DNA of 64,000 nucleotides. It comes from a virus (lineage: Duplodnaviria > Caudoviricetes). The position numbers and the translations under genes are program-made. The stretch lies in IMG/VR virus record IMGVR_UViG_3300025437_000009, one strand, 5' to 3'. This document shows positions 1-64,000 of the stretch, one piece after another. The notes beneath the pieces were generated by a model. That model saw nothing but the letters and a program-made list of their open reading frames with translations, was not told the origin of the DNA and searched no databases. How positions within the stretch are numbered: position 1 is the first letter of the stretch; each line of letters starts with the position of its first letter.

Positions 1-2
1 TT

Positions 3-989
3 GCTAACAATGTTGTAATAAATCAATCATTGACAACCAATGGTACTTCAACATTCAATAGTCCTGCTACAGTAAATGCACAGTTAAATTCGCAGTCTAT
101 TGTTCCAAATACTACCGGCGTATATAATTTAGGTTCTGGAACAAAAACATATAATGATATAAATTTAAGTGGAAATATTGCATTTGCTTATGCAAACATT
201 CACTTTACCAGCAACAATAATTTAATTTTACATAATCGTGCATATTTGGGCAACGTTGATATCTATGTAAATTCAACAGTTGGTAATGTTAAGGCATTAG
301 AAGTCAGTGGATCATCGGGGTTAATTACCGTATTAAATGATCCAACAACTCCATATCAAATAGCTACAAAAAATTATGTTGATAACAATATTGCCAATGT
401 TAATACAATAATTACTTCTGTTAATTCATCATTGACATCTGGAATTAATCAATTACGTACTGATACTGGTAATTACATGACGGCTAACGTAGCCAATATC
501 AATGCCAATGCTGTTATTTTCCAAACAAGTACCAATGCCAATATCACAGCTGCTAACTTGGCTATTTCTGCATTAGTATCAAACACAGGAGTTTTGGCAA
601 ACAGTATACAGATCAACAATGCGAACGAACTTGCATTGGCCAATGCTATTGTAACAGCCAATACCGGTGTAGTTAGTTATGTTAATACCTTAAATGCTAG
701 ACAAACTTCTAATTTAAATACGGTAAACACTAACTTGACCAATAGTATTGCTCTTTTGGCAACTAGTACTGCGGCTAATCTAGCAACTGCTGTAGCACCA
801 TTGGCTACTATTGCAAGTCCAACATTTACCGGTACACCAAAAGCGCCCACCCCAACAGCGGGAGATAACAGCACACGGATAGCGACCACAGCATTTGTGG
901 AAACAGCGATAGCTAACCAAGTTACTTATACTGTATCAAGTAATCCACCATCCGGTACCCCAACATATAGTTTCTGGTTCCAGGTATAA
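3..989 (+). CDS. Tail fibre protein, 5'-truncated by the window edge
   Basis: Frame is open from nt 3. Asn/Thr/Ala-rich; C-terminal ASPTFTGTPKAPTPTAGDNSTRIATTAFV matches the phage tail-fibre repeat. Confidence 0.8.
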   Translation, partial: ANNVVINQSLTTNGTSTFNSPATVNAQLNSQSIVPNTTGVYNLGSGTKTYNDINLSGNIAFAYANIHFTSNNNLILHNRAYLGNVDIYVNSTVGNVKALEVSGSSGLITVLNDPTTPYQIATKNYVDNNIANVNTIITSVNSSLTSGINQLRTDTGNYMTANVANINANAVIFQTSTNANITAANLAISALVSNTGVLANSIQINNANELALANAIVTANTGVVSYVNTLNARQTSNLNTVNTNLTNSIALLATSTAANLATAVAPLATIASPTFTGTPKAPTPTAGDNSTRIATTAFVETAIANQVTYTVSSNPPSGTPTYSFWFQV

Positions 990-991
990 TA

Positions 992-2386
992 ATGTCACGT
1001 CAACCCTATGTGAATAATAACAACACATGGAGTCCGGTAAAAGGACTGTGGGTTGATAACGGCGGTACATGGACACAAGCCAAAGGCATGTGGGAAAATC
1101 AAAATGGCGTTTGGGTACGTGTTTGGCCACCTGATCCTGTTACTGCACAGATTCTAGTAGTGGGTGGAGGCGGTGGCGGAGGCGGCCCATCCGGATACGA
1201 AGGTGGCGGCGGAGGAGGAGCTGGCGGAGTAGTCTATAGCTCGAGCACAGTCATCTCAGCAATTAATACTACATATACTGTGGTAGTTGGCGCAGGTGGT
1301 GCACAAGATAACAATGGTGGCAATTCTAGTTTTGGATCTGCTAGCTTAGTAGTTGACACCGTAGATCAAACAATATATGAAGCACCTTATCCGGTATATA
1401 CTGGATTTTTAAATCAGTACGGAGTATGGAATTCTAATCCACCATCAGGTGCTCCTGCTGGAACAATTACATTAAATTATACAACTTATTTGGCAAATGG
1501 TGGGACATACACACTAATAACCAGTGCAGATAATCACACTAACAGTATTAGCTTCAACGGCGGATCATCTGTCCTGAGTGAAGATCAATGGTGGAATACA
1601 GCATCCACTACAGTATCACTTCCACCAGGAACAAACACTATAACCATCACAGCAACAAATGATGAGGGTCCTGCAAGCGTAGCAGCAGCTCTAATTGATT
1701 CTAGTGGCAATGTTGTTTGGAACACCCGCAGTCCCTTAAACGGTCAAACACACATAGCAGGACTATTAGCTTTGGGTGGTGGCCATGGCGGATACGGCCC
1801 TACACAAAATGGCCCGGGAGCAAATGGCGGATCTGGCGGAGGAGGCTCAGGATACGTTCAATCAGCCTCAGGTGGGCAAGGATATCCTGGTCAAGGAAAC
1901 CCGGGCGGTGTGGGTGTCTGGCAAGGTTACGGACAAGCTGGCGGCGGCGGCGGGGGAGGATATCTTACCGCAGGCAACGGTTCTAACGGTAACCAAGGCG
2001 GTGATGGTGGTGATGGTGCAATATTTACAGTTGTTGGTCAATCTTACTCAGTAGGCGGTGGGGGCGGTGGCGGCTACGGAAATCAAAGTTCTGGCGGTAC
2101 AGGTCCTGGCGGTCAAGGTGGATTTGGCGGTGGCGGCTCAGGTAATGGCGGTAATGGAGTAAATGGCACTGGGGGTGGTGGCGGTGGCGACGAACACTCG
2201 GGCATCGTACCTGGCGGACAGGGCGGATCGGGTGGAGTTTATGTTGGTTATGTAAGCCCAACTGGACAACCATTATTTCAAGGCGGGGACAGCATAAACA
2301 TTGTAACAAATGCAGATTTCTCTGCGAATATCGTACACATTTTCCAAACTCCGGGTACATATTCATTGGTTGGACTCAATACATAA
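992..2386 (+). CDS. Glycine-rich tail/virion protein with an inserted beta-sandwich domain
   Basis: Poly-Gly blocks (LVVGGGGGGG, GGGGGGAGG, YSVGGGGGG) flank a ~130 aa non-Gly segment; lies among tail-fibre genes. Confidence 0.7.
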   Translation: MSRQPYVNNNNTWSPVKGLWVDNGGTWTQAKGMWENQNGVWVRVWPPDPVTAQILVVGGGGGGGGPSGYEGGGGGGAGGVVYSSSTVISAINTTYTVVVGAGGAQDNNGGNSSFGSASLVVDTVDQTIYEAPYPVYTGFLNQYGVWNSNPPSGAPAGTITLNYTTYLANGGTYTLITSADNHTNSISFNGGSSVLSEDQWWNTASTTVSLPPGTNTITITATNDEGPASVAAALIDSSGNVVWNTRSPLNGQTHIAGLLALGGGHGGYGPTQNGPGANGGSGGGGSGYVQSASGGQGYPGQGNPGGVGVWQGYGQAGGGGGGGYLTAGNGSNGNQGGDGGDGAIFTVVGQSYSVGGGGGGGYGNQSSGGTGPGGQGGFGGGGSGNGGNGVNGTGGGGGGDEHSGIVPGGQGGSGGVYVGYVSPTGQPLFQGGDSINIVTNADFSANIVHIFQTPGTYSLVGLNT

Positions 2387-2398
2387 CTGAATTAGCGA

Positions 2399-2404
2399 TA
2401 AATA
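2399..2404 (+). promoter_or_regulatory. TAAATA late-type promoter (also at 4092, 5988/5992, 54423 and 56013 on +; 33612, 41946, 46178 and 51628 on -)
   Basis: TAAATA recurs in short intergenic gaps just upstream of start codons; resembles the T4 late consensus TATAAATA. Confidence 0.6.
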
Positions 2405-2423
2405 AGTAAAAGCGATAGATAAA

Positions 2424-4094
2424 ATGTCATATACAATAACAACAAGCGACGGATCCGTACAAATTACCATACCAGATGGTGGTTTTAATTCTACCACTAG
2501 TCTTATTTTACCAGGACCTAATGCCACTGGTTACGGACAATATCTAGATCAAAATTTGCTACAATTATTAGAAAGTTTTGCTAGTAATTCTGCACCGTCA
2601 GGAACAAATCTTCAAGGTCAGCTTTGGTTTAACAAGGGTGATCAAACTCTAAACGTATTCACAACAGAAGGATATTTGCCAGTTAATGGACTTATCGTTT
2701 CTGCTTCCCAGCCAGTTAATGCAGTTTCTGGAAATACTTGGTTCAGCACAACAACTAATCAATACTATTTTTATGATGGTACTACATGGTTATTAATTGG
2801 CCCAATCTATACCAAAGCACAGGGAGTTAGCGGTGCAATTCCTGTTACAGTCAACGATGCAGTAGCAGTTGGGCAAACACACAATATTTTAAAACTACAG
2901 TTCGGCAACGTTACTCTAGCCACACTCAGCAGTGATGGCGCTTTTACTCCATCCCCGGCTATTACTGGTTTCCCAACGGTCTATTCTGGACTGACTATTA
3001 ATAATAGTTTGTTTAATGGCCCTGGACAATTTTACACAAATTCTAATACCGCTGCTTATTTGCCAACTGACCCAACAATCATAGGTATTAATGCAAACGT
3101 GTCAGCACTGGCAGTGGCAACACAGGCTAACTTGTCATTGGTCAATACTTCAATCATAGCTGCCAACGCTAATATAAAAATTTATACTGATGCTCAGATT
3201 AGCACAGTTAACACTAATTTAGTTAATAACGTTGCTGCAATAAACTCTAACGTTTCAACACTAGCGTCAACAACTCAAACCAGTTTAACTAACATTAATT
3301 CAAATGTACAATTATTGACCACAGCATTGGCATCAAATGTATCGGCTATTAATTCCAATGTTGCTAACGTTTCTGTGGCGTGGCAAGCTAACGCAGCCAG
3401 TCAACAGACACAAATTGCTAATTTGACTGCCAACGTTTATAACAACAGCAACGTAGCCGCATACTTACCAACAAACTCAGGTGTAATAGGTGCCGCTACC
3501 CTACCATACAATACCAGCAACACAGCAGTAGCAACTACAGCATTTGTACAAAGTGTACTACCACGTGGTATGATTATTATGTGGGGAGGTATAACATCAT
3601 CAATTCCTTCCGGTTGGCAACTATGTGACGGATCTAACGGAACTCCAGATTTACGTGGTCAATTCATCATTGGTGCAGGTGGATCATACACAGTTGGCAA
3701 TACTGGCGGAGCTACTAGTGCTGGGATTACTATAACTAATCTTAATTTACCCGCACACTCACATACCTATAGCGGTACAGTTACAACTACCGGTACTACA
3801 AATACAGGCACCGCAGCAATAAATGATCCTGGACATCGACATCCAATATATACTCCTGGCGGTCAAGGATCAGTAAACTCAGGTAACGATTTAGTTGGAG
3901 ATAGCGGATATCAAACAACACAACGCTATACTGGAACTGTAACAACAGGTATTACAGACTCGGGCCATGCACATACATTCAGTGGTAGTGGATCATATTC
4001 TGGTACAACTGCTAATACAGGTGTTGGTAATCCTATTACAGTTAGTACTTTACCACCATTCTATGCCCTATGTTACATACAAAAAATGTACTAA
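2424..4094 (+). CDS. Tail fibre protein with tail-collar domain
   Basis: N-terminal GYGQYLDQNLLQLLESFAS..P...GQLWF anchor; C-terminal PRGMIIMWGG..IPSGWQLCDGSNGTPDLRGQFIIGAG collar motif. Confidence 0.85.
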   Translation: MSYTITTSDGSVQITIPDGGFNSTTSLILPGPNATGYGQYLDQNLLQLLESFASNSAPSGTNLQGQLWFNKGDQTLNVFTTEGYLPVNGLIVSASQPVNAVSGNTWFSTTTNQYYFYDGTTWLLIGPIYTKAQGVSGAIPVTVNDAVAVGQTHNILKLQFGNVTLATLSSDGAFTPSPAITGFPTVYSGLTINNSLFNGPGQFYTNSNTAAYLPTDPTIIGINANVSALAVATQANLSLVNTSIIAANANIKIYTDAQISTVNTNLVNNVAAINSNVSTLASTTQTSLTNINSNVQLLTTALASNVSAINSNVANVSVAWQANAASQQTQIANLTANVYNNSNVAAYLPTNSGVIGAATLPYNTSNTAVATTAFVQSVLPRGMIIMWGGITSSIPSGWQLCDGSNGTPDLRGQFIIGAGGSYTVGNTGGATSAGITITNLNLPAHSHTYSGTVTTTGTTNTGTAAINDPGHRHPIYTPGGQGSVNSGNDLVGDSGYQTTQRYTGTVTTGITDSGHAHTFSGSGSYSGTTANTGVGNPITVSTLPPFYALCYIQKMY

Positions 4095-4120
4095 ATATAA
4101 CAGTATTCAAAGGATAAAGC

Positions 4121-5986
4121 GTGTCTTATACAATTAACTTAACTAACGGATCATTATTATCAACTGTTTCTGATGGAACAATTGATATTACCAGTTCCAG
4201 TTTAACCTTAATTGGTAGAGACTATTCCGGCTACGGAGCTTTTTTAAACGAAAACTTTGTTAAAATGTTAGAGAATTTCTCTAATACATCAAGTCCACCC
4301 AGTCCCTTAAAAGGACAACTATGGTGGGATTCTACCAACAACGTCCTGCGTGTTTGGTCTGGTACAAGTTGGAAAATTTCAACCGGTGCAACATCGTCGG
4401 GTACAGCACCAACTGACCTAAGTGCCCTCGGTGGCGACTTATGGTTTGATACTATTAATCAACAGCTAAAAGTATATACTGGTACAGGATTCCTTGTAGT
4501 TGGTCCTCCGAGTACACCTGCTACGGGCAACACAGGAACATTCCCAGTTCTAATGACTGATACCAGTTCTGGTACACACGTAGTAATACAGTTTATCATT
4601 GCTGGTACCATTTACGCAGTATTTTCTAAAGATACATTTTCTACTACACTACCTGGGTTCACTAATATTGTACCAGGTCTTAATTTTAATTTATCTGTTG
4701 CCCAAACACTGGGATTGAATACTCAAAGTGCTAGCGCCTTACCTAGCACACTGGTATTGAGAGACAGCGCATCTGGAATTACTGGCGCGGCAATTAACGG
4801 TACAGTTGTTACAGCATCAACAGTTAATGCTGGATCACTCAACGGTACATTCAATGGAACTTTAAACGGAAACGTTTCAGCAACCACAGTCAGCGCAACA
4901 ACAATGACGTCCCAGGTATTTACAGCACTATCTGGATTTACTGGAACACTACTAACACCTAGTCAGACTAACATAACTGGACTAGGTAATATTACTAATT
5001 TAAATACTAACGGTACCACAACACTATCAGGTACTACTAACATAAATGGATCAGGCTACTACAACGGATCGCCTATTGCAACAATTGGTGGATCTGCATC
5101 GTTCTCGTCTATTAATAATACACCAATTGGCAATATTACACCAAGTACTGGTGCATTTACTACACTGGCAGGTACACTAACTACCGCGGTACAACCAAAT
5201 TTAACAACAGCACTGACTTTAGCTAATATCGGTACTGTTACAGCAGGAACATGGCATGCCAACGTTATTTCACCAACTTATGGTGGTACTGGCGTCAACA
5301 ATGGTTCTAACACACTGACCCTATCTGGTAGCTACACATTAAATCAAAGTGTTGCTAGCGGAGCAGCACCAACCCTAACCGGTACAAATTTTAGCAGTAT
5401 TCCAAACGGTGCATTAACTAACAACTCTATTACAGTTACAGCAGGTACAGGTTTAACTGGTGGCGGAACAGTCGCTCTAGGCGGTAGTGTAACTGTTAGT
5501 TTAGCCGGTTCCGGCGCAGTTACTAGTTTATCAGCTGGTACAGGAGTTTCCCTATCGGGATCAACTGGTGCTGTTACAGTTAGCATTGGACAAGCAGTTG
5601 GCACAGGTAATAGTCCAACTTTTGCTGGCCTAACAGTAAACGGATCAATAAACGCTACGGGCGATATTACATCCAATTATTCGGACGATCGATTAAAAAC
5701 ACGAGTCAGTAAGATTGACAATGCCCTGGATAAGGTGTTATCATTGACAGGATTCATATACGAACCAAACGAGATAGCACAAGGTTTGGGTTATGAAGTA
5801 CGTAGAGATGTTGGTATTAGTGCTCAAGATGCTAAACGTATTTTACCAGAACTTACTGCGCCGGCCCCGATTGATCCACAATACTTAACTGTTAAGTATG
5901 ATCGACTATCTGCACTATTGGTCGAAGCTATTAAAGAATTAAAAGGTCAAATTGACGACATAAAATCAATTTTAGCAACAAAATAA
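4121..5986 (+). CDS. Tail fibre protein with C-terminal intramolecular chaperone (peptidase S74-like)
   Basis: N-terminus paralogous to 2424..4094; C-terminal YSDDRLK...GISAQD..RILPEL..YLTVKYDRLSALLVEAIKEL; GTG start. Confidence 0.85.
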   Translation: MSYTINLTNGSLLSTVSDGTIDITSSSLTLIGRDYSGYGAFLNENFVKMLENFSNTSSPPSPLKGQLWWDSTNNVLRVWSGTSWKISTGATSSGTAPTDLSALGGDLWFDTINQQLKVYTGTGFLVVGPPSTPATGNTGTFPVLMTDTSSGTHVVIQFIIAGTIYAVFSKDTFSTTLPGFTNIVPGLNFNLSVAQTLGLNTQSASALPSTLVLRDSASGITGAAINGTVVTASTVNAGSLNGTFNGTLNGNVSATTVSATTMTSQVFTALSGFTGTLLTPSQTNITGLGNITNLNTNGTTTLSGTTNINGSGYYNGSPIATIGGSASFSSINNTPIGNITPSTGAFTTLAGTLTTAVQPNLTTALTLANIGTVTAGTWHANVISPTYGGTGVNNGSNTLTLSGSYTLNQSVASGAAPTLTGTNFSSIPNGALTNNSITVTAGTGLTGGGTVALGGSVTVSLAGSGAVTSLSAGTGVSLSGSTGAVTVSIGQAVGTGNSPTFAGLTVNGSINATGDITSNYSDDRLKTRVSKIDNALDKVLSLTGFIYEPNEIAQGLGYEVRRDVGISAQDAKRILPELTAPAPIDPQYLTVKYDRLSALLVEAIKELKGQIDDIKSILATK

Positions 5987-6018
5987 GTAAATAAATATAT
6001 TCACAGGAATAGAAAAAT

Positions 6019-6957
6019 ATGGCGTACTCACAAGGTGGCTTAATTGCTGCATCAGATTATAATGGTTTTGTCAACGGTTCAAACCAGTTAAACACCGTTT
6101 GGTCCACTGGCACAGGTAACGCTGGCTACGGACAAACTGCGATATCAGCAGTATCTGGTAGCGGCTTAGTAACAGCCACACAATGGGCTAGTTTAATTAA
6201 CACATTAAATAGTGTTTTAACACACCAAAGTGGTAGCGGATCCGGCATCAGTGGTAGTATTACTAGTGGACAAACTATCAACTACCTAAGTACACTATCC
6301 ACAAACGTCAATACTGCTTACACAAACCGTTCAAATTTTGCTTCACAAGGTTCTACAACTACTGGTTCAGTATTCAGTCCAAACTTTACAGCAGTAAACG
6401 GTGCTACTGCCCAAACATATACAATTACTCGTACAGCAACATTTAGTTCGGGCGATGCTGCACGCTACTTCTTTAATGCTGGCGGCCAACTTAACTTTAT
6501 TTTCACAAGTACCACAGTAGGTGACGGCACAGCACGCTCAACTGATCTACAAACATTGATCAGTACCAATTTGGTAAGCTATCCAGCGTTCCGTTCCGCT
6601 ACAGGCGGCGGACGTAGTGGCACAGGTGGAACAGTCAACACCAACGCAACCAACATCGGGTACTACCAATTAACTACAACCAATCAAACATTGACGCAAA
6701 TCACATCAACTACTTCTGGCTACACCGGAGATTATGTAATTTTGGCGGTGAAATCAAATGGTGTACAGGGCGCACATGCTGACGTTGGTAGCGTTATTAC
6801 ATTCACCGTGACTATCTATAGTGCAGCACGTACTGACCCAACATTGGGTGCTCAGTTTAACGACTCAATTAACATTACCCCAAACCATCGTATTGACGTG
6901 GTATATCCAGAAACAACTAACCTAACTAACACTTGGGGTACAGTAACAATCGCTTAA
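6019..6957 (+). CDS. Putative virion structural protein
   Basis: Ser/Thr/Gly-rich, almost no Cys or charge clusters; preceded by tandem TAAATA and an AGGA RBS. Confidence 0.65.
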   Translation: MAYSQGGLIAASDYNGFVNGSNQLNTVWSTGTGNAGYGQTAISAVSGSGLVTATQWASLINTLNSVLTHQSGSGSGISGSITSGQTINYLSTLSTNVNTAYTNRSNFASQGSTTTGSVFSPNFTAVNGATAQTYTITRTATFSSGDAARYFFNAGGQLNFIFTSTTVGDGTARSTDLQTLISTNLVSYPAFRSATGGGRSGTGGTVNTNATNIGYYQLTTTNQTLTQITSTTSGYTGDYVILAVKSNGVQGAHADVGSVITFTVTIYSAARTDPTLGAQFNDSINITPNHRIDVVYPETTNLTNTWGTVTIA

Positions 6958-6968
6958 TCCATATTAAG

Positions 6969-6997
6969 TTGACATCCGGGGTGTAGTATAGTATAAT
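6969..6997 (+). promoter_or_regulatory. sigma70-type promoter
   Basis: Perfect TTGACA-N17-TATAAT upstream of the 7022 gene and the glycan island. Confidence 0.85.
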
Positions 6998-7014
6998 AAC
7001 TATCTACACCTTTT
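6980..7014 (+). terminator. Hairpin plus U-tract overlapping the promoter
   Basis: GGTGTAG-t-ATAGT/ACTAT-CTACACC stem, loop ATAATA, followed by TTTT, directly after the structural gene block. Confidence 0.55.
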
Positions 7015-7021
7015 ATTCTAT

Positions 7022-7336
7022 ATGAGCGAACTCGAAAAAATTACTGACGAAATCCGTCGGGCAACTGATTATCAGATCAACAAAAAGATTCTTCGCGAGA
7101 AGATCCAAACCGATTTGCACGTTGCATATAACGGTGGCCTGTTCAAAGTAACTCCTGAACTGTTGGCATTTGTAGCTACATATAGATATACTACAATGTA
7201 TATTGAAGACACATATCATAATCCCATTGAAGTTGAACGTGACGAGTTTCGTACACTATGTGAAGAACACTATCAACTAGTAATGAATCGATGGCATCAA
7301 GAACATAATGAACTCAAACGAATCCGTAAAGTCTAG
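7022..7336 (+). CDS. Hypothetical protein
   Basis: 104 aa ORF directly downstream of the consensus promoter; overlaps the next gene. Confidence 0.7.
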   Translation: MSELEKITDEIRRATDYQINKKILREKIQTDLHVAYNGGLFKVTPELLAFVATYRYTTMYIEDTYHNPIEVERDEFRTLCEEHYQLVMNRWHQEHNELKRIRKV

Positions 7337-8120
7337 AGGTGTAGTAGTATTTGCTTTTAATACTACCATAGACTATGTTGCTATTGCAGATCAAACAAGT
7401 CGACTGATTGGCCACACATTAAATTTACCCATTACACTGATCACTGACTTAGATAGCACACCCAAGTTTGCATACGATCATATTGTTCGAATAGAAAAAC
7501 AGGGCGACACATTTAAAACAGAAGATATGTCGTTCCGCTGGAGAAATCTTGGTAGACATTTAGCCTATGATCTCAGTCCCTACGATGAAACAGTTTTACT
7601 GGATACTGATTATCTTGTATTGGATGATAGCCTATTAAAATTGTTTGCTACAGATTTTGATTATCGGTTAATGCACCACAATGCAACACCCGAAGGACCA
7701 AGTTATGAACTAATGGGTGAAACAAGCCTTCCGTTTATTTGGGCCACAGTAGTCCTTTTTAGAAAAACAGAACGTGCTAGGTTATTTTTTGATCTTGTAG
7801 GGCGAGTTCAACGGAACTACGCCTACTATCGTGCTTTGTACAATATTCGTGAAGGAAATTTCCGTAATGACTATGCATTTGCTATAGCTAACAATATCAT
7901 TAGTGGTTATTCCTTAAATGAAGACCAAGGCATTCCTTGGCGCATGTTTACACTAGAAAAGAAAATTGAACGTATAATATTAAAGGATAATTTTATACAC
8001 GTACATCACAACGAAACAGCTACAGTGGTGCCATACCAAAATATACATGTGATGGATAAGTGGTATTTACAAAGTAGTGAATTTGAACAATTAGTGGAGG
8101 CTATAGTTGAGCCAACATAA
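7308..8120 (+). CDS. GT-A-like nucleotide-diphospho-sugar transferase
   Basis: SPYDETVLLDTDYLVL (DxD motif), WATVVLFRK, FRNDYAFAIA. Confidence 0.65.
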   Translation: MNSNESVKSRGVVVFAFNTTIDYVAIADQTSRLIGHTLNLPITLITDLDSTPKFAYDHIVRIEKQGDTFKTEDMSFRWRNLGRHLAYDLSPYDETVLLDTDYLVLDDSLLKLFATDFDYRLMHHNATPEGPSYELMGETSLPFIWATVVLFRKTERARLFFDLVGRVQRNYAYYRALYNIREGNFRNDYAFAIANNIISGYSLNEDQGIPWRMFTLEKKIERIILKDNFIHVHHNETATVVPYQNIHVMDKWYLQSSEFEQLVEAIVEPT

Positions 8121-8958
8121 AGAACAACAAGGATTTGTTACCTTTGCACAAAACACAGACGCAGTGGATTATTTGGAGCTTGCTTACCTGCAGGCACTTA
8201 ACATTAAGGCAACGCAGAAGAATAACCGGTATGCGGTAATTGTTGATGCAACCACTAAGGAGAAAGTAAATGACTCTCATCGTAATACTTTTGATTATAT
8301 TATTGATCTGCCCACCGATTATAATGACACTTCCTCTGATAGAAAGTTTGCTAACGAATGGCAAGTCTTTCGTCTTACGCCTTTTAAAGAGACTATTAAA
8401 TTAGAATCAGATTTATTGTTTACAAGAAGTATTGAACATTGGTGGACTGCATTTAGATTACGGAATGTTTGTTTAAGCACAGGTGCTAAAACATTTGGCG
8501 GAATCAATGGAACTATACGCAAGTATCGGGAATTGTTTGATGCTAATCAGTTACCGGATGTCTACAACGGCCTAATGTATTTCCGCTATAGTCAAGACGC
8601 ACACAATTTTTTTGAAGCCGCACGTTATATACAGCAGTATTGGGAATATGTAAAAACTGGTCTTAAAAAATGCGTTGAAGACAAACCCAGTACAGATGTG
8701 CTATACGCATTAGCTGCACTAATGGTTGGTGAAGAAACCTGCACAATGCCTAGTATGGACTTTATAAACTTTGTACATATGAAGTCTGGATTCAATGGAT
8801 GGTCGGACACACAAAGTTGGTTAGAAACTGTTATGACAGAACGAGACGGTGATGTTATTCGAATCAATAACTTAAACCAATATGGCCCTGTACATTACTA
8901 CGATAAGAATTACTGCACTAAAGAACTAATTGAATATTATGAGTCCAGAAGAACTTAA
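8107..8958 (+). CDS. GT-A-like transferase, paralog of 7308..8120
   Basis: TPFKETIKLESDLLF aligns with the SPYDETVLLDTDYLV motif; YNGLMYFR, TDVLYALA. Confidence 0.6.
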   Translation: MSQHKEQQGFVTFAQNTDAVDYLELAYLQALNIKATQKNNRYAVIVDATTKEKVNDSHRNTFDYIIDLPTDYNDTSSDRKFANEWQVFRLTPFKETIKLESDLLFTRSIEHWWTAFRLRNVCLSTGAKTFGGINGTIRKYRELFDANQLPDVYNGLMYFRYSQDAHNFFEAARYIQQYWEYVKTGLKKCVEDKPSTDVLYALAALMVGEETCTMPSMDFINFVHMKSGFNGWSDTQSWLETVMTERDGDVIRINNLNQYGPVHYYDKNYCTKELIEYYESRRT

Positions 8959-9286
8959 AGCATATTGGGCAGAGGTAAAACCCGAAATATCAACACAACT
9001 TGAATATAGATTGCATTATAATGATGATGGTGATATTACAATGTGTAGTATGCAACAACACCCAGAATCAACTCAGTATATTGTAGTAACAAAAGAAGAA
9101 TATGATAACTATTTTCGGTATTGTGTGGTCAAAGGACAACTAGTTAAAATTGAACATAATTCAAAATATCGTGTCAGACTTAAAAAATCTACAAAGGGAT
9201 TTCCTACAGTAGCAGGACACGCAGGACTTGTAATAGAAGCAGATGAAGTATATAATAACGTAGAATACTATGAGCCAAATAATTGA
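8939..9286 (+). CDS. Hypothetical protein
   Basis: ORF overlaps both neighbours within the operon; probable start MSPEEL. Confidence 0.65.
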   Translation: MSPEELKAYWAEVKPEISTQLEYRLHYNDDGDITMCSMQQHPESTQYIVVTKEEYDNYFRYCVVKGQLVKIEHNSKYRVRLKKSTKGFPTVAGHAGLVIEADEVYNNVEYYEPNN

Positions 9287-10169
9287 CGTAGCAGATTTAG
9301 ACTGCATTTACCTAACCTATGATGAACCAAATAAAGAACAAAATTGGATCCATATACAAAATATGGTTCCCTGGGCCCGTCGTGTGGATGGTGTTAAAGG
9401 GTCAGACGCCGCCCACAAAGCCGCCGCTGATGAAAGTAGCACTGACCGTTTTATTCTTATTGACGGTGACAATATCCCAGATCCTAATTTCTTTAATCTC
9501 CAGCTGGCACTAGACGATACAAATAAAGATTGTGTATTCCGTTGGCGGGCTCGTAACGCTATTAATGGCCTAATGTATGGCAATGGCGGATTAAGTTGCT
9601 GGACTCGAGACTTCGTCTACAGTATGCGTACACACGAAGCTAGTGACGGCACCACAGAAAACGATGTAGAGTTTTGTTTTTACCCTAACTACTGGGCTAT
9701 GAGTGACTGCTATTCAACTACCTATCCTAATGCTACTCCTTTCCAGGCTTGGCGTGCTGGCTTCCGTGAAGGTGTTAAGATGTGTTTAGATCGCGGAGCA
9801 AAGCCCACGCTACAAGAGTTTGAATCACGTGTGCATGGCCGCAACTACGATCACTTGTGTATTTGGCAATCAGTTGGTGCCGATGCTGACAACGGTTTTT
9901 ATAGTATCTTGGGTGCTAGAACAGGTACTTATATGACCATGCTGACCGAGTGGGACTATCGAGTAGTACAGGACTTTTCTGTACTAGAACAAATTTGGCA
10001 AAACAACGGAGCAGAGGATCAAGACACTGATCGGTGCAGTGAGTTAGGGGATATACTGCGTCATCAGTTAGGACTACCTATTGTTGATATGGATCCGGAT
10101 GCAAGTAAGTTTTTTAAACATCATTACAAAAGTCAGTTTCGTAATCAAGGACCAATGATCCGTGAGTAA
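9270..10169 (+). CDS. GT-A-like glycosyltransferase
   Basis: RVDGVKGSDAAHKAAA...RFILIDGDN (DxD), YGNGG, AWRAGFREGVKM. Confidence 0.65.
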   Translation: MSQIIDVADLDCIYLTYDEPNKEQNWIHIQNMVPWARRVDGVKGSDAAHKAAADESSTDRFILIDGDNIPDPNFFNLQLALDDTNKDCVFRWRARNAINGLMYGNGGLSCWTRDFVYSMRTHEASDGTTENDVEFCFYPNYWAMSDCYSTTYPNATPFQAWRAGFREGVKMCLDRGAKPTLQEFESRVHGRNYDHLCIWQSVGADADNGFYSILGARTGTYMTMLTEWDYRVVQDFSVLEQIWQNNGAEDQDTDRCSELGDILRHQLGLPIVDMDPDASKFFKHHYKSQFRNQGPMIRE

Positions 10170-11547
10170 ATCAGATTTTATGGCATCAGCTGAGTGGATG
10201 AAGGAGAATCTAGGTCCTGCACTCTGTTTGGCTAAATGGAAACAAGTGAGCCTACACTTGCCCACAGGACTTAATAACTCCTGTTACCATCCACCCCTAC
10301 ATCCAATTGATGCTGACGCATTAAAAGATAATCCTGGCGCATTACATAATACTGAGCATAAGAAACAGCAACGTGTTATCATGCTTAAGAATGAAAAACC
10401 TAGTGAATGTAGTTACTGCTGGAATATAGAAGCACACGATCAATTAAGTGATCGACACTATCGATCAGGAGAACCGTGGGCTGCTGAAGACTATGAAGTA
10501 ATTAAAAATTCCACAGGAGAAGAAGATGACGTTATTCCAAGTTATGTTGAAGTTAATTTTAATCACGCCTGCAATCTCGCTTGTAGCTATTGCAGTCCAC
10601 AATTTAGTAGTTCCTGGGCACAAGAGGTTGAACGTTGGGGAGCCTATCCGACATCAAGTCCTCATAATGATCCCAGCCATTTTGTGGGTCGTAATCGTCC
10701 TATCCCTGCAAGAGAGGACAACCCCTATGTCGATGCCTTCTGGCAGTGGTGGCCAGAATTGTACCCAAAGCTCAAACACTTCCGGATGACTGGTGGTGAA
10801 CCACTAATGGATCGAAATACCTATCGGGTATTTGATTATGTCCTGGCTCTACCCAACCCCGAACTACACCTAAATGTAACCAGTAACTTTTCAGTAGATG
10901 ACTCCCTGTTTGAAAAATATTTGGGCTATGTTAAACAATTATGTAACACAAACATAGAACACTTTATGCAGTATGTTAGTTTAGACTCCGGCAAATATCA
11001 ACACGCTGAGTACATTAGACACGGACTAAACTTTCACCGTATGCAAAATAATGTACATAGATTCTTACACGAGATTCCATATCGCAATAGTCTTACATTT
11101 ATTATTACAATGAATAATCTAAGCGTGTTGGGCATACAGCAACAGTTAGAATGGATTCTTAACCTCCGCAAGTCTTATAGCACAACTTATCAACGTGTTT
11201 GGTTTGATACACCACTATTACGCCAACCTTCTTGGCAAAGTTTACAAATACTCCCAGAAGTCTATGTAGGAGTACTAGAACGTGTAGCAGACTGGATGGA
11301 ACTACATTTAGAAACACCAGACAAGCCATTTCAAGGCTTTAAAGATTACGAAGTACAACGTATGCGTCGTGACATAGATTGGATGAAAGAAGGTAGCAAA
11401 CTTGATCCAGAATATGTTAAACTACAAAGAGCAGATTTTTATCGTTTCTTTAACGAACACGATAAACGACGGAATACTGATTTTTTAACAACCTTCCCCG
11501 AAATGAAGGAATTTTGGAGCCAATGCCGATACTATGCCCAAAATTAA
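10162..11547 (+). CDS. Radical SAM protein with N-terminal auxiliary Cys cluster (Twitch/SPASM-like)
   Basis: CNLACSYC (CxxxCxxC), TGGEPL; N-terminal CLAKW..SCYH..CSYCW. Confidence 0.9.
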   Translation: MSKSDFMASAEWMKENLGPALCLAKWKQVSLHLPTGLNNSCYHPPLHPIDADALKDNPGALHNTEHKKQQRVIMLKNEKPSECSYCWNIEAHDQLSDRHYRSGEPWAAEDYEVIKNSTGEEDDVIPSYVEVNFNHACNLACSYCSPQFSSSWAQEVERWGAYPTSSPHNDPSHFVGRNRPIPAREDNPYVDAFWQWWPELYPKLKHFRMTGGEPLMDRNTYRVFDYVLALPNPELHLNVTSNFSVDDSLFEKYLGYVKQLCNTNIEHFMQYVSLDSGKYQHAEYIRHGLNFHRMQNNVHRFLHEIPYRNSLTFIITMNNLSVLGIQQQLEWILNLRKSYSTTYQRVWFDTPLLRQPSWQSLQILPEVYVGVLERVADWMELHLETPDKPFQGFKDYEVQRMRRDIDWMKEGSKLDPEYVKLQRADFYRFFNEHDKRRNTDFLTTFPEMKEFWSQCRYYAQN

Positions 11548-11817
11548 TTTAAAAGAAAAAATAGTATTTGGGAAAAAATAGTTAAAAATATAAACACATT
11601 AGCTGATCGATATGGCGGGTATTCCTGTATACAAATAAACACCGTACTACAACGTGACAATATCAATCATTTATTAGAACTAGGGCAATGGATAGAAAGC
11701 ACAGGAATCACACGCTGGACATTGTCCGAACTTGGCCCAACCCTTGGATTTAATCCAATTGGCCAATATCATTATCAAAATTGTGAAAAAAGTAATAGTT
11801 CCGGAAGAACTATTTAA
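11548..11817 (+). pseudogene. Remnant of a radical SAM gene (C-terminal barrel fragment, no start codon)
   Basis: Open frame right after the 11547 stop reads FKRKNSIWEKIVKNINTLADRYGGYSCIQINTVLQRDNINHLLELGQW, resembling the W..V.KN...I.INTV....N segment of the flanking enzymes; no CxxxCxxC. Confidence 0.6.
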
Positions 11818-11868
11818 ATTATCGATAGTATCAACAAATATAAAAAGTGTAAACTTACTTAAAAAAAT

Positions 11869-13218
11869 ATGCCAAGACTCAACAACGAAACAGATTTAGA
11901 ATATAAACGTAGAGTAATCGATATTAAATCAGACTCATTTTGTGGTGCCAAATGGTACAATGCTACCATATGGTTGGGATCAGGACAGACTACAAGTTGC
12001 CATCACCCACTGCCACATAAAGTTGCAGTAGAAGATATACTAAATAATCCTAAAGCACTACATAATACACTAACAAAGAAAAAAGAACGTGCTCAAATGC
12101 AACAGGGCGAACGCCCAGGCGGTTGTGAGTATTGTTGGAAAATAGAGGACATTGGCCGTGACAACATCAGTGATAGAGTATATAAAACAGTTATCTATTC
12201 AGACGAAGACCTGGATCAAGCATATAACCTTCCAGCAGATGCAGACGTGGATTTACAAACTTTGGAAATTGCATTCGATCGTACCTGTAATTTTGCTTGC
12301 TCTTACTGTAACCCTGCTTTCAGTTCAACTTGGGTTAATGATTTGGATCGCAACGGCCCTTACACAGGGTTGGTTAGTGATGGCCGAAATCATTTTACTC
12401 ACGGTCATGATAGCAGTCAACTTTATCGCTTTAATGAAAGCAATCCTTACGTGGATGCCTTCTTTAAATGGTGGGAATCAGACCTCCATAGAACACTAAA
12501 AGAACTGCGACTAACGGGTGGCGAGCCGCTTATGTCAGGCGACACGTGGAAGTTATTAAACTGGTTTAAAAACAATGACACTGATATGAAGTTTGCTATG
12601 AACAGCAATCTTGGTGCCAAGGATGAGCTAATTGATCGATTAATTGATGCAACGCATTCGATCAAACACTTTCATTTGTATACTAGTAATGAATCAATCA
12701 GTCAACAAAGCGAATATATTCGTGATGGACTAGTTTGGGATAACTGGGCCAACAATGTAGAAAAAATATTGACTAACGGTAGACTTGAAGGATTTCACAT
12801 GATGTGTACCGTTAACGCATTATGCTTAGACAGTTTGGTTAGTTTTTTAGAATGTGTAATGAATTGGAAACGTGAGTATGGAAAAGACTTTCCTACGTTT
12901 ACACTAAATATTTTACGCTTCCCAAGTTTTCAATCACCCCTAGTATTACCGGATTCAATTAGGACTTACTATAGAGAACAATTACAGGAATGGTTTGATC
13001 AAAATGCCTACGATGATTGTATGCATCAAATGGAACGTAATCAGTTACGTAGATTAATTGATTACCTTGATGTAGTTAAAACACCCCACGTAGGTGCAGC
13101 AGAGCAATCAGTCCTACAACAAGATTTTAAAAAGTTTTACACTCAGTATGACCAACGTCGCGGTAAAAACTTTGCCCAAACGTTCCCAAATTTAGAAGAA
13201 TGGTACAATAGTATATGA
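11869..13218 (+). CDS. Radical SAM protein with N-terminal auxiliary Cys cluster
   Basis: CNFACSYC, TGGEPL; FCGAKW..SCHH..CEYCW; close paralog of 10162..11547. Confidence 0.9.
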   Translation: MPRLNNETDLEYKRRVIDIKSDSFCGAKWYNATIWLGSGQTTSCHHPLPHKVAVEDILNNPKALHNTLTKKKERAQMQQGERPGGCEYCWKIEDIGRDNISDRVYKTVIYSDEDLDQAYNLPADADVDLQTLEIAFDRTCNFACSYCNPAFSSTWVNDLDRNGPYTGLVSDGRNHFTHGHDSSQLYRFNESNPYVDAFFKWWESDLHRTLKELRLTGGEPLMSGDTWKLLNWFKNNDTDMKFAMNSNLGAKDELIDRLIDATHSIKHFHLYTSNESISQQSEYIRDGLVWDNWANNVEKILTNGRLEGFHMMCTVNALCLDSLVSFLECVMNWKREYGKDFPTFTLNILRFPSFQSPLVLPDSIRTYYREQLQEWFDQNAYDDCMHQMERNQLRRLIDYLDVVKTPHVGAAEQSVLQQDFKKFYTQYDQRRGKNFAQTFPNLEEWYNSI

Positions 13219-14552
13219 CAGAACGTCAAAAAGAGTTTTATAAAAAGGGCTATGACTATATGTCAAAGAAGCCTATCTATATCAGTGAAGATAAACTAAC
13301 AGAAGAACAGACACGCAGATTAACTAGCGATAAACACTTTTGTATACTACCTTGGGTGCATACACATGCTTTCCCGGATGGTCGTACTTATCCCTGTTGT
13401 CTAGCAGATTACTGGCATCCCGTCGGAGACCTGCGCAAAAATACCATGGAAGAAATTTGGAACCAAGATGGTTACAAGACTATGCGACGTAACATGCTAG
13501 AGGATAAACCTTGCAAGGAATGTACCAAATGCTATGAACAAGAAGCCAGCGGCTTTTTCAGTATGCGTAACGAAGCAAATAGAAACTTAGGACACTACAT
13601 AAATGACGTTGATCAAACCCTCGACGATGGCACGCATCCTGAATTCAAAATTAGGTATTGGGATATCCGTTTTAGCAATCTCTGCAATTTCAGCTGTCGT
13701 ACCTGCGGTCCTATTTTCAGTAGCAACTGGTACAACGATCATGTCAAGCTATATAATCGCAAGCCAGATGTTCTTGGTCGCGACATGCTACGAGTGGAAT
13801 ACGCAGCAGGAGACGAAGAATCGATAATGAAACAGATGGAGCCTCATATTCCATATATGGAGCAGGTATATTTTGCTGGTGGTGAGCCACTTATTATGAA
13901 GGAACATTATTTCTTATTAGATAAATTGTTGGAACGCGATAAAACTAATACTCGACTAATCTACAATACAAACTTTAGTGAATTACATTTTAAAGACAAA
14001 CATGTATTTGACTATTGGAAAAAATTTGAAACAGTAAATGTAGGAGCAAGTCTAGATGCATCATATGCACGAGGAGAACTAATACGTAAAGGTACTGATT
14101 GGAATCAAACAGTTGAAAATCGTCGGCGTATGAAAGAAGAAGTTCCGCATGTGGATTTTTATATTAGCTCTACTATTAGTGTTATGAATGTGTTGCATGT
14201 ACTAGATTTTCATAAAGAGTGGGTTGAATTAGGGTTAATAGATCCAAAAGATTTTAATGTTAATATTTTACAAGGACCTAAATGGTATCGAATTGACATA
14301 CTACCTGAATGGTTTAAACAAGAAGTAGTCATACCAGCTTATAGAAAACATATTGAGTGGTTAGATCCCCTAGACAAACTACGTCGTGCTACTGTTGGAT
14401 TTGAAAGTGTTATTAACTTTATGTCTAATCCAGGAAATAAAAATGACTGGGACAAGTTCATTAAAGAAACTTATGTCTTGGATACCTTACGTAAAGAAAA
14501 ATTTTGGGACACGTTTCCAGAATTAATACCAGCAAAAAATGCTACAGTATAA
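13215..14552 (+). CDS. Radical SAM protein with N-terminal auxiliary Cys cluster
   Basis: CNFSCRTC, AGGEPL; FCILPW..YPCC..CTKC. Confidence 0.9.
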   Translation: MTERQKEFYKKGYDYMSKKPIYISEDKLTEEQTRRLTSDKHFCILPWVHTHAFPDGRTYPCCLADYWHPVGDLRKNTMEEIWNQDGYKTMRRNMLEDKPCKECTKCYEQEASGFFSMRNEANRNLGHYINDVDQTLDDGTHPEFKIRYWDIRFSNLCNFSCRTCGPIFSSNWYNDHVKLYNRKPDVLGRDMLRVEYAAGDEESIMKQMEPHIPYMEQVYFAGGEPLIMKEHYFLLDKLLERDKTNTRLIYNTNFSELHFKDKHVFDYWKKFETVNVGASLDASYARGELIRKGTDWNQTVENRRRMKEEVPHVDFYISSTISVMNVLHVLDFHKEWVELGLIDPKDFNVNILQGPKWYRIDILPEWFKQEVVIPAYRKHIEWLDPLDKLRRATVGFESVINFMSNPGNKNDWDKFIKETYVLDTLRKEKFWDTFPELIPAKNATV

Positions 14553-15525
14553 AAATCTACGTAGTGTACATTTAGAAATTAGCAGCCGTTGTAATGCTGC
14601 TTGTCCAGATTGCCTGCGTAACTTTCGTGGTGTTGATGTGATGGATACATATCCTGTATGTGATATGACTCTAGATCAGTTCCAGCAGATTTTTACTCAA
14701 GACTTCCTACAGCAATTACAGCATTTCACAATTAATGGTAACTACGGTGACTTTGTTACAGCACGTGACGGTCTAGAGATTGTTGAGTATATGCTCAAAG
14801 TTAATCCCAGGATTCAGGTAGAAATCAGCACAAATGCTAGTGCAAGACCAAAGTTATGGGAACCCCTTGGTCGATTGGGTGTAACTGTTTACTTCCGTTT
14901 AGATGGACTAGCAGATACGCATCACTTATACAGACAAAATACAGACTTTAATTTTATTTTAGATAACGCCAAGAAATTTATTGCCGCTGGTGGCCGTGCA
15001 GTATGGGCAATGATTAAGTTTGATCATAACGAACATCAAATTGATGAATGTAAGCAAATGTCCCAGGATTTGGGATTTGATCGTTTTGATCTAGTAGATG
15101 CTGGTCGCAATACAATGCCAGTGTTTAACAGCGAACGTCAACTGACTCACACAATTGGCAATTGGCAGGGTAGTACAGACTTTGACAAATTGTTTACATC
15201 TTATTCTTACTATAAAATAGAACCTGATATTGCTATACGCAATGAGACTGAAAATCGTACAGTAGACTGCTATGCTAAACGTCAGCAAGAAATTTATGTA
15301 GCCAGCAATGGGGAAGTGTACCCTTGCTGTTGGTTAGGTTACTATCCTTTGCATAGTAACGCAAGACCCAGTAACATACAATTAAAACCCCTAATCAAAA
15401 ACAACAATGCACTAGAATACGGATTAGAAACTGCCATTGGATGGTTCAATGCTATAGAAGAAACTTGGGATCGTACAGTACCCGAGGGAAAAATTTATGA
15501 GTGTAATAAAACCTGTGGAAAATAA
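14539..15525 (+). CDS. Radical SAM protein with C-terminal SPASM/Twitch-like domain
   Basis: CNAACPDC near the N-terminus; C-terminal DCYA..GEVYPCCW..ECNKTC. Confidence 0.9.
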   Translation: MLQYKNLRSVHLEISSRCNAACPDCLRNFRGVDVMDTYPVCDMTLDQFQQIFTQDFLQQLQHFTINGNYGDFVTARDGLEIVEYMLKVNPRIQVEISTNASARPKLWEPLGRLGVTVYFRLDGLADTHHLYRQNTDFNFILDNAKKFIAAGGRAVWAMIKFDHNEHQIDECKQMSQDLGFDRFDLVDAGRNTMPVFNSERQLTHTIGNWQGSTDFDKLFTSYSYYKIEPDIAIRNETENRTVDCYAKRQQEIYVASNGEVYPCCWLGYYPLHSNARPSNIQLKPLIKNNNALEYGLETAIGWFNAIEETWDRTVPEGKIYECNKTCGK

Positions 15526-16732
15526 CTTACCTAAAACAATTTGTATGCTACCGTGGGTTAGTATTGAAACTAGCCCACTAGGTACTACACGTCCTTGCTG
15601 TTTGGCTAACGATGAGATTGTAGATGATACAGGTCGCAAGTATGATTTAAACGAAACTAATCTTGAAGTTATATATCATAGTGAGTATATGCAGGATCTG
15701 CGTCGTCAGTTTCGTCGGGGAGAAAAACCAGAAACTTGTAATCGTTGCTGGACTGAAGAAGCCGCAGGACGTGATAGCAAACGCATACATACACAAATTC
15801 GTTTAAAAGAATTATATCAACAGGTGGACTGGGCCAATGACAATCCTGATCAACTATGGTTTGTTGACTTAAAACTGGGTAATATTTGTAATCTTAAATG
15901 TCGTATCTGTGGATCATGGTCCAGCAGTAAGTGGGCCGAAGAAGAAATGAACTATGTTAAGGCTCATACTAATCCCAAAGAACACATTGCCTACACTTGG
16001 TTAAAGCAAGGTGCTTGGCCACGTAAGACAACAACCTTTTGGGATAACCTACGTGAGTTATTACCTAATATCCGTTACTTTGAATTTACCGGTGGCGAAC
16101 CTTGGATGATACAAGAACATTTTGATCTATTACAATACGCTGTGGATCAAGGTTACAGTAAAAACATTGACATACACTACAATACCAATGCTACACAAGA
16201 TCCTTTACCACACGCAGAATTATGGCATCAATTTGGACGTGTGGATATTGCATTTAGCATTGACAACGTAGGCGATCGTTTCGAGTACGAACGCTATGGC
16301 GCTGACTGGCAACGTGCAAATGAAATAGTTGATGAAGTTCATACCCTACGTGACGGATATGGGTCCAACATTACTACACAGTTATGCTTTACTATCAACA
16401 TACAGAATGTGTACTACCTAGATGAATTGTTGGCCTGGGCAGATACCAAACCCTGGACCAGCATATACTTTAATATGTTACACGACCCTAGTTATATGAA
16501 TATACAACATATGACTCCTCAAGCACAGGAACTTGTGTTAAACAAATTAAAGAAAATTTTTTGGGCTAACAAGTTCTATCAAAAAGAAATTGATCGAGTT
16601 ATACAGTTTATTGAAAACGGCTCGGGTAGCGACGGCGAACGATTCTTGTTTGAAATGAAACGCACTGATGCGTATCGTAAACAAAACTTCGCGGACACAC
16701 ATCCAGAAATAGCTAGGACTATGGGATATTAG
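15497..16732 (+). CDS. Radical SAM protein with N-terminal auxiliary Cys cluster
   Basis: CNLKCRIC, TGGEPW; ICMLPW..RPCC..CNRCW. Confidence 0.9.
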   Translation: MSVIKPVENNLPKTICMLPWVSIETSPLGTTRPCCLANDEIVDDTGRKYDLNETNLEVIYHSEYMQDLRRQFRRGEKPETCNRCWTEEAAGRDSKRIHTQIRLKELYQQVDWANDNPDQLWFVDLKLGNICNLKCRICGSWSSSKWAEEEMNYVKAHTNPKEHIAYTWLKQGAWPRKTTTFWDNLRELLPNIRYFEFTGGEPWMIQEHFDLLQYAVDQGYSKNIDIHYNTNATQDPLPHAELWHQFGRVDIAFSIDNVGDRFEYERYGADWQRANEIVDEVHTLRDGYGSNITTQLCFTINIQNVYYLDELLAWADTKPWTSIYFNMLHDPSYMNIQHMTPQAQELVLNKLKKIFWANKFYQKEIDRVIQFIENGSGSDGERFLFEMKRTDAYRKQNFADTHPEIARTMGY

Positions 16733-17965
16733 ATGATTAAGAAATTAATTACTCGATCTAGATATGAATCGTTTGCAGGTTCGTCTTGGCCTAGCTACGA
16801 AGAATTTCAAACCGGTAATTATAATTCCAATTCAAATATACAAAAAGAAATTGACGAGTTTATCAAGTTGATGCATGATGAATTAAAATTTTTAGATAAT
16901 ACAGAAATAAATTTAAAAACTTCAGAAACAAGTAGTTGGCAAACTAAAGAACGTCCCTTAACATGGAACATAGTAAATCATGATTTATTGTATAAAAGAA
17001 AAATAAAAAACTTACCGTCTAGTAAAAGCGGAATACAAACAGTTTGTTCTAAACCGTTTAGCAATATTTCAATTGATTTTGATGGTCGTATTTTTTTATG
17101 CGATTGCCCAGGCTGGTTGCCTTTTCCTGTGGGACACGTGACAGAGTTTAACTCAGCAGCTGAAGTATTTGATCATCCCACAGCAATAGAGATACAAAAT
17201 TCTATCTTAGACAAAATTTATAATTTTTGTGATGTCGACACCTGCAGACTGCCAAAAGACGGTTCAACAACGATCGTCCGTAGTCCCGTTAGGTTATACG
17301 TTGGTATAGATAAAAGTTGTAATTTAACTTGCCCTAGTTGCAGAGAACGTCCGTTGTTTTTCAAAGAAGGTGAAGAAGTGGAAAAACGTAAAAAATGGGC
17401 TGACCATATATGTAATTGGATTACAGCTGATCAAACAAAGTCTTGGACTATTATAATTGGTGCCGACGGAGATCCTTTTGTTAGTTATGTATACGAATAT
17501 CTATTAGAAAAGTTGCAATTATTAAACAATATAACTTTTGAATTTATGACAAACGGGTTATTTTTAAAAAGACAGTTAAGTAAGTTAGCTCCAGAGTTTT
17601 TATCTAAAATTAAATCAATCAATGTAAGTATTGATGCAGCCACAGAAGAAACATATAAAATAATTCGACGTGGCGGAAATTGGAAACACCTAATAGAAAA
17701 TTTAGAATATCTACAGGAAATATCAATCAGCAATAATATACAAACTGTTGGAAATTTAATTATACAAGAGGGCAATTTTACAGAAGCCGTTGGGTTTGTT
17801 GACTTATGCAAACACTATAACATGAAACCAAATCTTACATTGATTGAAGATTGGGGAACTTGGCACGATTTTGCAAAACATGCGGTGCATCATTCAGACC
17901 ACCCTCGATATAGCGAATTTGTTAAAGTATTTTCTGATTCAAAATTACAATTTTTTAAACCATGA
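16733..17965 (+). CDS. Radical SAM protein (AT-rich, divergent member)
   Basis: CNLTCPSC, GDPF, SIDAATEETY.IIRRGG.W; VCSKPF..FLCDC..FC...C; extra N-terminal WPSYEEF segment. Confidence 0.88.
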   Translation: MIKKLITRSRYESFAGSSWPSYEEFQTGNYNSNSNIQKEIDEFIKLMHDELKFLDNTEINLKTSETSSWQTKERPLTWNIVNHDLLYKRKIKNLPSSKSGIQTVCSKPFSNISIDFDGRIFLCDCPGWLPFPVGHVTEFNSAAEVFDHPTAIEIQNSILDKIYNFCDVDTCRLPKDGSTTIVRSPVRLYVGIDKSCNLTCPSCRERPLFFKEGEEVEKRKKWADHICNWITADQTKSWTIIIGADGDPFVSYVYEYLLEKLQLLNNITFEFMTNGLFLKRQLSKLAPEFLSKIKSINVSIDAATEETYKIIRRGGNWKHLIENLEYLQEISISNNIQTVGNLIIQEGNFTEAVGFVDLCKHYNMKPNLTLIEDWGTWHDFAKHAVHHSDHPRYSEFVKVFSDSKLQFFKP

Positions 17966-19254
17966 ACAAACCAGAAACACTATGCATGGCTCCGTGGACT
18001 CATACTTATTTGAGTCCACAAACAGAAAGACGTATGTGTTGTGCGTCGCGTGAACCAGCGCAAAACTTTGAGCAGTACATAGACACATCCAGCGGAACTG
18101 GTCGTTACATTCCTGTAACATTAGATGAACATTGGAATAGTGAACATATGAAAAGTGTGCGACAACGCATGATGGCTGGCGAAACATTGCCCGAGTGCGA
18201 AGTATGCAATGATAAGTTGCTCAATACTGACATTTACCGTAGTTATTTTAACCAGCTGTTTGGGCATAAGTATTTACAAGCCATGGAGCAGACTGATGCC
18301 TCAGGCTACACGACAATGAAGCCAGTATCGTGGGATTACAGATTTAGCAACCTTTGTAATTTTAAGTGCCGCATGTGCGGTGACATGTTGAGTAGTGCTT
18401 GGGAGAGCGAGCAGAAACAACACGGGATGATCGACTTGACGAATCCAAAAAATAACTGGATGCGTCCTGAAGTCAAGGTAGAAATAGAAAAGTTTCAAGA
18501 CACCCAGGTAGAGCAAGAGTTTGCTACTGCTGTTGAGGAGCACCGAGTGGAAGAGGTGTATTGGGTGGGAGGTGAGCCGTTAATGTACGAACAGCACTGG
18601 CGTTACATGAAACGGATTATTGAACTTGGAGATGGAAAAAATGTTTACGCTAGATACAACACTAATCTTAGTCGCATCAATTATCGCGGTATCAATCTGT
18701 ATAGGGATATTTTATCTGGGCTACGTGACTGGCAAATCTGCGCAAGCATCGATGGCACGGGCCGAATTGGAGAGTATATTAGAACAGGTCTTAATTTTGA
18801 TGAGTGGCTTAAGAACATCACTGAAGGACTTGCGTACAGCAGTCACCGCCGCCAAATCCGTTTGGACTTCACTCTTACTACACCAGGACTCTTTGAAGTT
18901 CAAAAGATACAAGAACTCGCGCAAAAACTTGGAGTAGACGTTTTAGCAAAGGTGGTGTTCTCTTTTTCACCGGACATTGTTATGTCACCGCTAGCACTAC
19001 CTAGGGAAGTATTACATCCTTGGATAGACGAAATCTTGCACACCATTGATAAAGGTGCCCTACACGACATATTAGTCCAACTGAAAACTAGACCCACTTT
19101 TGCTGAACAATGGCCCGACACGTATCAAACAGGACTCCAAAAGGGCAAACGCCGCATATTAGAACTTGAAAAAATTCGAAAAGACCAGTATACTTTTAGA
19201 GATATTATGGCTCTAAGACCACAAGTACTGGAATGGTATGACTCAATCAATTAA
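17962..19254 (+). CDS. Radical SAM protein with N-terminal auxiliary Cys cluster
   Basis: CNFKCRMC, VGGEPL; LCMAPW..RMCC..CEVC. Confidence 0.9.
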   Translation: MNKPETLCMAPWTHTYLSPQTERRMCCASREPAQNFEQYIDTSSGTGRYIPVTLDEHWNSEHMKSVRQRMMAGETLPECEVCNDKLLNTDIYRSYFNQLFGHKYLQAMEQTDASGYTTMKPVSWDYRFSNLCNFKCRMCGDMLSSAWESEQKQHGMIDLTNPKNNWMRPEVKVEIEKFQDTQVEQEFATAVEEHRVEEVYWVGGEPLMYEQHWRYMKRIIELGDGKNVYARYNTNLSRINYRGINLYRDILSGLRDWQICASIDGTGRIGEYIRTGLNFDEWLKNITEGLAYSSHRRQIRLDFTLTTPGLFEVQKIQELAQKLGVDVLAKVVFSFSPDIVMSPLALPREVLHPWIDEILHTIDKGALHDILVQLKTRPTFAEQWPDTYQTGLQKGKRRILELEKIRKDQYTFRDIMALRPQVLEWYDSIN

Positions 19255-20323
19255 AGTAGTACTGCGAAATCCTTTAAATTATAATGACCAAATTGATTAT
19301 ACAATTGAATCTTTTGATCACGAGTTATCGCATGATTGGATACAAGCACTCAAGGGACTACTACAGTCAAAAAACCTATTAGAAAAAAATTACTGTTTTA
19401 TGGGTTTTCCTAAAACAGCTCGCACATTAGAATACCTATGTGGAGAAGTAAATCTAGCAGCGGCAACTATAAACAATTTTTTCAGTGACTATCGAATTGA
19501 GGAAGTATATACTCCCGATAATGTAGTTGGATTTGACTACGCTGACCATGGTGTAAATCATGAGATGTTAAATACTCTACATAATCATTTTGAAAGACTG
19601 CAAGGAACTGTTTGGAATTTAAGTGATTATTATCGTCGGGCCGATTACGATACAAAGTACGCAATACGTCAATTGAATAATCTATGTCACGAAATAGAAA
19701 ATTTAATTCTCAGCAAACGTAAAGAACGAGAATTACCTTATTGGGTTCGTCCGAGCCAAATTACTACATTCATTAACAGTCCTCGATTAGATTTAAAAGA
19801 CTCGCATAGGCAAGGATTTGTTACCAATGGTTATAACCGTGTGCTAGGTGGAGTTTATATGCACTGGACACAGATAGGCAAAACTCTATATGAAGTATTC
19901 CGAGATGAACATGCTCCTAAACTAACTGACACAGTATGCGAAGCTATTACAGAATTACGCTACTACTCAGGAGAATTTGATGTAGAGTGGGGCAATGATG
20001 TAGTACTCAATGGTGGACATCCGTGGCATGATCGAGAACAAGAAGATTTTTGTTATTGGTTAATGGCCAATGGGCGCGATCCACTAGATCCCAAACTAAG
20101 TTTGGGATATTTGCCACTGGGACAGATAAAGTTATTGGAAAGTTTTGGCACCACTGATTACAAGGAAATTTGGAATACCTTGTCCGACCATTTGGACATT
20201 TATCAAATTGAAGTAGATGGAGTTGTAAGTACGTTTGACTACTGCTGGACTGACAGCAACTACAAGCAAATGCAAATTGACATGATGAAACCTGGATATG
20301 ATTACAGTTCTCGCCGGGGGTGA
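19238..20323 (+). CDS. Hypothetical protein
   Basis: 361 aa ORF overlapping both neighbours; no motif recognised. Confidence 0.75.
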   Translation: MTQSIKVVLRNPLNYNDQIDYTIESFDHELSHDWIQALKGLLQSKNLLEKNYCFMGFPKTARTLEYLCGEVNLAAATINNFFSDYRIEEVYTPDNVVGFDYADHGVNHEMLNTLHNHFERLQGTVWNLSDYYRRADYDTKYAIRQLNNLCHEIENLILSKRKERELPYWVRPSQITTFINSPRLDLKDSHRQGFVTNGYNRVLGGVYMHWTQIGKTLYEVFRDEHAPKLTDTVCEAITELRYYSGEFDVEWGNDVVLNGGHPWHDREQEDFCYWLMANGRDPLDPKLSLGYLPLGQIKLLESFGTTDYKEIWNTLSDHLDIYQIEVDGVVSTFDYCWTDSNYKQMQIDMMKPGYDYSSRRG

Positions 20324-20846
20324 TAGTTTCGTTTGGGGCAGTGAGTTAGCTGATAGCCCGCATGGTGGAGCTGATGGCTTTAGTAAGCAGACATTTACTG
20401 CCCTACTAGGGGATCGTTATATCTGTGCCGCATACCCAGGGTTGGGCAATAGGGAAATAGCTTATCGTGTAAGAGATGCCCTAATATACACTCGCCCAGA
20501 TATTGTTGTAGTTTGCTGGACTTGGCCTGGTAGAGATAATATGTTGGATAGTGATCACTACATAAAAGGACTGCAAGCACACCTGGTTTATCATAATATT
20601 CCTTATATGTTTACCTGTGCTGACAACTGTGTTGTAACAGGTAAATTGGATTACGATAATTGGTACATGTTCCCACCAGGACAAGAGCTATGGGAAACCA
20701 CACAGCCAAGAGGTTTTTATCAGTGGGCAGTAGAGAATAAATACCCTGTAGGACCTGAACATCATCCACTAGAATTAGCACATCAAGATGCTGCTAAATT
20801 AATGAAAGAAAAATTCAATGCAATGGTTAAAAAATCTATACAATAG
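20298..20846 (+). CDS. SGNH/GDSL-fold hydrolase or O-acyltransferase-like protein
   Basis: GGDSF..G, YPGLGN, C-terminal HHPLELAH. Confidence 0.6.
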   Translation: MITVLAGGDSFVWGSELADSPHGGADGFSKQTFTALLGDRYICAAYPGLGNREIAYRVRDALIYTRPDIVVVCWTWPGRDNMLDSDHYIKGLQAHLVYHNIPYMFTCADNCVVTGKLDYDNWYMFPPGQELWETTQPRGFYQWAVENKYPVGPEHHPLELAHQDAAKLMKEKFNAMVKKSIQ

Positions 20847-20919
20847 AATAGTCTTAGAAATACGTTATCGCAAAAAACTAAAAGAGTTGCGTAAGCGAGA
20901 TCCATTTATTTACAAATGA
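20818..20919 (+). CDS. 33 aa basic peptide MQWLKNLYNRIVLEIRYRKKLKELRKRDPFIYK
   Basis: Below the ORF-track cutoff; fills the gap between two SGNH genes and overlaps the next gene in an ATGA junction. Confidence 0.65.
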   Translation: MQWLKNLYNRIVLEIRYRKKLKELRKRDPFIYK

Positions 20920-21455
20920 TATTAGTCAACGGCGATAGTTTTACCTATGGTGAAGAAAGTTCTATTGCTTGGCCCAATTTGATTGCTAATACCGTAAACA
21001 TAGCGGAATCTGGCTATAGCAATGATGCTATCGTTAGGACGACTGTGAATTCAATTGAATCTTGTTTGTTATCCGTTGAGTATGTTATTGTTGCATGGAC
21101 TACCCCAAACAGAATAGAAGTTAACGGCCAGCATCTAACTCCGCATAGTCATAGAAAGTACGGATCAATCTGTGATTATGTATTTTTAGACTGGAATGAA
21201 CAGTGGGCTACTGCAAAATTCCGTACACAGGTTGCACTATTAGATGCTTATATAAAAAGCAAAAGCATACCTTACGTTTTTATTAGAACTTTTGATGTTC
21301 CTGAAACTACAGTAGGAAATTGGATGCCGGGTAGTATAGTAGAATGGATGGGCGATTGTCCCAAAGGCCCGGGCGGACATCCGCTAGAACTTGGACAAGT
21401 AAGAATAGCAGAACATGTCGAAAAATATATTAGGAATCTCGGCTGGCTTCCATGA
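20916..21455 (+). CDS. SGNH/GDSL-fold protein
   Basis: NGDSFTYG, GYSNDAIVR, GGHPLELGQ. Confidence 0.6.
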   Translation: MILVNGDSFTYGEESSIAWPNLIANTVNIAESGYSNDAIVRTTVNSIESCLLSVEYVIVAWTTPNRIEVNGQHLTPHSHRKYGSICDYVFLDWNEQWATAKFRTQVALLDAYIKSKSIPYVFIRTFDVPETTVGNWMPGSIVEWMGDCPKGPGGHPLELGQVRIAEHVEKYIRNLGWLP

Positions 21456-22896
21456 TGCCGCCGCAACAGTAATTAACCAAGGTGAGATCTTATATGCTGG
21501 ACACGCAGAGCGTTACAGTAAGATTAAGAATGACCCTAATTTGCATGAAGCAATGTTTTGGGAGTTTAGTCGTGGGCGACACATTGATCATATTGCTTAC
21601 TACGAAACTCCTTGGAAGAAACAGTTGCGTCAACTGTACTCAGGACAAGGCATTGAGTGGAACAAACTAACTACCCGTCAAGTTTTAAAGCAACAATTAC
21701 GGGGATTCTTTGATAATGTTCCAGTATCGACACACAGTCATCATCTAAGCCACACAGCAGCAGGATTCCAAACAAGTCCATTTAAGCGTGCCACAGTGGT
21801 AGTAATTGATGCTATAGGTGAATGGGACACTATCTCAATTTGGGGAGCAGAGTACATAAACGGCCGGGCTCAATATAAGAGCTTATGGCGTCAACGTTAT
21901 CCTCACTCAATCGGATTATTTTATACAGCAATGACTCAACGGGTGGGATTGAAACCCATGGAAGATGAGTATATTCTAATGGGAATGGCCGCATATGGTC
22001 GTCCTACTGCTACTACGTTTATAAAGAATGCAGTCATTGAAAATGAATGGGATCTAACATTTAAACAAAATCTACATGCGGGACTAGATGATACCTTTTT
22101 AGTTGGAGTCCCAAACGAAGAAATTGCCAGTTCTAGCCAGACCTTTTGTGAAAATTTGATATATAATGTTATACGTCGTGCTAAAGAATTTGGCTGGAGC
22201 ACGAATTTGGTATACCAGGGCGGTGTAGCCCTTAATTGTTTAGCTAATAGAAATCTTGGTGAATATTTTGAAAACGTTTGGATCATGCCTAATCCTGGTG
22301 ATGCTGGTAGCTCTCTTGGCGCAGCCGCTCTCGCCTACGGAGGCCCGATTGATTTTAAAAATGCGTTCCTCGGTACAGACATTAGCGGCAACTATCCCGT
22401 CAATGCCCTCCTTGATAGTTTACTCACAGATAAAATCGTTGGAGTTGCTTCCGGACGTGCAGAATTTGGACCCAGAGCCCTTGGAAACAGAAGTCTCCTC
22501 GCCGACCCTCGCGGACCCAACATAAAGGATCGAGTAAATGCAATCAAACGACGTCAAGAATTCAGACCATTTGCGCCAGTCATTTTGGAGGAGCATGTAC
22601 GTGATTATTTTGACATGCCTCCTGGTTTCGTTGATACTAGGTATATGCAAGTCATCGGTCATTGTAGGCGTCCTGACTTATTTCCTGCTATCGTTCATCA
22701 TGACGGGACTAGTCGTATACAGACAGTACCAGCTGATGGTTCGGGAATCCGAGAACTATTAGAAAAATGGTATGTAGTAACAGATTGCCCTATGTTACTG
22801 AATACTAGTCTTAATATCAAGGGCGAGCCAATGGTCAATGATCGTGCGGATGCAGATCGATTCGAAAAACTCTATAATGTAAAGGTACACTCATGA
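21415..22896 (+). CDS. Carbamoyltransferase, NodU/CmcH/TobZ family
   Basis: Kae1-like HDAAA, HHLSH, IDAIGE, GGVALNC; C-terminal GRAEFGPRALGNRS, RPFAP, DGTSRIQTV, LLNTSLN. Confidence 0.93.
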   Translation: MSKNILGISAGFHDAAATVINQGEILYAGHAERYSKIKNDPNLHEAMFWEFSRGRHIDHIAYYETPWKKQLRQLYSGQGIEWNKLTTRQVLKQQLRGFFDNVPVSTHSHHLSHTAAGFQTSPFKRATVVVIDAIGEWDTISIWGAEYINGRAQYKSLWRQRYPHSIGLFYTAMTQRVGLKPMEDEYILMGMAAYGRPTATTFIKNAVIENEWDLTFKQNLHAGLDDTFLVGVPNEEIASSSQTFCENLIYNVIRRAKEFGWSTNLVYQGGVALNCLANRNLGEYFENVWIMPNPGDAGSSLGAAALAYGGPIDFKNAFLGTDISGNYPVNALLDSLLTDKIVGVASGRAEFGPRALGNRSLLADPRGPNIKDRVNAIKRRQEFRPFAPVILEEHVRDYFDMPPGFVDTRYMQVIGHCRRPDLFPAIVHHDGTSRIQTVPADGSGIRELLEKWYVVTDCPMLLNTSLNIKGEPMVNDRADADRFEKLYNVKVHS

Positions 22897-23243
22897 CAGA
22901 GGTTGAACTAATTCAAGAAAAACAAAAACATATTTGGGCAAATGAAATGGCTTCATTATACTCACAAATTATTGTGAACGGAATTTATAACTCAGAAGAC
23001 TTTGGGTACCAGGAAAGAGAAGAGATAGCTGCCTACGTAAGTTTTAAAAATAAATGCGTGTATTGTTTTAAAGGCCACAAAACTGATAAAACGCTTAGTA
23101 TTGAATTAAGAAAGCTGATAGACGATTTATATAGTGGTAAAAAACAGGTTGATATAAATGATAACGATAAACTAATCGAACAAATTATTTATATTATTGG
23201 ATTTTTAAATTTTGTTAATTTTGTATTAAAGGCATATCGATAA
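22893..23243 (+). CDS. Hypothetical protein (AT-rich)
   Basis: Overlapping start/stop junctions on both sides. Confidence 0.55.
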   Translation: MTEVELIQEKQKHIWANEMASLYSQIIVNGIYNSEDFGYQEREEIAAYVSFKNKCVYCFKGHKTDKTLSIELRKLIDDLYSGKKQVDINDNDKLIEQIIYIIGFLNFVNFVLKAYR

Positions 23244-24082
23244 TGACACAACGTATTTTAATTATGGGCCTTCCAGGCTCGGGCAAAACAACATTGGCCG
23301 GCGCTCTTAAAAAATATCTTGAAGAGCACGGTGAGATTAGCTATGCTCGTGCTACTCGTGAAATGATTGGCAATTTTAATTGTGAAGTAAATTGGTTCAA
23401 TGCAGACGATATTCGACGCAAGTACAACGACTGGGACTTCTCAAACGATGGACGTATTCGTCAGAGCCTGCGTATGTTTCAATTCAGTATGGAATCGGGC
23501 GGAGACTATGTGATCTGTGACTTTGTGGCACCCTTGGTTGAGATGCGCAACAACTTCAAGGCCGACTGGACCATCTGGATGGATACCATACGTGAAGGAC
23601 GATATGCAGATACTAATGCGGCCTTTGTGGAACCCGAAGTATATGACTTCCGTATCACCGAGCAGAATGCAGAAAAATGGGCCGAATTTATTGGCGAACA
23701 TATTATTGAAAATCGACGTCGTCCTACGTTTGATTGGAAGAAAGAAACTGTACAGATGTTGGGACGTTGGCAACCATGGCATGATGGACACCGCGCACTA
23801 TTTGAACGTCTAATACAACGTACAGGGCAAGTAGTTATTCAAGTACGTGATGTACAGGGTTGGCAAGGATCTAATCCATTTGAAATTGACAAAGTTAAAT
23901 CTTTTATACGCAGAGATTTAGATCCCATCTATCAAGGACAGTATGAAATACAAGTAGTACCTAATATTGTACACATTGGTTGGGGTCGTGGAGTAGGTTA
24001 TACTTCAGGTGAAGAAACATTTGACGATGCAATTACTGATATTAGTGCTACAAAGATACGCAAAGAATTAGGTCTCAAGTAG
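23243..24082 (+). CDS. Adenylylsulfate-kinase-like P-loop domain fused to an HxGH nucleotidyltransferase domain
   Basis: MGLPGSGKTT, NADDIR, DFS.DGR.RQ, CDFVAP; C-terminal GRWQPWHDGH. Confidence 0.8.
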   Translation: MTQRILIMGLPGSGKTTLAGALKKYLEEHGEISYARATREMIGNFNCEVNWFNADDIRRKYNDWDFSNDGRIRQSLRMFQFSMESGGDYVICDFVAPLVEMRNNFKADWTIWMDTIREGRYADTNAAFVEPEVYDFRITEQNAEKWAEFIGEHIIENRRRPTFDWKKETVQMLGRWQPWHDGHRALFERLIQRTGQVVIQVRDVQGWQGSNPFEIDKVKSFIRRDLDPIYQGQYEIQVVPNIVHIGWGRGVGYTSGEETFDDAITDISATKIRKELGLK

Positions 24083-24279
24083 TGGATACTGCTAAACGTA
24101 GTTTGGTAAAAACAATCAGTTGGCGGGTAGTTGGTAGTACAGCTACGTTTGGCATTAGTTATTTGATATCTGAAAATTTTGCTGTTGCTGGGACTATAGC
24201 TATCGTGCAGTTGATTGCAAACACCGTACTATACTTTGTACATGAGAGGCTGTGGAATCGTGTTAATTGGGGTCGATAG
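24082..24279 (+). CDS. DUF2061-like small membrane protein
   Basis: RSLVKTISWRVVGS...YFVHERLWNRVNWG. Confidence 0.8.
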   Translation: MDTAKRSLVKTISWRVVGSTATFGISYLISENFAVAGTIAIVQLIANTVLYFVHERLWNRVNWGR

Positions 24280-25435
24280 CAATTCGTTGACCTAAACGAT
24301 TAACGGTATACGGCGCCGGGGTAGTAAAACTATCAGCCATGGACTTTAATTCTGCTTTAAGATGATCCCATTCTTTCTTGATAAAATTAGGATCTGTAAA
24401 CAAGTTATAGTTATGATCTAGTGTAGGTTGCATGTCTATCAGCATTAATTTTTGTTGTTCTGGTGACATATTAGATAGATCGCGTAGTATGTCTACTACC
24501 CGGGACATTCTTAGAATAGGATCTTCTATGGCGTCGTAGCTTTCGTCCCAATAATCACCAAATGTACGGAATCCGTAACTGCGTAGATACTCTAAGTTAT
24601 GAACACAACCCAGCAGTAGGAAGGGCATACGCAGGACAATTGGTTTAAATATTTTTTCTGTTAGGTGAGTTTTATCTTGCCAATAACAAGTTTCAGTAAC
24701 AACAAATACAAAACTTTCCATCAATTGATCCATAGGACTTAATAACATACTTTGATTGGGTATATCTTGATCAGCAAAATCTATTCGAAGTTCTGGAAGT
24801 TGGTTAATGTTAGTGATAGCTTCTCTTACAAGTAAAGGATCAACTCCTTGATTAACAATACTTAATTCTAAATTAGAATCAAATGATCCGCCATCGGGAC
24901 AAATTTTGCTAAAGCTAACGTAGCCCTGATCTAATAGATTATGTTTATACAATTCATTAACGAAAAGACTTCTATATACACGTTCGTTACTGGTTAACCT
25001 ATTAAAAGTAATATATGTTTTTGCTAGTGTTCTATCCCGTGGACTGATTAATCCTGGTAAGTATTCGTGTCCTCGATACCAATCTGCTGCTGCAAATATG
25101 TGAAAAAAGTAATCGAGGTGAGCAAATCTAAATTGATCACAAATGCGTTCTTTTTCAGTTGACAACTGTTCAGTACTAACTAAAACCCACGGTCCGTAGG
25201 TATTTGAAGTAATGTATTCAAATAATGATTTGTTGTAACCAAAGTTAAGAGGTTCTTGATCATAAAAAATAAACATTGGTCCTCGAGCTTCTGGTGGATC
25301 CGTGTCATTTCTTAATGTTTCTAAGTTTTCTGGTTGAGTTGACCCAAAAGGGTATAGGTATACTACCCTTGGATCTGCTATAATAGTCTTTAAGTATTGG
25401 TATATATTTTCGTAATGATTGGATAGGTTATACAT
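24263..25435 (-). CDS. Putative glycosyltransferase (TEKxxKP family), inverted within the + operon
   Basis: VVTETC..HLTEKIFKPI...PFLLLG..L.YLRSYGF.TF..WDESYD; paralog of 29863..30930. Confidence 0.6.
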   Translation of the reverse strand: MYNLSNHYENIYQYLKTIIADPRVVYLYPFGSTQPENLETLRNDTDPPEARGPMFIFYDQEPLNFGYNKSLFEYITSNTYGPWVLVSTEQLSTEKERICDQFRFAHLDYFFHIFAAADWYRGHEYLPGLISPRDRTLAKTYITFNRLTSNERVYRSLFVNELYKHNLLDQGYVSFSKICPDGGSFDSNLELSIVNQGVDPLLVREAITNINQLPELRIDFADQDIPNQSMLLSPMDQLMESFVFVVTETCYWQDKTHLTEKIFKPIVLRMPFLLLGCVHNLEYLRSYGFRTFGDYWDESYDAIEDPILRMSRVVDILRDLSNMSPEQQKLMLIDMQPTLDHNYNLFTDPNFIKKEWDHLKAELKSMADSFTTPAPYTVNRLGQRIAIDPN

Positions 25436-27854
25436 GTTTGATGTTTTTTATCAGGGACCAAAACCGGGATTATTTGCTTTCGAGCAACCTGCAGAGTCTC
25501 TTGACGAAGCTGCAAGCAAGAGTAGAACTAGTCACTACTGGTATATTTATGGGGGCAATGACTACACGGGATTTGATTTTGACTATACACCTGTCCCTTG
25601 GGAAACTAGTCACATACATGTCTGGCCTAGTCAATGGCAACAAGATGGCGGGGTATATCTAGCCAATCGACGTACTGTGGCTAACCGTGAATGGCATTTC
25701 CGTACAGAACAACGTGTTGTGAGAATACCAGATGACACTAATTGGACTATTCCTGCATATTTGACCGGTATCGACACCAGTTGGCATCCAGATCCTCACG
25801 AACCTAGCTACGTATATCATTTTCCTAGCCAGTGGCAAAGTGCTAGTGGAGCATACTATACTGTTCCTGGCGCTACTGAAGTTAAGTTGTCAGATCAACA
25901 GATATCTACTGCTATTCCCAATCGTCGGTACTGGCACATACCCGATGAAATCAATCAAGAAGGTGTAGATTTTAGCTGGCATCCCAACGTATTAGATCCT
26001 GCGTACATATACCACTTTGGCACAGACTGGCAGGCCAGTGTTGGCCTAACTTATACAGTCACAGGTGCTACGGAAATTAAGTTTGCTGGGCCCATACCTG
26101 GCGGAGAAAATGCCTTGGAAGTGCAGGACATATTCTTTATAGACAAGGGCAATGATACTGCTACTACACGCTACGAACTGCTACGTGGCAAGTATGGTGA
26201 TCGTGTGACCAAATTACGATATGCCAATAGCCTAATAGACACCATTGCTCGTTGTGCTAATAGAACCACTACAAATAAATTTTGGGTTATCAGCAGTGAG
26301 TACGATTATACTACATTTGATTTTGCGTGGCATGCAGAACCTTGGCAAAGTTTCATGACACACGTATTCCCTAGCCAGCATCAAAAGTGGTCTGACACAT
26401 TCTTAATTAACAAGTGGGAATTTCAACGTCACACAGAGTGGGCCAGCACCTTAGAAGAGTTTCCTAATTTGAACTTTGTAACAGATCAAACAGTAAGCAA
26501 GCCCGATAACTTGCATAACATTTATTATGTCGATCACGGTAATCCTACCAGTCGACATCAGTATGAACTTCTACGTTTATCACACCCTGACATAGTATTC
26601 ACACGTTTTGTAGACAATTACTTAGATACATTTAAACGTATTATGTCGACTGCTACTACAGAATATGTTTGGATCATTAATAGTGTATGTGATTACACCC
26701 AGTTTGACTTTACGTGGCAACCAGAACCTTGGCAACGGGAAATGATCCACGTATTCCCTAGTGACAATCAAGAACGTGGCGATACCTTTTACATACACGT
26801 AGAATCATTTAAAAAACAAATGATTGAATTAGAGTTGTTGGATTGGTTTAATGTAATTAACTATTGTGAAGATCAACGTGTGTACCGTTTTGATATGCCC
26901 GTACATCAATACTACACAGATGACCTGGTATCCGAAATTAAGAACTACAAGTTTGACACTCCATATGTATTGTTTACTAACCAAAAAGATCTACAGATGT
27001 TGGCAACACCCTGCTTATGGACAAAGAAAGATCGAGTTGTAGAACGTTTATCGCCTGCGGGTGCTACCGCGATAGTACCTCGTGATATCAAGGCTGATTT
27101 GAAGACACAAATCTATGATTATCCTTATATTCATGCTGGAAAACCGTGGGTAAACGACTACTTAGGAGGTGAGTTTAGCCTTGACATAGTCTATATCAGT
27201 AACGGAGAACCCGATGAAGAACGTTGGTATGAACATACTTGTGACGTAACCAATTCACGAGTAAAATGGGTTAGGGGAGTAAATGGTCGTACTGCCGCTT
27301 ATCAAGAAGCTGCACGTCAGAGTCGCACACCGTGGTTCTTTGCTGTGTTTGCTAAGTTACAGGTCAATCCAGAATTTCCATGGCATACTTGGATGCCAGA
27401 TTATTTTCAAGAACCTAAACACTATATCTTTAATAGCCATAATCCTGTAAATGGATTAGAGTATGGACATCAGGGTGTTATTGCTTATAACAAGAGATTA
27501 GTATTAGAAAATACAGCACCGGGCATCGACTTTACACTTTCGCAAGCACATGAAGCAGTTCCTTTATTATCAGGTATAGCACATTTCAATCAAAGTGAGT
27601 GGATGACTTGGCGTACTGCTTTCCGTGAAGTAGTTAAATTAAAGCACTTTATGGCTACACAACCAACACTAGAAACCAGTCATAGACTAGCAACATGGAC
27701 AACGGTTGCTGAAGGCGACTTTGCTGAATGGAGTATTCGTGGAGCAGAAGATGCTATTCAGTACTACAATGAAGTGGGTGGGGATTACAATCAGCTCATG
27801 TTGAGCTTTGAGTGGGCCTGGTTACAGGAACGTTTTAACGCAGGTAATTTATAA
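25434..27854 (+). CDS. Large multi-repeat glycosyltransferase-like protein
   Basis: Five DF.W.P.PW....H.FPS..Q-type repeats; C-terminal domain homologous to 9270..10169 (VRGVNGRTAAYQEAA, WRTAFREVVKL). Start may be 25419 or 25434. Confidence 0.7.
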   Translation: MFDVFYQGPKPGLFAFEQPAESLDEAASKSRTSHYWYIYGGNDYTGFDFDYTPVPWETSHIHVWPSQWQQDGGVYLANRRTVANREWHFRTEQRVVRIPDDTNWTIPAYLTGIDTSWHPDPHEPSYVYHFPSQWQSASGAYYTVPGATEVKLSDQQISTAIPNRRYWHIPDEINQEGVDFSWHPNVLDPAYIYHFGTDWQASVGLTYTVTGATEIKFAGPIPGGENALEVQDIFFIDKGNDTATTRYELLRGKYGDRVTKLRYANSLIDTIARCANRTTTNKFWVISSEYDYTTFDFAWHAEPWQSFMTHVFPSQHQKWSDTFLINKWEFQRHTEWASTLEEFPNLNFVTDQTVSKPDNLHNIYYVDHGNPTSRHQYELLRLSHPDIVFTRFVDNYLDTFKRIMSTATTEYVWIINSVCDYTQFDFTWQPEPWQREMIHVFPSDNQERGDTFYIHVESFKKQMIELELLDWFNVINYCEDQRVYRFDMPVHQYYTDDLVSEIKNYKFDTPYVLFTNQKDLQMLATPCLWTKKDRVVERLSPAGATAIVPRDIKADLKTQIYDYPYIHAGKPWVNDYLGGEFSLDIVYISNGEPDEERWYEHTCDVTNSRVKWVRGVNGRTAAYQEAARQSRTPWFFAVFAKLQVNPEFPWHTWMPDYFQEPKHYIFNSHNPVNGLEYGHQGVIAYNKRLVLENTAPGIDFTLSQAHEAVPLLSGIAHFNQSEWMTWRTAFREVVKLKHFMATQPTLETSHRLATWTTVAEGDFAEWSIRGAEDAIQYYNEVGGDYNQLMLSFEWAWLQERFNAGNL

Positions 27855-28941
27855 CAGATTCTGCAACGATTTCTACTTCAGTGTCAGTCAGTTCGGGGTA
27901 GATGGGCAAGCTCAAACACTCTCTACTAAATGCAGTAGATTCTCTAAATAGATCACGAGCATAATCAATATAGTTGTAGCCAACACTTAATTCAAACAGG
28001 GGTTTATCGTAATTGCAACGAGTTTCAATTCCGTGATTGCGCATAAAATCTTTGAGTGTGTGTCTATTAGCAGTTCTAATAACAAACTTTGACCAAGCTG
28101 AATCAACACCAAGTCCGGGTCCTACAATATCAACATATCCATCCAGCTGTTCGATATAGTATTCAGCAATTTCCTGTCTACGTGCTTGCCAGGAATCAAA
28201 GTATTCAAGTTTGACCAGCATGGCAGCACAATCAGCTTCCGACATCTTGCTGTTAGTTCCGTGAGCCTGGTGTCCCATCTTTTTGCCATTGTCACGCAGG
28301 TCCAGTAGATCTTCATATATGCTGTAACTATCTGTCAAGACCATACCACCTGAACCATAGTTGTTTAGATTCTTAGTGGGATCAAAACTCAACACACTGA
28401 TGTGACCTAGACTACCTGAAGGTATTCCTTTGTAGCTAGCACCAAATGATTGTGCAGCATCTTCAATTACTAAAATATCATCGTTGAAAAATTCTGTTTG
28501 TAGTCTAAAACGATCCCAATCTATGACATGTCCAAATAGGTTAGCGTACATGATACAATCTACACCAGCACCGGTCAGCGCGGTATCCATTGACTCCAAA
28601 TCTAATAGAGCACAATGATCAGTATCGCAGAACACAGGGGTATGCCCAGCGTACAGCACACTATTAATAGTGGCAGCAAAACTTAGGGTGGGAATTAATA
28701 CTCGACTTTCGGCTGGGATACAGGCCTGTTGTGCAAAAATTAAACCTTGCGTACAACTGCCCACTGCCACAGCCCATTGGCGTCCACAACGTTGAGCCAC
28801 AGCCTCTTCAAAGGCACGAGTACACGGGCCGTCTAGAACTTGTCCAGTCTGATATACTTCATCCATGGCATCCATGATTTCTTCACGTAGAGTCTTGTAT
28901 TGACGATCAACGCCAAAGAACGGAATCTTTAAGCCACTCAT
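27835..28941 (-). CDS. DegT/DnrJ/EryC1/StrS PLP-dependent NDP-sugar aminotransferase
   Basis: IEDAAQSFG, SFDPTKNL..YGSGG (PLP Lys), CLSLPIYP; probable start MSGLKIPF. Confidence 0.92.
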   Translation of the reverse strand: MSGLKIPFFGVDRQYKTLREEIMDAMDEVYQTGQVLDGPCTRAFEEAVAQRCGRQWAVAVGSCTQGLIFAQQACIPAESRVLIPTLSFAATINSVLYAGHTPVFCDTDHCALLDLESMDTALTGAGVDCIMYANLFGHVIDWDRFRLQTEFFNDDILVIEDAAQSFGASYKGIPSGSLGHISVLSFDPTKNLNNYGSGGMVLTDSYSIYEDLLDLRDNGKKMGHQAHGTNSKMSEADCAAMLVKLEYFDSWQARRQEIAEYYIEQLDGYVDIVGPGLGVDSAWSKFVIRTANRHTLKDFMRNHGIETRCNYDKPLFELSVGYNYIDYARDLFRESTAFSRECLSLPIYPELTDTEVEIVAESVINYLR

Positions 28942-29866
28942 AGTACAGTTGGAAACCTTCTTCAATATCAATTTTTCCGCGATAGCCAAAGTCCATACCA
29001 GCACGAATTGTGCTTAGTGTACCTCGACTAGGAAAACGTGGATTGGCCTCAGCTATTCGAATACGACCATTACCAGCAATTTTAACGGCCAGTTCTGCGG
29101 CTTCCAATAGTGTTCGACCGCTACTGCGTGTGATATTATAAGTACGCCTACTACTGTTAAAACTATTAGTAGCACGTACTATACCTTTTACACAATCATC
29201 TACGTAGGTAAAGTCTAATACTTCATCGGGACCGCATACTACTAATTCTTGATTGCGCATAGCCGCTACCAGGAAACGACTGACCACACGATCTAATACA
29301 TCACGTGGCCCATATACTGCTGAAGGGCGTAGAACAACATGATCTATTCCTGCACGATCACAATGATCACGAGTCAGTTGTTCACCTGCTAACTTAAGAA
29401 TACCGTAAATGCCTTTTGGGGTACACTTCATATCCTCGTAGCCGTAAAGGTCAAAGTCACCATAGACCATACTAGAGCTAACATAAACAAATCTACGTAC
29501 TTTCCAGTATTCACTGGCACGCAATAAATTAATAAGCCCACCAGTTAAGACTTCAGAACCTTCTATGGGATTTAGATCAACAGCCTTGGCGCGAGGATAA
29601 GCAGCACAATGTATAACAATGTCAGGACGGCATTCAGCAAATACTTCTGTCAGTGCTGGATAATCTCTAATGTCAATTTGGTGTATTCGTTTGTTGTTTA
29701 ATCTAGCCAGACGTTCGTTGTGTAGCTGTGTAACCTCTTTTGCAGGTATAGTTCCGCTATAGTCGGTGAGACTATCTATCACACAAACATCATGTCCTTG
29801 ACGTTCAAATTTGGCCACAATGCCGTGACCAATAAATCCAAGTCCACCAGTAACTAATATTTTCAT
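28907..29866 (-). CDS. NAD-dependent NDP-sugar epimerase/dehydratase
   Basis: TGGLGFIG, SSSMVYG, YGILK (YxxxK), DFTYVDD. Confidence 0.92.
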   Translation of the reverse strand: MKILVTGGLGFIGHGIVAKFERQGHDVCVIDSLTDYSGTIPAKEVTQLHNERLARLNNKRIHQIDIRDYPALTEVFAECRPDIVIHCAAYPRAKAVDLNPIEGSEVLTGGLINLLRASEYWKVRRFVYVSSSMVYGDFDLYGYEDMKCTPKGIYGILKLAGEQLTRDHCDRAGIDHVVLRPSAVYGPRDVLDRVVSRFLVAAMRNQELVVCGPDEVLDFTYVDDCVKGIVRATNSFNSSRRTYNITRSSGRTLLEAAELAVKIAGNGRIRIAEANPRFPSRGTLSTIRAGMDFGYRGKIDIEEGFQLYYEWLKDSVLWR

Positions 29867-30930
29867 CTGTTTGCTATAATCTCTTCAATTTGAATTTTTA
29901 CTTGTGCTATTTCTTTATTATACAGTAAAGGTAGGGACTTTGTAAAGTGATTATGGTTGTGTTCTAGCACAGGAAGCATTTCCTGATAAACAGAATTTAT
30001 CTTTTCTGGGGACCAAGTACTCATGTCTAATATAACACGAAGCATGGCTTCAAATCGTTGACGTCCGACTAGTTTATCGTAACTTTGATCTATCCACTGT
30101 TCAAAAGTTTGAAATCCCATGTCTCTCAACGCATCAAAACTATAAGGATTGCTGTGTAATAAAAAAGGTTGATAAAACAAAATTGGTTTAAACGTTTTCT
30201 CAGTAAAAAATGGAAACTTGTCAAGACTATGTGTTTCTGTAACAATAGAACAAAAACAATCTTCGTAGTATTTGCTGTTACCTATGCCCCAATCGTTATA
30301 ATCAAAATTGTCTACTAATCCAGTGGTCAGTGGAAGTAATTTTTTAGATTCTTTGAAGTCTATTTTATCTGCATACCAAACATTGCCATATTCGCCGGCT
30401 GAAAAATCCTGATCTATTTCGTCCAGTGACTGATACGGTGTACGTTCATAATCTCCAATGTAACTAAAATAGGCCTTATTTCTTAGATTAAAGTTTTCAA
30501 AAAAATAAAATAGACCCTGTCGAAACCATGTTGCACGATTGTTTAAAGATAAAAAATGTAAGAATTTGTTACTATTTTTTATAGCATCAAAATTGACATT
30601 TTTGTATACCATATTATGAGTATAATAGGAGTTAGCGTATTTTAGATTTATAAAACTTGCAGAATTTTTAAATTTATCTTTTAATACAGATGAAATTTCA
30701 TGCGATAATAAAAAAATATAATAATTGCTATAGTCACGAGACAGCATATTTTCAATTTGGTCGTCTCTCAGCAGTTCCCCAATTTGGGAATATAAAATAA
30801 TTTTATTTTTTAATTGAGAAAAATCTCTGTTTGATTCGTTTATTTCCCCGTGATATGTAGTTGATACTACTACGTTATCATTTGCTAAATTTACCAATTC
30901 TTGATAGGAGTTGGTTTTAAGGAAATTCAT
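29863..30930 (-). CDS. Putative glycosyltransferase (TEKxxKP family), AT-rich
   Basis: FLSLNNR, IVTETH..FFTEKTFKPI, GF.TF..WIDQSYD, HN.NHF. Confidence 0.6.
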   Translation of the reverse strand: MNFLKTNSYQELVNLANDNVVVSTTYHGEINESNRDFSQLKNKIILYSQIGELLRDDQIENMLSRDYSNYYIFLLSHEISSVLKDKFKNSASFINLKYANSYYTHNMVYKNVNFDAIKNSNKFLHFLSLNNRATWFRQGLFYFFENFNLRNKAYFSYIGDYERTPYQSLDEIDQDFSAGEYGNVWYADKIDFKESKKLLPLTTGLVDNFDYNDWGIGNSKYYEDCFCSIVTETHSLDKFPFFTEKTFKPILFYQPFLLHSNPYSFDALRDMGFQTFEQWIDQSYDKLVGRQRFEAMLRVILDMSTWSPEKINSVYQEMLPVLEHNHNHFTKSLPLLYNKEIAQVKIQIEEIIANR

Positions 30931-31838
30931 ACTGCCATTTCTGCTTGGATTGGTGGATGGCTAGTATATCCCTCTAACTTAATATCAGCCATGGTAAACT
31001 TGGTAATATCAGTAATGTCTGGATTTAATAGAAGCTGTGGAGCAGGTAATGGTTCACGGTTTAATTGTTCTTTTACCTGCTCTACATGATTAAGGTATAT
31101 GTGTGCGTCACCGAGGACATGAACGAACTCTCCTACATCTAATTCACACACCTGCGCAACGAGGTGTGTTAGCAAACTATAGCTTGCGATGTTAAATGGT
31201 ACACCTAAAAACATGTCACAACTACGTTGATACATCTGACAACTTAACTTACCGTCTTTACTTACATAAAACTGTGCAAATGCATGGCATGGCGGCAAAG
31301 CCATTTGATCTAGTTCTCCCGGATTCCATGCAGTTAATATATGTCTGCGTCCAAAGGGATCTCGACGAATGCCGTCAATCAAGGTTCTAAGTTGATCAGT
31401 TTCGACTTCCTGCATACCGCCCTGGATAGTAAAGTAACTGCCAGCATCGTTTTTAATACTACCGGCCTTGACATGCTGACTACTTCGCCAGTGGCGCCAC
31501 TGTACTCCATATACACGTCCTAGATCGCCTTCGTACTGTGCATGTGGTTTCCAGTAGGGTGCTTGAGCATTGGGAGTCCAAATAGTTGTAACCCCATCTC
31601 TAGTACCATGGGTAATTTCAGCTAGTCGGCGTTCATCTCCTGAGCCTTCGATCATCCATAGTAGCTCGCCCATACAGGCCTTCCATGCTAATCGTTTAGT
31701 AGTTACTGCGGGGAATGATTCGGTTAGGTTGTAGCGTTGTTGCATACCGAATAGGCTAATAGTGCCTACTCCGGTACGATCATCACGTTGTTCGCCTTGT
31801 TCAAGGACTTGTTTTAATGCGTTTAAATATTGATTCAT
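30927..31838 (-). CDS. thyA: Thymidylate synthase
   Basis: DRTGVGT, GRVYGVQWR, MALPPCH, YQRSCDMFLGVPFNIASY, GDAHIY. Confidence 0.97.
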   Translation of the reverse strand: MNQYLNALKQVLEQGEQRDDRTGVGTISLFGMQQRYNLTESFPAVTTKRLAWKACMGELLWMIEGSGDERRLAEITHGTRDGVTTIWTPNAQAPYWKPHAQYEGDLGRVYGVQWRHWRSSQHVKAGSIKNDAGSYFTIQGGMQEVETDQLRTLIDGIRRDPFGRRHILTAWNPGELDQMALPPCHAFAQFYVSKDGKLSCQMYQRSCDMFLGVPFNIASYSLLTHLVAQVCELDVGEFVHVLGDAHIYLNHVEQVKEQLNREPLPAPQLLLNPDITDITKFTMADIKLEGYTSHPPIQAEMAV

Positions 31839-32307
31839 AGACCGTAAATGTTGATTGAAAATCTCGGCTAACAGATGCTCTAATAGGACTGAAGCCGGTA
31901 AGGAATTCTTTTACATGTATCCTAGTATCTACTTTATACGATCCCTTGATGTGTGTCAAGTATATCCTGTCCAATACTGGTTTAGCTTCTTCTAATATAG
32001 CAGGACCACCAATAACAAATATGGTTTTATCTGAATGCTGGGATTCAATTTCTAATAGTTTATCTACAATGTTGCCACTAAATGGCATGGCGTATCTAAC
32101 AGGTCGATGTGTGGCTACATATACTGTACGGTTGGGTAAGGGTTTGGGCATTTTACTATCTTCCCAAGTACGTCGTCCGCAGACAACTACATGTCCTGTA
32201 GTTAAGTCTTTAAACTGCTGTAAGTCTTCAGAGTTATGAGGCCACGGCAATGAGCCGTTAAACCCCATACCGCCGTTGAAGTCAACGGCAAATATGGCAT
32301 TAATCAT
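31801..32307 (-). CDS. folA: Dihydrofolate reductase
   Basis: GMGFNGSLPW..SEDLQQFK.LT..VVCGRRTWE..PLPNR, VIGGP; adjacent to thyA. Confidence 0.93.
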   Translation of the reverse strand: MINAIFAVDFNGGMGFNGSLPWPHNSEDLQQFKDLTTGHVVVCGRRTWEDSKMPKPLPNRTVYVATHRPVRYAMPFSGNIVDKLLEIESQHSDKTIFVIGGPAILEEAKPVLDRIYLTHIKGSYKVDTRIHVKEFLTGFSPIRASVSRDFQSTFTVYESIFKRIKTSP

Positions 32308-32651
32308 AAGTTTTTTAAAAGTTGATCTGTGAAAGGTTGTACTACTTTTGCTACGCTATCTACACTAATATGAAAATCTACATCTTCAATAACATCATCG
32401 AGAGCATGTAATTTTTCATTGATCAGTTGTTCTACATAATCTGGATCAGCACCTTCATCAATCATTTCTTTAATGTTGACATCGACACTGGTTCCATCTT
32501 TGAGATTAACTGTAATGTATAGTAACACACCAATGGGAACCTGCTCTTTGTTTACTTCTTTGAGCAACTTCTCCCATTGGTCTTTACGATTTAAATTAAG
32601 CCGCTTGCTTTTTGGCTGTCGTGGCTTTTTTGGCTCTTGTTGTTTTGACAT
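32304..32651 (-). CDS. Hypothetical protein
   Basis: ORF within the tightly packed - strand operon. Confidence 0.7.
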   Translation of the reverse strand: MSKQQEPKKPRQPKSKRLNLNRKDQWEKLLKEVNKEQVPIGVLLYITVNLKDGTSVDVNIKEMIDEGADPDYVEQLINEKLHALDDVIEDVDFHISVDSVAKVVQPFTDQLLKNL

Positions 32652-33315
32652 TTTTTGCAGGTGTTAGTGATTGTGCTTCTTCTGTCAATCGTTTAGCTTC
32701 AGCTAACAATTGAGCGGCTTGTTTTTGCATTTGATCAGCTTGGTCTAAACGTTGCTGTGCTAAATCTGCATCACTTAATACACCTTCACTTGGAATGTTG
32801 CCCTTTAAGTATGCCGCAGCACTTGCAGTAGCATCAACATCAATGTTAGTGCGACTTACGCTAGTGTTGTTTGGAGGCATACCAACTTCACGGCCTTCAC
32901 GTACACGCTTTTTAGGAGCCATACCTGCTTGCTTGTCAATTTCGGCTAGACGGTCAACAGCTTCTTGACCTTTGTCCATTTCGTCGAGAATATTATTTAA
33001 TTCATCTAAACGAACTGACGATTTCATAGTTGGAGTGATTAAAACTTGGCTTGTTGGAACCTTCTTAATCATACCTTCTTTGTGTAATACTTCAAGAGCA
33101 TTACGGCCATCGGACATAGTAGTACGGAACAGCACGTCGGAGAACTCCTTGGCGTTTTGTCCAATCGGGCTTTCTAGAGCCTTCATCACTTCGTCGTGAA
33201 TCAAGCGTGGTAGTGTGTCACTGTATAACAATAGTGCCATATGATCTTCATTAGGCACTTTGCGCCACAATAACACAATCTTTTTACCATTGTGTTTACC
33301 AACGTGTTTAATCAT
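32596..33315 (-). CDS. Hypothetical protein with coiled-coil and Lys/Ala-rich C-terminus
   Basis: 239 aa ORF with an AAGGA RBS. Confidence 0.75.
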   Translation of the reverse strand: MIKHVGKHNGKKIVLLWRKVPNEDHMALLLYSDTLPRLIHDEVMKALESPIGQNAKEFSDVLFRTTMSDGRNALEVLHKEGMIKKVPTSQVLITPTMKSSVRLDELNNILDEMDKGQEAVDRLAEIDKQAGMAPKKRVREGREVGMPPNNTSVSRTNIDVDATASAAAYLKGNIPSEGVLSDADLAQQRLDQADQMQKQAAQLLAEAKRLTEEAQSLTPAKNVKTTRAKKATTAKKQAA

Positions 33316-33327
33316 TTTGATTTTTCC

Positions 33328-33585
33328 TTATTGTGCAGCTGGGGCATCTGTTGTGCCTGCTGTTTGATCAGCTGTGGAAGCTGGTTGTAGTGCTCCACTA
33401 GCTTGGAGGAAGGTCACTAGACGATTGTATAATCCGCCCACTGCTTCCATCTCTTCTGCTTTAATGGCACCGCGTTGACTGGCAAGTTGTACAACCTGCG
33501 CTGCGAGCATTAAGTCTTGTAATTGTAACTGTACAGCGGGAGCCGCTTCAGTTGCTGGTGTATCTACTGTTGTTTGTTCTGACAT
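33328..33585 (-). CDS. Hypothetical protein
   Basis: GGAG RBS; preceded by TAAATA inside a hairpin loop. Confidence 0.75.
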   Translation of the reverse strand: MSEQTTVDTPATEAAPAVQLQLQDLMLAAQVVQLASQRGAIKAEEMEAVGGLYNRLVTFLQASGALQPASTADQTAGTTDAPAAQ

Positions 33586-33586
33586 A

Positions 33587-33633
33587 GTATCTCCGTAATA
33601 AACTATGCATATATTTACACTCTACGGAGATAC
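33587..33633 (-). promoter_or_regulatory. RBS-sequestering hairpin with a TAAATA promoter in its loop
   Basis: Perfect 11-bp inverted repeat GTATCTCCGTA/TACGGAGATAC; the 25-nt loop holds TAAATA (33612-33617); the 3' arm holds the GGAG RBS of the 33585 gene. Confidence 0.75.
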
Positions 33634-33644
33634 CGAAAATTTTT

Positions 33645-33938
33645 TTACCAACCAAAATCTTGCTTGTTGATTTGATCCAAAATTAGGGCAAACATACTGG
33701 CTTCACCTGGTAATTCAAAAGCGGCTCTTTTATTTAATTGTACAGTATTATCGGCAGGATTTTTGTAGTACCAATCACCAAACCAAAAACGACCACTGAG
33801 ATTAGTCCAAATCCAATCACTGACAACTTTTTGATTACATTTTAAATCAAAGTCTACTGGAGTAAAATGTGGTGGGCAATGTTCAAGCTCTCGGAGCCCA
33901 AACACCGCCAGGGGATTCGCTTCACCATGCTTCAGCAT
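33645..33938 (-). CDS. Hypothetical protein
   Basis: Trp/Phe-rich ORF in the operon. Confidence 0.7.
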   Translation of the reverse strand: MLKHGEANPLAVFGLRELEHCPPHFTPVDFDLKCNQKVVSDWIWTNLSGRFWFGDWYYKNPADNTVQLNKRAAFELPGEASMFALILDQINKQDFGW

Positions 33939-34255
33939 TAGATAGCCTGTTGCTTGCTTTTAATTTGATCAATTACTTCTTGGCTGAGTTCACCTTCGAT
34001 AATCTTAAACTTAGCATCACCCTGTTCAATTTCTGGCAAGGTCAAACGATCTTTAAGTAATTCTTCAGCGTCGCGAGTAAAAGCATTAGTTACATCATAC
34101 TGTCGAGTGAACTGTGCAATTTCTGCAGCACGACTGATATCATCTAAACAGTTTTCGACTTTGAGTAATCTAATCTGTAATTGTAAGGCCAGTTCACGTA
34201 CTGCCTTGGGCTTCATTTTTGTTGGGTCTTGAAATTCCATTATTCTTCCGTCCAT
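33938..34255 (-). CDS. Hypothetical protein
   Basis: ORF with an overlapping junction; true start may be downstream. Confidence 0.65.
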   Translation of the reverse strand: MDGRIMEFQDPTKMKPKAVRELALQLQIRLLKVENCLDDISRAAEIAQFTRQYDVTNAFTRDAEELLKDRLTLPEIEQGDAKFKIIEGELSQEVIDQIKSKQQAI

Positions 34256-34470
34256 TCTGTGTAAACAAGTTTATAAGTGCCAAGTAAGCCAAACAACCAA
34301 GTACCAGTCTTAACCATTTTAAGTTGACGATGTCTTACTGTAGGCTTCCACGTATCTAAATTATAACGTACTTTTAGAAATTCGTCATCCGGTAATCGAG
34401 GCAACGGTTTCATCGCTTTAAGGTTTCCCACATTAACGTAGGATCGTTTTTGGGTACAGTGGCTACACAT
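34240..34470 (-). CDS. Hypothetical protein
   Basis: True start probably MKPLPRL (34413). Confidence 0.5.
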   Translation of the reverse strand: MCSHCTQKRSYVNVGNLKAMKPLPRLPDDEFLKVRYNLDTWKPTVRHRQLKMVKTGTWLFGLLGTYKLVYTEWTEE

Positions 34471-34649
34471 TCAATATAACCTTTCGCCAATGCCTGTTGA
34501 ATAGCTGTGGCTAAATTTCTTGGACAATCAGGGGTAATCAAAATGCCTGCTCGATTGGCTATAGTGAAGTCACCTTGTAGTTGAAAACTTGGATCACCTG
34601 ACTTTAGCGTGACCCAAGGTGTTTCGCTAACAGTAAATGTTATGGACAT
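34410..34649 (-). CDS. Hypothetical protein
   Basis: ORF in the operon. Confidence 0.65.
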   Translation of the reverse strand: MSITFTVSETPWVTLKSGDPSFQLQGDFTIANRAGILITPDCPRNLATAIQQALAKGYIECVATVPKNDPTLMWETLKR

Positions 34650-34801
34650 AATTTTACAATCTCTTCAGTACTACGACCAGACTTGGCCAGTTCTAATCTA
34701 CATTCTTTAGAACTTTTCATTGCTAGTCCGCCGGCCACAATCATAGAAACAATAACAAAGCCTATGCCCAAGAATAACCATTTTTCAAACTGTGTAATCA
34801 T
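34640..34801 (-). CDS. Small membrane protein (53 aa)
   Basis: MITQFEKWLFLGIGFVIVSMIVAGGLAM..., GAGG RBS; translated by hand. Confidence 0.6.
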   Translation of the reverse strand: MITQFEKWLFLGIGFVIVSMIVAGGLAMKSSKECRLELAKSGRSTEEIVKLCP

Positions 34802-34901
34802 TTTTAATCCTCACCTATTAGTTTAAGAATATGAATAACTACTACACACAATACAAAAGCAATAGCTATTATACAAAGTGCTTCGGCTATCCATTTTTCT
34901 A

Positions 34902-36161
34902 TCATTTATCGGCATCCTCGTAGTGTGCATAGATACCAAACTCTGGCTCTGCTGATTTGTTGCCTTTGATAATCCAAACAGTATCACAGTACTGTTCAAC
35001 TTCATCTGGGCTCCAACCAAAGAAACAAAAGTCAGTAAACATAATCAACTTCTTGGGTTCAATGCCATTGTCAATCAAGTAATTCCAAACACAATGTGGG
35101 TCTGTACCACCACCGCCACCTGGTTCAAAACTAGCAATATCTTCTAAGTTGTCTGAAGTAAATGTAGCTATATTGTGTACTTCAGTATCCCAGCCCATTA
35201 CAGTAATCTTATACTCATCGTAGGATTCCATAATACCTTGGATTTCACTTAAGAAAATCTTAAGATCGTTGTCAGTAATTGAGCCAGAAGTATCAATACC
35301 AATAACTACATCAATCTGCTCGCCGGGTTTCATACCAGGCATAACAGCATCCATATGCCACGATCTACGGCTAGGACGTGCCCAAGTAAAGTCTGATTTA
35401 ACAGTAGACTCGATCTGTTGTTGCAATAACTCACGCCAGTTCATGACAGGTTCAGTCAAATCTTTGATTAGACGTTTGACGCCGCCTGGTAAATTACCAG
35501 CACCACTGGCCTGTGCAGCCGCTAGTACAGCTTCACGAACTTCGTCACGTATTTCTTTCTTTTCTTGCTCAGAAAGTTTAGGGCGCCCATTACCACCCTT
35601 TTTGTCTCCGTCACCATCAGCATCATCACCTTCACCATCATCGCCATCTAAGTGTTCGTCCAATAGACGCTTCATTAGATCATCGATATTGATCTTGTCT
35701 GCGTTTTCGTACAAGTCATCATAGACTTCTTCTGCACTCATACCTTTGTATTTAGAATCGTATAGTGCAACGGGAATCTTATCACCAACACGTTGTTCTA
35801 CCAAGTCCCAATTTACACAATAGTCATCGGCAATGTTCCACAGTTTAGGATCACGATTGCCACGACGTCCCATATGATCATATACAGCATGTAGGACTTC
35901 ATGTCCAACTAAGAATTCTAACTGCTTCAATGGCATGTTATTAACAAATTCACTATTGTAGTAAAAACGACGACCATCTGTTGCGGCAGTAGGACACCAG
36001 TCATCTGCATTAATCAAATTCATACGGGTAGCTAAGTTACCAAAGAATGGAGCACGAAGCAATAAACCGATACGTGCAGTAACTAATTTTTCTTTAGCTG
36101 ACGCATCGATTTTGGGATCTGTTTCTGTTACTTTTTTAGATTTTTCTGCCAATGTAGTCAT
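34902..36161 (-). CDS. Zincin-like metallopeptidase plus vWA domain protein (DUF2201-like)
   Basis: TAATDG, HEVLH (HExxH), acidic linker, IDTSGSI (MIDAS), GGGGTD, FTD; start MTTLAEK after a GGAG RBS. Confidence 0.88.
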   Translation of the reverse strand: MTTLAEKSKKVTETDPKIDASAKEKLVTARIGLLLRAPFFGNLATRMNLINADDWCPTAATDGRRFYYNSEFVNNMPLKQLEFLVGHEVLHAVYDHMGRRGNRDPKLWNIADDYCVNWDLVEQRVGDKIPVALYDSKYKGMSAEEVYDDLYENADKINIDDLMKRLLDEHLDGDDGEGDDADGDGDKKGGNGRPKLSEQEKKEIRDEVREAVLAAAQASGAGNLPGGVKRLIKDLTEPVMNWRELLQQQIESTVKSDFTWARPSRRSWHMDAVMPGMKPGEQIDVVIGIDTSGSITDNDLKIFLSEIQGIMESYDEYKITVMGWDTEVHNIATFTSDNLEDIASFEPGGGGGTDPHCVWNYLIDNGIEPKKLIMFTDFCFFGWSPDEVEQYCDTVWIIKGNKSAEPEFGIYAHYEDADK

Positions 36162-36185
36162 ATAGAGCTCCTTTATCATACTTAT

Positions 36186-36230
36186 ATTATAGCATTTCGG
36201 CAATTATGTGTCTGTGGCTTTTTTGCAACA
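36186..36230 (-). promoter_or_regulatory. 45-bp conserved promoter module, copy 1
   Basis: TGTTGCAAAAAAGCCACAGACACATAATTGCCGAAATGCTATAAT upstream of the vWA gene. Confidence 0.7.
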
Positions 36231-36233
36231 CTC

Positions 36234-36677
36234 TTAGAAATTCAGCGTTAATAAGCCGTTGCAAACGTCTAGCATAACAGCATAGCGGCGTCGTTTGTAG
36301 TAATCACCGTTGCCTAAACTATAATCGTTGGTAACCCTGTGATCACGGACAGCACCGGTTTTATTGCTACGAACCCGATACACGTCCCACCCCTGTGCTT
36401 GAAAGGTATAACTACCACCAGCTGTCTTAATACGCCAGCGACTGTTTAGATAGTACTCACCTCGATCACGCCCAACGTTCAAGAATGTAAACGAGCTTTC
36501 AACCAAACTCTTATTACGCTTATATTCAGCACTAGCTTTGATACGGTCTAACTTACCACCGATACTGACAAGGTCCTTACCATCCAACCCCATGAGTTGG
36601 GCATACGCAACCAATTGGCGGACTTGTTCCTGTTTTTCTGCAGGAAATCTTTTAAATAGTAATTCTTCTTCTTCCAT
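36234..36677 (-). CDS. Hypothetical protein
   Basis: Probable start MEEEELL. Confidence 0.65.
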   Translation of the reverse strand: MEEEELLFKRFPAEKQEQVRQLVAYAQLMGLDGKDLVSIGGKLDRIKASAEYKRNKSLVESSFTFLNVGRDRGEYYLNSRWRIKTAGGSYTFQAQGWDVYRVRSNKTGAVRDHRVTNDYSLGNGDYYKRRRYAVMLDVCNGLLTLNF

Positions 36678-36678
36678 A

Positions 36679-36993
36679 TTACCCCCACTGTAACATAAAC
36701 GCACTTAGCGTTTCGTCATCTTTAAAATATAAACGCATTTCGTTGTACTCGGTATGCCAAGCCCAACGAGTTGTTGATTCCATACGACACTGACCTTCAT
36801 TGCCAGCTGGCTTTGCACGTATCACAATCCACTTGGTTTCGCAACCTGGCCCAAATGCGTCGTGACACCAATTACGCCATTCTTTAAACCGTTCTATCCT
36901 GGGCTCCTTGCCCCAAATATCAAACGTAACTTCTACATGATATTTCATAACAGTATAACAGGTATGACGCCGATCTAATTTAGTTACTTTCAT
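36679..36993 (-). CDS. Hypothetical protein
   Basis: Trp-rich ORF; the YFKD...F.L.W ending is of the same type as 33645..33938. Confidence 0.65.
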   Translation of the reverse strand: MKVTKLDRRHTCYTVMKYHVEVTFDIWGKEPRIERFKEWRNWCHDAFGPGCETKWIVIRAKPAGNEGQCRMESTTRWAWHTEYNEMRLYFKDDETLSAFMLQWG

Positions 36994-37750
36994 GATTTTT
37001 TATCATTCCTCGATTAAACATTTCGGGTAACAATATTTCATCTGTCCATTTTTCGCTACATGTTGGGCCTGGATGAAATAAATCATCGTGAAGCAAATTA
37101 TTTTTAAATGCATATTCAAACATAAAATCCATGGGCCTGTTTGGTATCCAAGGAATAGCACGAAGTTGTGCCAGTGTATTCTTGTCTACATATCCTTCAA
37201 ATTCGTGAGTAGTATCTCTCTTGGGAATATATGGCGGAAACAGCAGATTGGAATAAAAAGAAAAAACATAAGGTATATTTTTATCTTCTAGATATTTTTT
37301 AACTTCAAAAATTTTATCTGCAGATTCTTGCGCAACAATACTCTTATCAAATTTGGCAAATTTATTAACATTACTAATGCGTTGGTATTCAACTCCTCCG
37401 ATCAATGGTTGTATATTGCTGTTAATTATTTTTTGTTCTTTTCGATCTATACCGCTCCACATTACAATAACTATGCATTTTTCACGTTCGGCATTGTTAA
37501 ATGCATCAATTTGATACATAATGCTGTCGCCAATGAATTCGTTGCCGGCACCTGGGTAACTCCAATCCACGCAGTATTCGAATCCACATCGATCCAACAC
37601 AAATCCTGGCCAACTTGCACAAAAATCAGTCTGTAAAGTGTTGGCAGTAAAACTGCATCCACTGGTCAATAGTATGCCACGATCCACTGAATAATGTTGG
37701 GGGATACTGGGTGTCCATTTTAGAATTTTTGGTACCGGTAAAAACTTCAT
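36980..37750 (-). CDS. SGNH-fold protein (AT-rich)
   Basis: SGCSFTA, PGAGNEFI, MWSGIDR, DLFHP. Confidence 0.6.
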   Translation of the reverse strand: MKFLPVPKILKWTPSIPQHYSVDRGILLTSGCSFTANTLQTDFCASWPGFVLDRCGFEYCVDWSYPGAGNEFIGDSIMYQIDAFNNAEREKCIVIVMWSGIDRKEQKIINSNIQPLIGGVEYQRISNVNKFAKFDKSIVAQESADKIFEVKKYLEDKNIPYVFSFYSNLLFPPYIPKRDTTHEFEGYVDKNTLAQLRAIPWIPNRPMDFMFEYAFKNNLLHDDLFHPGPTCSEKWTDEILLPEMFNRGMIKNHESN

Positions 37751-37751
37751 G

Positions 37752-38021
37752 TTATTTGTATTTTCCTTCAATGTCTGAAGTACTTGATGCTTTATATTTG
37801 GATTCGGTTACTACTATTTTTTGAGCTTCGTCTTGGCACATGTCTTTACCATCTAACGAACGAGATATTTTGCAGTCCTTTCCGTTTATAGTACTTACAA
37901 CATGATCAGACATAGTCTTGCCTGTTGATTCGTTTACTCCTACACTAGCTACACCTGCTATAAACATAGGAACAGCACAACCTGGTAATAGCATTATAAC
38001 AAGTATTAGTATGTATTTCAT
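37752..38021 (-). CDS. Putative lipoprotein
   Basis: MKYILILVIMLLPGC signal with lipobox-like LPGC. Confidence 0.6.
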   Translation of the reverse strand: MKYILILVIMLLPGCAVPMFIAGVASVGVNESTGKTMSDHVVSTINGKDCKISRSLDGKDMCQDEAQKIVVTESKYKASSTSDIEGKYK

Positions 38022-38080
38022 GCTATAAAAAGGAGGACTTACGGGAAAGGAACCTGCCTCCATGACGCTAGCGAAACTGT

Positions 38081-39181
38081 TTACTTACCACCAGCAGCAA
38101 TAATATACTTGCCGTAACGCTTGTGGAACTCATCAAAGTTCTTCAGCTTACCTGGTACCAAGGGTAAGTTATAAGTAGTCAATGCAACACGAGCACCCAT
38201 AACAACCAACTCAGTGGTAAAATTATCCATCATAAAGCGGAAGAAGTTATCTGCCATACCATGCCATTCACCAATCTTGTCTTTACCAAGTTTAGCGTAT
38301 GCATCTTGTAATTCATAGCACATACTAACAGTCAAAGAATACATAGCTGATACTTCTTTGATCTTGAGTTCTTTGACCTTACCAGCCAATACTTCTGATG
38401 GGTTAGGCATTTGTCCAGCTACCTTGCGGTGTGCCATAAACTTAATACCAAGACCATCACCAATAGTACCTGAGATCAAGTCTGCCAATTCTGCATCTGT
38501 AGCATCTTCGTCATACAAGAATTCTGATACAAATGACCAAGAGCGTGGAGTAGCAAAACTACGGCTAGAGCTCTTGGGATTAAAGTCCATCAAGTCATTC
38601 TTAGCAAAGCCAATATAACCTACCACGTCCTTGTGGATACGATGCTTAACAGCCCACTCGTTCCAAGAGTCATAGTCAGAACGTACTTCTAAGTGTACGA
38701 AACGATTTGCTAAGGGCATTGGCATACGGAAACTTACACCTTTGTCTGACTCACGGTTACCAGCCGCAACAATCACAACATTCTTTGGCAAGTGATATTT
38801 GCCTAGTCTGCGATTGAGAACCAACTGATATGCAGCCGCTTGCACAGCAGGAGCTGCCACGTTCATTTCGTCTAAGAACAGGGTAATAACTGGGAATTCT
38901 TTAGCCATTTCTTCAGTTGGCAAATCCACTGGTTCGGCCCAGTCCATCTTACCAATGTCTTTGTTATAAAATGGAATACCACGTAAGTCTGTCGGCTCCA
39001 TTTGACCTAGACGTAAGTCAATCATAAGACCACCAAGTTCTTGGGTCAAATCTGCAACCAACTCACTCTTACCAACACCTGGAGGACCCCAGAGGAATAC
39101 AGGACGTTGAACTTTGAATGCACGTAGCAAACGACTACGAGCTTCTGATACTGTTACTGTACGATTTTCGCTAACTGCCAT
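38081..39181 (-). CDS. MoxR-like AAA+ ATPase
   Basis: GPPGVGKS (Walker A), LFLDEMN (Walker B), AAGNR, PLANRF, ATPRSW. Confidence 0.9.
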   Translation of the reverse strand: MAVSENRTVTVSEARSRLLRAFKVQRPVFLWGPPGVGKSELVADLTQELGGLMIDLRLGQMEPTDLRGIPFYNKDIGKMDWAEPVDLPTEEMAKEFPVITLFLDEMNVAAPAVQAAAYQLVLNRRLGKYHLPKNVVIVAAGNRESDKGVSFRMPMPLANRFVHLEVRSDYDSWNEWAVKHRIHKDVVGYIGFAKNDLMDFNPKSSSRSFATPRSWSFVSEFLYDEDATDAELADLISGTIGDGLGIKFMAHRKVAGQMPNPSEVLAGKVKELKIKEVSAMYSLTVSMCYELQDAYAKLGKDKIGEWHGMADNFFRFMMDNFTTELVVMGARVALTTYNLPLVPGKLKNFDEFHKRYGKYIIAAGGK

Positions 39182-39216
39182 TTTAGTTTCCTTTCAAAAT
39201 TAACTACTAAAAATAT

Positions 39217-39261
39217 ATTATACAATAATGACATTTATGTGTCTGTTGTTTATCTGCAACA
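39217..39261 (-). promoter_or_regulatory. 45-bp conserved promoter module, copy 2
   Basis: TGTTGCAGATAAACAACAGACACATAAATGTCATTATTGTATAAT; same length and spacing as copy 1. Confidence 0.7.
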
Positions 39262-39597
39262 TCAGGTGATTTTAATGCTATTTTCTGCCATACGATCACT
39301 ATAAATCTTACGACCACGTTCACGGATCAAGTCAGCCATGGCCTGAGGATTATGCTCAAACATCTCACATACATCTTCTTTGCTAATGCTAGATTCCATA
39401 GTTACAGTATAAACTTCATAATGACGCTGACCGTTTGCACGAGCTCGCATCATAACCGCATTAACAATGTGATTGAGTCTGGGGGTTTGCTGGTCCTGTA
39501 GTGTAGCCCAGGTTGCTTCTTTTTCAAGGTCGGTGACATTGATTATAGAATCTAATCCTAGCATATCCCAACTTAACAAGAAGACGTTGCCTTCCAT
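39262..39597 (-). CDS. Hypothetical protein
   Basis: 111 aa ORF with a TAATG junction. Confidence 0.65.
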   Translation of the reverse strand: MEGNVFLLSWDMLGLDSIINVTDLEKEATWATLQDQQTPRLNHIVNAVMMRARANGQRHYEVYTVTMESSISKEDVCEMFEHNPQAMADLIRERGRKIYSDRMAENSIKIT

Positions 39598-39794
39598 TAT
39601 ACTTCTGCGATTTCCCAGTTATTGATACGACGCTCAACTTCTTCGTTGAGTACATCTTTAATAAGTGCTTCTGTGGTGTTGACAGAAGTACACTCATTGA
39701 ATGTTTCGGCCAAACCCATCAACTCCTGAACGCCCATATTGCGAACAAGTTGTTGATACTGTTCTTTGGTTAAGGTTTTATTAAATGTTGACAT
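39597..39794 (-). CDS. Hypothetical protein
   Basis: AGGAG RBS. Confidence 0.65.
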   Translation of the reverse strand: MSTFNKTLTKEQYQQLVRNMGVQELMGLAETFNECTSVNTTEALIKDVLNEEVERRINNWEIAEV

Positions 39795-39803
39795 ACCTAC
39801 TCC

Positions 39804-40073
39804 TTATCTTGACAAGTTGATAATACGACCTTGGTATTCCATAAAACTAACTTTCCAAGGAACAAAAACAATTTCACCAACACGGCAACCATTGCGACGC
39901 TCAGTAAACTCTTTACCATCAAACACATCGCGAACTACACGAACCTTGTATGCTTGATAACCATTACTAGTATCACAACGATCTAGAACACGACCTTCAA
40001 CAAAACAATCACTACGGCCGAACATTGGTTTGAAATCATATGCACGGATATAATCGTTTACTTGAACTTCCAT
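39804..40073 (-). CDS. Hypothetical protein (SH3-like beta-rich)
   Basis: Start MEVQVND after an AAGGAG RBS. Confidence 0.65.
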   Translation of the reverse strand: MEVQVNDYIRAYDFKPMFGRSDCFVEGRVLDRCDTSNGYQAYKVRVVRDVFDGKEFTERRNGCRVGEIVFVPWKVSFMEYQGRIINLSR

Positions 40074-40103
40074 TGTCTGCTCCTTATTAATTACTATACC
40101 CAT

Positions 40104-40132
40104 AGTATAGCATTTCGGCAATTTGGCTACAA
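40104..40132 (-). promoter_or_regulatory. sigma70-type promoter sharing AATTGCCGAAATGCTATA with the 36186 promoter
   Basis: TTGTAG-N17-TATACT with an extended -10 (TGC); a TGTTGCGAAAAAACAAC motif lies upstream at 40181-40197. Confidence 0.65.
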
Positions 40133-40150
40133 CCAAAATTTGAGCCGTAA

Positions 40151-40176
40151 AAAAACCCCAAAAAAATGGGGTTTTT
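40151..40176. terminator. Intrinsic (possibly bidirectional) terminator
   Basis: AAAAACCCCA-AAAAAA-TGGGGTTTTT hairpin, downstream of the GT4 gene. Confidence 0.75.
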
Positions 40177-40199
40177 GACCGTTGTTTTTTCGCAACAGA

Positions 40200-41192
40200 T
40201 TAGATTTCAGCTAAATTTTCCCGGAATATCCGCCAACATTCTTCCCAAGTCCAATGCTGGCTAGATAGTTTAACTTGTGCCCGATCTAGGGTTAAACATT
40301 CGCGTACAGCCTCTTCTAAATCCCAATCCATGTATCCGTTTACACTCTGTTCGATAATGTCTACGGGTCCTTGCACTGGGAAAGCCGCTACCGGAGTACC
40401 TTGTGCCATTGCTTCAATAATAACCAGGCCAAAAGTATCTGCTTGGCTAGGAAATACAAACACGTCTGCTTGATGATAGTAGTCTACTAATTCTTGCCCC
40501 GATTTATAACCAACAAATGTAGCCCACGGTAACAGTCGACGAGCTTCCTTCATATATGGACCATCACCTACTATAACTAACGTATATTCAGTTGGATCCA
40601 GTTCTGCCAAAATCGCCAGACCTTTTTCACTGCTGACACGTCCTACATTGAGTAGTAATGGTTTCGTACGTTCACAACGTTCTTGGCTAGGTTCAAGGTT
40701 TCTGTTGACTCCGCGTGTCCAAACAACCATGCGTTCAAAGCCATGTGACTCTAAATCCTTTTGTATAGTCTTTGTAGTAACTAGCACACGATGACTGTTC
40801 TTATGAAACCAACGTAGATACCAATAGGTCAGGCTCTTGGGTACCCGATACATTGTCTTTAAGAACTCGGGGAAATCAGTATGATAACTAGTATTATAAG
40901 GAATATGATTGCGCTCACACCACCACCTTGCAAATAGGCCTACAGGGCCTTCTGTAGCGATATGTATAAAATCCGGCTGTATCGCTTTAATTTTCTTACT
41001 GATACCTTGCGGCCAACAGAGACGAACTTCAGGATAGCCAGGGCAAGCAAAATTAGGGAACTGCCCGGGATCAAGATAAACAATGTTATACCCATCACTG
41101 CGAGCACAATCTTCCAAGTTTTTGAAAGTTGTGACCACGCCATTAACTTGATCACGTAAGTTATCCGTTATTACTAGTATTGTTTTTATCAC
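40200..41192 (-). CDS. GT4-family glycosyltransferase, Agt-like (putative diacylglycerol glycosyltransferase)
   Basis: QVNGVVTT, GYPEVRL, PDFIHIATEGPVG, YHTDFP, VGRVSSEKG, DTFGLVIIEAMAQGTPV. Confidence 0.88.
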   Translation of the reverse strand: MIKTILVITDNLRDQVNGVVTTFKNLEDCARSDGYNIVYLDPGQFPNFACPGYPEVRLCWPQGISKKIKAIQPDFIHIATEGPVGLFARWWCERNHIPYNTSYHTDFPEFLKTMYRVPKSLTYWYLRWFHKNSHRVLVTTKTIQKDLESHGFERMVVWTRGVNRNLEPSQERCERTKPLLLNVGRVSSEKGLAILAELDPTEYTLVIVGDGPYMKEARRLLPWATFVGYKSGQELVDYYHQADVFVFPSQADTFGLVIIEAMAQGTPVAAFPVQGPVDIIEQSVNGYMDWDLEEAVRECLTLDRAQVKLSSQHWTWEECWRIFRENLAEI

Positions 41193-41940
41193 TAGATTGC
41201 GTCCATGTTACTATTTCCCAACGGCCGTCCCAATGCTCTACTAACGCTGTCATTGATTCTACCCAGTCGCCATCGTTCATATAAACAACACCATCTATTG
41301 TTTTTATTTCGGCGTGATGTATGTGACCACAGATAACTCCATCAAAGCCACGCTTACGACAGTAACCAGCAAGATTAAGCTCAAACTGAAAAATGAAATC
41401 CACGGACGATTTAACTTTATGCTTAAGGTACTTAGATAGACTCCAATACCCAAAACCAAGACGGTGACGAATCCAATTAAAACGACTGTTAAGGCCAAGA
41501 ATAAAATCATACAATTTATCCCCAAGGAAATTTAACCAAGGTGCTAGTTTACTTATACCATCAAACAGGTCACCGTGTGTAACCAAGTAACGTAGGCCAT
41601 CTAGACCTACGTGCTCGCATTGATTTACTATTTCAACTTGACCAAAGCCCATACCATATGGTATTAGTGGACGGAGAAATTCGTCGTGGTTGCCAGCTAT
41701 ATAAACTACTCGAGTTCCACGTTTAGCGTGACCTAGTATTCGTCTGATAGCATTGGTATGGCTTTGTTTCCATCGCCACTTGTTTTGTTGAATTTTCCAA
41801 GCGTCAATAATGTCGCCTACTAAGTAGAGGGTGTTGCAAGTGTTGTGTTTGAGAAAGTTGTTGAGTTCTTCGGCTTTACAATCGCGAGTGCCGAAGTGTA
41901 TGTCTGAAATAAAAATTGAGCGATAAGTCTTGGCTTTCAT
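41161..41940 (-). CDS. Metallophosphoesterase, PlcP/LpxH-like (putative phospholipase C)
   Basis: FISDIHFG, LVGDIIDAW, GNHDEFLR, THGDLFD, GVICGHIH, NDGDWVES.TALVE; operonic with the GT4 gene. Confidence 0.85.
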   Translation of the reverse strand: MKAKTYRSIFISDIHFGTRDCKAEELNNFLKHNTCNTLYLVGDIIDAWKIQQNKWRWKQSHTNAIRRILGHAKRGTRVVYIAGNHDEFLRPLIPYGMGFGQVEIVNQCEHVGLDGLRYLVTHGDLFDGISKLAPWLNFLGDKLYDFILGLNSRFNWIRHRLGFGYWSLSKYLKHKVKSSVDFIFQFELNLAGYCRKRGFDGVICGHIHHAEIKTIDGVVYMNDGDWVESMTALVEHWDGRWEIVTWTQSSDKNNTSNNG

Positions 41941-41985
41941 AACCATATTTATCGAAACACTCTATTGTATGATGTTACAGAATTA

Positions 41986-42639
41986 TTACTCAACAATACC
42001 TTTTTGATATTTTTGAATTCGCACTAGATCCAGTGGTGGGTTACAGCTAGGTATACGTTGATATTTTTTATAGTATTCTAACAGTAGATCTAGTTCAGCA
42101 GTCTTACAATAACTAGGATGCATGGGCAAATATGCTTGATACACATGATCAATTTGATGCTTACCAAAGTTTTCTTTGAATGCTGTCCCACACCCATATG
42201 GACTCAATCGGGGATTTCTTACAGTACCTTTAAAGTCTGTACGACGACCCAACATACCATTGCGACTGGTAGCTCGAGATTGTCCTATATAAAACACTCC
42301 TTGGTCTAAAAAGTCAGCAGAGTCTGATGGTGCACCATCTAAAAATAATCCATAGACATAACAACCGGGGTGTGCTTTATCAAATCCCCAAGACTTATCC
42401 CATTTCTCGTCAATTTGATGCCATTGAGTAAAGGATGTTAGTGCAGGTCGAGTAAGAGTCTGTGTTTGAGTGGTGAACGCTCCTTTACCGCTGATCTCGG
42501 AACACTTGTATAAACTATAGGCTAACTGATCAACATTTGAACAATGTTTAAATACTTCGTAGAGTTGATCTTCAGTCAGCCCGTGATTACCAGATCCGGA
42601 TCTAATATTTTGTGCTAGTGCTTTGGCTAAGTCGTTCAT
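41986..42639 (-). CDS. GIY-YIG-like endonuclease
   Basis: CYVYGL...FYIGQS...GRR...AE..LL.....IP.CN pattern. Confidence 0.55.
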   Translation of the reverse strand: MNDLAKALAQNIRSGSGNHGLTEDQLYEVFKHCSNVDQLAYSLYKCSEISGKGAFTTQTQTLTRPALTSFTQWHQIDEKWDKSWGFDKAHPGCYVYGLFLDGAPSDSADFLDQGVFYIGQSRATSRNGMLGRRTDFKGTVRNPRLSPYGCGTAFKENFGKHQIDHVYQAYLPMHPSYCKTAELDLLLEYYKKYQRIPSCNPPLDLVRIQKYQKGIVE

Positions 42640-43688
42640 TTTTTACCAATATACTCGTGGCTGTAGCAAACACGATACGCATCACGAACAGTAGTGGTGC
42701 CACCATAGCCTGCCATCTTACGTGCAGTACCATCTTTGTTTAAGTAACTGCCTACTCTAGATTTCTTATTCATTGACGTAGGGCGCCATAACGGTGACTT
42801 TTCACGATGTTCACCAAATGATGGGTGTGCTGTTTTACTAAAGTAGCGTAGTCCGCGGCTTACATATATTTCAGCAATAGCATCACTAAATGCTGTGCCT
42901 ATACCCATACCTTGGAACTCGGGTAGTATTACTGTACGATGGCCACGCCAATAACTATGAATATCTCTATTAGTAGAATGTATGGCGGCATGGAAGCCGA
43001 TAGGCTTGTCACCTAACAGTAAGACATAGTAGTGAGCACTTTTGCTAATTGCAGTATCTAGATAGTGATACTTACTGAAATATCTCCAATAGTCGACACT
43101 TGTGCTTTTGATGGTGAGTGTAAGTTCTGGTCTTGTCCCCAGTCGAAGAAGTGACCTCCGATTTTCTAAGACACAGAGATCCGTGTCATATACGTAGTCT
43201 GGATCTAACCATTCTACTATGTCCCTGTGGCAACTTGCAATGTATAGTGGATCTGTTGTGCCACGGCGATCATAAAACTTACGAATACTTAATGCAAGAC
43301 TTTTAGCAGTATCTCGGTCAACAACCGACGTAAACTCATCTACTGTGGTTAGCCCTTGATCTAAACTAATAGCCATTTCAAAGCGATGGTACTCGCCATT
43401 GCTTAATGTATTGGGTGATCGGAACCAAGTAGGAATACTACGAAGTCCGCAAGCAAGCAGCAATTCTTCTCCACGCTCTGCGGTAGTAAAGTTATCAATT
43501 GTTATACGAGTATTATCTACAGTTGGTTGACGAAGTTCACCTAGGCTACGCAAGATAGTACTCTTACCACTACCACTGGTACCTACTATAAGCACAATAC
43601 CATCTGTGGGTAATTCGGGAATGGTAACAGCAGGCTCTTTATAGTCTTTGATATCGTATTTCTTTTTGATTTCTTCTAAGTAGCTCAT
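42636..43688 (-). CDS. ABC-type ATPase fused to a GNAT acetyltransferase
   Basis: GTSGSGKS, LSNGE signature, VDEFTS, ASCH; C-terminal RTVILPEFQGMGIG (acetyl-CoA-binding motif A). Confidence 0.85.
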   Translation of the reverse strand: MSYLEEIKKKYDIKDYKEPAVTIPELPTDGIVLIVGTSGSGKSTILRSLGELRQPTVDNTRITIDNFTTAERGEELLLACGLRSIPTWFRSPNTLSNGEYHRFEMAISLDQGLTTVDEFTSVVDRDTAKSLALSIRKFYDRRGTTDPLYIASCHRDIVEWLDPDYVYDTDLCVLENRRSLLRLGTRPELTLTIKSTSVDYWRYFSKYHYLDTAISKSAHYYVLLLGDKPIGFHAAIHSTNRDIHSYWRGHRTVILPEFQGMGIGTAFSDAIAEIYVSRGLRYFSKTAHPSFGEHREKSPLWRPTSMNKKSRVGSYLNKDGTARKMAGYGGTTTVRDAYRVCYSHEYIGKK

Positions 43689-44158
43689 TTTGTAAATACT
43701 CCAGAAAACTGTTCCAGCAACAAGGGCAATATCGCAGGAGCAGTATCATCAGTCAAATTACTCATCACACGATTTAAGATAGCAGGCAACACTTGAAAGT
43801 TACTGGGAACATCAGCGCCGCCCTTTGATCTAGGAACAATATGATCTAGTTGTGGTTGATGCCATTCGTCATCTACATGCTCCAGGGGAATACGATTTTC
43901 ACCCTTGCCCCAATCGTATAATCTATACACACCCTGACCATCAGTCCAACCATCGGGTGCTTTGGCATACATTTCTTCAGCTTCGGCATCAGTCCACCGA
44001 TACTTGTTTTTATAGTAACCAAAAATAGCCACACGCTTTAGATCGCGAGTCTCGCAAAACTCTCTAAAGATATCCATGGTGTAGTATGTGTTATCTTCAA
44101 AGCTAGTGCAAGGCTCACGTTTGGCTATGCTTTCGTTGATAGTTTGGTAGTTCTTCAT
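43685..44158 (-). CDS. HNH endonuclease-family protein
   Basis: QLDHIVPRSKGGADVPSNFQVLPAILN; start MKNYQT. Confidence 0.75.
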   Translation of the reverse strand: MKNYQTINESIAKREPCTSFEDNTYYTMDIFREFCETRDLKRVAIFGYYKNKYRWTDAEAEEMYAKAPDGWTDGQGVYRLYDWGKGENRIPLEHVDDEWHQPQLDHIVPRSKGGADVPSNFQVLPAILNRVMSNLTDDTAPAILPLLLEQFSGVFTK

Positions 44159-44159
44159 A

Positions 44160-45359
44160 TTAGACCAAAGGCAATGTGAACTTGTTATTACCACTTGGCC
44201 ATGCAGGTTCTGCCCATGCAATCTCTGGGGCATACTTCTTACATACTTGCCAAATACCATGAGCAATAATCATTTCCTCTGGAACACGACTGTTGCTGTA
44301 GCTAGCTGAAGTTTGATCTTTATACTCATCCTTGATGTTTTTATGCAATTGACCACCTGTGTTGGCTTTAGTCCAACGCTTTTTAAGTGCGTTCATAATA
44401 GCAAAGTCCACGGTCATGTCATCTTCTTTGAGATTTTGATATTTGAGGAATTCCATCAATCCCCATGAATTTGCAGTATGGAATTTGCTAGTACCAAACA
44501 ACTGTGCATTGATTGTGGTAGCACGAGTAAAGTAATCCTGGCCGTAGGTAATACGATACTTGATCATGTTACCAATACTAGTAAGTACTAGCGCACGACT
44601 ACCATCATCGACTTTTTCGGCTACTGTAATACCTAAATTGCCAAACAATTCGCTGAGTTCATAGCTGATTGCATCTTCTGGCTCACTAGGCATACCAGCA
44701 TCACGTGCGGCCTGTTCACGTTGTACACGAATGCGGTAACGGTCAAACTCACTGGCTACAAGGCTATGAATGTTCAGAGCCGCATACTGTGACACGTCCC
44801 AAAACTCATCGTCACTGGTAATGTAGTTGATAGGTACATCTTCAATGCCTAGAATGATACAGCCCAATGTTCGATGCTGTGCATCATTAACAAACAAGTA
44901 ACCTTTTGAGTTCATACGACCCACACCAGGCAAGACTAAACCTGGATTAAAGCGGAAGATAATATCTTCAAAAATATGACGCAGGAATACGTCACGTTGT
45001 TTTTCGGCATTCTTAACTAACTTGTCTAGTGGTTGCAAGTTATCTGCTGTGTAGTTTAGTGCTTGAGTATTAAGTTTAGTAGCCGCATCGTTAAGGCTAT
45101 CATACACTGGCAGGTCAATGCCTAGCAGTGGATTGTCTGTGCCCATTAGCACAATTTTATTTAAACAGTAGACAACAATGTCTACCAGTGTGGGCTGTTT
45201 GCCTAGTGAACGAGTATTAACATACTCTGGAATACGTTTGAGGCGGCTCTTTTGCTCGGCAAGTGAAAGGGAGTTCCAAGGTACTCGATTGGCCTTTGGG
45301 CCCAATACCTTGAATAAGTCAGCACCGAATTGTGCTGTAATTTTTGGATGATATGACAT
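44160..45359 (-). CDS. ParB/Srx-fold (DGQHR-like) protein
   Basis: QR.V...HI......F.P..V......LFVNDAQHRTLG...VP pattern. Confidence 0.6.
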   Translation of the reverse strand: MSYHPKITAQFGADLFKVLGPKANRVPWNSLSLAEQKSRLKRIPEYVNTRSLGKQPTLVDIVVYCLNKIVLMGTDNPLLGIDLPVYDSLNDAATKLNTQALNYTADNLQPLDKLVKNAEKQRDVFLRHIFEDIIFRFNPGLVLPGVGRMNSKGYLFVNDAQHRTLGCIILGIEDVPINYITSDDEFWDVSQYAALNIHSLVASEFDRYRIRVQREQAARDAGMPSEPEDAISYELSELFGNLGITVAEKVDDGSRALVLTSIGNMIKYRITYGQDYFTRATTINAQLFGTSKFHTANSWGLMEFLKYQNLKEDDMTVDFAIMNALKKRWTKANTGGQLHKNIKDEYKDQTSASYSNSRVPEEMIIAHGIWQVCKKYAPEIAWAEPAWPSGNNKFTLPLV

Positions 45360-45447
45360 TACATTTCCTTTAAGTGTGTTTTATAACAAAGTAAACGATA
45401 ACACGTTTACCTAGTTGAATCTACTTGATAACACAAGTATTAAAGTA

Positions 45448-45476
45448 ATTATAGCGTCAAAGGATTATTGTGTCAA
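45448..45476 (-). promoter_or_regulatory. sigma70-type promoter
   Basis: Perfect TTGACA-N17-TATAAT upstream of the ParB-like operon. Confidence 0.85.
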
Positions 45477-45504
45477 CCAGGCCCTAAGTTAGTGCCCACT
45501 AACC

Positions 45505-45885
45505 CTACTGCGTTAGTTCTATTGAGTCTAAATAGGCCCGCAAGTTACCCGAATGTAGAGTAAGCATCATGGCTTCTTCCTCCTCAAAGACAATTATCTT
45601 TTGCCGTTTGAGTAGATAGTAGGGACCTTTGAGATAGCGTTCAAGTTGTAGTAGGCCATGGTTAGTTAGCTCTTCGGGTAATTGAAATTCATAACTCTGT
45701 AGCTTGAGAACGGCCTTGACCATTTGAAGGCCTGCAAGACTTAGTCTTAGACTGGTATCATCTGTAGGATTTTTGAACCAACGTTTTTGCATGTCGGTTG
45801 TTTGACCAACAGGAATATCAGCCTGCGTTACAAATATTTTTGTTAGCTGACGTTGGGTGTAACGCTTAGGGGAAGATTTGCTCAC
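45505..45885 (-). CDS. Hypothetical protein
   Basis: 126 aa ORF in the operon. Confidence 0.7.
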   Translation of the reverse strand: MSKSSPKRYTQRQLTKIFVTQADIPVGQTTDMQKRWFKNPTDDTSLRLSLAGLQMVKAVLKLQSYEFQLPEELTNHGLLQLERYLKGPYYLLKRQKIIVFEEEEAMMLTLHSGNLRAYLDSIELTQ

Positions 45886-46153
45886 CTTGCTTTAACAAGA
45901 CCACTGAGAACTTGTCTGTCTTGTATAGTGTGTTTAATTTTTTGCAAAGGTTAATTGCATGTCCAGAATTACTAAAACTTATTTTAGAATATTTTGGGCC
46001 TGGATAGCTAGTGAGGATATTGAATGACCTCATGTTGATAGGTTGGTTGTCATAAAAGACCGCCCAGATGCCTTCAGCAGCTAGGACCTGCTGACTTTTG
46101 TAAGTTGATTTATTAACGTGGTCTAATAAAACCGTTGGCTTTGGTCTTGACAT
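45866..46153 (-). CDS. Hypothetical protein
   Basis: Preceded by TAAATA and an AGGA RBS. Confidence 0.7.
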   Translation of the reverse strand: MSRPKPTVLLDHVNKSTYKSQQVLAAEGIWAVFYDNQPINMRSFNILTSYPGPKYSKISFSNSGHAINLCKKLNTLYKTDKFSVVLLKQGEQIFP

Positions 46154-46201
46154 TTCACTAATCCTTGATATACTGTTTATTTATCTCATAATATACGTAT
46201 A

Positions 46202-46417
46202 TTATTTAAAACTGCCGCCATCCATGTTAATAACAACTACATCGTCTACAGTAGAATTTTTACTTAATTGGCTGATTGTGGCCATCAAATCGTAAATTTC
46301 GGCATGCAAACTGCGTGCTTCTTCAGCATTTAAGGTCAATAATTTACCGTTGCTTTGATTCATTGCACGTACCTTACTGTTGAAATTTTTGATCTGTAAG
46401 GGCAAATTATTGTCCAT
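46202..46417 (-). CDS. Hypothetical protein
   Basis: Overlapping junction. Confidence 0.65.
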   Translation of the reverse strand: MDNNLPLQIKNFNSKVRAMNQSNGKLLTLNAEEARSLHAEIYDLMATISQLSKNSTVDDVVVINMDGGSFK

Positions 46418-46883
46418 TGGCTTCTTTCATAGCTTCTATCATACGTTCTTGACTCTTGAACGGACCTTCATACTCATAACGATTCAGTGTAATAAGTTTT
46501 GGGCAATATGCACGAACCCAAGTTGAACTGAATTTGATAATATAGTAGCCAGCACAGAAAAAACTCTTTGACTTAGCACCCTTGGTATAGATTGGCAAGT
46601 AGCGTTGAACGTCGAGGATTTCGTTGTGTGGTTGTGCGTTGGTCGGGAATCCATAGACATCATAAACATCTTGTTTGACCCGCTTTGGTCGTTCTGCTTT
46701 GACAAACTCAATATTATATTTCTTACTTAATAATTTAATTGATGCAAACTGTTCACGTTGATCATCATGTAAGTAAACTACACCACCTTCGTCGACCATC
46801 ATGATGTTGCCAACCTTGGTACCTTCGGATTCTACAATCCACATTTTATTTTTTACTACGGGTTTTGCAATTAGTTCGGTCAT
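46407..46883 (-). CDS. Hypothetical protein
   Basis: 158 aa ORF with a GGAG RBS. Confidence 0.7.
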   Translation of the reverse strand: MTELIAKPVVKNKMWIVESEGTKVGNIMMVDEGGVVYLHDDQREQFASIKLLSKKYNIEFVKAERPKRVKQDVYDVYGFPTNAQPHNEILDVQRYLPIYTKGAKSKSFFCAGYYIIKFSSTWVRAYCPKLITLNRYEYEGPFKSQERMIEAMKEANGQ

Positions 46884-47083
46884 TGTGACTCCTTCAATTT
46901 TTTCCTACACTCTTCTTTCATAGCTGGAGTAAAGTCTGGACTTATCTCGGCTATACGACAATCATATCTTGGTGCCGCCTCTGGTAACATTGAGTTAATT
47001 CCATATAACAAAGCAAATAAGGAACCGCCCAGAAAGGCAAGTGCGGGCCACATCAATAGGTGTTCTTTTAATCTAGTAGCCAT
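46880..47083 (-). CDS. Small membrane protein
   Basis: One hydrophobic helix followed by YDCRIAEISPDF..ECR. Confidence 0.65.
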   Translation of the reverse strand: MATRLKEHLLMWPALAFLGGSLFALLYGINSMLPEAAPRYDCRIAEISPDFTPAMKEECRKKLKESQ

Positions 47084-47254
47084 TTAATTATTTTTATAGA
47101 AAATATAATTTAGCCATGCAAGGCCAATGTCCCAGGCCATACCGGACCAGTTACCTCGACTAAAATCATCTAATGCACACATAGCTAACCAGCCAATCAC
47201 AAACCAAGTGATTTGCGTATAGTTACTGCGATACCATCTAACAATACTATTCAT
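47084..47254 (-). CDS. Small Trp-rich membrane protein (56 aa)
   Basis: MNSIVRWYRSNYTQITWFVIGWLAM..., GGAG RBS; translated by hand. Confidence 0.6.
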   Translation of the reverse strand: MNSIVRWYRSNYTQITWFVIGWLAMCALDDFSRGNWSGMAWDIGLAWLNYIFYKNN

Positions 47255-47263
47255 AACTTCTCC

Positions 47264-47446
47264 TTATTTTGCCGCAGGACGCCGGCGTTCATAGTCGGTG
47301 CGTTGTAGTTCTGTCCAGACACGATTCTTACGTTCATGATACAAATCTATAAGACCTGCTATGAACATAGTAATAAAAAATCCAAAAAATAACAACAATG
47401 CTAAAGCAAGTCCCGCAACTGGCACCCAAAAAACATCATTTATCAT
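47264..47446 (-). CDS. Small membrane protein
   Basis: Single long hydrophobic segment. Confidence 0.6.
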   Translation of the reverse strand: MINDVFWVPVAGLALALLLFFGFFITMFIAGLIDLYHERKNRVWTELQRTDYERRRPAAK

Positions 47447-48431
47447 CAGGATAACTAGCTTCTAAAAATCTAACATAACTGTCGGACTGCTCCGACATCT
47501 TGATCAAATCGTACTTGCCACAGAACTTTAAGAACTGTGCGCCTACCATTGGGCGATTAAGCGGTACTGCACCCTCGGCAATAGTTTCTGCTATCTTAAC
47601 TTTAATATCATCTGGTTGTGCAGTTAAATCAACCAGTGTTACGTTGCGATTATAGTCATCTAAAACTCTGTGCTCATCTCCGTTATGATCGGTCCAGCGT
47701 TGTAGCATTAGGTTATTCCAAGCAAAGCCTTTCGCTGTTTTGTCGTTAAATGCCTCAAGGAGTCCCACTTTATTTTTACTTCCCACTTTACGCACCCCTG
47801 GGAATGCCGAGAAAACGTTATCTGTGGGGTCGCCCCGCATACATTTTTCGAAAAGAATCCACTTAGGATCCGGAATGACTTTTGGTTCCTTAGTCTTTTT
47901 ATCGATGACTGCTTTACCTTTTTTGTCGAAAATACCTTGTATAGTATGGAGCTCATCTGAAATTCCGTTATATTGATTTACGTTTTCTGCCAGTAGTTGA
48001 TAAAAGTCTGTATCGCTTGATACAATAGTATGATGATCTTGGGGATGGCTTTGAATCCAACCTGCGATTAGATCATCAGCTTCTAAGTTAGGATGTTGCA
48101 ATACTGTACAGTTTGTTCGATTAGCAAGAAACTCTTTAAGATTATCAAAGGTTTCCCAAAACAGTCGATCTTCTTCAGCTTCTGCTTCGGTTAGAGCAGC
48201 ACGGGCAACTGCACGATTCTTTTTATAGGGTTCGTAAAAGTCTTTGCGCCAGCTACGTCCTTCTAAACAGAAAATAACGTGATCAGCTTTTTGATCTCTA
48301 AAACTCTTACTAACACTATTTAGTGTCACATGAATAGCAAATCCTAGCTTATCCCAGGTATCTGCCTGACGGTGGGCGGCGTGGCGAGCACGGAAGAATG
48401 TATTAGCGGTGTCAACAAGTAGATATCTCAT
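47436..48431 (-). CDS. rnh: RNase H / 5'-3' flap exonuclease (T4 rnh-like)
   Basis: LLVDTAN, EADDLIA, IVSSDTDFYQL, KCMRGDPTDNV; start MRYLLVD. Confidence 0.9.
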   Translation of the reverse strand: MRYLLVDTANTFFRARHAAHRQADTWDKLGFAIHVTLNSVSKSFRDQKADHVIFCLEGRSWRKDFYEPYKKNRAVARAALTEAEAEEDRLFWETFDNLKEFLANRTNCTVLQHPNLEADDLIAGWIQSHPQDHHTIVSSDTDFYQLLAENVNQYNGISDELHTIQGIFDKKGKAVIDKKTKEPKVIPDPKWILFEKCMRGDPTDNVFSAFPGVRKVGSKNKVGLLEAFNDKTAKGFAWNNLMLQRWTDHNGDEHRVLDDYNRNVTLVDLTAQPDDIKVKIAETIAEGAVPLNRPMVGAQFLKFCGKYDLIKMSEQSDSYVRFLEASYPDDK

Positions 48432-48437
48432 AACATT

Positions 48438-48466
48438 ATAGTAGCATATAATGATTATTGTGTCAA
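48438..48466 (-). promoter_or_regulatory. sigma70-type promoter
   Basis: TTGACA-N17-TACTAT; shares TTGACACAATAATC with the 45476 promoter. Confidence 0.7.
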
Positions 48467-49201
48467 GTTCTTTTGTATAAGAGTTTGATAAAGGAATTCG
48501 GCCCAAGCACAATGGGCGTCTGCACCAAAATGATAGCTGTTTGGATTAACTGTTTTGAATCCTTTTGCTAGTAACCATTCATAGTAGGTGCCACTTCGAT
48601 TGTAAGGATCGATATAACTGCCCTCCCAATCGTACTCTTGTGCTCCTAGATAGCCTAAGTTTTTAATGTGACTAAAGTCGCGGTAGGTATTAAAGAATAG
48701 ATGTGGTATTTTTCTACTGTTTAAATCTTCGTGTAGTTTCCAAATACGGTCGTGTACTTCAACTATCTTATTGTTTATTACTGAATGGTCACTTTGTTCA
48801 ATAACCCATTTTTTATAACGTTCTTTGAGTGAATTGGGCACAGTATCAGTTCCACTGGCAGTAACTTGATAGTAAGTACCTTCATAGGACCATTCTTCTC
48901 TTTCCCAGGTTGACCAACCAATTACTATATAGTCGGGTCTGTTCACGGGCATATTCTGTACACCCTGCAGATGATTCCATGTGGTCCTAAAAATACGATC
49001 GTTACTAGCAGCCGACTCTGCGTCACATTCTAAAATGGCACCCATAAGGTTAGCTAGTTCGCAACCGTAACTAGCACGTAGATTATCGGGGTGTGGTTGT
49101 CGTCCTAATGCCCAGTACAAGGGATCATCTTGGGCAAATGCATATTTGTTGACTGCCTCTGCTCCGGCAGAATGGCTATCGCCGTTTACATATAAGATCA
49201 A
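48455..49201 (-). CDS. SGNH-fold protein
   Basis: YVNGDSHSAG, ASNDRIFR, IGWSTWEREE, YHFGADAH. Confidence 0.6.
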   Translation of the reverse strand: MILYVNGDSHSAGAEAVNKYAFAQDDPLYWALGRQPHPDNLRASYGCELANLMGAILECDAESAASNDRIFRTTWNHLQGVQNMPVNRPDYIVIGWSTWEREEWSYEGTYYQVTASGTDTVPNSLKERYKKWVIEQSDHSVINNKIVEVHDRIWKLHEDLNSRKIPHLFFNTYRDFSHIKNLGYLGAQEYDWEGSYIDPYNRSGTYYEWLLAKGFKTVNPNSYHFGADAHCAWAEFLYQTLIQKNLTQ

Positions 49202-49686
49202 GAAACTTCAGTCTTTCCGTTGCCTAGATCTGTACGGTTGATAACTCTGGGACGTTCATTATAGGGCTGATTAGCTTCCCATTGCTCAAAGTTTTCTTGA
49301 GCAATATTTCGACAGATTTCTTGAAACCAACGATCGACAATATCGGAATCTGGTTCGTTGGGTTTGGTCTGATACCCGGCACGTACTAGATTAGCAACAA
49401 ACTTGTCGTTCCAATCTAATTCAAATGCACCATTGCCGATATTTTCTGGATCCAGTTCCACACTAAGAATAGCCACATAAGGCTCGCCCTTGGCAGTAGC
49501 AATGTCCTTAGGACTTTTACTACGAACTTTTAAAGTTTCTTTGGGCTTGGGTGCGGCCACGGTAGGTTTTGCTTTAGTTGACGTAACCTTTTTTGCAGGC
49601 GCTTTTTTTGCTGTGGTCGCAGAGCTTGCGGGGTTCTTTTTAGCAACCGTTTTCTTAGGTGTTGGGGTTTTCTTTTTTGTTGCCAT
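49198..49686 (-). CDS. Hypothetical protein with Lys-rich N-terminal tail
   Basis: Histone-like K/A/T/P tail followed by GEPYV..G.FELDWN..F. Confidence 0.75.
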   Translation of the reverse strand: MATKKKTPTPKKTVAKKNPASSATTAKKAPAKKVTSTKAKPTVAAPKPKETLKVRSKSPKDIATAKGEPYVAILSVELDPENIGNGAFELDWNDKFVANLVRAGYQTKPNEPDSDIVDRWFQEICRNIAQENFEQWEANQPYNERPRVINRTDLGNGKTEVS

Positions 49687-49687
49687 A

Positions 49688-49951
49688 CTAATTTCCTTTT
49701 AATTTCCATATAATATGTTCTGTAGTTTCGTGATATCTGAACTCAACCACAGGTTCGCCTGGGCCTGTCCACATTGCTGTGCCTTCGTAGACAAACTGTA
49801 AAAATAACCAACGACCGGTTAAGGAACTACGTTTTGGTAACCATAAAAACTTTAATCGCCAATGGGCACGATTATAGAAAGCATCGTAAGTTTCATCCAT
49901 GCCTGTATATAAGCCTTGTGGAAACATTACTTGCCCCAGCCATTGCCCCAT
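49688..49951 (-). CDS. Hypothetical protein
   Basis: Trp-rich ORF; start uncertain. Confidence 0.55.
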   Translation of the reverse strand: MGQWLGQVMFPQGLYTGMDETYDAFYNRAHWRLKFLWLPKRSSLTGRWLFLQFVYEGTAMWTGPGEPVVEFRYHETTEHIIWKLKGN

Positions 49952-50787
49952 AGGTCCACATGCAATCTGGGACTATAATTAAATCCACGTTCGCAACAGA
50001 TATTGGCAATGTTTAGTTTATTTGATTCGTATGGATCAACAACACCACCCTGCGGCATTAAGTATACGGTACCTTTAAATCCACCTGCACGGAAAGCATC
50101 CACAGCACGTGTAGCTTCATTAACATGATCTTCAGTTTCAACAACAAACTTAAGATATACATGTCCATATGTTTGATAGATATTAACAATTAGTGGCTTA
50201 ATAGCATCATCCCACGATTCGCCTGATGCTGATAGTTTAGCACTGACTGAGAATGTAACTTCACGACCTGAACCAGCATCGGCCCAGTCAATCAAGTAAT
50301 CGCGGAAGTCTTCATGTAATTCTTGAGTACCATTTGTTTCAAACGTAATGTTCTTTAAGTCTGCCATACGTGGATGACTTAACAAATCAGCATAAGCACG
50401 TTGCCAGCCTAAAAGTGGCTCACCGCCAGTAATAACTAAATGTACATCATTGCCATTGTTCTGTACCCAACTACCGTTGGGAGTTAGGGCTAACATCTTG
50501 TCTACAAGTTCATCTGTAGTGTATGTTGGAGACAAATGTTTGAACGCAGGATGCCATGACGCATATGAATCACAGCCTGTTTCTACTAAAGGAAGATCTA
50601 AAAAATCTTTATACAGTTCTACCTTTTTAGCAACTTCATCTGCACCTGTAGACTTTTCACCAGGCTTACACCCAAACCCTGAACAGGTAAAGTTACATCC
50701 ATAAGTTCTTAAGAATACACTAGGTACTCCCACAAAGCGACCTTCGCCTTGTAGACTGTAAAATATTTCACTGACTTTAATCTTCAT
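49927..50787 (-). CDS. queE: 7-carboxy-7-deazaguanine synthase (radical SAM)
   Basis: SEIFYSLQGEG, VFLRTYGCNFTC, CDS, VITGGEPLL, ITFETNGT, SPRLHVDLWGN. Confidence 0.88.
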   Translation of the reverse strand: MKIKVSEIFYSLQGEGRFVGVPSVFLRTYGCNFTCSGFGCKPGEKSTGADEVAKKVELYKDFLDLPLVETGCDSYASWHPAFKHLSPTYTTDELVDKMLALTPNGSWVQNNGNDVHLVITGGEPLLGWQRAYADLLSHPRMADLKNITFETNGTQELHEDFRDYLIDWADAGSGREVTFSVSAKLSASGESWDDAIKPLIVNIYQTYGHVYLKFVVETEDHVNEATRAVDAFRAGGFKGTVYLMPQGGVVDPYESNKLNIANICCERGFNYSPRLHVDLWGNGWGK

Positions 50788-51033
50788 ATATTTTTGACCA
50801 TTCAACTAATTTTTGACTCTTACGCAACTGCGCCGCACGCAATTCTGCATCTGTATATACCTGATGTGCTTTGAGCAATTCTATTAATAGTGTAACATCT
50901 CCTAGCTCTTGAGTCAAGTGTTCTCTTTGGGTACCACCGTCTTTGTACCGATTTTCCATACCAAAGCGGCGGCATTTACTAATAGCCTGTATAACCTCAG
51001 CACACTCCTCTTGGAGTATGTCTAAGATTTCAT
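50777..51033 (-). CDS. MazG-like NTP pyrophosphohydrolase
   Basis: LQEECAEVIQAISK..RFG...L.QELGDV; a TAATG overlap with queD suggests start 51033. Confidence 0.75.
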
Positions 51034-51539
51034 TAACCTTCGAAGAGGTCTTCATTCCACTCACGATGTCCTTCACGGAACGCCATATTGCTTTGTGTTT
51101 CACGTACTTCTACACGATAACACCAAAGTCGATCAGCTTCTGCTTGACCCCACATGTCGGGAATATAAACTCCGTTTACAAACTTGTATAGTTGATCGGC
51201 TAGACCTTCACAACCTAGTTTAGGTAGGACGGTTAGTTTAGCTAGATTCTTTTCTTGCAATAATTTGTATGTTTCAAGCTCAGGATCATCCTCGGCTACT
51301 AATAATGTATGATCAAATTGACTTTCAAGAATGCCTTTGAGTTCTTTAAGACCGCCGTAGTCGGCAGCCCAATTACGCACATCTAGGTCATCTGTACCAA
51401 AGTAAAATTTCATACTAAACGAATAGCCGTGAATTAAGTTACAGTGACTATCAGCTCGCCATTGGCGATATGCACAGGGAAATGCATCGTGATACTCTTT
51501 AGTACTTGTGTACTTGTACTGCCTAGATTGGTTTGCCAT
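51033..51539 (-). CDS. queD: 6-carboxytetrahydropterin synthase (QueD/PTPS T-fold)
   Basis: SHCNLIHGY, DYGGLK, FDHTLLV, GCEGLA, VEVRET. Confidence 0.88.
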   Translation of the reverse strand: MANQSRQYKYTSTKEYHDAFPCAYRQWRADSHCNLIHGYSFSMKFYFGTDDLDVRNWAADYGGLKELKGILESQFDHTLLVAEDDPELETYKLLQEKNLAKLTVLPKLGCEGLADQLYKFVNGVYIPDMWGQAEADRLWCYRVEVRETQSNMAFREGHREWNEDLFEG

Positions 51540-51546
51540 TATAAAT

Positions 51547-51612
51547 CTCCTATGTTAATTATAGCATAGGCGGCAGAATTTGTAAAGCGGGATGACGCCG
51601 AAAGGCCGCTGA
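51547..51612 (-). ncRNA. Candidate cis-regulatory RNA (pseudoknot plus RBS-sequestering hairpin) in the queD leader; alternatively a sigma70 promoter
   Basis: AGCGG/CCGCU stem; loop CGGCG can pair with downstream UGCCG; CCUAUG/CAUAGG hairpin covers AGGAG. The same DNA also reads TTTACA-N17-TATAAT. Confidence 0.45.
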
Positions 51613-51626
51613 TTTTGGGAATATAA

Positions 51627-51806
51627 CTATTTATCTTGCGCAACTGGTGGTGAAACATTTGTGTCCACTTTAGTTGTATCAATTCCCATCTTTTTAGATA
51701 AGTATGGATCGATGTAAGGTTTATTAACAGTTTCATCTGCAACATTCCACCCCACGGCACTGACAAATCCTACTAATAACCAAGTTCCAATAAGTTCGAG
51801 TATCAA
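51627..51806 (-). CDS. Small membrane protein (59 aa, TTG start)
   Basis: MILELIGTWLLVGFVSAVGWNVAD...; fills the gap exactly; translated by hand. Confidence 0.55.
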   Translation of the reverse strand: MILELIGTWLLVGFVSAVGWNVADETVNKPYIDPYLSKKMGIDTTKVDTNVSPPVAQDK

Positions 51807-52364
51807 TTAACGCCACCACTCTTCCCAGGGGAACACAGCCCACTGTGGTTCTTCATTTTTGTTAATACTTAGACCCATGTAATCCACATCTTTGAATTCA
51901 CTAGCTTCATTATTGATTAGTACAGCAAAGCGTACATTATTACCAAATACATTTGCCCAACGTGAATTATCTGGCAGACAACTTGATTGCCAATCTTTTC
52001 GAATCCAGTTAAGGGTAGCACCCGTGTCGTTGATGTCATCTACTATGAGAATATTTTTAGCATGTAGGCTAAAATCAAACGCACCATCTCCGCCTAAGGC
52101 TTTATAACTTCCATCAATCCAGCCAAATGCATCTTCGGCCATCCACAAGTTAGATTCTGGCCCAGCAAGGTCGTCGCGGAAACTTACTTTAAGTGTTTCC
52201 ATTGGTACATCTAAGTATTGACTCAGCATGTTAGCAGGAACTAGACCGCCACGTGTAAGACCTACAACGTAATCGGGCTTCCAACCATCGGCATTCATTG
52301 CACGAATAATTTCGTGTATCCAACCTTTAACAGTTGATTCTTTATAAAATACTTTTCTAGACAT
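51807..52364 (-). CDS. Type I phosphoribosyltransferase (purine PRTase-like)
   Basis: VVGLTRGGLVPA, ILIVDDINDTGATL, W.VFPWE. Confidence 0.88.
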   Translation of the reverse strand: MSRKVFYKESTVKGWIHEIIRAMNADGWKPDYVVGLTRGGLVPANMLSQYLDVPMETLKVSFRDDLAGPESNLWMAEDAFGWIDGSYKALGGDGAFDFSLHAKNILIVDDINDTGATLNWIRKDWQSSCLPDNSRWANVFGNNVRFAVLINNEASEFKDVDYMGLSINKNEEPQWAVFPWEEWWR

Positions 52365-52680
52365 ATTGTTCTGCTTCTTTTAAATTATGTGATTGTACGT
52401 GATCTATAAACTTTAATAAAAACATGCTTGCTGTACTTGCATCGGCACCATCAAAACGGATTAGTGTTAGATTAGTCCCATCTTTAGTTACATAACTAGG
52501 CTTTGCTTTACCGTATTGTACTTGTTTTATAGTATGTTCGCGACCTCGCCAGTCATATTCTTTAAGCATTGTGGCTTTTCCGCCAATCATGTTAAACCAC
52601 TCGCCCATTTCATCGGAGAGTTCTTTTACATAAAACCGAATTTCATAAGCTACCCGACATCCTGGTGGTAATTGAATCAT
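52357..52680 (-). CDS. Hypothetical protein
   Basis: ORF in the operon. Confidence 0.65.
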   Translation of the reverse strand: MIQLPPGCRVAYEIRFYVKELSDEMGEWFNMIGGKATMLKEYDWRGREHTIKQVQYGKAKPSYVTKDGTNLTLIRFDGADASTASMFLLKFIDHVQSHNLKEAEQYV

Positions 52681-53030
52681 TGTTCTTCTGTTAAAGTTAA
52701 TACCATTTTAAGTTGTTCTTGTGCTAGTTCATACTTGGCCAGTGCATCTGCTACAGTAGCATTTTTAGCCGCAAGTTCTTTGATCTTTGATTCTTCAGAC
52801 ATTTTCTTTTGGCACCAATCTAGGGCACTAATAGCTGCACCGCTTAGGCTAACTTCAGCACTGGTACCAAACTGAATCCAAGTGCTTCCATTAAACACTT
52901 CCATATTATTACCATTCATACGAATCATGCCAGTGGCTGGATTATTATGGTCAGGGTAAATGTACGGACTGTTATTAAATCCTGAGACATTTAAATATCC
53001 TGAAGTATTGGAATAGATGCTGTTAATCAT
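52677..53030 (-). CDS. Hypothetical protein
   Basis: G.IR.NG..MEVF.GS.W domain followed by a coiled coil. Confidence 0.65.
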   Translation of the reverse strand: MINSIYSNTSGYLNVSGFNNSPYIYPDHNNPATGMIRMNGNNMEVFNGSTWIQFGTSAEVSLSGAAISALDWCQKKMSEESKIKELAAKNATVADALAKYELAQEQLKMVLTLTEEQ

Positions 53031-53254
53031 TTTTCAATATCCCGCAAACGAATACTTAAATCGCGAACATCGGTAATAAGTTGATTTTCGATCTTACTTA
53101 CAAGTTTTTTTAGTCGAGCGAGTCTGACGTGAGCATACACGATCGCAACAACTACGGCAGTAAAGGTCAATCCCCACCCAGCAATAATACCAACAATCCA
53201 AGACCAAAGGCCATTTACTTCACCAACTAAAGTTTGTATAGTTTGTGCTATCAT
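53027..53254 (-). CDS. Small membrane protein
   Basis: One hydrophobic segment plus a coiled coil. Confidence 0.6.
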   Translation of the reverse strand: MIAQTIQTLVGEVNGLWSWIVGIIAGWGLTFTAVVVAIVYAHVRLARLKKLVSKIENQLITDVRDLSIRLRDIEK

Positions 53255-53580
53255 GATCGTAATTTGCTCATAGTAATAATTTTGCCTAGTTCTCTATCAA
53301 AGTCGCTACCATCTGGGATAATGTATAACTCGCCGTTGTTATAATCATTTGTTTGCATCTGTATAATAGTGCCACCATTGGCTGGGGTAATTTTAATAGT
53401 CATTGTTTGACTAGACTGCGGTGCTTGTGCAACCCCATATCCAGCTGGATTAATATTAATAGTTCCTGGTGTGCCACCTAAGGTGTATGACATTGGTTTT
53501 TTATCTTTCTCTATTATAATTCTACCTGCCGCTAACCAGTTTAGTATACTGATGCGGAAATTCTTGAACCATAGCGTCAT
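53251..53580 (-). CDS. Hypothetical protein, paralog of 53577..53849
   Basis: PANGGTIIQ..YIIPDG.DFDRELGKIITMSKLRS. Confidence 0.65.
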   Translation of the reverse strand: MTLWFKNFRISILNWLAAGRIIIEKDKKPMSYTLGGTPGTININPAGYGVAQAPQSSQTMTIKITPANGGTIIQMQTNDYNNGELYIIPDGSDFDRELGKIITMSKLRS

Positions 53581-53849
53581 GAACGCAATAATTCCATGCT
53601 AACAATCTGACCAATACGTTCGCTAATATCTTCGCCGTCGGGGATAACGTGTGTGATATGATTGTTGCGATCAGTCTTGCGATCGTAGCAACGAATCTGT
53701 ACTACAGTTCCACCCTGTGCTGGCATAACATTAAATGACAAGCCTTCTACATCAACAGATCTAGAACCTACTACTACATCTTGCACAGGTTGACAGCTAT
53801 TCCAATCGTCACGAACCCATTTAACTACAATTTTCTTTAGCCATTTCAT
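53577..53849 (-). CDS. Hypothetical protein
   Basis: PAQGGTVVQ..HVIPDG.DISERIGQIVSMELLRS. Confidence 0.65.
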   Translation of the reverse strand: MKWLKKIVVKWVRDDWNSCQPVQDVVVGSRSVDVEGLSFNVMPAQGGTVVQIRCYDRKTDRNNHITHVIPDGEDISERIGQIVSMELLRS

Positions 53850-53947
53850 CTTGGAGCAAAGTCCTGTTGTAATTTGATATTGTCCATAAACTCTTTTTTG
53901 GTTCCTGGATCTGTGTTGAATGCACCTTTTAATACTGTGGTTTTCAT
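53846..53947 (-). pseudogene. Detached duplicate of the FolE C-terminus (33 aa ORF with its own RBS)
   Basis: MKTTVLKGAFNTDPGTKKEFMDNIKLQQDFAPR versus FolE end QTTVLRGAFLKDPATKKEFFDNIALQSRNGK; GGGAG-5nt-ATG. Confidence 0.8.
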
Positions 53948-53948
53948 A

Positions 53949-54071
53949 TCAACTCCCAAAAATGTATTTCACACAGGCCGCGATGATAGCAAATCTCATC
54001 AAGCCCAAAGTCCAGGTATTAGTCCAGAACTTTACTCGTTCCGCAAATTCATACTGTTCAAGAATGTTCAT
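53949..54071 (-). CDS. Small hypothetical protein (40 aa)
   Basis: MNILEQYEFAERVKFWTNTW...; translated by hand. Confidence 0.5.
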   Translation of the reverse strand: MNILEQYEFAERVKFWTNTWTLGLMRFAIIAACVKYIFGS

Positions 54072-54086
54072 TTTTCTTTGCCTCTC

Positions 54087-54266
54087 TTATTTAATATCCC
54101 AAATACCTTTTATGTGTTTAATAACTGTTTGACAGGATTTGACTAATTCTTTATTTGTTGGTGTGCATTGTTGTTCAAATTCAATAATGCCTTCCATTCG
54201 TTGAATAGCAAATTCATCCATAAAGTGTGTAAGGCTTGTATGTTTGTCGTAATGAATTGTTTTCAT
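54087..54266 (-). CDS. Small hypothetical protein (59 aa)
   Basis: MKTIHYDKHTSLTHFMDEF..., ATGA overlap with the upstream ORF. Confidence 0.5.
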   Translation of the reverse strand: MKTIHYDKHTSLTHFMDEFAIQRMEGIIEFEQQCTPTNKELVKSCQTVIKHIKGIWDIK

Positions 54267-54361
54267 TTCTCTTGTGCCTTTCTTATAATTGGTCTAAGCA
54301 TAAACACCCATACAGCGTGACTAACCCACCCAACAATGATACCCCAAACGAATGCGTTCAT
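54263..54361 (-). CDS. Small membrane peptide (32 aa)
   Basis: MNAFVWGIIVGWVSHAVWVFMLRPIIRKAQEK, GGAG RBS. Confidence 0.5.
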   Translation of the reverse strand: MNAFVWGIIVGWVSHAVWVFMLRPIIRKAQEK

Positions 54362-54457
54362 TCTTCAACTCCGAAATGTTTAATACCACTGTTTTTACAG
54401 CAACCAATTTTAACTTTAATCATAAATAAATTATACAGCAATCCTATAGGAAAGTCA

Positions 54458-55126
54458 ATGTTTTTAGATAACAAATATACTAAAGTTTATTACCAAATTA
54501 TTAATCGAGCATTAACACGACCATACAAAAAAGTAAAGAATGATGGATATCAAAAACATCATATTGTTCCAAAATGTATTGGAGGCACTGATTCTACTGA
54601 TAATCTTGTAATACTCAGTTATAAAGAACATAGAGTATGCCATTGTTTACTGATCAAAATGCAACTTACAAAATCAGCAGAAATCAAAATGCGACACGCC
54701 TACGGATTTTTTAATAAGAGTAGCAGATATAATGGGCCACGATATAAACGAGGGAAAGACAATATATTTTCTACTAAGGAAATCGTCGATCAAGTTCGTA
54801 AGCGTATGAAAGAAAACAATCCAATGAAGGATCCACTCTCTCAACAAAAAAGAGTCGATACCTGGAGAGCAAATAGAGCCGCACGAGATTACATTCCGCC
54901 GCGAGTCCTTAAGGACAAATTCATTACGCCAAGCGGCATTTTCAAAACCAAAAAAGAAATACAAAAAGTTGTAGGTATTCCAGAATGGACACTAAACACT
55001 ATCTACAACGATTTAGATGCTTACCCTGTTACAAACGGCAGGGCAAGCAAAAAAATCAATCACTTAAATATCGATCCAACAAAAACTTGGAGAGACAATG
55101 GGTTTGGATTACTTGCCGTTTCTTGA
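54458..55126 (+). mobile_element. Free-standing HNH homing endonuclease gene, antisense to folE
   Basis: KY...Y..II.RA...YQKHHIVPKCIGGTDSTDNLVILSYKEHRVCHCLL; TAAATA and an AGGA RBS upstream of ATG 54458. Confidence 0.85.
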
Positions 55127-55912
55127 TTGTAACGCAATATTGTCAAAGAATTCTTTTTTGGTAGCAGGATCTTTAAGGAATGCTCCGCGAAGAACAGTAG
55201 TTTGAGTCAAAGAGCTGTGTGCCATTATGCCCCTATTGGTGCAACAACCATGTTCACATTCTATATATACACCAATGTTATCGGAATCAGTGGCCTTGCT
55301 TATTTCACGTGCTATATCGTTACATAGCTCTTCTTGTAAAGTACCACGGCGAGCACACCATTGAGCAATGCGAGTATACTTGCTAAGACCAATAAGTTTG
55401 TTTGCGGCAATGATCCCAATATAAGCCACTCCACTAACTGGCTGATGATGATGGCTACACATACTACGAAGTTCAGAGCGTACAACCAACATACCCTCGT
55501 ATCTATCTTCACTGTCGTTTGGAAACGCTGTGGCGTCTGGTCTTGGTGCATATCTACCTTCCATAATTTCATTAAAATACATCTTGGCCAAGCGACGTGC
55601 TGTGCCTTGGCTATTTGGATCAGTTTCTCGATCGATTAATAGGGTATCTAGCACTTGCTCAAACGCTTCTGTAGCTTCATTAATAAGAATTTCTTTATCG
55701 CTTTCGCTTACATAATCACTGATATTGTCTCCAGCCCAGAAACGTTTCTTGTCACGCTTCATATTGAAACGGATAGCATCAGCAAGATTTGCTTCTTCAT
55801 ATCCTTTGTCGCTCATATTCATTGCGGCATCTTCATATCCAGGATGATATGGTGCTTCTTGTACTAGTAAATCTGCTATTTTTTGTTCTTCTGGTGATGC
55901 GTAGTTAGGCAT
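55109..55912 (-). CDS. folE: GTP cyclohydrolase I
   Basis: TARRLAKMY, SMCSHH, GLSKYTR, RGTLQEEL, EHGCCTNRG; start MPNYAS after a GGAG RBS. Confidence 0.95.
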   Translation of the reverse strand: MPNYASPEEQKIADLLVQEAPYHPGYEDAAMNMSDKGYEEANLADAIRFNMKRDKKRFWAGDNISDYVSESDKEILINEATEAFEQVLDTLLIDRETDPNSQGTARRLAKMYFNEIMEGRYAPRPDATAFPNDSEDRYEGMLVVRSELRSMCSHHHQPVSGVAYIGIIAANKLIGLSKYTRIAQWCARRGTLQEELCNDIAREISKATDSDNIGVYIECEHGCCTNRGIMAHSSLTQTTVLRGAFLKDPATKKEFFDNIALQSRNGK

Positions 55913-55952
55913 TCGTTTCTCCGAGTTAGTGTCGTGGATGACTTTATTGTAT

Positions 55953-55981
55953 ATTATAAGGTATTTAGATCTGTGTGTCAA
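55953..55981 (-). promoter_or_regulatory. sigma70-type promoter of folE
   Basis: Perfect TTGACA-N17-TATAAT. Confidence 0.85.
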
Positions 55982-56022
55982 ATATAATTAAATTTATTTG
56001 TCCATTAACGGTTAAATACAGA

Positions 56023-57102
56023 ATGAAACGAGCTGTACTCTGCGTACCCAATCCACAAGACTATATTGATCAATGCAACAATTATAGCATCATGATCATT
56101 AATCCTCAAGCACCTGTTGCTCGAAATCAATACCTATTGGCCAAAAGCGACTACAGTCTATTGATCACAGAACATGGTGTGGAAGAACGTGACGGGCAAG
56201 ACTACCCAAATGAACGTTTACTTTGGTATACTAGCGGAACTACAGGTGACAGTAAATTTTGCAGTTTTAGTCAGGAACAATTAGACATACTGGCACGTAA
56301 AATCTGCAACACTTATCAAATTACAGCCAATGATCGATATGTGAGTATTATGAGTCTATGGCACGCACACGGACAGGGCTTTTACTGGGCTACCCGACTA
56401 GCTGGTTGTGAAACTCATTTTTTATCAGTTGCAAATATTCGGCACATGCCAGAATTTGATCCCACATTTGTTACTGCTATACCCGATGTACTAAAGACTA
56501 TTGGACAGTTTGATTTTAAAAGCCTACGTTTCCTACGTGGTGCTAGTTCAGCTCTTCCTAATCAATTGTATCTTGATCTAAAACACAAATTTGGGGTTCC
56601 TGTAATAGAAGCATTTGGCATGACCGAAGCACTGAGTCACTGTTTTACTAACCCTTTAGATGGAGAACAGCGCATAGGTACTGTGGGACTACCAGATGGC
56701 ATAGAAGCTGATATAGTCGAAGGACGTTTATATATTAGTGGCGCTACTGTTTTTACTGATGGTTGGTACGATACCGGAGATCTAGCTGATAGAGATGAAC
56801 AAGGCTACTATCGTATACTAGGACGGCATCGTGATCAAATCAATGTTCGCGGGATTAAAGTAAATCCTATTAGTATTGAAAATCAATTAGTACACTCAAT
56901 TCCAACTATAGGTGACTGTGCAGTATTTGGCAGTGACAGTTTAAAGTGTATCTATACAGGAGATACTGATCCCGAGGTAGTTAGAAAATTTTTGATCAGT
57001 TTAGGACAACAATGCAAACCCATGCTACTACAACACGTGGCTCAAATACCAGTTAGTCCTTCGGGGAAGATTTCAAGGACTTGGCTCAATGGCCAATATT
57101 AA
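56023..57102 (+). CDS. Short ANL-family adenylating enzyme (acyl-CoA ligase-like)
   Basis: YTSGTTGDSK, EAFGMTE, YDTGDL, GR..D.I.VRG.KV.P..IE, C-terminal PSGKI. Confidence 0.88.
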   Translation: MKRAVLCVPNPQDYIDQCNNYSIMIINPQAPVARNQYLLAKSDYSLLITEHGVEERDGQDYPNERLLWYTSGTTGDSKFCSFSQEQLDILARKICNTYQITANDRYVSIMSLWHAHGQGFYWATRLAGCETHFLSVANIRHMPEFDPTFVTAIPDVLKTIGQFDFKSLRFLRGASSALPNQLYLDLKHKFGVPVIEAFGMTEALSHCFTNPLDGEQRIGTVGLPDGIEADIVEGRLYISGATVFTDGWYDTGDLADRDEQGYYRILGRHRDQINVRGIKVNPISIENQLVHSIPTIGDCAVFGSDSLKCIYTGDTDPEVVRKFLISLGQQCKPMLLQHVAQIPVSPSGKISRTWLNGQY

Positions 57103-57667
57103 GTAGTCTTAGATCGGGATACGGGTAGGCTTTTGGCGATTCTGCTACCTGTGGTAGTCGTTCTAAACCTAGTTGACAAGTTTCTAAAGTAGGACAATAG
57201 TGGTAACCTTGACTGAATGTCTTTTGATCTTGCCAAGGAGTGATACGTAAATCTCTACCATCACTACGCATACGACTCAATGCTTCATACGCAGTCGAAT
57301 CATCTAATAGTATAGCACCAGCTTTGCCTAGCTCTAGAGGTTTACCGTGACCAAAGCTCAGACATTGCATAGCACCCGGCCGATACATACCACGTTCTAG
57401 TCTACGGGCACTATCCCAGATGTTGGTTTTATAAAATTCATATTCACCCGTCCATTCGTCATCTGTTAGGCGATAATGAATGTTTAATTGATTCAACAGT
57501 TGGGGAATACTAAGATATGTCTGTGCGGGGAATTGGCAGTATCTGACTCGACGGTATCTAAAACACAGTTCAAGAGCATGAGTGCAACCATCAGTTGCCA
57601 CTGCATAGGGAGCACCGGTATATTCAGCTAGTGCAGATTCAAAGTCGAATAGTGTTTGGAAACTCAT
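57086..57667 (-). CDS. Compact DegT/DnrJ-like PLP aminotransferase
   Basis: FESALAEYTGAPYAVATDGCTHAL, IWDSA, SFGHGKPLELG..G; only 193 aa. Confidence 0.75.
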   Translation of the reverse strand: MSFQTLFDFESALAEYTGAPYAVATDGCTHALELCFRYRRVRYCQFPAQTYLSIPQLLNQLNIHYRLTDDEWTGEYEFYKTNIWDSARRLERGMYRPGAMQCLSFGHGKPLELGKAGAILLDDSTAYEALSRMRSDGRDLRITPWQDQKTFSQGYHYCPTLETCQLGLERLPQVAESPKAYPYPDLRLLNIGH

Positions 57668-58023
57668 TCTGATAGGTGATCTTTTTTGATTTCACGTACT
57701 GAGCACCCTAGTTTTTCTGCTATTAGATTTTTAAGTGCCACACGACGATTATTATGATCACGGATACTAATAGCACGACGTCCAATTTCTTCTAGACTTA
57801 ATTCAGCTTCTCGACCAGTTTTAAGTTCTGCTTCTAAATCCCAAATCTCATGGTGTATTTGTTTGAGTTGCTCGTATTCATCTACGATAAGACTAATGTC
57901 AATACGTAAGGCTTGATTCATGTACCATAACAATTCTTCTTCATTGGCTTTAGTACGTTTAAATTTTACTTCTGCAATAGCTAGTCTATCAACTAGTTCG
58001 ATAATAGGAAATACGGGGGTCAT
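57664..58023 (-). CDS. Hypothetical protein (DUF6165-like)
   Basis: ELVDRLAI..VK...IWDLE...A..IRD.N.RR..LK. Confidence 0.6.
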   Translation of the reverse strand: MTPVFPIIELVDRLAIAEVKFKRTKANEEELLWYMNQALRIDISLIVDEYEQLKQIHHEIWDLEAELKTGREAELSLEEIGRRAISIRDHNNRRVALKNLIAEKLGCSVREIKKDHLSE

Positions 58024-58026
58024 TGG

Positions 58027-58236
58027 TTATTGATCGTTTTCTGGCTGTCCGCCTGTACAAGATCCGCCTTCAAACCAAAGCCCTTGGGCTTCTTTTTGAT
58101 ATTGTGCTAGATCATATTCGTCTTTTTTACGCTTATACTCATCTTCAGTGAGAGCATGCCACCCACAGCACTTACCTATTGGGCTACGGCCGCAACCACA
58201 GCCACCAAAATTATCGTTACTTGTTCTTACTTGCAT
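58027..58236 (-). CDS. CDGSH-like Fe-S/Zn-binding small protein
   Basis: CGCGRSPIGKCCGWH resembles CxCx2Sx3PxCDGSH. Confidence 0.55.
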   Translation of the reverse strand: MQVRTSNDNFGGCGCGRSPIGKCCGWHALTEDEYKRKKDEYDLAQYQKEAQGLWFEGGSCTGGQPENDQ

Positions 58237-58456
58237 TTTTTAATTTCCAAATGGTTTCTTTAGCTTCTTGCAAATCTGTAAAAAGACTATCGTTTAGATT
58301 TTTAGCAACAGCTAGTTCTTCTCGAAGTTTTTGTTCACTATCTGTAATTTTTGGAGTTTCATTTTTGTCACTAACTCTACCAGCAACAAACCCGCAAAAA
58401 AGTGCAACAACAAATAATAATACGCTCATTGAGGTTTCTCCTTTAATCCTCGCCAT
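58217..58456 (-). CDS. Small membrane-anchored coiled-coil protein
   Basis: Hydrophobic N-terminus; true start probably MSVLLF. Confidence 0.6.
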   Translation of the reverse strand: MARIKGETSMSVLLFVVALFCGFVAGRVSDKNETPKITDSEQKLREELAVAKNLNDSLFTDLQEAKETIWKLKNASKNK

Positions 58457-58629
58457 TTTTCAATTTTTATTACTGTTTCCCAGCCCTTTTTCTTGGACCA
58501 AGTTTCTCTGTGCGGCCAAGGCCAATGTGCAGTCATTACATCATACTCGCCTTCGTTGACTGGATCGACGTCGCCAGGAAACCAATCGGTTAATAAGGAT
58601 TCAAGATCTTCGGTGGTAAAGGTTGTCAC
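58426..58629 (-). CDS. Hypothetical protein
   Basis: TDWFP...PV.EG.Y...W.....W....WRGL motif. Confidence 0.65.
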   Translation of the reverse strand: MTTFTTEDLESLLTDWFPGDVDPVNEGEYDVMTAHWPWPHRETWSKKKGWETVIKIEKWRGLKEKPQ

Positions 58630-58630
58630 A

Positions 58631-59836
58631 TTAATCCTCTAACTGAATAAATTCTTGTCTAAGTTCTTCCAGTGCGGCATTCATACCAGCAATAAACTCT
58701 TGTTTTTCGGTCTGGGTAATACAATATTTCTCACGATTGGCCTGACCTTCTTTGGTGTCTGGATCGTAATCAATAAATGAGAACTCGGTGCCATCACAAT
58801 CAGGGCAATGATCGTTATAATCGTCATCGGTCCTGCGTTCCTCACTCATACCTGTCCACCCACACTTTTTGTTGTCGCAGATGAGATCTGGCGGCTCAGG
58901 TGGTTGGTTGGCCCAGTTGCTAGTGTCCCAGTTGTATCCAGACCAGCGATCCACACTGGTGATAGGGTTGAACTTGCCAAATTCCCATTCACCAAAGTTG
59001 TTGCCATCCCAGTATAGGCTACCATGGGTAGTACCAAAATGACTCCATACAGCATTGTAATATCCTGGATATACCGGCTTGTGTTTGGCAAACTTAAAGG
59101 TGACAGACCTTTCCCAACTGGCCGGACTGGTGCCGTATTCTGGATGTCCCCAATCCTTCTCTCCGGGTTCATAGCGTTCAAAGTTGCCTTCGTCGTCAAT
59201 CATCCGTACCATATTAAACTCACTGCTCTTGCCGTCGGTTGAGCCGCCCCAATTGTCGATGTCTTCGCCATCATAGCTGATACCATGTACAATCTCTTCG
59301 TCGTCAAAGTCGGAAATATGTAAGGTTAATTTTTCAATATCAAATGGTGCTGTAAGTTCTAGTTCAGCTTCAAAGAATGTACCTTTTTCGTTTGAACTTC
59401 CTACAAACACAACTTCGCCTTTTTTGCGACTTCCAATCCAAACTTCATCATCGGTGTCGAGCTGTGCGCTATCATCACAGCCATCAAACTCTTCCAGACT
59501 TTTCTCAAGTACTGTATCACCGTTCTCATCTTCAATCTGTAAGGTGCCAGCATCACGACTAACACCGTGAACATGACCCATGCTGTCGCATTCGTACCAC
59601 GATCCTGGGTAGAACGGCAACTGGTCAGGATCAAGACCCATGTTTTCAGCGGCATCACTATCCCAAGCCAAATCGCTGAGATCTACTTGATGTTCCATGC
59701 AGTAATCCCATACCTTGGGATCCACTGTGCCCATGACCTTTTCGCCACCGTAGCCCCACATAGAGATTTTATAAGTACGTGGTGTAAATTTAAGAACTTC
59801 AATTAGTTGTTCTGCTGTGATATCTTTAGTTGCCAT
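58631..59836 (-). CDS. Acidic hypothetical protein with C-terminal Zn ribbon
   Basis: Very Asp/Glu-rich; CDNKKCGW...CPDC. Confidence 0.75.
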   Translation of the reverse strand: MATKDITAEQLIEVLKFTPRTYKISMWGYGGEKVMGTVDPKVWDYCMEHQVDLSDLAWDSDAAENMGLDPDQLPFYPGSWYECDSMGHVHGVSRDAGTLQIEDENGDTVLEKSLEEFDGCDDSAQLDTDDEVWIGSRKKGEVVFVGSSNEKGTFFEAELELTAPFDIEKLTLHISDFDDEEIVHGISYDGEDIDNWGGSTDGKSSEFNMVRMIDDEGNFERYEPGEKDWGHPEYGTSPASWERSVTFKFAKHKPVYPGYYNAVWSHFGTTHGSLYWDGNNFGEWEFGKFNPITSVDRWSGYNWDTSNWANQPPEPPDLICDNKKCGWTGMSEERRTDDDYNDHCPDCDGTEFSFIDYDPDTKEGQANREKYCITQTEKQEFIAGMNAALEELRQEFIQLED

Positions 59837-59841
59837 TTTTT

Positions 59842-60090
59842 TTACCTATTTAGAGTTGACCAAGTGAGCCATTCCTTAAAAGCATTATACACTTCTTTGA
59901 CTTCTTTGTCATCCTGTTCGAGTTTCACGCCACGTACATAAAAGCCATCTTCGGCTACACGTAGCATTTCGGTTTCTCCTGAACATAGAGTAATATCGTT
60001 TTTTGGAGAAGTGAATACAACAGGCTTGGTATTAACGGCATTAGCCTTAACCATATTTTGATACCAAACCGGGTCAGTATTTACGCTCAT
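59842..60090 (-). CDS. Hypothetical protein
   Basis: EMLRV..DGFYVRGVKL motif. Confidence 0.65.
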   Translation of the reverse strand: MSVNTDPVWYQNMVKANAVNTKPVVFTSPKNDITLCSGETEMLRVAEDGFYVRGVKLEQDDKEVKEVYNAFKEWLTWSTLNR

Positions 60091-60093
60091 ATG

Positions 60094-61191
60094 TTATTTT
60101 CCGAGATTAATTAATAACTTGTCGGCACTAAAGAACTCTTGAGTCAACATGTCTGTTTGTTTTTGTAAAATTGGTAGTAGCACATCGTATTCTTCCATAT
60201 ACTGTTTAATTTTATTGCAAAGGAAGGGTTTGTACACTTCATAAGAACTATAGCTGTCAGTCCATTCTGAAGGATATTTAAATGCATCAAGAGCCATTTC
60301 TTGATAGCTCAAACGATCAGGAACCAATGGAATAGCATCGACTAAACAGCCTTCATACCAACTAATACCTAGGGTTTCTTGAAGATTAGCTGAAAATACT
60401 ATTTTTGCTTGACCCAATAAGGTATGATATTGATCTTTGGTTAGCGTTTGGTCTTGACAAACAACAAATTCATATTGCGGTAAGTCACGTGCTAGGTCTC
60501 TAAAAATTTCTACTTGTTTTTCTGGAGCAATACGGTGTGGGAAAAGGATGAGATCTCGTTTGGCAATTCCCTTGTATGGAGCAAGCGTGTCCTGCATATA
60601 CTCCATAGGCCAGCCTGAACGCACAATCTTTTTGTTCATGAATAGTGATGCTTTATCTTCACTAGCCCAAGGATTTTCGCTTTTAACCCCATTCTCTAAC
60701 AGGTTATCAACAAACATATTGATGTGAAAGTCAGTAGCAAAATAGTTGTGATCAAACGAGTGAAAGAAACTCTTTTCAGCATGTCTAACCCAAGGTGCAT
60801 CGCCAATCAATCTACCTAAGAAATCTTGAGGATCATATGAGCCAGCATGCCATAGTCCGTGTGTAGTCACTAGAATGTTCAGCAACTCACTCATGTATTT
60901 TAAGTTGATGATACCAGGATGCCAAGCATCAGTAAAGATAAAATGATCGCCAGACTGAACTGCTCCGGCACAAAATAGACGACCCAACTGTTCCACTTGG
61001 TTAGCTTTGTATATATTAGTACCACCAAAGTTAAGGAAAGCACCAGGGGTAGTGGCACTGGGAATGTCTGTAGGTCCTGCAATAACTTGAACATCATGTC
61101 CTGCCTTTCGTAGAAGATCGGGTACATGGCTCTTCCACTGGCCAGTGTACCTAGTTTCAACACTTTCTAAATCAATTAAAAATACTGTCAT
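60094..61191 (-). CDS. GT-B-fold glycosyltransferase, possibly acting on DNA
   Basis: D.FIFTDAWHPG, HAGSYDP.DFLG, LFPHRIAPEKQ, FSANLQETLGISWYEG. Confidence 0.7.
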   Translation of the reverse strand: MTVFLIDLESVETRYTGQWKSHVPDLLRKAGHDVQVIAGPTDIPSATTPGAFLNFGGTNIYKANQVEQLGRLFCAGAVQSGDHFIFTDAWHPGIINLKYMSELLNILVTTHGLWHAGSYDPQDFLGRLIGDAPWVRHAEKSFFHSFDHNYFATDFHINMFVDNLLENGVKSENPWASEDKASLFMNKKIVRSGWPMEYMQDTLAPYKGIAKRDLILFPHRIAPEKQVEIFRDLARDLPQYEFVVCQDQTLTKDQYHTLLGQAKIVFSANLQETLGISWYEGCLVDAIPLVPDRLSYQEMALDAFKYPSEWTDSYSSYEVYKPFLCNKIKQYMEEYDVLLPILQKQTDMLTQEFFSADKLLINLGK

Positions 61192-61640
61192 TTTCCAATA
61201 GTAATAGTTGCTGGATTTAGTGTACTATCGTTTTCAACATCTGTCAAATTAAATGTAGTACTAGAGCTAGTGTATGGTCCAGATGGGATAGTGCCCCACG
61301 GACTACCTGGATTAGCATATGGGCTATAGGGACTGCCCGGACCTGGCATGTATGGATTTACTGTGGGAGGTATGTAAGAATTTCTCTGTCTAACTTCATT
61401 CTCCACATTTGCCAGTCTGGAACGAATGCTCTTTAAATCTTCCTGCATTTGACGTAGTGGACCGTGACTGGTTTCTACTGCCATACGTCCATCGTCTTGT
61501 GGGCGTGTTAGCTCAATAATAGTTAGCAATCCACGTAAGGCACTTTGTACACGTTCGTCCTTGCTGGTCATTGCTTCATCTAAATACGCAAACATGCGTT
61601 CTATTTCATAATCTGCTTGGGTTTTCTCTCGCATACTCAT
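61188..61640 (-). CDS. Hypothetical protein
   Basis: Coiled coil plus Pro-rich tail. Confidence 0.65.
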   Translation of the reverse strand: MSMREKTQADYEIERMFAYLDEAMTSKDERVQSALRGLLTIIELTRPQDDGRMAVETSHGPLRQMQEDLKSIRSRLANVENEVRQRNSYIPPTVNPYMPGPGSPYSPYANPGSPWGTIPSGPYTSSSTTFNLTDVENDSTLNPATITIGK

Positions 61641-61643
61641 GTG

Positions 61644-61781
61644 TTACTCTTTGTAAATTTGGAATAAACTTTGAAATGGAATACTGTAAACAGAAAATCT
61701 AATAGCACTGGTTAGTGTGCTAAAAGATTTTCTAATTTTGCGACCACTTGAAATGTAGTAGCTGACTGTATAATTAGTCAC
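61644..61781 (-). CDS. Possible small protein (45 aa, GTG start)
   Basis: Fills the gap and overlaps the upstream stop. Confidence 0.4.
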   Translation of the reverse strand: MTNYTVSYYISSGRKIRKSFSTLTSAIRFSVYSIPFQSLFQIYKE

Positions 61782-62037
61782 GTGGTTTCCAACTAGTATC
61801 GCGAGGTTTAAAATCCTTGCGATCACGTTTAGGAGTACGCCATTGATCCCAAGGTTCACGACCACGAACCATTTTCATGTATTCGCTATAAGGGCCACGA
61901 TCCTTATAAAGATCACGTTCGTCATATGAATAACCATAATCTCGACAGAATTGATGATATACTTCTAAATCATCAAAGATCTGCTTGACTTCGGGTTTCA
62001 TACGAAGATACTTGGTGAGCCATTCTGGTTTGGCCAT
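61774..62037 (-). CDS. Hypothetical protein
   Basis: AGGAG RBS. Confidence 0.7.
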   Translation of the reverse strand: MAKPEWLTKYLRMKPEVKQIFDDLEVYHQFCRDYGYSYDERDLYKDRGPYSEYMKMVRGREPWDQWRTPKRDRKDFKPRDTSWKPRD

Positions 62038-62049
62038 TTTACTACTCCT

Positions 62050-62493
62050 TTAAATTACGATTGATTGAGCAGGACGGGTGAGGTTATAATCAATTGAGCA
62101 TCCGTTTTCACCGTCCTCGGATACTTCAATTGTTACAGCACGATCAGGATAACGTGCAGCAATTTGTACATACAAGTCATCTGCCATCATCTCGCAGGAT
62201 TTCCAGTCGAGCGCCAGCACACCGTCTTGATACAGATTAACGAGCCAGCGTTTGAACTGGATGAATTCAATATCTCGGTCGTTGTGGAACACATCGATAG
62301 AAACACGGAAATGAAACATATGACGATGAGGGCTAGCCAAAAACGATACATCATATTCTCCTGCGGTATTCAAGTTGGGGTCTGTGGCTGCCGCTGGATA
62401 GCAGTGGATGCCTTCTTTTTCAAACGTGACCCAAATCTGTCGTTGGGCCGCGGCCATTATTCTATCTACTACTGCACGTTGTTCTTGATTCAT
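62050..62493 (-). CDS. QueD-like T-fold protein (DpdL-like)
   Basis: FLASPHRHMFHF (LxxxHRHxF), DRDIEFI, SCEMMA, VSEDGENG. Confidence 0.65.
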   Translation of the reverse strand: MNQEQRAVVDRIMAAAQRQIWVTFEKEGIHCYPAAATDPNLNTAGEYDVSFLASPHRHMFHFRVSIDVFHNDRDIEFIQFKRWLVNLYQDGVLALDWKSCEMMADDLYVQIAARYPDRAVTIEVSEDGENGCSIDYNLTRPAQSIVI

Positions 62494-62494
62494 G

Positions 62495-63073
62495 TTATTC
62501 AAAGTCAAAGAGTTTAAGAGAATCTCTCATAGAAGAGATGATGAGTATTTGCTTCATTGCTGTATTAGTGATACGATATCTGTAGGAGTTAGGATGATTA
62601 AACCCATCAAATACCGCCCACCTGTTACTACTAGTAATAGTTTTTGTACGCACACCTGCAACAAGTTGCCGGCGTAAATCTTCATAAGCATCTTTTAGTT
62701 TGCTTTGAATTTCTGGTAAGGCCATATCTACAATTTTTACATCGGCAACTTCTCTAAATACCGGATCCCATGTTACTTGATTTTGATTTTGTACCTTAGG
62801 ATAAAAACCGGTTTCTTCCCAAACAGGGGTAGCAATAATATCGGAAATGGTCATCGACCCAACGGTATGATTGGCATTACTGCCTTTCTTACGAGTCTTG
62901 TTATCAATGTTATATTCGGGCATGTCGACACGACCTTTGGAATCGATTGTGTGACCCTTACGCATCATTTCTGCGTCTACCCATTGTCCTACATCACAGT
63001 CATTACGTACTTCCGGTAATGGTGCAAGTTTTTCAATGTTATCTTTAATAACACTTACTCGGGCTTGTTTCAT
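62495..63073 (-). CDS. Hypothetical protein, possible PD-(D/E)xK nuclease
   Basis: G.WVD...VDMPEYNIDNKTRK; weak motif only. Confidence 0.55.
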   Translation of the reverse strand: MKQARVSVIKDNIEKLAPLPEVRNDCDVGQWVDAEMMRKGHTIDSKGRVDMPEYNIDNKTRKKGSNANHTVGSMTISDIIATPVWEETGFYPKVQNQNQVTWDPVFREVADVKIVDMALPEIQSKLKDAYEDLRRQLVAGVRTKTITSSNRWAVFDGFNHPNSYRYRITNTAMKQILIISSMRDSLKLFDFE

Positions 63074-63582
63074 TTGATTACTTCGTCTTTAGTGTACTTC
63101 GACCAATCCGTAAATACCTTACGGTCCCTTAATTCATGTAAACTGTGACACCAAATACCTGGGTTAGTAGCCGCATAGTCTTTGTCATCGAGCTTAATTG
63201 TAGCATTATATCCCAGCAGTTGTATATAGGGCAATTTCACCGAAATCATTGGGATAAAGTTATTGAATTCTGTCAATCGACCACTGGTTATCTGTTCTAC
63301 GTTAGCAACATCAAAGTCTAAGGTACATAACCAACCTGCTTCTAAGCAGTCAGTGATCATCATTTCCCAATCCTGCATTTCATCTGAGTCCATATCCGAC
63401 TGAGGAAAACTTTGATTAGCACCAAAATAAATGTGTGTGCAATTATTGTTTTTAGCTTCTTGCTGAATAATTTGACTGTCTTGAATACCAACCACAAACA
63501 GAGTTTGATGCCCAAATGCTGGTGAGTGTTCAACTTCTGTGCCAGTAAAAAATTCTATTTCATCGTGCCCAGGTCTATCCAT
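63070..63582 (-). CDS. Hypothetical protein in the deazaguanine neighbourhood
   Basis: FTGTEVEH.P..G..TLFVVG, CTHIYFGANQSF, D..ATNPG.WCH. Confidence 0.7.
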   Translation of the reverse strand: MDRPGHDEIEFFTGTEVEHSPAFGHQTLFVVGIQDSQIIQQEAKNNNCTHIYFGANQSFPQSDMDSDEMQDWEMMITDCLEAGWLCTLDFDVANVEQITSGRLTEFNNFIPMISVKLPYIQLLGYNATIKLDDKDYAATNPGIWCHSLHELRDRKVFTDWSKYTKDEVIK

Positions 63583-63772
63583 TTGCTTTTTGCTCTCTAA
63601 ATTCTAATTCAGATTTAAGTTTAACAATATTATCTTTAATATGCAACCTTTGTTGTTTCAATTTATGTAGATGCTCGTCATTAAATTTGCCTGTAGATTC
63701 CATGCCATCAATCTTTTTATCGATCTCTGCGTGTTCTTTTTCTAAATGTGCAATACGTCCTAAGAGTGTCAT
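63575..63772 (-). CDS. DUF465/YdcH-like small coiled-coil protein
   Basis: L.KEH.EIDKKI...L..LK..RL.IKD.I. Confidence 0.7.
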   Translation of the reverse strand: MTLLGRIAHLEKEHAEIDKKIDGMESTGKFNDEHLHKLKQQRLHIKDNIVKLKSELEFREQKANG

Positions 63773-63999
63773 TCTTCCCCCAAATGATCAAGTTTAGTTT
63801 CATCAAATCCAGAATCATCAATATGATGTTCTTCTTCCTCGTCTACTTCGCCTTCTACTACAAATAACTGGTCAAACATAGCGGAACCATTAATGGCTTT
63901 TGTACCTTTATTTCCACGGGTACCAATGATTTCAGTCCAGTACTTACTGTAGCCATCAACAATCTCCATACTTTTTTCTTTAGTGGGTGCTGCAAAGAT
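63769..63999 (-). CDS. 3' end of a gene starting beyond the window; possibly DpdA/TGT-like
   Basis: Frame is open to the window edge (IFAAPTKEKSMEIVDGYSKYW.EIIGTRG..G...F..LF, acidic tail). Identity inferred from neighbourhood and recollection only. Confidence 0.4.
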   Translation of the reverse strand: MFAAPTKEKSMEIVDGYSKYWTEIIGTRGNKGTKAINGSAMFDQLFVVEGEVDEEEEHHIDDSGFDETKLDHLGEE

Positions 64000-64000
64000 A

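What the first reader, a model, noticed from the sequence alone, without database searches (positions are those of the whole stretch)
41986..45476. Self-contained operon: ParB-like, HNH, ABC-ATPase/GNAT fusion and GIY-YIG-like
Seen: four abutting genes behind their own perfect sigma70 promoter, with a GTAAACG-N6-CGTTTAC palindrome (45391-45410) in the leader. The ABC domain has no membrane partner and is fused to an intact GNAT. Known: GNAT-fold enzymes modify phage DNA (Mu Mom); ParB/DGQHR proteins accompany DNA-modification systems (DndB, DpdB); ATPase-GNAT coupling is used by TmcA for RNA acetylation. Inference: an ATP-dependent nucleic-acid acetylation system paired with nucleases that cut unmodified DNA (phage-versus-phage or host-degrading restriction-modification), or an anti-defence module. 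This is a good candidate for an undescribed system.
Basis: partly seen in the sequence, partly recalled or inferred. Interest (0 to 1): 0.72.

Follow-up and report, generated by a model that had tools for sequence, protein, structure and literature searches.

The report
Mosaic nuclease and acyltransferase gene island

Summary
Observation confirmed. Behind a perfect TTGACA-17-TATAAT promoter lie four translationally coupled genes on the minus strand:
- a ParB/Srx-fold protein (399 aa);
- an HNH nuclease (157 aa; true start 44158);
- an ABC-ATPase/GNAT fusion (350 aa);
- a GIY-YIG-fold protein (217 aa).

- ParB-like + HNH is an obligate pair (25/25 loci) with its own promoter and hairpin leader. 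It sits in at least six other genomic contexts, never near the ABC-GNAT.
- The ABC-GNAT is a conserved gene (77 viral contigs) whose upstream slot holds interchangeable cassettes: other ParB-like pairs, methyltransferases, HNH genes, a helicase.
- The GIY-YIG gene is a precise ~650-bp insertion, absent from close relatives and found alone elsewhere.

The ABC-GNAT family was already predicted to acylate DNA bases (Iyer/Aravind 2013, 2021). A real partner link exists only for short ParB_N proteins in small phages, and none is present here.

My reading is a mosaic island. The ParB-HNH pair is a mobile, early-expressed two-part nuclease cassette. Moderately interesting. The scan flagged similar arrangements in other genomes.

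The parts
45448..45476 (-). Consensus sigma-70 promoter (TTGACA-17-TATAAT) belonging to the ParB-like/HNH cassette
   Evidence: A TTGAC(A/T)-N17-TAtAaT promoter also precedes most gene-1 homologues in unrelated contexts: 12 of 18 distinct leaders by a strict pattern, and near-matches are visible in most of the others.
45422..45439 (-). Leader hairpin 1: 6-bp stem (TACTTG/CAAGTA) presenting loop TGTTAT
   Evidence: The same loop sits in different stems in homologous leaders.
45389..45412 (-).
   Evidence: 10 of 18 TG(T/A)TAT motifs in cassette leaders lie in stems of 5 bp or more, against 16 of 435 elsewhere. At least six different stem sequences occur.
44160..45359 (-). Long ParB/Srx-fold protein (P0001): N-terminal helical part, ParB/Srx core with NDAQHR (158-163), helical C-terminal domain
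   Evidence: There is no Pfam, PHROG or NCBIfam hit. hhalign relates it to the paralogous families c9 and c22 at 99.7% and 97% probability.
43685..44158 (-). HNH (HNN-type) nuclease (P0002 residues 37-193), obligate partner of the ParB-like gene
   Evidence: It lies immediately downstream of every gene-1 homologue that has downstream sequence, 25/25.
42636..43688 (-). ABC-ATPase + GNAT fusion (P0003), a conserved gene of this phage group
   Evidence: Nucleotide homology to relatives begins exactly at its start codon and ends at its stop codon.
41986..42639 (-). Solitary GIY-YIG-fold nuclease (P0004): N-terminal helical domain plus a C-terminal GIY-YIG core
   Evidence: It is absent from the same site in L009 and L014 and present in L003. 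It stands alone in three other contexts and lies near a c22 cassette in L206/L207.

Best explanation
The stretch is a mosaic of three independently inherited units in a hypervariable accessory island of an uncultured freshwater jumbo phage. They are co-transcribed here only because they were inserted next to each other.

Unit 1 (45476-43685) is a self-contained, promoter-led two-gene cassette: a long ParB/Srx-fold protein plus an HNH nuclease.
- Shown: the two genes are always together, they carry their own consensus early promoter and a hairpin leader, and they occupy many different genomic positions.
- Inferred (about 45%): the pair works as a two-part DNA endonuclease. The ParB-like subunit would supply NTP-dependent DNA binding or targeting, and HNH would cut. 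The cassette would behave like a free-standing homing or competitor-exclusion nuclease that spreads or persists through phage-phage and phage-host DNA conflict.
- Inferred (weaker): the conserved-loop hairpins are an RNA-level site for autoregulation.

Unit 2 (43688-42636) is the conserved ABC-ATPase/GNAT enzyme.
- Shown: all ATPase and acyl-CoA-binding motifs are intact.
- Inferred from the family's neighbours elsewhere and from the literature: ATP-driven dimerisation couples transfer of an acyl or aminoacyl group onto nucleic acid, most likely phage DNA.

Unit 3 (42639-41986) is a solitary GIY-YIG nuclease gene, inserted precisely between the ABC-GNAT stop and the next conserved gene.
- Inferred: a free-standing homing-type or EndoII-like nuclease.
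For: Linkage of genes 1 and 2:
- Gene-1 homologues at 50-90% identity are followed directly by gene-2 homologues in 25/25 loci.
- They lie in at least six flank contexts.
- None has an ABC-GNAT or gene 4 within 5 kb.

ABC-GNAT side:
- 77 loci were retrieved, at 33-95% identity. None has a close gene 1 or any gene 2, and only one has gene 4.
- The slot between the conserved c1 gene and the ABC-GNAT holds c9/c22 ParB-like pairs, three methyltransferase families, HNH_3 genes and a helicase.

Boundaries:
- blastn homology to relatives stops at 45488-45554 and resumes at 43688.
- It stops again at 42638-42640 and resumes at 41990 in L009/L014, which is an empty site for gene 4.

Paralogous cassettes:
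- c9 is followed by c6 in 78/79 loci, but by the ABC-GNAT in only 9/79.
- c22 is followed by a c6-like gene in 8/8 loci and by the ABC-GNAT in 4/8.

Signals and active sites:
- Promoters are conserved with the cassette.
- Loop-conserved, stem-variable hairpins occur in the leaders.
- Catalytic motifs are invariant in the HNH, the GIY-YIG and the ABC-GNAT.

Gene 4:
- Homologues stand alone in other contexts.

ABC-GNAT family function:
- Published prediction of DNA base acylation (PMC7824862).
- Neighbours elsewhere include Formyl_trans_N, aspartate decarboxylase plus a CoA-transferase, and ASCH.
Against: - All four genes are translationally coupled behind one promoter with no terminator, so they are expressed together here whatever their origin.
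- Long ParB-like paralogues of three subfamilies lie beside the ABC-GNAT in 26 of 77 related loci plus this window. That is more than random placement in a ~300-kb genome would give, though shared descent and an insertion hot spot could explain it.
- Short ParB_N proteins are real neighbours of this enzyme in small phages.
- A 400-aa accessory subunit is unusual for a homing endonuclease.
- No target site, cleavage activity or mobility event has been observed.
- The loci are metagenomic fragments, so absence within 5 kb does not show absence from the genome.
Confidence: 0.68

Rival explanations
1. The ABC-GNAT writes an acyl mark on phage DNA. The ParB-like protein targets or activates it, and the HNH and GIY-YIG nucleases destroy unmarked host or competitor DNA. 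The interchangeable cassettes in the slot would then be alternative restriction modules keyed to the same mark.
For: - The four genes are co-transcribed with overlapping stop/start codons.
- Short ParB_N + ABC-GNAT pairs occur in seven distant phage lineages.
- ParB-like paralogues of three subfamilies lie next to the ABC-GNAT in 26/77 related loci.
- A phage ParB is a proven activator of a DNA-modifying enzyme (PMC13229309).
Against: - P0001-type pairs are away from the ABC-GNAT in 25/25 other loci. For c9-type pairs the figure is 70/79.
- Many relatives with a 90-95% identical ABC-GNAT have no ParB-like gene or nuclease beside it and carry methyltransferases instead.
- P0004 is a clean presence/absence insertion.
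- P0001 is not related to the short partner ParB_N at profile level.
Confidence: 0.14
2. P0001 is a DpdB/DndB-like DGQHR ATPase that serves the phage's own 7-deazaguanine DNA-modification pathway, whose genes lie 5-20 kb away. The HNH would be an associated nuclease.
For: - ParB fold with an NDxQHR motif resembling DGQHR.
- One AFDB hit is named a DGQHR domain protein, E 6e-4.
Against: - No NCBIfam or Pfam hit to DGQHR, DndB or DpdB models, even at E = 1.
- The constant neighbour is an HNH, not a transglycosylase.
- The cassettes sit in varied contexts with no deazaguanine genes among the called neighbours.
Confidence: 0.05
3. The ABC-GNAT acts on protein or RNA rather than DNA, for example acetylating a host or phage protein or a tRNA cytidine as TmcA does. 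The flanking nucleases would be irrelevant to it.
For: - GNATs commonly acetylate proteins, and phage GNATs are known to modify host RNA polymerase (PMC7824862).
- The ABC domain resembles transporter- and translation-factor-type domains most closely.
- ASCH neighbours are compatible with an RNA substrate. From my own knowledge, an E. coli ASCH protein hydrolyses N4-acetylcytidine.
Against: - Recurrent pairing with ParB_N DNA-clamp-type proteins, and placement beside terminase genes or in the position that mom occupies in Mu (after the tail-fibre genes), point to DNA.
Confidence: 0.1

Closest known systems
ABC ATPase-GNAT predicted DNA-acylation enzymes of phages (Iyer, Zhang, Burroughs, Aravind 2013; cited for Tenacibaculum phage pT24 in PMC7824862); PHROG 11143
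   Same: P0003 matches the full-length profile (E 9e-80). It is 35% identical to the pT24 protein and keeps every invariant residue of both domains.
   Different: No short ParB_N partner, formyltransferase, CoA-transferase or ASCH gene lies next to it here. The biochemical activity of the family is still unknown. I could not read the 2013 paper.
Phage Mu Mom (GNAT-fold adenine modification)
   Same: Both are GNAT-fold enzymes proposed to act on DNA. In phiE255 and in Porphyromonas phages the ABC-GNAT occupies the equivalent position, after the tail-fibre genes.
   Different: Mom has no ATPase domain. No sequence match to Mom was seen. No link to a nuclease is established here.
Phage ParB activators of thymine dioxygenases (5mYOX-associated ParB; PMC13229309)
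   Same: A ParB-fold protein is encoded beside a DNA-acting enzyme as an obligate partner.
   Different: Those are short proteins (nucleotide-binding domain plus dimerisation domain) paired with a dioxygenase. P0001 is 399 aa, has extra helical domains and is paired with an HNH nuclease.
Free-standing homing endonucleases of T4-like phages (Seg GIY-YIG and Mob HNH genes) and T4 endonuclease II
   Same: Nuclease genes with presence/absence polymorphism between conserved genes of related phages. T4 EndoII appears among the GIY-YIG fold matches. That T4-like phages carry such homing genes is from my own knowledge.
   Different: The ParB-HNH unit is two genes with its own promoter. P0004 has its GIY-YIG domain C-terminal to a helical domain and lacks the usual NUMOD or IENR DNA-binding modules. 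No target site is known.
DndB / DpdB DGQHR-domain ParB-like proteins
   Same: ParB/Srx fold and a D-x-Q-H-R-type motif.
   Different: No profile match. The gene partners differ.

Membership tests
ABC ATPase-GNAT fusion family (PHROG 11143) | Full-length profile match | tested here: met
   phrog_11143 E 8.8e-80, residues 3-349. tblastn finds relatives in 91 phage records, 37 of them covering at least 80% of the protein.
ABC ATPase-GNAT fusion family (PHROG 11143) | Intact Walker A, ABC signature, Walker B/D-loop, H-loop, and GNAT R-x-V-x-x-P-x-x-Q-G-x-G | tested here: met
   Invariant G36/S38/G39/G41/K42, S96/G98, D117/E118, V123/D124/R125, H154, R251/V253/P256/G260/G262 are all present in P0003.
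ABC ATPase-GNAT fusion family (PHROG 11143) | Short ParB_N partner gene overlapping the start (seen in 7 sampled lineages) | tested here: not met
   A profile built from the three short partners finds nothing in the window or in the jumbo-phage loci. This is a frequent feature of the family, not a universal one.
ABC ATPase-GNAT fusion family (PHROG 11143) | Acylation of a DNA base | not testable with these tools
   This is a prediction from the literature only.
ParB/Srx superfamily | ParB/Srx core fold | tested here: met
   Foldseek hits to Noc, KorB, ParB and Srx with probability 0.9-1.0 (E 5e-3 to 0.1), and to AFDB ParB/Srx clusters at E down to 9e-10.
ParB/Srx superfamily | Pfam ParB_N profile match | tested here: not met
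   No Pfam hit for P0001 or for any of 31 family members.
DndB/DpdB (DGQHR domain) | DGQHR/DndB/DpdB profile match and neighbouring Dnd or DpdA genes | tested here: not met
   No NCBIfam or Pfam hit at E up to 1. The constant neighbour is an HNH.
HNH (His-Me finger) nucleases | Profile match and conserved H...N...H/N motif | tested here: inconclusive
   Pfam HNH scores 18.3 bits, below the 21.4 cut-off. Several PHROG HNH families match at E ~1e-3. D105-H106, N120 and N129 are invariant in 14 homologues. Atlas neighbours carry HNH.
GIY-YIG nucleases | GIY-YIG fold with GIY, YIG, Arg, Glu and Asn residues | tested here: met
   AFDB GIY-YIG clusters at E 1e-8. The top PDB rows are Hpy188I, Eco29kI and UvrC-N, though weak. 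There is no Pfam hit.
Restriction-modification-type system (modifier plus cognate nuclease) | Co-inheritance of the modifying enzyme and the nuclease(s) | tested here: not met
   0/77 from the ABC-GNAT side and 0/26 from the ParB-like side for this gene set.
Free-standing homing endonuclease genes | Presence/absence polymorphism at a conserved site between related genomes | tested here: met
   The cassette and P0004 are bounded exactly by breaks in homology. L009 and L014 have empty sites for P0004.
Free-standing homing endonuclease genes | Cleavage of the cassette-less allele and gene conversion | not testable with these tools
   This needs enzyme assays or co-infection experiments.

The most novel reading that the evidence does not exclude
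The slot beside the conserved ABC-GNAT is a swap-in 'restriction' bay. Interchangeable ParB-like-plus-nuclease cassettes (P0001+HNH, c9+c6, c22+c6-like) would each read the acyl mark written by the ABC-GNAT and cut unmarked DNA. That would be an acylation-based, phage-borne restriction-modification logic with modular nucleases.
Probability: 0.12. Interest if true: 0.8.

Novelty: new variant of a known kind. Interest (0 to 1): 0.42.

Why it matters
- The analysis separates what is linked from what is merely adjacent, so experiments can be aimed correctly.
- The ParB-like/HNH pair (and its c9/c6 and c22/c6 cousins) is a widespread, unannotated two-gene cassette family in freshwater giant phages. 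It has its own promoter and a structured leader. It may be a new type of two-part mobile or conflict nuclease.
- The ABC-GNAT remains an uncharacterised enzyme predicted to modify DNA. Its neighbours in small phages are short ParB_N, a formyltransferase, aspartate decarboxylase plus a CoA-transferase, and ASCH. They give concrete hypotheses for the donor (an aminoacyl or beta-alanyl-CoA type group) and tractable cultured phages in which to test them.
- For this window itself, the four-gene 'system' is not a discovery.

Tried and rejected
- Megablast of the stretch against 50,697 phage records gave no match.
- tblastn of P0001, P0002 and P0004 against the same records gave no match.
- PADLOC gave nothing meaningful. 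NCBIfam gave only generic ABC hits.
- No whole genome is held for the window.
- Iyer et al. 2013 could not be read by DOI or PMC id.
- Profile search of the P0001 family against PDB sequences gave only a weak SbnI match. The same search for c6 gave nothing useful.
- hhalign found no relation between c6 and the P0002 HNH family, or between c6 and the short ParB_N partners. I therefore do not call c6 an HNH, despite its FEHxxP...N motif.
- Complex prediction of P0001 with P0002 returned no verdict: scores 0.46, 0.00, 0.00, controls not run. It counts neither for nor against binding.
- No short ParB_N partner was found among the conserved upstream genes c1, c2, c4 and c5.
- Literature searches for a characterised ABC-GNAT or ParB-HNH phage system found none.
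Full report
**Setting.** The window comes from an uncultured jumbo phage. It encodes tail-fibre proteins, a MoxR-type ATPase and carbamoyl- and glycosyltransferases. Relatives lie on viral contigs of up to 357 kb. No whole genome is held.

**What is there.** Four genes lie on the minus strand:
- 44160-45359 (P0001, 399 aa);
- 43685-44158 (P0002, 157 aa);
- 42636-43688 (P0003, 350 aa);
- 41986-42639 (P0004, 217 aa).

The second gene starts at the ATG at 44158, not at the upstream TTG. All homologues begin there. Genes 2/3 and 3/4 overlap by ATGA.

The promoter at 45476-45448 matches TTGACA-17-TATAAT in 12 of 12 positions. Three such sites occur in the window against 0.09 expected. No terminator-like site follows gene 4, and the next gene begins 39 nt later. 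The unit therefore has its own start but no evident end.

**Domain calls.**
- *P0001.* It has no Pfam, PHROG or NCBIfam hit. A model built on 31 relatives has pLDDT 91.6.
  - Residues ~99-260 match Noc, KorB, ParB and sulfiredoxin structures. They also match AFDB ParB/Srx clusters, one of them named a DGQHR domain protein.
  - The family keeps Q121-R122, R148 and N158-D159-x-x-H162.
- *P0002.* It matches HNH weakly. H100, D105-H106, N120 and N129 are invariant in 14 homologues.
- *P0003.* It matches ABC_tran and GNAT, and phrog_11143 over its full length at E 9e-80. It keeps every residue that is invariant across 14 very diverse homologues.
- *P0004.* The model has pLDDT 91.4. Residues ~56-201 match GIY-YIG clusters at E 1e-8. 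The motifs GCYxYG, YIGxSR, R126, R132-R133, E182 and N200 are invariant.

**Linkage from the ABC-GNAT side.** I fetched 77 viral loci encoding P0003 relatives at 33-95% identity.
- None carries a close P0001 or any P0002. One (L003) carries P0004.
- Gene-order clustering shows conserved genes (c2-c5-c4-c1) upstream and others downstream. Between c1 and the ABC-GNAT lies a slot whose content changes from genome to genome.
- The slot holds ParB-like paralogues c9 or c22, usually with a 185-aa protein c6. It also holds three DNA methyltransferase families, HNH_3 genes and a ResIII helicase.
- c9 and c22 are homologous to P0001 (hhalign 99.7% and 97%). Such long ParB-like genes lie beside the ABC-GNAT in 26 of the 77 loci.

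**Linkage from the ParB-like side.** P0001 has hundreds of metagenomic relatives.
- In 26 loci with homologues at 50-90% identity, a P0002 homologue follows directly in all 25 that have downstream sequence.
- None has an ABC-GNAT or P0004 within 5 kb.
- The flanks fall into at least six different contexts.
- c9 is followed by c6 in 78 of 79 loci, but by the ABC-GNAT in only 9. c22 is followed by a c6-like gene in 8 of 8 loci and by the ABC-GNAT in 4.
- The general rule is therefore 'long ParB-like gene plus a small partner gene' as a two-gene cassette that can sit in many places. The slot beside the ABC-GNAT is one of them.

**Boundaries.** Nucleotide homology between the window and ten relatives stops at 45488-45554, the end of c1. 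It resumes exactly at the ABC-GNAT start codon, 43688. It stops again at the ABC-GNAT stop codon (42638-42640). In L009 and L014 it resumes at 41990, with about 80 bp in place of P0004. The ParB-HNH cassette with its promoter and leader, and P0004, are thus discrete insertions or replacements. P0004 homologues stand alone next to radical-SAM, 2OG-oxygenase and other genes elsewhere.

**The cassette's own signals.** A TTGAC(A/T)-17-TAtAaT promoter precedes most P0001 homologues, whatever the context. In the closer clade the leader carries one or two hairpins whose loops are TG(T/A)TAT while the stems differ (TACTTG, AGGTAAACG, TGTTGTGTG, GTGTTTG, GTTGCG, TGCTTG). Ten of 18 leader motifs sit in stems of 5 bp or more, against 16 of 435 elsewhere in the same loci. 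A conserved loop with changing stems argues for recognition of a folded single strand, most simply the mRNA leader, rather than a duplex operator. Who binds it is unknown. Autoregulation by a cassette protein is my inference.

I sampled 15 records from different phage lineages.
- A short (~175-200 aa) ParB_N protein overlaps the start of the ABC(-GNAT) gene in seven: Leptospira LE4, Pasteurella Pmp13, Arthrobacter EastWest, Streptococcus phiNIH1.1, Lactococcus P335, and Gordonia Jace and Shatter. Pfam supports this for six of them.
- Downstream neighbours are:
  - Formyl_trans_N in Burkholderia phiE255, in a Porphyromonas phage and in Gordonia Shatter, where it is annotated as a tRNA methyltransferase;
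  - aspartate decarboxylase plus a family III CoA-transferase in Gordonia Jace;
  - ASCH in phiNIH1.1.
- These neighbours suggest an amino-acyl-type donor, for example beta-alanyl-CoA, with later formylation. This is inference.
- A phage ParB is a proven activator of a DNA-modifying dioxygenase on duplex DNA (PMC13229309). That gives a precedent for the short-ParB partnership.
- None of these partners is present in the window.

**Interpretation.** The four genes are expressed together here, but they were not inherited together. I read the stretch as a mosaic in an accessory island. The ParB-HNH cassette is most likely a two-part nuclease used in DNA conflict, either homing-like spread or attack on host or competitor DNA. 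I did not test that.

The main rival is that the slot holds nuclease modules keyed to the ABC-GNAT's mark. It keeps some weight, because ParB-like cassettes of three subfamilies recur at this slot and short ParB proteins are true partners of the enzyme elsewhere. Only whole-genome co-occurrence or biochemistry can settle it.

**Other attempts.** Complex prediction for P0001 and P0002 gave no verdict. Other first-stage notes of this scan describe similar cassettes beside the same enzyme in other genomes. I treated them as leads only.

Noticed in passing
window 45389-45439 (- strand); also L082, L098, L100, L101, L103, L105, L106 leaders: The leader hairpins keep the loop TG(T/A)TAT while the stems differ in at least six ways. 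10/18 leader motifs are in stems of 5 bp or more, against 16/435 elsewhere. This looks like a structured RNA recognition element that travels with the ParB-like/HNH cassette.
   Followed up: partly
L123-L201 (c9 loci), e.g. L008:2066-3669: A second obligate pair: the c9 ParB-like protein is followed by the 185-aa protein c6 in 78/79 loci, often with an HNH_3 or another small ORF inserted between them. c6 has invariant FEH-x-x-P, D103, QALNxPT and H176, and matches no known family.
   Followed up: partly
L094:3863-5595, L092:3893-5493, L120:1-2452, L121:2306-5071, L119:2363-4367: In small phages the ABC-GNAT sits in modules with short ParB_N upstream. Downstream lies Formyl_trans_N (three lineages), aspartate decarboxylase plus a CoA-transferase III (Gordonia Jace), or ASCH (phiNIH1.1). 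Gordonia Shatter gene 3 is annotated as a tRNA methyltransferase but matches Formyl_trans_N.
   Followed up: partly
L010:4856-6001, L022:5123-6001, L024:3984-5126, L006:1862-4159: In relatives, the slot upstream of the ABC-GNAT carries three different DNA methyltransferase families and a ResIII helicase instead of ParB-like cassettes. The slot is a hot spot for DNA-modification and nuclease genes.
   Followed up: partly
window 6969-6997 (+) and 55953-55981 (-): Two further perfect TTGACA-N17-TATAAT promoters lie in the window (three in all, against 0.09 expected).
   Followed up: no
window 47436-48512 (-): A conserved upstream gene encodes a 5'-3' exonuclease (FEN/Pol I N-terminal type), Pfam E 1e-21. 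The four small conserved genes between it and the cassette (c2, c5, c4, c1) match no family.
   Followed up: no
L091:3854-5026 (Tenacibaculum phage pT24); L119 and L122 (Streptococcus and Lactococcus phages): In several deposited genomes the ABC and GNAT parts are annotated as two CDSs and named ABC transporter or siderophore transporter. The tblastn match to P0003 runs across both in one piece in pT24 and in two pieces in phiNIH1.1 and P335.
   Followed up: no

What the first reader, a model, noticed from the sequence alone, without database searches (positions are those of the whole stretch)
49927..64000. 7-deazaguanine pathway with a QueD-like second T-fold and no QueC in view
Seen: folE, queD, queE, a purine PRTase, a MazG-like enzyme, an LxxxHRHxF T-fold protein, and a truncated gene at the edge. 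Known: FolE-QueD-QueE make CDG from GTP, QueC makes preQ0, and DpdA inserts the base into phage DNA. As I recall, LxxxHRHxF QueD-like proteins (DpdL) are linked to unsubstituted 7-deazaguanine. Inference: the genome carries a CDG/DG-derived anti-restriction base. The PRTase could allow a nucleotide-level route instead of base exchange, with MazG trimming the pool.
Basis: partly seen in the sequence, partly recalled or inferred. Interest (0 to 1): 0.75.

Follow-up and report, generated by a model that had tools for sequence, protein, structure and literature searches.

The report
Phage 7-deazaguanine DNA-modification gene cluster
This stretch of an uncultured freshwater giant phage carries the QueC-less "DpdL-type" gene set for replacing guanine in its DNA with a 7-deazaguanine base. 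The gene cut off at the window's edge is the supposedly missing DNA transglycosylase, so this is a new member of a known anti-restriction system.

Summary
FolE, QueD, QueE, a purine-type PRTase, a MazG-like pyrophosphohydrolase and an LxxxHRHxF T-fold protein (DpdL; 57% identical to the Acidovorax phage ACP17 DpdL, 33% to the phiST DpdL) are all present. No QueC is found in the window or in two near-complete ~350-kb relatives.

The main new result concerns the truncated gene at the edge. It is the C-terminus of a 543-aa protein with a DSGGFQ motif and a confident tRNA-guanine-transglycosylase fold (Z 18.7). This protein is homologous to Pseudomonas phage PA5oct gp168 and, more distantly, to the ACP17 TGT-like protein.

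The phage is a PA5oct-like jumbo phage, and PA5oct DNA is reported to resist G-containing restriction sites. The most likely mechanism is GTP → CDG → 7-deazaguanine (DG) → base exchange into DNA.

The PRTase recurs inside DpdL-type clusters of several unrelated phage lineages and is absent from four QueC-type phages. Two close relatives keep DpdL but lack it, so it looks accessory, probably guanine salvage. A tubercidin-like nucleotide route remains possible (~20%). A GT-B glycosyltransferase also travels with DpdL, so the final base may be more than plain DG.

Verdict: a new member of a known kind.

The parts
49927..50805 (-). QueE-like radical SAM enzyme (CDG synthase)
   Evidence: phrog_2076 'QueE-like radical SAM domain', 7e-55. 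91% identical to the G002 orthologue and 32% to ACP17 QueE.
50777..51103 (-). MazG-like NTP pyrophosphohydrolase. The ORF overlaps QueD. The true start is probably the internal ATG near 51055.
   Evidence: Pfam MazG 25.4 bits (cut-off 22) and phrog_4856 1.5e-21. The G002 match begins at residue 20. EExxE and ExxD motifs are visible in the translation.
51033..51539 (-). QueD (CPH4 synthase, PTPS T-fold) with a CxxxHGY motif
   Evidence: PF01242 2e-13 and phrog_2389 2e-35. 54% identical to ACP17 QueD. phiST, ACP17 and RHph_I1_18 QueD show the same CxxxHGY form.
51540..51806 (-). Spacer between the PRTase and queD. It holds a 58-aa small hydrophobic ORF directly after the PRTase stop, then a ~95-nt conserved queD leader.
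   Evidence: Alignment with L107 and L108. No Rfam family matches.
51807..52364 (-). Type I purine-like phosphoribosyltransferase (PRPP loop VDDINDTG, C-terminal WxVFPWE)
   Evidence: PF00156 7e-16. PDB relatives are 1vdm, 4z1o, 2jky and XPRTs. QueE lies within 10 kb in 78 of 80 IMG/VR loci that carry a homologue.
54236..55126 (+). HNH homing endonuclease, a mobile insertion that is not part of the pathway
   Evidence: phrog_655 1e-24. Absent at this position in L004 and G002.
55109..55981 (-). FolE (GTP cyclohydrolase I) with a ~100-aa N-terminal extension
   Evidence: PF01227 9e-39 over residues 105-282. phrog_2197 3e-44.
60094..61191 (-). GT-B glycosyltransferase-like protein that travels with DpdL
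   Evidence: 34% identical to ACP17 ASD50404, which weakly hits Glycos_transf_1. 45% identical to PA5oct gp167. ESM Atlas neighbours are GT1/GT4 families. A homologue lies next to DpdL in BUCT-ZZ01, and a diverged one in G001 and G003.
62050..62508 (-). DpdL: QueD-like T-fold paralogue with L57-A-S-P-H-R-H-M-F65, the proposed CDG decarboxylase
   Evidence: tblastn: 57% identical to ACP17 DpdL (3e-43) and 33% to phiST CGPG_00067 (7e-14). Invariant H35, H61, H63, H75, E81, E106 and E131. hhalign against QueD gives 92.5% probability.
62495..63073 (-). Variable 192-aa insertion between o170 and DpdL, function unknown
   Evidence: Present in only 5 of 80 related loci and absent in L004.
63070..63582 (-). 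Conserved 170-aa protein of unknown fold (o170), next to the transglycosylase gene
   Evidence: Found in 77 of 80 DpdA-like loci. 25-27% identical to ACP17 ASD50402, which also lies directly upstream of the ACP17 TGT-like gene. The AF2 model has pLDDT 85 with no convincing structural match.
63769..64000 (-). C-terminal 76 codons of the 543-aa DpdA-like transglycosylase (TGT fold). The rest lies beyond the window and is seen whole at L005:8183-9814.
   Evidence: L005 is 100% identical to window 53950-64000. DSGGFQ motif. AF2 pLDDT 89. The Foldseek top 50 are all TGT, E 3e-6. VIA-align Z 18.7. 39% identical to PA5oct gp168.

Best explanation
The region is the 7-deazaguanine DNA-modification module of an uncultured freshwater jumbo phage related to Pseudomonas phage PA5oct. 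Relatives have genomes of about 350 kb.

Proposed pathway:
1. FolE, QueD and QueE convert GTP to 7-carboxy-7-deazaguanine (CDG). This is inferred from family membership.
2. There is no QueC, so the pathway cannot go on to preQ0.
3. The T-fold paralogue DpdL is the proposed CDG decarboxylase that gives 7-deazaguanine (DG). This is inferred, and the activity has never been shown biochemically.
4. The 543-aa TGT-fold protein, whose 3' end is the truncated gene at the window edge, exchanges guanine in phage DNA for the deazapurine base. This is inferred from the fold, from two invariant Asp residues that I equate with the TGT catalytic pair, and from homology to phage DpdA-type proteins.

The result is G-modified, restriction-resistant DNA.

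The PRTase and the MazG-like enzyme are accessory, since some relatives lack the PRTase. The PRTase most likely turns the displaced guanine back into GMP and then GTP. That would feed FolE and pull the exchange forward. MazG would act on the (d)GTP or deaza-nucleotide pool.

A GT-B glycosyltransferase-like protein and a conserved 170-aa protein also belong to the module and may act after insertion.
For: DpdA-like protein:
- DSGGFQ motif.
- Model pLDDT 89.
- TGT fold by Foldseek at probability 1.0 and VIA-align Z 18.7 over ~300 residues.
- D103, D149, H268 and D301 (in SFDC) are invariant or nearly so across 45 diverse homologues.
- BFVD hits include named phage TGT/queuine tRNA-ribosyltransferase entries, a Vibrio phage nt-1 protein and the phiST protein M4SLA5.
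- The family HMM scores the ACP17 TGT-like protein at 26.6 bits and phiST DpdA3 at 11.6 bits.

No QueC in the window or in near-complete relatives.

The same cluster order is found in the 100%-complete relative G002 and in PA5oct, as gp168 DpdA-like, gp167 GT, gp166 DpdL, gp163 PRTase and gp162 QueE.

Literature:
- phiST carries DpdL and has dDG in place of G (PMC10516641).

PRTase as an accessory:
- G001 (97% complete) and G003 keep DpdL and QueE but have no PF00156 gene.
- ACP17 and RHph_I1_18 likewise have none.
- On the tree the phage PRTases group with chromosomal PRTases of marine Bacteroidota. The Brevundimonas phage PRTase groups with alphaproteobacterial ones. This suggests that ordinary host-type purine PRTases were recruited more than once.
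Against: - No DNA chemistry is available for this phage. The identity of the PA5oct modification is unknown.
- DpdL activity has never been shown. DpdL plus DpdA from phiST and from ACP17 gave no dDG in E. coli (PMC10516641).
- The transglycosylase-like protein misses the Pfam TGT model and lacks a conserved CxCxxC...H zinc motif. It is 120 to 280 residues longer than the ACP17 TGT-like protein and phiST DpdA3. Its substrate is therefore inferred, whether DNA, tRNA or nucleotide.
- The salvage idea does not explain why Campylobacter phage CP220, which replaces G fully with ADG, has no PRTase, while PRTases cluster with DpdL.
- A conserved glycosyltransferase-like gene next to DpdL has no role if the product is plain DG.
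Confidence: 0.6

Rival explanations
1. Tubercidin-like nucleotide route. The PRTase couples CDG (or DG) to PRPP. DpdL decarboxylates the resulting 7-carboxy-7-deaza-GMP. Kinases and ribonucleotide reductase then give 7-deaza-dGTP, which the phage polymerase incorporates while the MazG-like enzyme depletes dGTP. The TGT-like protein would be secondary, for example for proofreading or patching, or for exchange on nucleotides.
For: - The gene logic matches the tubercidin pathway: FolE, QueD and QueE, no QueC, a CDG-specific PRTase (TubE), a decarboxylase (TubF) and a nucleotide hydrolase (TubG) (PMC6112128).
- The phage PRTase hits TubE-like PRTases inside four Streptomyces tubercidin-type clusters at 31-33% identity.
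- PRTases sit inside DpdL clusters in the window's family (78 of 80 loci), PA5oct, BUCT-ZZ01 and the contig L227. phiST carries one elsewhere in its genome. None is found in 9g, CAjan, nt-1 or CP220.
- Counting the six DpdL lineages checked with the Pfam model or by tblastn, that is 4 of 6 DpdL lineages against 0 of 4 others, one-sided hypergeometric p = 0.07.
- phiST replaces all of its G, and DpdL plus DpdA alone failed in E. coli.
Against: - G001, G003, ACP17 and RHph_I1_18 keep DpdL without any PRTase. A host enzyme is unlikely to stand in for a CDG-specific PRTase.
- The phage PRTases are not sister to the TubE-like clade.
- A conserved TGT-fold enzyme with intact catalytic Asp residues is always present.
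- Hutinet et al. argue that every known case is post-replicative.
Confidence: 0.2
2. The final DNA base is not plain DG but a further decorated deazaguanine. The GT-B glycosyltransferase-like protein would act on the inserted base or its precursor. In this sub-lineage the AMP-binding enzyme, the DegT-like protein, or the sulfotransferase-like and methyltransferase genes upstream might also contribute. This reading can coexist with either route above.
For: - GT365 homologues lie directly beside DpdL or DpdA in ACP17, PA5oct, BUCT-ZZ01, in 35 of 80 family loci, and in diverged form in G001 and G003.
- PA5oct is targeted by END nucleases, which sense hypermodified bases.
- The adenylate-forming enzyme (55975-57102) sits between FolE and the DegT-like gene. 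From general knowledge of that enzyme family, it could in principle activate the CDG carboxylate.
Against: - phiST, the only DpdL phage with solved chemistry, has plain dDG and no GT.
- G002 lacks GT365.
- The AMP-binding gene occurs in only 5 of 80 loci.
- DG has no obvious acceptor group for a sugar.
- END nucleases also hit phages with simple 7-deazaguanine-modified G, the Nonagvirus and Seuratvirus groups.
Confidence: 0.25
3. No DNA modification. The genes would supply queuosine precursors for tRNA, or pterins, during infection.
For: FolE, QueD and QueE are shared with tRNA-queuosine and pterin metabolism. The TGT fold is also that of the tRNA enzymes.
Against: - There is no QueC or QueF, so no preQ0 or preQ1 can be made.
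- DpdL is known only from phage DNA-modification clusters.
- The cluster sits beside the DNA polymerase gene.
- The cultured relative PA5oct has restriction-resistant DNA.
Confidence: 0.05

Closest known systems
[quoted passage not shown] 2023, NAR, PMC10516641)
   Same: - FolE, QueD, QueE, DpdL with LxxxHRHxF, a TGT-like transglycosylase, and no QueC.
- A MazG-like gene lies in the cluster, as in phiST.
- A PRTase is encoded, as in phiST.
- A GT-B gene and an o170-like gene flank the transglycosylase, as in ACP17.
   Different: - The transglycosylase is a 543-aa form. It is only remotely similar to phiST DpdA3 (259 aa; 11.6 bits) and to the ACP17 protein (424 aa; 26.6 bits).
- The PRTase is inside the cluster.
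- Extra genes are interleaved (AMP-binding, DegT-like, a 401-aa zinc-ribbon protein).
- The host and the DNA chemistry are unknown.
Pseudomonas jumbo phage PA5oct (Wroclawvirus), cluster gp168-gp162
   Same: - Same order downstream of the DNA polymerase: DpdA-like gp168 (39% identity), GT gp167 (45%), DpdL gp166 (53%), a PRTase-domain protein gp163, and QueE gp162.
- PA5oct DNA is reported to carry a modified G (PMC12191111).
   Different: - The PA5oct PRTase is too diverged for BLAST to find.
- No o170, MazG or AMP-binding homologue was detected in the PA5oct locus.
- The PA5oct genes are annotated as hypothetical, and the modification has not been identified.
Tubercidin biosynthesis in Streptomyces tubercidicus (TubA-G; Liu et al. 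2018, PMC6112128)
   Same: - Makes CDG without QueC.
- Uses a PRTase, a decarboxylase and a nucleotide hydrolase.
- The phage PRTase is 31-33% identical to TubE-like PRTases in tubercidin-type clusters.
   Different: - The decarboxylase there is UbiD-family, not a T-fold protein.
- The hydrolase is Nudix, not MazG.
- It has a GMP reductase and no TGT-like enzyme.
- The product is a free nucleoside antibiotic.
- The phage PRTases are not sister to TubE on the tree.
tRNA-guanine transglycosylases and phage or bacterial DpdA (TGT superfamily, PF01702)
   Same: TIM-barrel TGT fold (Z 18.7) and the DSGGFQ motif. The two invariant Asp residues equate with the TGT catalytic pair; that equation rests on my recollection of the TGT motifs.
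   Different: - No Pfam TGT hit.
- No conserved CxCxxC...H zinc site.
- About 150 extra residues, including an acidic, disordered C-terminal tail.

Membership tests
DpdL (proposed CDG decarboxylase, Hutinet 2023) | Signature LxxxHRHxF in place of the QueD CxxxHGH | tested here: met
   The motif reads L57-A-S-P-H61-R-H63-M-F65. L57, H61, H63 and F65 are invariant in 9 DpdL sequences. Only PA5oct has F in place of R.
DpdL (proposed CDG decarboxylase, Hutinet 2023) | Sequence homology to the named members phiST CGPG_00067 and ACP17 DpdL | tested here: met
   33% identity, 7e-14 to phiST. 57% identity, 3e-43 to ACP17.
DpdL (proposed CDG decarboxylase, Hutinet 2023) | QueD/PTPS T-fold relationship | tested here: inconclusive
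   hhalign of DpdL against QueD alignments gives probability 92.5%, E 5e-7, but only over the C-terminal 47 columns. Pfam PTPS is not hit. No structure was predicted here.
DpdL (proposed CDG decarboxylase, Hutinet 2023) | Genomic context: FolE, QueD, QueE and a DpdA present, QueC absent | tested here: met
DpdL (proposed CDG decarboxylase, Hutinet 2023) | Decarboxylation of CDG to DG | not testable with these tools
   The activity has not been shown for any member. Heterologous tests failed (PMC10516641).
DpdA / TGT superfamily | TGT-type TIM-barrel fold | tested here: met
   AF2 pLDDT 89. The Foldseek PDB top 50 are all TGT. VIA-align Z 18.7, rmsd 4.0 Å, 304 residues against 2ash_B.
DpdA / TGT superfamily | Catalytic aspartates (DSGGFQ Asp and the nucleophile Asp in the FDC motif) | tested here: met
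   D103 in LGDSGGFQ and D301 in SFDCASP are invariant in 45 homologues. Equating them with Z. mobilis TGT D102 and D280 rests on my recollection of the TGT motifs, not on a residue-level superposition.
DpdA / TGT superfamily | Zinc site CxCxxC...H | tested here: not met
   No such motif is present. Only C374 (76%) and H426 (87%) are partly conserved after residue 301.
DpdA / TGT superfamily | Match to Pfam PF01702 | tested here: not met
   The query gives no hit. 2 of 45 homologues hit at E 0.04. The model also misses the phiST and ACP17 proteins.
DpdA / TGT superfamily | Assignment to a named subfamily (DpdA1-4, bDpdA) | tested here: inconclusive
   The family HMM gives 26.6 bits to the ACP17 protein and 11.6 bits to phiST DpdA3. 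BFVD gives the nt-1 protein at 5.6e-9 and phiST M4SLA5 at 1.6e-2. The paper's supplementary lists are not held.
DpdA / TGT superfamily | Guanine-for-deazaguanine exchange in DNA | not testable with these tools
   A biochemical assay is required.
QueC (preQ0 synthase) | PP-loop ATPase matching PF06508 | tested here: not met
   None is found in the window, L005 or G002. The weak hits in G001 and G003 read as NadE.
Type I purine (6-oxopurine) PRTase | PF00156 domain with the acidic PRPP loop | tested here: met
   58 bits. The VDDINDTG loop is invariant. The best PDB relatives are purine, HG and X PRTases. Base specificity cannot be tested here.
TubE/ToyH-type 7-deazapurine PRTase | Clade membership with PRTases of Streptomyces deazapurine clusters | tested here: not met
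   31-33% identity. On the tree, however, the phage PRTases fall in a 97/93-supported group with Bacteroidota chromosomal PRTases, apart from the Streptomyces clade. This lowers 'is a TubE'. It does not lower 'may act on a deazapurine'.
MazG NTP pyrophosphohydrolase | Pfam PF03819 over its cut-off | tested here: met
   25.4 bits against a cut-off of 22.

The most novel reading that the evidence does not exclude
In DpdL-type phages the 7-deazaguanine is built and handled as a nucleotide, as in tubercidin biosynthesis. The steps would be CDG + PRPP → 7-carboxy-7-deaza-GMP, then DpdL decarboxylation, then 7-deaza-dGTP. MazG would clear dGTP, so G is replaced pre-replicatively. The PRTase, and perhaps the GT-B and o170 proteins, would then be the 'missing enzymes' that explain why DpdL plus DpdA could not be reconstituted.
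Probability: 0.2. Interest if true: 0.8.

Novelty: new member of a known kind. Interest (0 to 1): 0.5.

Why it matters
The DpdL-type route to dDG is only predicted. The decarboxylase has never been shown to work, and heterologous reconstitution failed.

This window belongs to a very abundant freshwater phage family. The transglycosylase alone has more than 7000 relatives in metagenomes, grouped into 929 clusters at 50% identity.

Comparing it with PA5oct, ACP17, BUCT-ZZ01 and phiST gives a short list of recurrent partner genes:
- a purine PRTase
- a MazG-like enzyme
- a GT-B glycosyltransferase
- a 170-aa protein

These are concrete candidates for the missing steps. They can be tested in the cultured phage PA5oct, whose modified G has not been identified.

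The comparison also defines a large TGT-fold family that Pfam does not recognise. That family could serve as a marker for G-modified phage DNA in metagenomes.

Tried and rejected
- Near-identity DNA search of phage records: no match.
- No whole genome is held for the window, and ENA loci cannot be searched as records.
- Pfam TGT search of ACP17, phiST and RHph_I1_18: no hit even where a DpdA is known, so Pfam cannot be used to call DpdA absent.
- tblastn of phiST DpdA3 and of the ACP17 424-aa protein against the window: nothing.
- The 401-aa ORF (58631-59836) is not the DpdA and has no relative in cultured phages.
- Profile of the DpdA-like family against PDB sequences: no meaningful hit.
- Supplementary tables of Hutinet 2023 are not held.
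- o170: the ESM Atlas gives only scores below 0.85. Foldseek PDB gives E of 0.02 or worse. VIA-align wide gives a best Z of 7.0, within noise; QueE appears at Z 5.6-5.9.
- Complex prediction of DpdA-like with o170: no verdict.
- Nanopore runs holding this DNA: none was listed. No RNA holder was listed.
- Rfam scan of 49000-64000: no family at E of 1 or better, so the preQ1-riboswitch idea for the queD leader gets no support from Rfam. Only close relatives align there, so covariation could not be tested.
- Weak QueC hits in G001 and G003 read as NadE. Three 385-435-aa PP-loop ORFs in G002 do not match the QueC model and are absent from the window.

Full report
**What is there**

The window has 40% G+C, no near match in cultured phage records and no genome held. 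It comes from a large T4-like or jumbo phage. It encodes tail fibres, ThyA, DHFR, a gp46/47-type exonuclease and a large sugar and radical-SAM island.

Between 49927 and 64000, nearly all genes lie on the minus strand:

| Gene | Coordinates | Evidence |
|---|---|---|
| QueE-like radical SAM | 49927-50805 | phrog_2076, 7e-55 |
| MazG-like pyrophosphohydrolase | 50777-51103 | Pfam 25.4 bits > 22 |
| QueD | 51033-51539 | PF01242, 2e-13 |
| Type I PRTase | 51807-52364 | PF00156, 7e-16 |
| FolE | 55109-55981 | PF01227, 9e-39 |

The best solved relatives of the PRTase are archaeal purine PRTases, yeast HGPRT and XPRTs.

The "second T-fold" is the 152-aa ORF at 62050-62508, which reads L-A-S-P-H-R-H-M-F.

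**DpdL**

Hutinet et al. 2023 (PMC10516641) defined DpdL as a QueD paralogue in which CxxxHGH has become LxxxHRHxF. It is found in phages that have FolE, QueD, QueE and a DpdA but no QueC. They proposed it as the CDG decarboxylase that makes the 7-deazaguanine which replaces G in Cellulophaga phage phiST DNA.

The window protein is 57% identical to the DpdL of Acidovorax phage ACP17 (3e-43) and 33% identical to phiST CGPG_00067 (7e-14). It is also 60% identical to the DpdL homologue of Rhizobium phage RHph_I1_18 and 53% to the PA5oct one.

In an alignment of nine DpdLs the motif and the His and Glu residues are invariant. A profile comparison with QueD gives 92.5% probability, but only over the C-terminal 47 columns.

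**The "missing" dpdA**

Pfam TGT does not detect DpdA even in phiST or ACP17, so its silence means nothing here. In ACP17 the 424-aa gene between the o170-like gene and the GT gene carries a DSGGLQ motif. No such motif occurs in the window.

An exact-protein look-up of the 170-aa gene near the edge returned an ENA contig, L005, that is 100% identical to window 53950-64000 and continues 9.6 kb further. There the gene truncated by the window (63769-64000) is a 543-aa ORF containing LGDSGGFQ.

Evidence on this protein:
- It has more than 7000 relatives among the 8000 candidates scored, and 929 clusters at 50% identity. None carries a Pfam domain or a name.
- With a 45-sequence alignment, AlphaFold gives pLDDT 89.
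- The top 50 Foldseek matches in the PDB are all tRNA-guanine transglycosylase, at probability 1.0 and E about 3e-6.
- VIA-align gives Z 18.7, with about 300 residues aligned at 4.0 Å, against bacterial, human and archaeal TGTs.
- D103 (DSGGFQ), D149, H268 and D301 (SFDCASP) are invariant or nearly so. From my knowledge of TGT motifs, D103 and D301 correspond to the two catalytic aspartates.
- The CxCxxC...H zinc motif is not present.
- BFVD matches include named phage TGTs, a Vibrio phage nt-1 protein and phiST M4SLA5.
- The family HMM scores the ACP17 protein at 26.6 bits and phiST DpdA3 at 11.6 bits.

It is the truncated edge gene.

**Which phage, and how conserved is the cluster**

The closest cultured relatives of the transglycosylase are Pseudomonas jumbo phage PA5oct and its kin, at 39% identity. 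The PA5oct locus has the same order downstream of the DNA polymerase: gp168 (DpdA-like), gp167 (GT, 45%), gp166 (DpdL), gp163 (PRTase domain) and gp162 (QueE).

IMG/VR holds at least 428 loci with the transglycosylase. In the 80 fetched:
- o170 is present in 77.
- DpdL is present in 70.
- The GT is present in 35.
- PolB, a methyltransferase and o244 lie upstream. o244 is a PA5oct gp170 homologue, and gp170 is a virion protein.

A 356,865-bp relative rated 100% complete (G002) has the whole set in the same order, with FolE spanning the contig ends. No QueC over the cut-off occurs in G001 or G002. The weak hits in G001 and G003 read as NadE.

The runs listed as holding at least half of the sampled words are freshwater metagenome contigs from several studies, plus one marine run at 0.57.

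**Experimental anchor**

A 2025 preprint (PMC12191111) reports three things about PA5oct. [quoted passage not shown] A modified G is suspected. The phage is restricted by END nucleases that sense modified bases. The modification itself was not identified.

phiST DNA has dDG in place of G. [quoted passage not shown]

**The PRTase**

Its homologues are common in this virus family, with at least 594 IMG/VR loci. In 78 of 80 fetched loci QueE lies within 10 kb. QueD and FolE are present in 53 each, and the gene order varies.

Among 50,697 cultured phage records, BLAST finds homologues in only eight:
- five phiST-group records
- the cyanophage BUCT-ZZ01, with the order QueE, PRTase, x, QueD, FolE, x, ACP17-type DpdA, DpdL, GT
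- two Brevundimonas phages, where the PRTase lies next to FolE and QueD is elsewhere in the genome

The Pfam PRTase model also finds PA5oct gp163 inside its cluster. It finds nothing in ACP17, RHph_I1_18, 9g, CAjan, nt-1 or CP220. A contig binned with Nitrosotalea carries QueE, PRTase, FolE and DpdL.

The association is therefore with DpdL-type clusters: 4 of 6 lineages against 0 of 4 QueC-type or ADG-type phages, hypergeometric p = 0.07.

The scan of bacterial genomes also hit four Streptomyces loci at 31-33% identity. These are tubercidin-type clusters with PTPS, radical SAM, FolE, GMP reductase, PRTase, UbiD and Nudix. TubE is a CDG-specific PRTase that does not accept DG, and the tubercidin pathway also lacks QueC (PMC6112128).

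Three results argue against the nucleotide-level idea as the core mechanism:
1. On a maximum-likelihood tree the phage PRTases fall with chromosomal PRTases of marine Bacteroidota (97/93 support), apart from the Streptomyces clade. The Brevundimonas phage enzyme falls with alphaproteobacterial ones. This looks like repeated recruitment of ordinary host-type enzymes.
2. Within the window's own family, G001 (97% complete) and G003 have DpdL and QueE but no PF00156 gene.
3. A TGT-fold enzyme with intact catalytic residues is always present.

I therefore rate the PRTase as an accessory enzyme. Its most likely role is to recycle the guanine displaced by base exchange into GMP and then GTP, which is the pathway's own substrate. 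The tubercidin-like route stays as a 20% rival.

Neither reading explains everything. CP220 replaces all of its G without a PRTase.

**Other recurrent partners**

The GT-B glycosyltransferase-like gene (60094-61191) lies beside DpdL or DpdA in ACP17, PA5oct and BUCT-ZZ01. A diverged copy does so in G001 and G003. It is missing in G002 and phiST. Plain DG offers no acceptor group, so the product in GT-bearing phages may differ from that of phiST.

o170 accompanies the transglycosylase in 77 of 80 loci and in ACP17. Its fold has no convincing match, and the complex prediction gave no verdict.

**Verdict**

This is a new, uncultured member of the known DpdL-type 7-deazaguanine DNA-modification system. 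The useful by-product is a short list of recurrent partner genes and a large TGT-fold family that Pfam does not recognise.

Noticed in passing
window 54236-55126 (+): HNH homing endonuclease (phrog_655, 1e-24) inserted beside folE. It is absent at this site in the 91-100% identical contig L004 and in G002, so it is a mobile insertion.
   Followed up: partly
window 55975-57102 (+), 57086-57667 (-), 57664-58023 (-): Three genes sit between folE and the GT: a short (375-aa) AMP-binding/ANL adenylating enzyme on the opposite strand, a 193-aa DegT-like fragment and a 119-aa protein. They are conserved in G002 at 56-72% identity. The AMP-binding gene occurs in only 5 of 80 related loci. An adenylating enzyme next to a pathway that makes a carboxylated base is suggestive but untested.
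   Followed up: partly
window 58631-59836 (-): 401-aa acidic protein with a C-terminal CxxC...CxxC zinc ribbon. It is 70% identical in G002, has no relative in 50,697 cultured phage records and no Pfam hit.
   Followed up: partly
window 51540-51806 (-): A 58-aa hydrophobic small ORF starts at the PRTase stop codon. It is followed by a ~95-nt queD leader with two hairpins that is conserved in L107 and L108. Rfam gives no match, and too few diverged copies align to test covariation.
   Followed up: partly
window 53251-53580 and 53577-53849 (-): Two adjacent small ORFs (109 and 90 aa) are paralogues with similar C-terminal halves (…IPDG.D…G.I..M..LRS). Function unknown. They are present in a minority of relatives.
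   Followed up: no
L005:5822-8172 (beyond the window's right edge): Three genes lie directly upstream of the transglycosylase gene and just after the family-B DNA polymerase: a SAM-dependent methyltransferase (311 aa), a homologue of the PA5oct virion protein gp170 (244 aa) and a sulfotransferase-like protein (210 aa; PF03567, 2.7e-5).
   Followed up: partly
L227:5228-8173 (contig binned as Nitrosotalea sp.): A compact QueE, PRTase, FolE, DpdL set lies on a 14-kb contig of an archaeal MAG. It is probably viral, and it is another independent pairing of PRTase with DpdL.
   Followed up: partly
L188 (Brevundimonas phage StAshley) 4640-6928: The order is dNMP kinase, FolE, PRTase and a 155-aa protein, next to the RNR genes, with QueD elsewhere in the genome. 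No DpdL motif is present in the locus. This may be a different PRTase-linked deazapurine or pterin pathway.
   Followed up: partly
L204, L205, L207, L216 (Streptomyces spp.): Tubercidin-type biosynthetic clusters (PTPS, radical SAM, FolE, GMP reductase, PRTase, UbiD, Nudix) were found as remote relatives of the phage PRTase.
   Followed up: yes
window 10162-20323 (+) and 21415-29866: A run of radical-SAM-like ORFs is followed by a carbamoyltransferase, a kinase, an aminotransferase and an NDP-sugar epimerase. This is a large sugar-tailoring island, already the subject of other notes of this scan.
   Followed up: no
L189-L195 (genome contigs): Contigs carrying this phage cluster are binned into MAGs labelled Crocinitomicaceae, Chitinophagales, Neomarinimicrobiota, Rickettsiales and even Methanobacteriota. 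These are evidently viral contigs mis-binned into cellular genomes.
   Followed up: partly

What the first reader, a model, noticed from the sequence alone, without database searches (positions are those of the whole stretch)
51540..51633. Riboswitch-like leader in front of phage queD
Seen on -: TAAATA (51628-51633), then AGCGG-[CCUUUCGGCGUCAUC]-CCGCU, an A/U linker (UUACAAAUUC), UGCCGC, and a CCUAUG/CAUAGG hairpin covering the AGGAG RBS. The loop CGGCG can pair with UGCCG (H-type pseudoknot), while the 5' GCGGC can alternatively pair with GCCGC, giving two exclusive folds. It is a GC-rich island in AT-rich DNA. Known: preQ1 riboswitches are small H-type pseudoknots upstream of que genes, but this sequence does not match the class I consensus I know. 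Inference: a possibly new deazaguanine/pterin-sensing switch in a phage. Competing explanation: TTTACA-N17-TATAAT is a promoter and the hairpin is a timing device.
Basis: partly seen in the sequence, partly recalled or inferred. Interest (0 to 1): 0.7.

Follow-up and report, generated by a model that had tools for sequence, protein, structure and literature searches.

The report
Phage queD-leader pseudoknot, likely ON-riboswitch
The short gap before this uncultured lake phage's queD gene encodes a small RNA pseudoknot that more than a hundred related phages keep with compensating base changes; it matches no catalogued RNA family and is wired like a riboswitch that switches translation on.

Summary
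In 134 distinct copies from uncultured phages (IMG/VR), the stem AGCGG/CCGCU (P1) is paired in 99% of cells, with three or four pair types at two positions. A loop-to-downstream helix (P2) covaries at all five pairs. The covariation score is 0.48, against 0.16 when shuffled (0 of 500 shuffles reach it) and 0.12 or less when slid.

The supported P2 is GGCG:CGCC.

About 13 unpaired nucleotides are invariant. Every checked copy heads a queD operon, with QueD as the next ORF in 167 of 177. Rfam gives no match.

The P2 3' strand is also complementary to the translation start region. In this window's class it shares CC with the hairpin that hides the ribosome-binding site. In other classes it carries an anti-AUG helix. 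Pseudoknot formation should therefore free the start site, which is ON logic.

A sigma-70-like promoter (TTTACA-17-TGnTATAAT) overlaps the element. It probably yields transcripts that bypass the switch.

The ligand and the transcription start sites are untested. This scan has already reported the same motif in many other genomes, with the same reading.

The parts
51628..51634 (-). ATAAATA box, 17 nt upstream of P1; candidate promoter element for the transcript that carries the pseudoknot. It overlaps the stop codon of the upstream 59-aa ORF.
   Evidence: for the sequence. In one search an ATAA[AG]TA/TAAATA box lies 5-20 nt upstream of P1 in 63% of 144 distinct contexts, against 1% at random positions. 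It is not enriched in the window as a whole.
51606..51610 (-). P1 5' strand, AGCGG
   Evidence: P1 is 99% paired in 134 sequences. Pair types are CG 94 / AU 22 / UA 17 at one position and GC 115 / CG 11 / UA 5 at another.
51600..51605 (-). L1, CCUUUC. It always begins N-C-U.
   Evidence: the first three loop nucleotides are CCU 53, UCU 50 and ACU 31.
51596..51599 (-). P2 5' strand, GGCG (pseudoknot)
   Evidence: all five P2 pairs covary. The pair next to L2 is UA 43, CG 24, AU 20, GC 16.
51591..51595 (-). L2, UCAUC. UCA is nearly invariant and the last C is invariant.
   Evidence: invariant columns.
51586..51590 (-). P1 3' strand, CCGCU
51573..51585 (-). L3, UUACAAAUUCUGC. Three alternating A and the final UCUGC are invariant.
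   Evidence: invariant A30, A32, A34, T36-C40 in 134 sequences.
51569..51572 (-). P2 3' strand, CGCC. Its last two C are also the first two bases of the P3 hairpin.
51549..51570 (-). P3 hairpin, CCUAUG / loop CUAUAAUUAA / CAUAGG. The 3' arm covers AGG of the Shine-Dalgarno sequence.
   Evidence: RNAalifold predicts it in 77 class A copies. All pairs are kept, but there are only G-U changes and no compensatory change.
51558..51586 (-). Sigma-70-like promoter overlapping the RNA element: -35 TTTACA (51586-51581), TG (51566-51565), -10 TATAAT (51563-51558). The predicted start is near 51551-51553, inside the P3 3' arm.
   Evidence: 11/12 with TG.: -10 positions T1 77/77, A2 77/77, T6 74/77, with the middle positions varying.
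51547..51551 (-). Shine-Dalgarno sequence, AGGAG
   Evidence: In one search its unpaired probability is 0.43 in the free fold and 0.77 with the pseudoknot imposed.
51033..51539 (-). queD (6-carboxytetrahydropterin synthase family, 168 aa), first gene after the element. A MazG-like gene (50777-51103) and queE (49927-50805) follow on the same strand.
   Evidence: Pfam PTPS 2e-13, MazG 1.7e-5, and a weak Radical_SAM match; 54% identity to the QueD of Acidovorax phage ACP17.
51534..51538 (-). UGGCA (bases 2-6 from the A of AUG). In this window it can pair with UGCCG (51575-51571), extending the sequestering structure.
   Evidence: MFE fold. This pairing is not conserved across class A; the equivalent anti-start helix is conserved in classes B and C.

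Best explanation
The queD leader encodes a cis-acting RNA switch of about 48 nt. It is an H-type pseudoknot made of P1 (AGCGG/CCGCU) and P2 (GGCG/CGCC), with invariant loop nucleotides that probably form a binding pocket.

The 3' strand of P2 has a second possible partner in the translation start region. In this window's class it shares two C with the hairpin that pairs with AGG of the Shine-Dalgarno sequence. In other classes it carries an anti-AUG sequence.

When the pseudoknot is formed, most likely locked by a small molecule linked to 7-deazaguanine or pterin metabolism, the ribosome-binding site is free and queD is translated, with the downstream mazG-like and queE genes presumably following. 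When it is not formed, the start region is sequestered. This is an ON switch.

Transcripts that carry the switch start just 5' of P1. In this class a second, sigma-70-like promoter lies inside the element. It probably makes short transcripts that lack the switch and are translated constitutively.

Shown: the structure, its strand, its gene association, the competing helices and the promoter-like sites. Inferred: ligand binding, the ON direction and both transcription start sites.
For: Structure:
- P1 and P2 covary. (134 distinct sequences): 89% of cells paired, against 70% shuffled. The covariation score is 0.484, against 0.155 shuffled (0 of 500 shuffles reach it) and 0.118 or less with slid partners.
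- Every P2 pair shows three or more Watson-Crick types.
- across 33 P2 haplotypes, 4.18 of 5 pairs form, against 2.72 when partners are permuted (0 of 5000 permutations reach it).

Strand: G-U pairs outnumber A-C mismatches 81 to 19.

Pocket-like conservation: 13 invariant positions, most of them unpaired.

Gene association:
- A QueD homologue is the next ORF in 167 of 177 copies.
- It is the second gene in five checked exceptions.
- There is a single copy in the 64-kb window.

Expression platform:
- The anti-start helix in classes B and C is 93.6% paired over 7 pairs in 60 sequences, against 65% or less when slid. It shows compensatory changes at two pairs.
- The P3 hairpin is predicted in all 77 class A copies and overlaps P2 by CC.
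- The Shine-Dalgarno sequence is more accessible with the pseudoknot imposed in 65 of 78 class A and 30 of 35 class C leaders.

Leader position: canonical TTGACA-N16-18-TATAAT promoters end 3-16 nt before P1 in 17% of contexts (control 2.6%). An ATAA[AG]TA box lies 5-20 nt before P1 in 63% (control 1%).

Breadth: the motif persists in phages whose QueD is only 37-45% identical to this one.
Against: - No ligand has been tested and none can be tested here.
- No RNA data were available to map start sites.
- In this window's class the hairpin P3 never shows a compensatory change. Both its arms could be conserved for the overlapping promoter and the Shine-Dalgarno sequence.
- If most queD mRNA starts at the internal promoter, near 51551, the pseudoknot would not be on it.
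- ON logic is unusual for a biosynthetic branch-point enzyme. Feedback OFF would be the textbook expectation.
- In short-platform class B leaders, the accessibility calculation gave mixed directions.
- The ATAA[AG]TA box is not enriched elsewhere in the window. It also often overlaps a stop codon.
Confidence: 0.5

Rival explanations
1. The pseudoknot is a protein-bound translational operator. It is recognised by a phage or host protein, in the manner of the pseudoknot in the T4 gene 32 leader or the RegA and gp43 operators. That protein, not a metabolite, decides between the pseudoknot and the sequestered start site.
For: - The structural evidence fits this reading equally well.
- Phage mRNA pseudoknots that serve protein autoregulation are known (T4 gene 32; my own knowledge).
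- Invariant loop nucleotides could be protein contacts.
Against: - The motif is kept nearly unchanged in phages whose QueD has diverged to 37-45% identity, so the partner would have to be equally conserved or host-encoded.
- The exclusive link to a small-molecule biosynthesis gene is typical of riboswitches.
- No candidate RNA-binding gene was seen next to the element.
Confidence: 0.2
2. The element is a ligand-independent timing or bypass device. Long transcripts from upstream fold so that the hairpin hides the ribosome-binding site. The internal sigma-70-like promoter starts transcripts inside the hairpin, and these are freely translated. The pseudoknot would then be only a constitutive 5' structure, serving as an mRNA stabiliser or a folding insulator.
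For: - A strong promoter-like site with a TG extension.
- A -10 conservation pattern typical of function: T1, A2 and T6 fixed, with the middle positions free.
- The predicted start lies in the 3' arm of P3.
- Copies with an internal promoter mostly have the ATAA[AG]TA box upstream (80 of 92). Copies without one more often have a canonical promoter upstream of P1.
- T4 uses the same device for gene e and others (my own knowledge).
Against: - It does not explain the invariant unpaired nucleotides.
- It does not explain why the P2 3' strand is kept complementary both to the loop and to the start region.
- Classes B and C mostly lack the internal promoter yet keep the pseudoknot and an anti-start helix.
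- This reading can coexist with the riboswitch reading rather than replace it.
Confidence: 0.2
3. The element is a divergent member of the class I preQ1 riboswitch family. It would bind preQ1 or preQ0 and repress queD.
For: - The topology is the same: a 5-bp P1, an invariant C at the end of L2 next to the P1 3' strand, an A-rich L3, and P2 formed by the tail.
- Some relatives have the P1 pair AGAGG/CCUCU and an L3 starting AUAAA. As I recall, the B. subtilis aptamer has both.
- The gene context is a que gene.
Against: - There is no Rfam preQ1 match even at E <= 10 on 101-111-nt stretches of two diverged copies.
- L1 and P2 are much longer than in preQ1-I.
- An invariant UCUGC is foreign to preQ1-I.
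- The P2 3' strand does not contain the Shine-Dalgarno sequence but competes with its sequestration, so the logic is reversed.
- It is found only in phage contigs.
Confidence: 0.08
4. There is no functional RNA: just a promoter preceded by a terminator-like hairpin of the upstream gene.
For: - The promoter-like site.
- The hairpin is followed by U-rich sequence in this window.
- The single-sequence fold is unremarkable.
Against: - Pseudoknotted covariation with a G-U bias on the sense strand.
- An invariant TCTGC in the promoter spacer.
- A 13-19-nt loop and no U tract in many relatives.
- Promoters lie directly upstream of P1 in many copies.
Confidence: 0.02

Closest known systems
preQ1-I riboswitch (Rfam RF00522; types I-III, e.g. 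B. subtilis queC, T. tengcongensis, E. coli yhhQ; PMC10622847)
   Same: - A small H-type pseudoknot in front of a queuosine or 7-deazaguanine pathway gene.
- A 5-bp P1.
- An invariant C at the 3' end of L2, adjoining the P1 3' strand. This is the position of the specificity C in preQ1-I.
- An A-rich L3.
- P2 made by the 3' tail.
- Control at the level of translation.
   Different: - No covariance-model match.
- L1 is 4-10 nt and always starts N-C-U.
- P2 has 3-7 Watson-Crick pairs.
- L3 is 13 nt and ends in an invariant UCUGC.
- The P2 3' strand does not hold the Shine-Dalgarno sequence but competes with a start-site-sequestering helix, which implies ON rather than OFF.
- It is seen only in uncultured phage contigs.
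- The ligand is unknown.
Translational ON riboswitches with a competing sequestering helix (e.g. the Vibrio vulnificus add adenine riboswitch; my own knowledge)
   Same: One aptamer strand has two exclusive partners: the aptamer helix and a helix that hides the Shine-Dalgarno and AUG region. The ligand-bound aptamer frees the start site.
   Different: A different fold (three-way junction against pseudoknot), and a different ligand and gene context. Here the mechanism is inferred, not shown.
T4-type start-site hairpins with a promoter inside (gene e lysozyme, gene 49, soc; my own knowledge)
   Same: In long transcripts a hairpin pairs with the ribosome-binding site. A promoter placed within the hairpin gives shorter transcripts that cannot form it. 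This window's P3, with TATAAT in its loop, has exactly this layout.
   Different: In T4 the internal promoter is a late promoter and there is no upstream pseudoknot. Here the internal promoter is sigma-70-like, and the hairpin's 5' arm overlaps a covarying pseudoknot helix.
T4 gene 32 mRNA leader pseudoknot (autoregulatory operator; my own knowledge)
   Same: An H-type pseudoknot at the 5' end of a phage mRNA leader, used for translational control.
   Different: The gene 32 pseudoknot nucleates cooperative binding of gp32 to an unstructured leader. No such protein link is evident here, and the downstream gene is a metabolic enzyme.
Other H-type pseudoknot riboswitches (SAM-II, SAM-V, guanidine-III, fluoride)
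   Same: Compact pseudoknot aptamers with loop-helix triples that act on translation initiation.
   Different: No Rfam match to any of them, and unrelated consensus and gene context.

Membership tests
preQ1-I riboswitch (RF00522) | Scores with the family covariance model | tested here: not met
   There is no preQ1 family match at E <= 10 in the 1.6-kb scan, the 111-nt scan, or a 101-nt scan of a diverged copy, L102.
preQ1-I riboswitch (RF00522) | H-type pseudoknot with a roughly 5-bp P1 and a P2 formed by the 3' tail | tested here: met
   P1 is 99% paired with compensatory changes. P2 covaries at all five pairs and crosses P1.
preQ1-I riboswitch (RF00522) | Conserved C at the end of L2 next to the P1 3' strand (ligand-pairing base) and an A-rich L3 | tested here: inconclusive
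   An invariant C occupies that position, and three alternating A in L3 are invariant. Whether they do the same job cannot be told from sequence.
preQ1-I riboswitch (RF00522) | The P2 3' strand overlaps the Shine-Dalgarno sequence, so ligand binding hides it (OFF) | tested here: not met
   The P2 3' strand lies about 18-45 nt upstream of the Shine-Dalgarno sequence. It is complementary to the start region or shares bases with the anti-SD hairpin, which gives the opposite logic.
preQ1-I riboswitch (RF00522) | Binds preQ1 or preQ0 | not testable with these tools
   This needs in-line probing, ITC or SPR.
preQ1-II and preQ1-III riboswitches | Scores with the family covariance models | tested here: not met
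   Searches gave no match.
Riboswitch (generic) | Conserved structured aptamer with covarying helices and conserved unpaired nucleotides, in the 5' leader of a metabolic gene | tested here: met
Riboswitch (generic) | Expression platform mutually exclusive with an aptamer helix | tested here: met
   Classes B and C: the anti-start helix overlaps the P2 3' strand almost fully. Class A, including this window: a two-base overlap with P3, which itself has no compensatory support.
Riboswitch (generic) | Direct, specific ligand binding that changes expression | not testable with these tools
T4-type start-site hairpin with internal promoter | Hairpin pairing with the ribosome-binding site, with a promoter whose start lies inside the hairpin | tested here: inconclusive
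   The layout is present and the -10 pattern is conserved, but no transcript ends could be mapped.

The most novel reading that the evidence does not exclude
A phage-specific riboswitch class, so far found only in uncultured phages. It would sense an intermediate or product of the 7-deazaguanine pathway, or its pterin precursor, and switch translation of the queD operon ON. That would make it the first riboswitch dedicated to DNA hypermodification, combined with an internal promoter that bypasses it at another stage of infection.
Probability: 0.45. Interest if true: 0.8.

Novelty: new variant of a known kind. Interest (0 to 1): 0.72.

Why it matters
Riboswitches carried by phages are few, and those known are copies of bacterial classes. 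This would be a class of its own, apparently confined to phages, with hundreds of representatives. It controls the first committed step of the pathway that replaces guanine in phage DNA with 7-deazaguanines, an anti-restriction strategy.

- It would give a small (about 48 nt) natural aptamer with a new consensus, and probably a new ligand or a new way of recognising a 7-deazapurine or pterin.
- It would show how a phage meters a costly DNA modification.
- It would be a compact example of an RNA switch and a promoter written in the same 60 bases.

The hypothesis is directly testable with a synthetic RNA and a handful of commercially available or enzymatically made compounds.

Tried and rejected
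- Rfam scans at a permissive threshold gave only chance-level hits, and no preQ1, SAM-II, guanidine or other riboswitch family.
- The single-sequence fold is not more stable than shuffles.
- DNA search of cultured phages with 1.6 kb and with the 76-nt leader gave no real match. The QueD protein finds only homologues of 54% identity or less there.
- The whole-genome search of the window's own assembly failed because no genome is held.
- For sequencing runs, no RNA holder was listed, so no transcript ends could be examined and read laying was not used.
- I considered whether P1 is a palindromic protein operator in DNA. I rejected this because the arm spacing varies from 13 to 19 nt, P2 interleaves with P1, and G-U pairs are strand-biased.
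- I considered stop-codon readthrough or a frameshift signal for the upstream ORF. I rejected this because many copies follow a promoter rather than an ORF, and the spacing to the stop varies.
- ATAAATA as a genome-wide T4-like late promoter is not supported in this window: there are 9 occurrences on both strands, fewer than composition predicts. It stays a local, position-specific conserved box.
- A second weak model hit at 50190-50234 (+), at 18.6 bits and antisense within queE, lacks the invariant L3. I take it as chance.
- The bacterial genome scan gave 25 pattern hits. Only four are true copies, all on MAG contigs of 4-8 kb that also carry queD, so they are probably mis-binned phage DNA.
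- Literature searches found no description of this motif. The two main papers on phage 7-deazaguanine pathways (PMC6884629 and 10.1101/2023.04.13.536721) do not mention riboswitches.

Full report
**What is there**

On the minus strand, the 87-nt gap between a 59-aa ORF (stop 51629-51627) and queD (ATG 51539) reads as follows:
- ATAAATA (51634-51628)
- AGCGG (51610-51606)
- a 15-nt loop, CCUUUC-GGCG-UCAUC
- CCGCU (51590-51586)
- UUACAAAUUCUGC
- CGCC (51572-51569)
- a hairpin CCUAUG / CUAUAAUUAA / CAUAGG (51570-51549), whose 3' arm covers AGG of the Shine-Dalgarno AGGAG (51551-51547).

The downstream ORF is a PTPS/QueD-family protein. It is followed by a MazG-like gene and a radical-SAM QueE-like gene. 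A phosphoribosyltransferase lies upstream on the same strand.

The consensus scan finds TTTACA-17-TATAAT with a TG extension, 11 of 12. Alone, the sequence folds no better than shuffles (z = +0.38). Rfam gives nothing, even on a 111-nt stretch at E <= 10.

**Relatives**

No cultured phage shares the DNA. The best cultured QueD is 54% identical.

IMG/VR holds at least 588 loci with close QueD relatives.

After removing chance pattern hits, 177 copies remained. A QueD homologue is the next ORF in 167 of them. In five checked exceptions, one ORF intervenes before queD. A few queD loci lack the motif within 3 kb, mostly where queD follows queE.

A covariance model built from 134 distinct cores finds one copy in the 64-kb window, at 66 bits. 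The next hit scores 18.6 bits, lies antisense in queE and lacks the invariant L3.

A scan of one genome per prokaryotic species found four true copies. All are on 4-8-kb contigs of metagenome bins that also carry queD. I read these as mis-binned phage DNA. The element is therefore, as far as these collections show, phage-specific.

**The structure is real**

On 134 distinct sequences (alignment A2), the tool counts are:
- P1 is paired in 99% of cells. One position shows CG 94, AU 22 and UA 17. Another shows GC 115, CG 11 and UA 5.
- P2 has changes on both sides at all five pairs. The pair next to L2 is UA 43, CG 24, AU 20 and GC 16.
- The covariation score is 0.484, against 0.155 in shuffles (0 of 500 reach it) and at most 0.118 when partners are slid.

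I also made an anchor-based count on 33 P2 haplotypes of the first 58 sequences. It gives 4.18 of 5 pairs, against 2.72 after permuting partners (0 of 5000 permutations reach it) and 1.0-2.2 in slid registers.

G-U pairs outnumber A-C mismatches 81 to 19. The folded molecule is therefore the sense-strand RNA.

The arm spacing of P1 varies from 13 to 19 nt, and P2 interleaves with P1. This excludes a DNA operator palindrome.

Thirteen positions are invariant, most of them unpaired:
- the C that ends L2
- three alternating A in L3
- UCUGC at the end of L3.

In addition, L1 always begins N-C-U.

Its alternative fold GCGGC:GCCGC is complete in 25 of 58 sequences. Neither is a conserved feature.

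**Position in the transcript**

I examined 144 distinct upstream contexts.
- In 17%, a canonical TTGACA-N16-18-TATAAT promoter ends 3-16 nt before P1 (2.6% at random positions). Several of these are perfect.
- In 63%, an ATAA[AG]TA/TAAATA box lies 5-20 nt before P1 (1% at random). This window is one of them.

The pseudoknot therefore sits at the very 5' end of a leader.

The box is not enriched elsewhere in the window, so its nature as a promoter element is an inference. No RNA run was listed for this DNA, so start sites remain unmapped.

**The expression platform**

Downstream of P2 the family splits into classes.

In classes B and C (60 distinct sequences), RNAalifold on its own predicts a helix between the P2 3' strand and the start codon region. 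Extended to seven pairs, this helix runs from position -1 to +6 around the AUG.
- It is paired in 93.6% of cells, against 65% or less in slid registers.
- It has compensatory changes at two pairs: UA 37 / AU 5, and CG 43 / UA 8.
- It overlaps the P2 3' strand almost completely, so the two helices exclude each other. The P2 5' strand is in effect a decoy of the start region.

In class A (77 sequences, including this window), the conserved element is the P3 hairpin.
- Every pair is kept, but only G-U changes occur. The pairing is consistent but not proven.
- Its first two C are the last two bases of the 4-5-bp P2, so P2 and P3 also compete.
- In this window UGCCG (51575-51571) can additionally pair with UGGCA (51538-51534). 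That extension is not conserved in the class.

I then compared partition-function folding with P1 forced and the P2 strands blocked against free folding. The constrained state raises the unpaired probability of the Shine-Dalgarno sequence in 65 of 78 class A and 30 of 35 class C leaders. For this window it rises from 0.43 to 0.77. The short class B leaders gave mixed results by this measure, because there the AUG rather than the Shine-Dalgarno sequence is in the helix.

Taken together, formation of the conserved pseudoknot should open the start site. This is ON logic.

**The overlapping promoter**

In class A, the loop of P3 holds a -10 hexamer whose T1 (77/77), A2 (77/77) and T6 (74/77) are fixed while the middle positions vary. 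The variants seen include TATAAT 44 and TAAAAT 19, with TATTAT, TAACAT and others in small numbers. The hexamer is preceded by TG-N.

The -35 position holds TTTACA, TATACA, TTGATA, TCGACA or TTGACA.

That is the signature of a working sigma-70-type promoter. Its start would fall in the 3' arm of P3, near 51551-51553, giving a short leader that can form neither P3 nor the pseudoknot.

Copies with this internal promoter nearly always have the ATAA[AG]TA box upstream (80 of 92). Copies without it more often have a canonical promoter in front of P1.

My reading is that the operon has one host-type promoter. It is placed either before the switch or inside it, and in the latter case a second kind of promoter makes the switch-bearing transcript. 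This matches the layout of T4 genes whose start-site hairpin contains a promoter (my own knowledge).

**What it most likely is**

The element combines:
- covarying helices
- many invariant unpaired nucleotides
- persistence across phages whose QueD has diverged to 37-45% identity
- exclusive association with a small-molecule biosynthesis operon
- a variable expression platform that always competes with one aptamer strand.

This is the classical portrait of a riboswitch. I put about 0.5 on a small-molecule ON riboswitch, about 0.2 on a protein-bound operator, and about 0.2 on a ligand-independent structural or timing role. The structure itself I regard as established.

The ligand is unknown. 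The gene context points to the pathway GTP, H2NTP, CPH4, CDG and on to deazaguanine bases. ON logic would fit a substrate or demand signal better than end-product feedback.

**Comparison with known families**

The nearest known fold is the class I preQ1 riboswitch. The shared features are:
- H-type topology
- a 5-bp P1
- a C at the end of L2 next to the P1 3' strand
- an A-rich L3
- a que gene downstream.

PMC10622847 summarises the three subtypes and the role of the specificity C.

Membership fails on three tested features:
- no model match in two diverged copies
- much longer L1 and P2, with an invariant UCUGC
- a P2 3' strand that does not contain the Shine-Dalgarno sequence but competes with its sequestration.

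The element works like a translational ON riboswitch such as add, and in class A also like the T4 hairpin-with-promoter device.

**Novelty**

Searches of the paper library found no description of the motif. The two main papers on phage 7-deazaguanine pathways do not mention riboswitches.

Within this scan the same motif has already been noted in at least 44 other genomes, and follow-up reports reached the same reading. I consulted those only after my own analysis, and they agree with it.

This report adds four things:
- the register correction for this window
- the strand test by G-U bias
- the tool-counted anti-start helix
- the promoter architecture, with its either-or relation between an internal and an upstream sigma-70-type promoter.

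Noticed in passing
window 50190-50234 (+), antisense within queE: The covariance model gives a weak second hit here (18.6 bits, E 0.004). It has AGUGG...UCAUC-CCAC and a possible P2 (AGCA:UGCU) but lacks the invariant L3. It is probably chance.
   Followed up: partly
window 55981-55953 (-) and 54458-54430 (-): Two further near-perfect sigma-70-type promoter matches (12/12 and 11/12) lie on the same strand, upstream in the folE region. This suggests that host-type promoters drive this whole deazaguanine gene block.
   Followed up: no
L205, L216, L223, L224 (genome contigs): True copies of the motif with queD sit on 4-8-kb contigs binned into Bacteroidota, Crocinitomicaceae, Chitinophagales and Nitrospira metagenome-assembled genomes. 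These are most likely phage contigs mis-binned into bacterial MAGs, so they are not host evidence.
   Followed up: partly
class C relatives, e.g. L034:2957-3012, L051:2956-3012: Two subclasses show linked differences. CAAACUUGCU goes with GGAGACUAGAG-AUG, and CAAACUUACU goes with GGAGGCAAGAG-AUG. I found no convincing pairing between the two segments, so the conserved CAAACUU block is only partly explained by the anti-start helix.
   Followed up: partly
L008, L037, L184, L191, L200: In some relatives one extra ORF (45-243 aa, no match to this window's proteins) is inserted between the switch and queD. The switch therefore marks the operon start rather than queD itself.
   Followed up: partly
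window 51627-51806 (-): The 59-aa ORF between the phosphoribosyltransferase and the switch has no Pfam match. Its C-terminal codons (Q-D-K-stop) carry the ATAAATA box and are conserved in the closest relatives.
   Followed up: no
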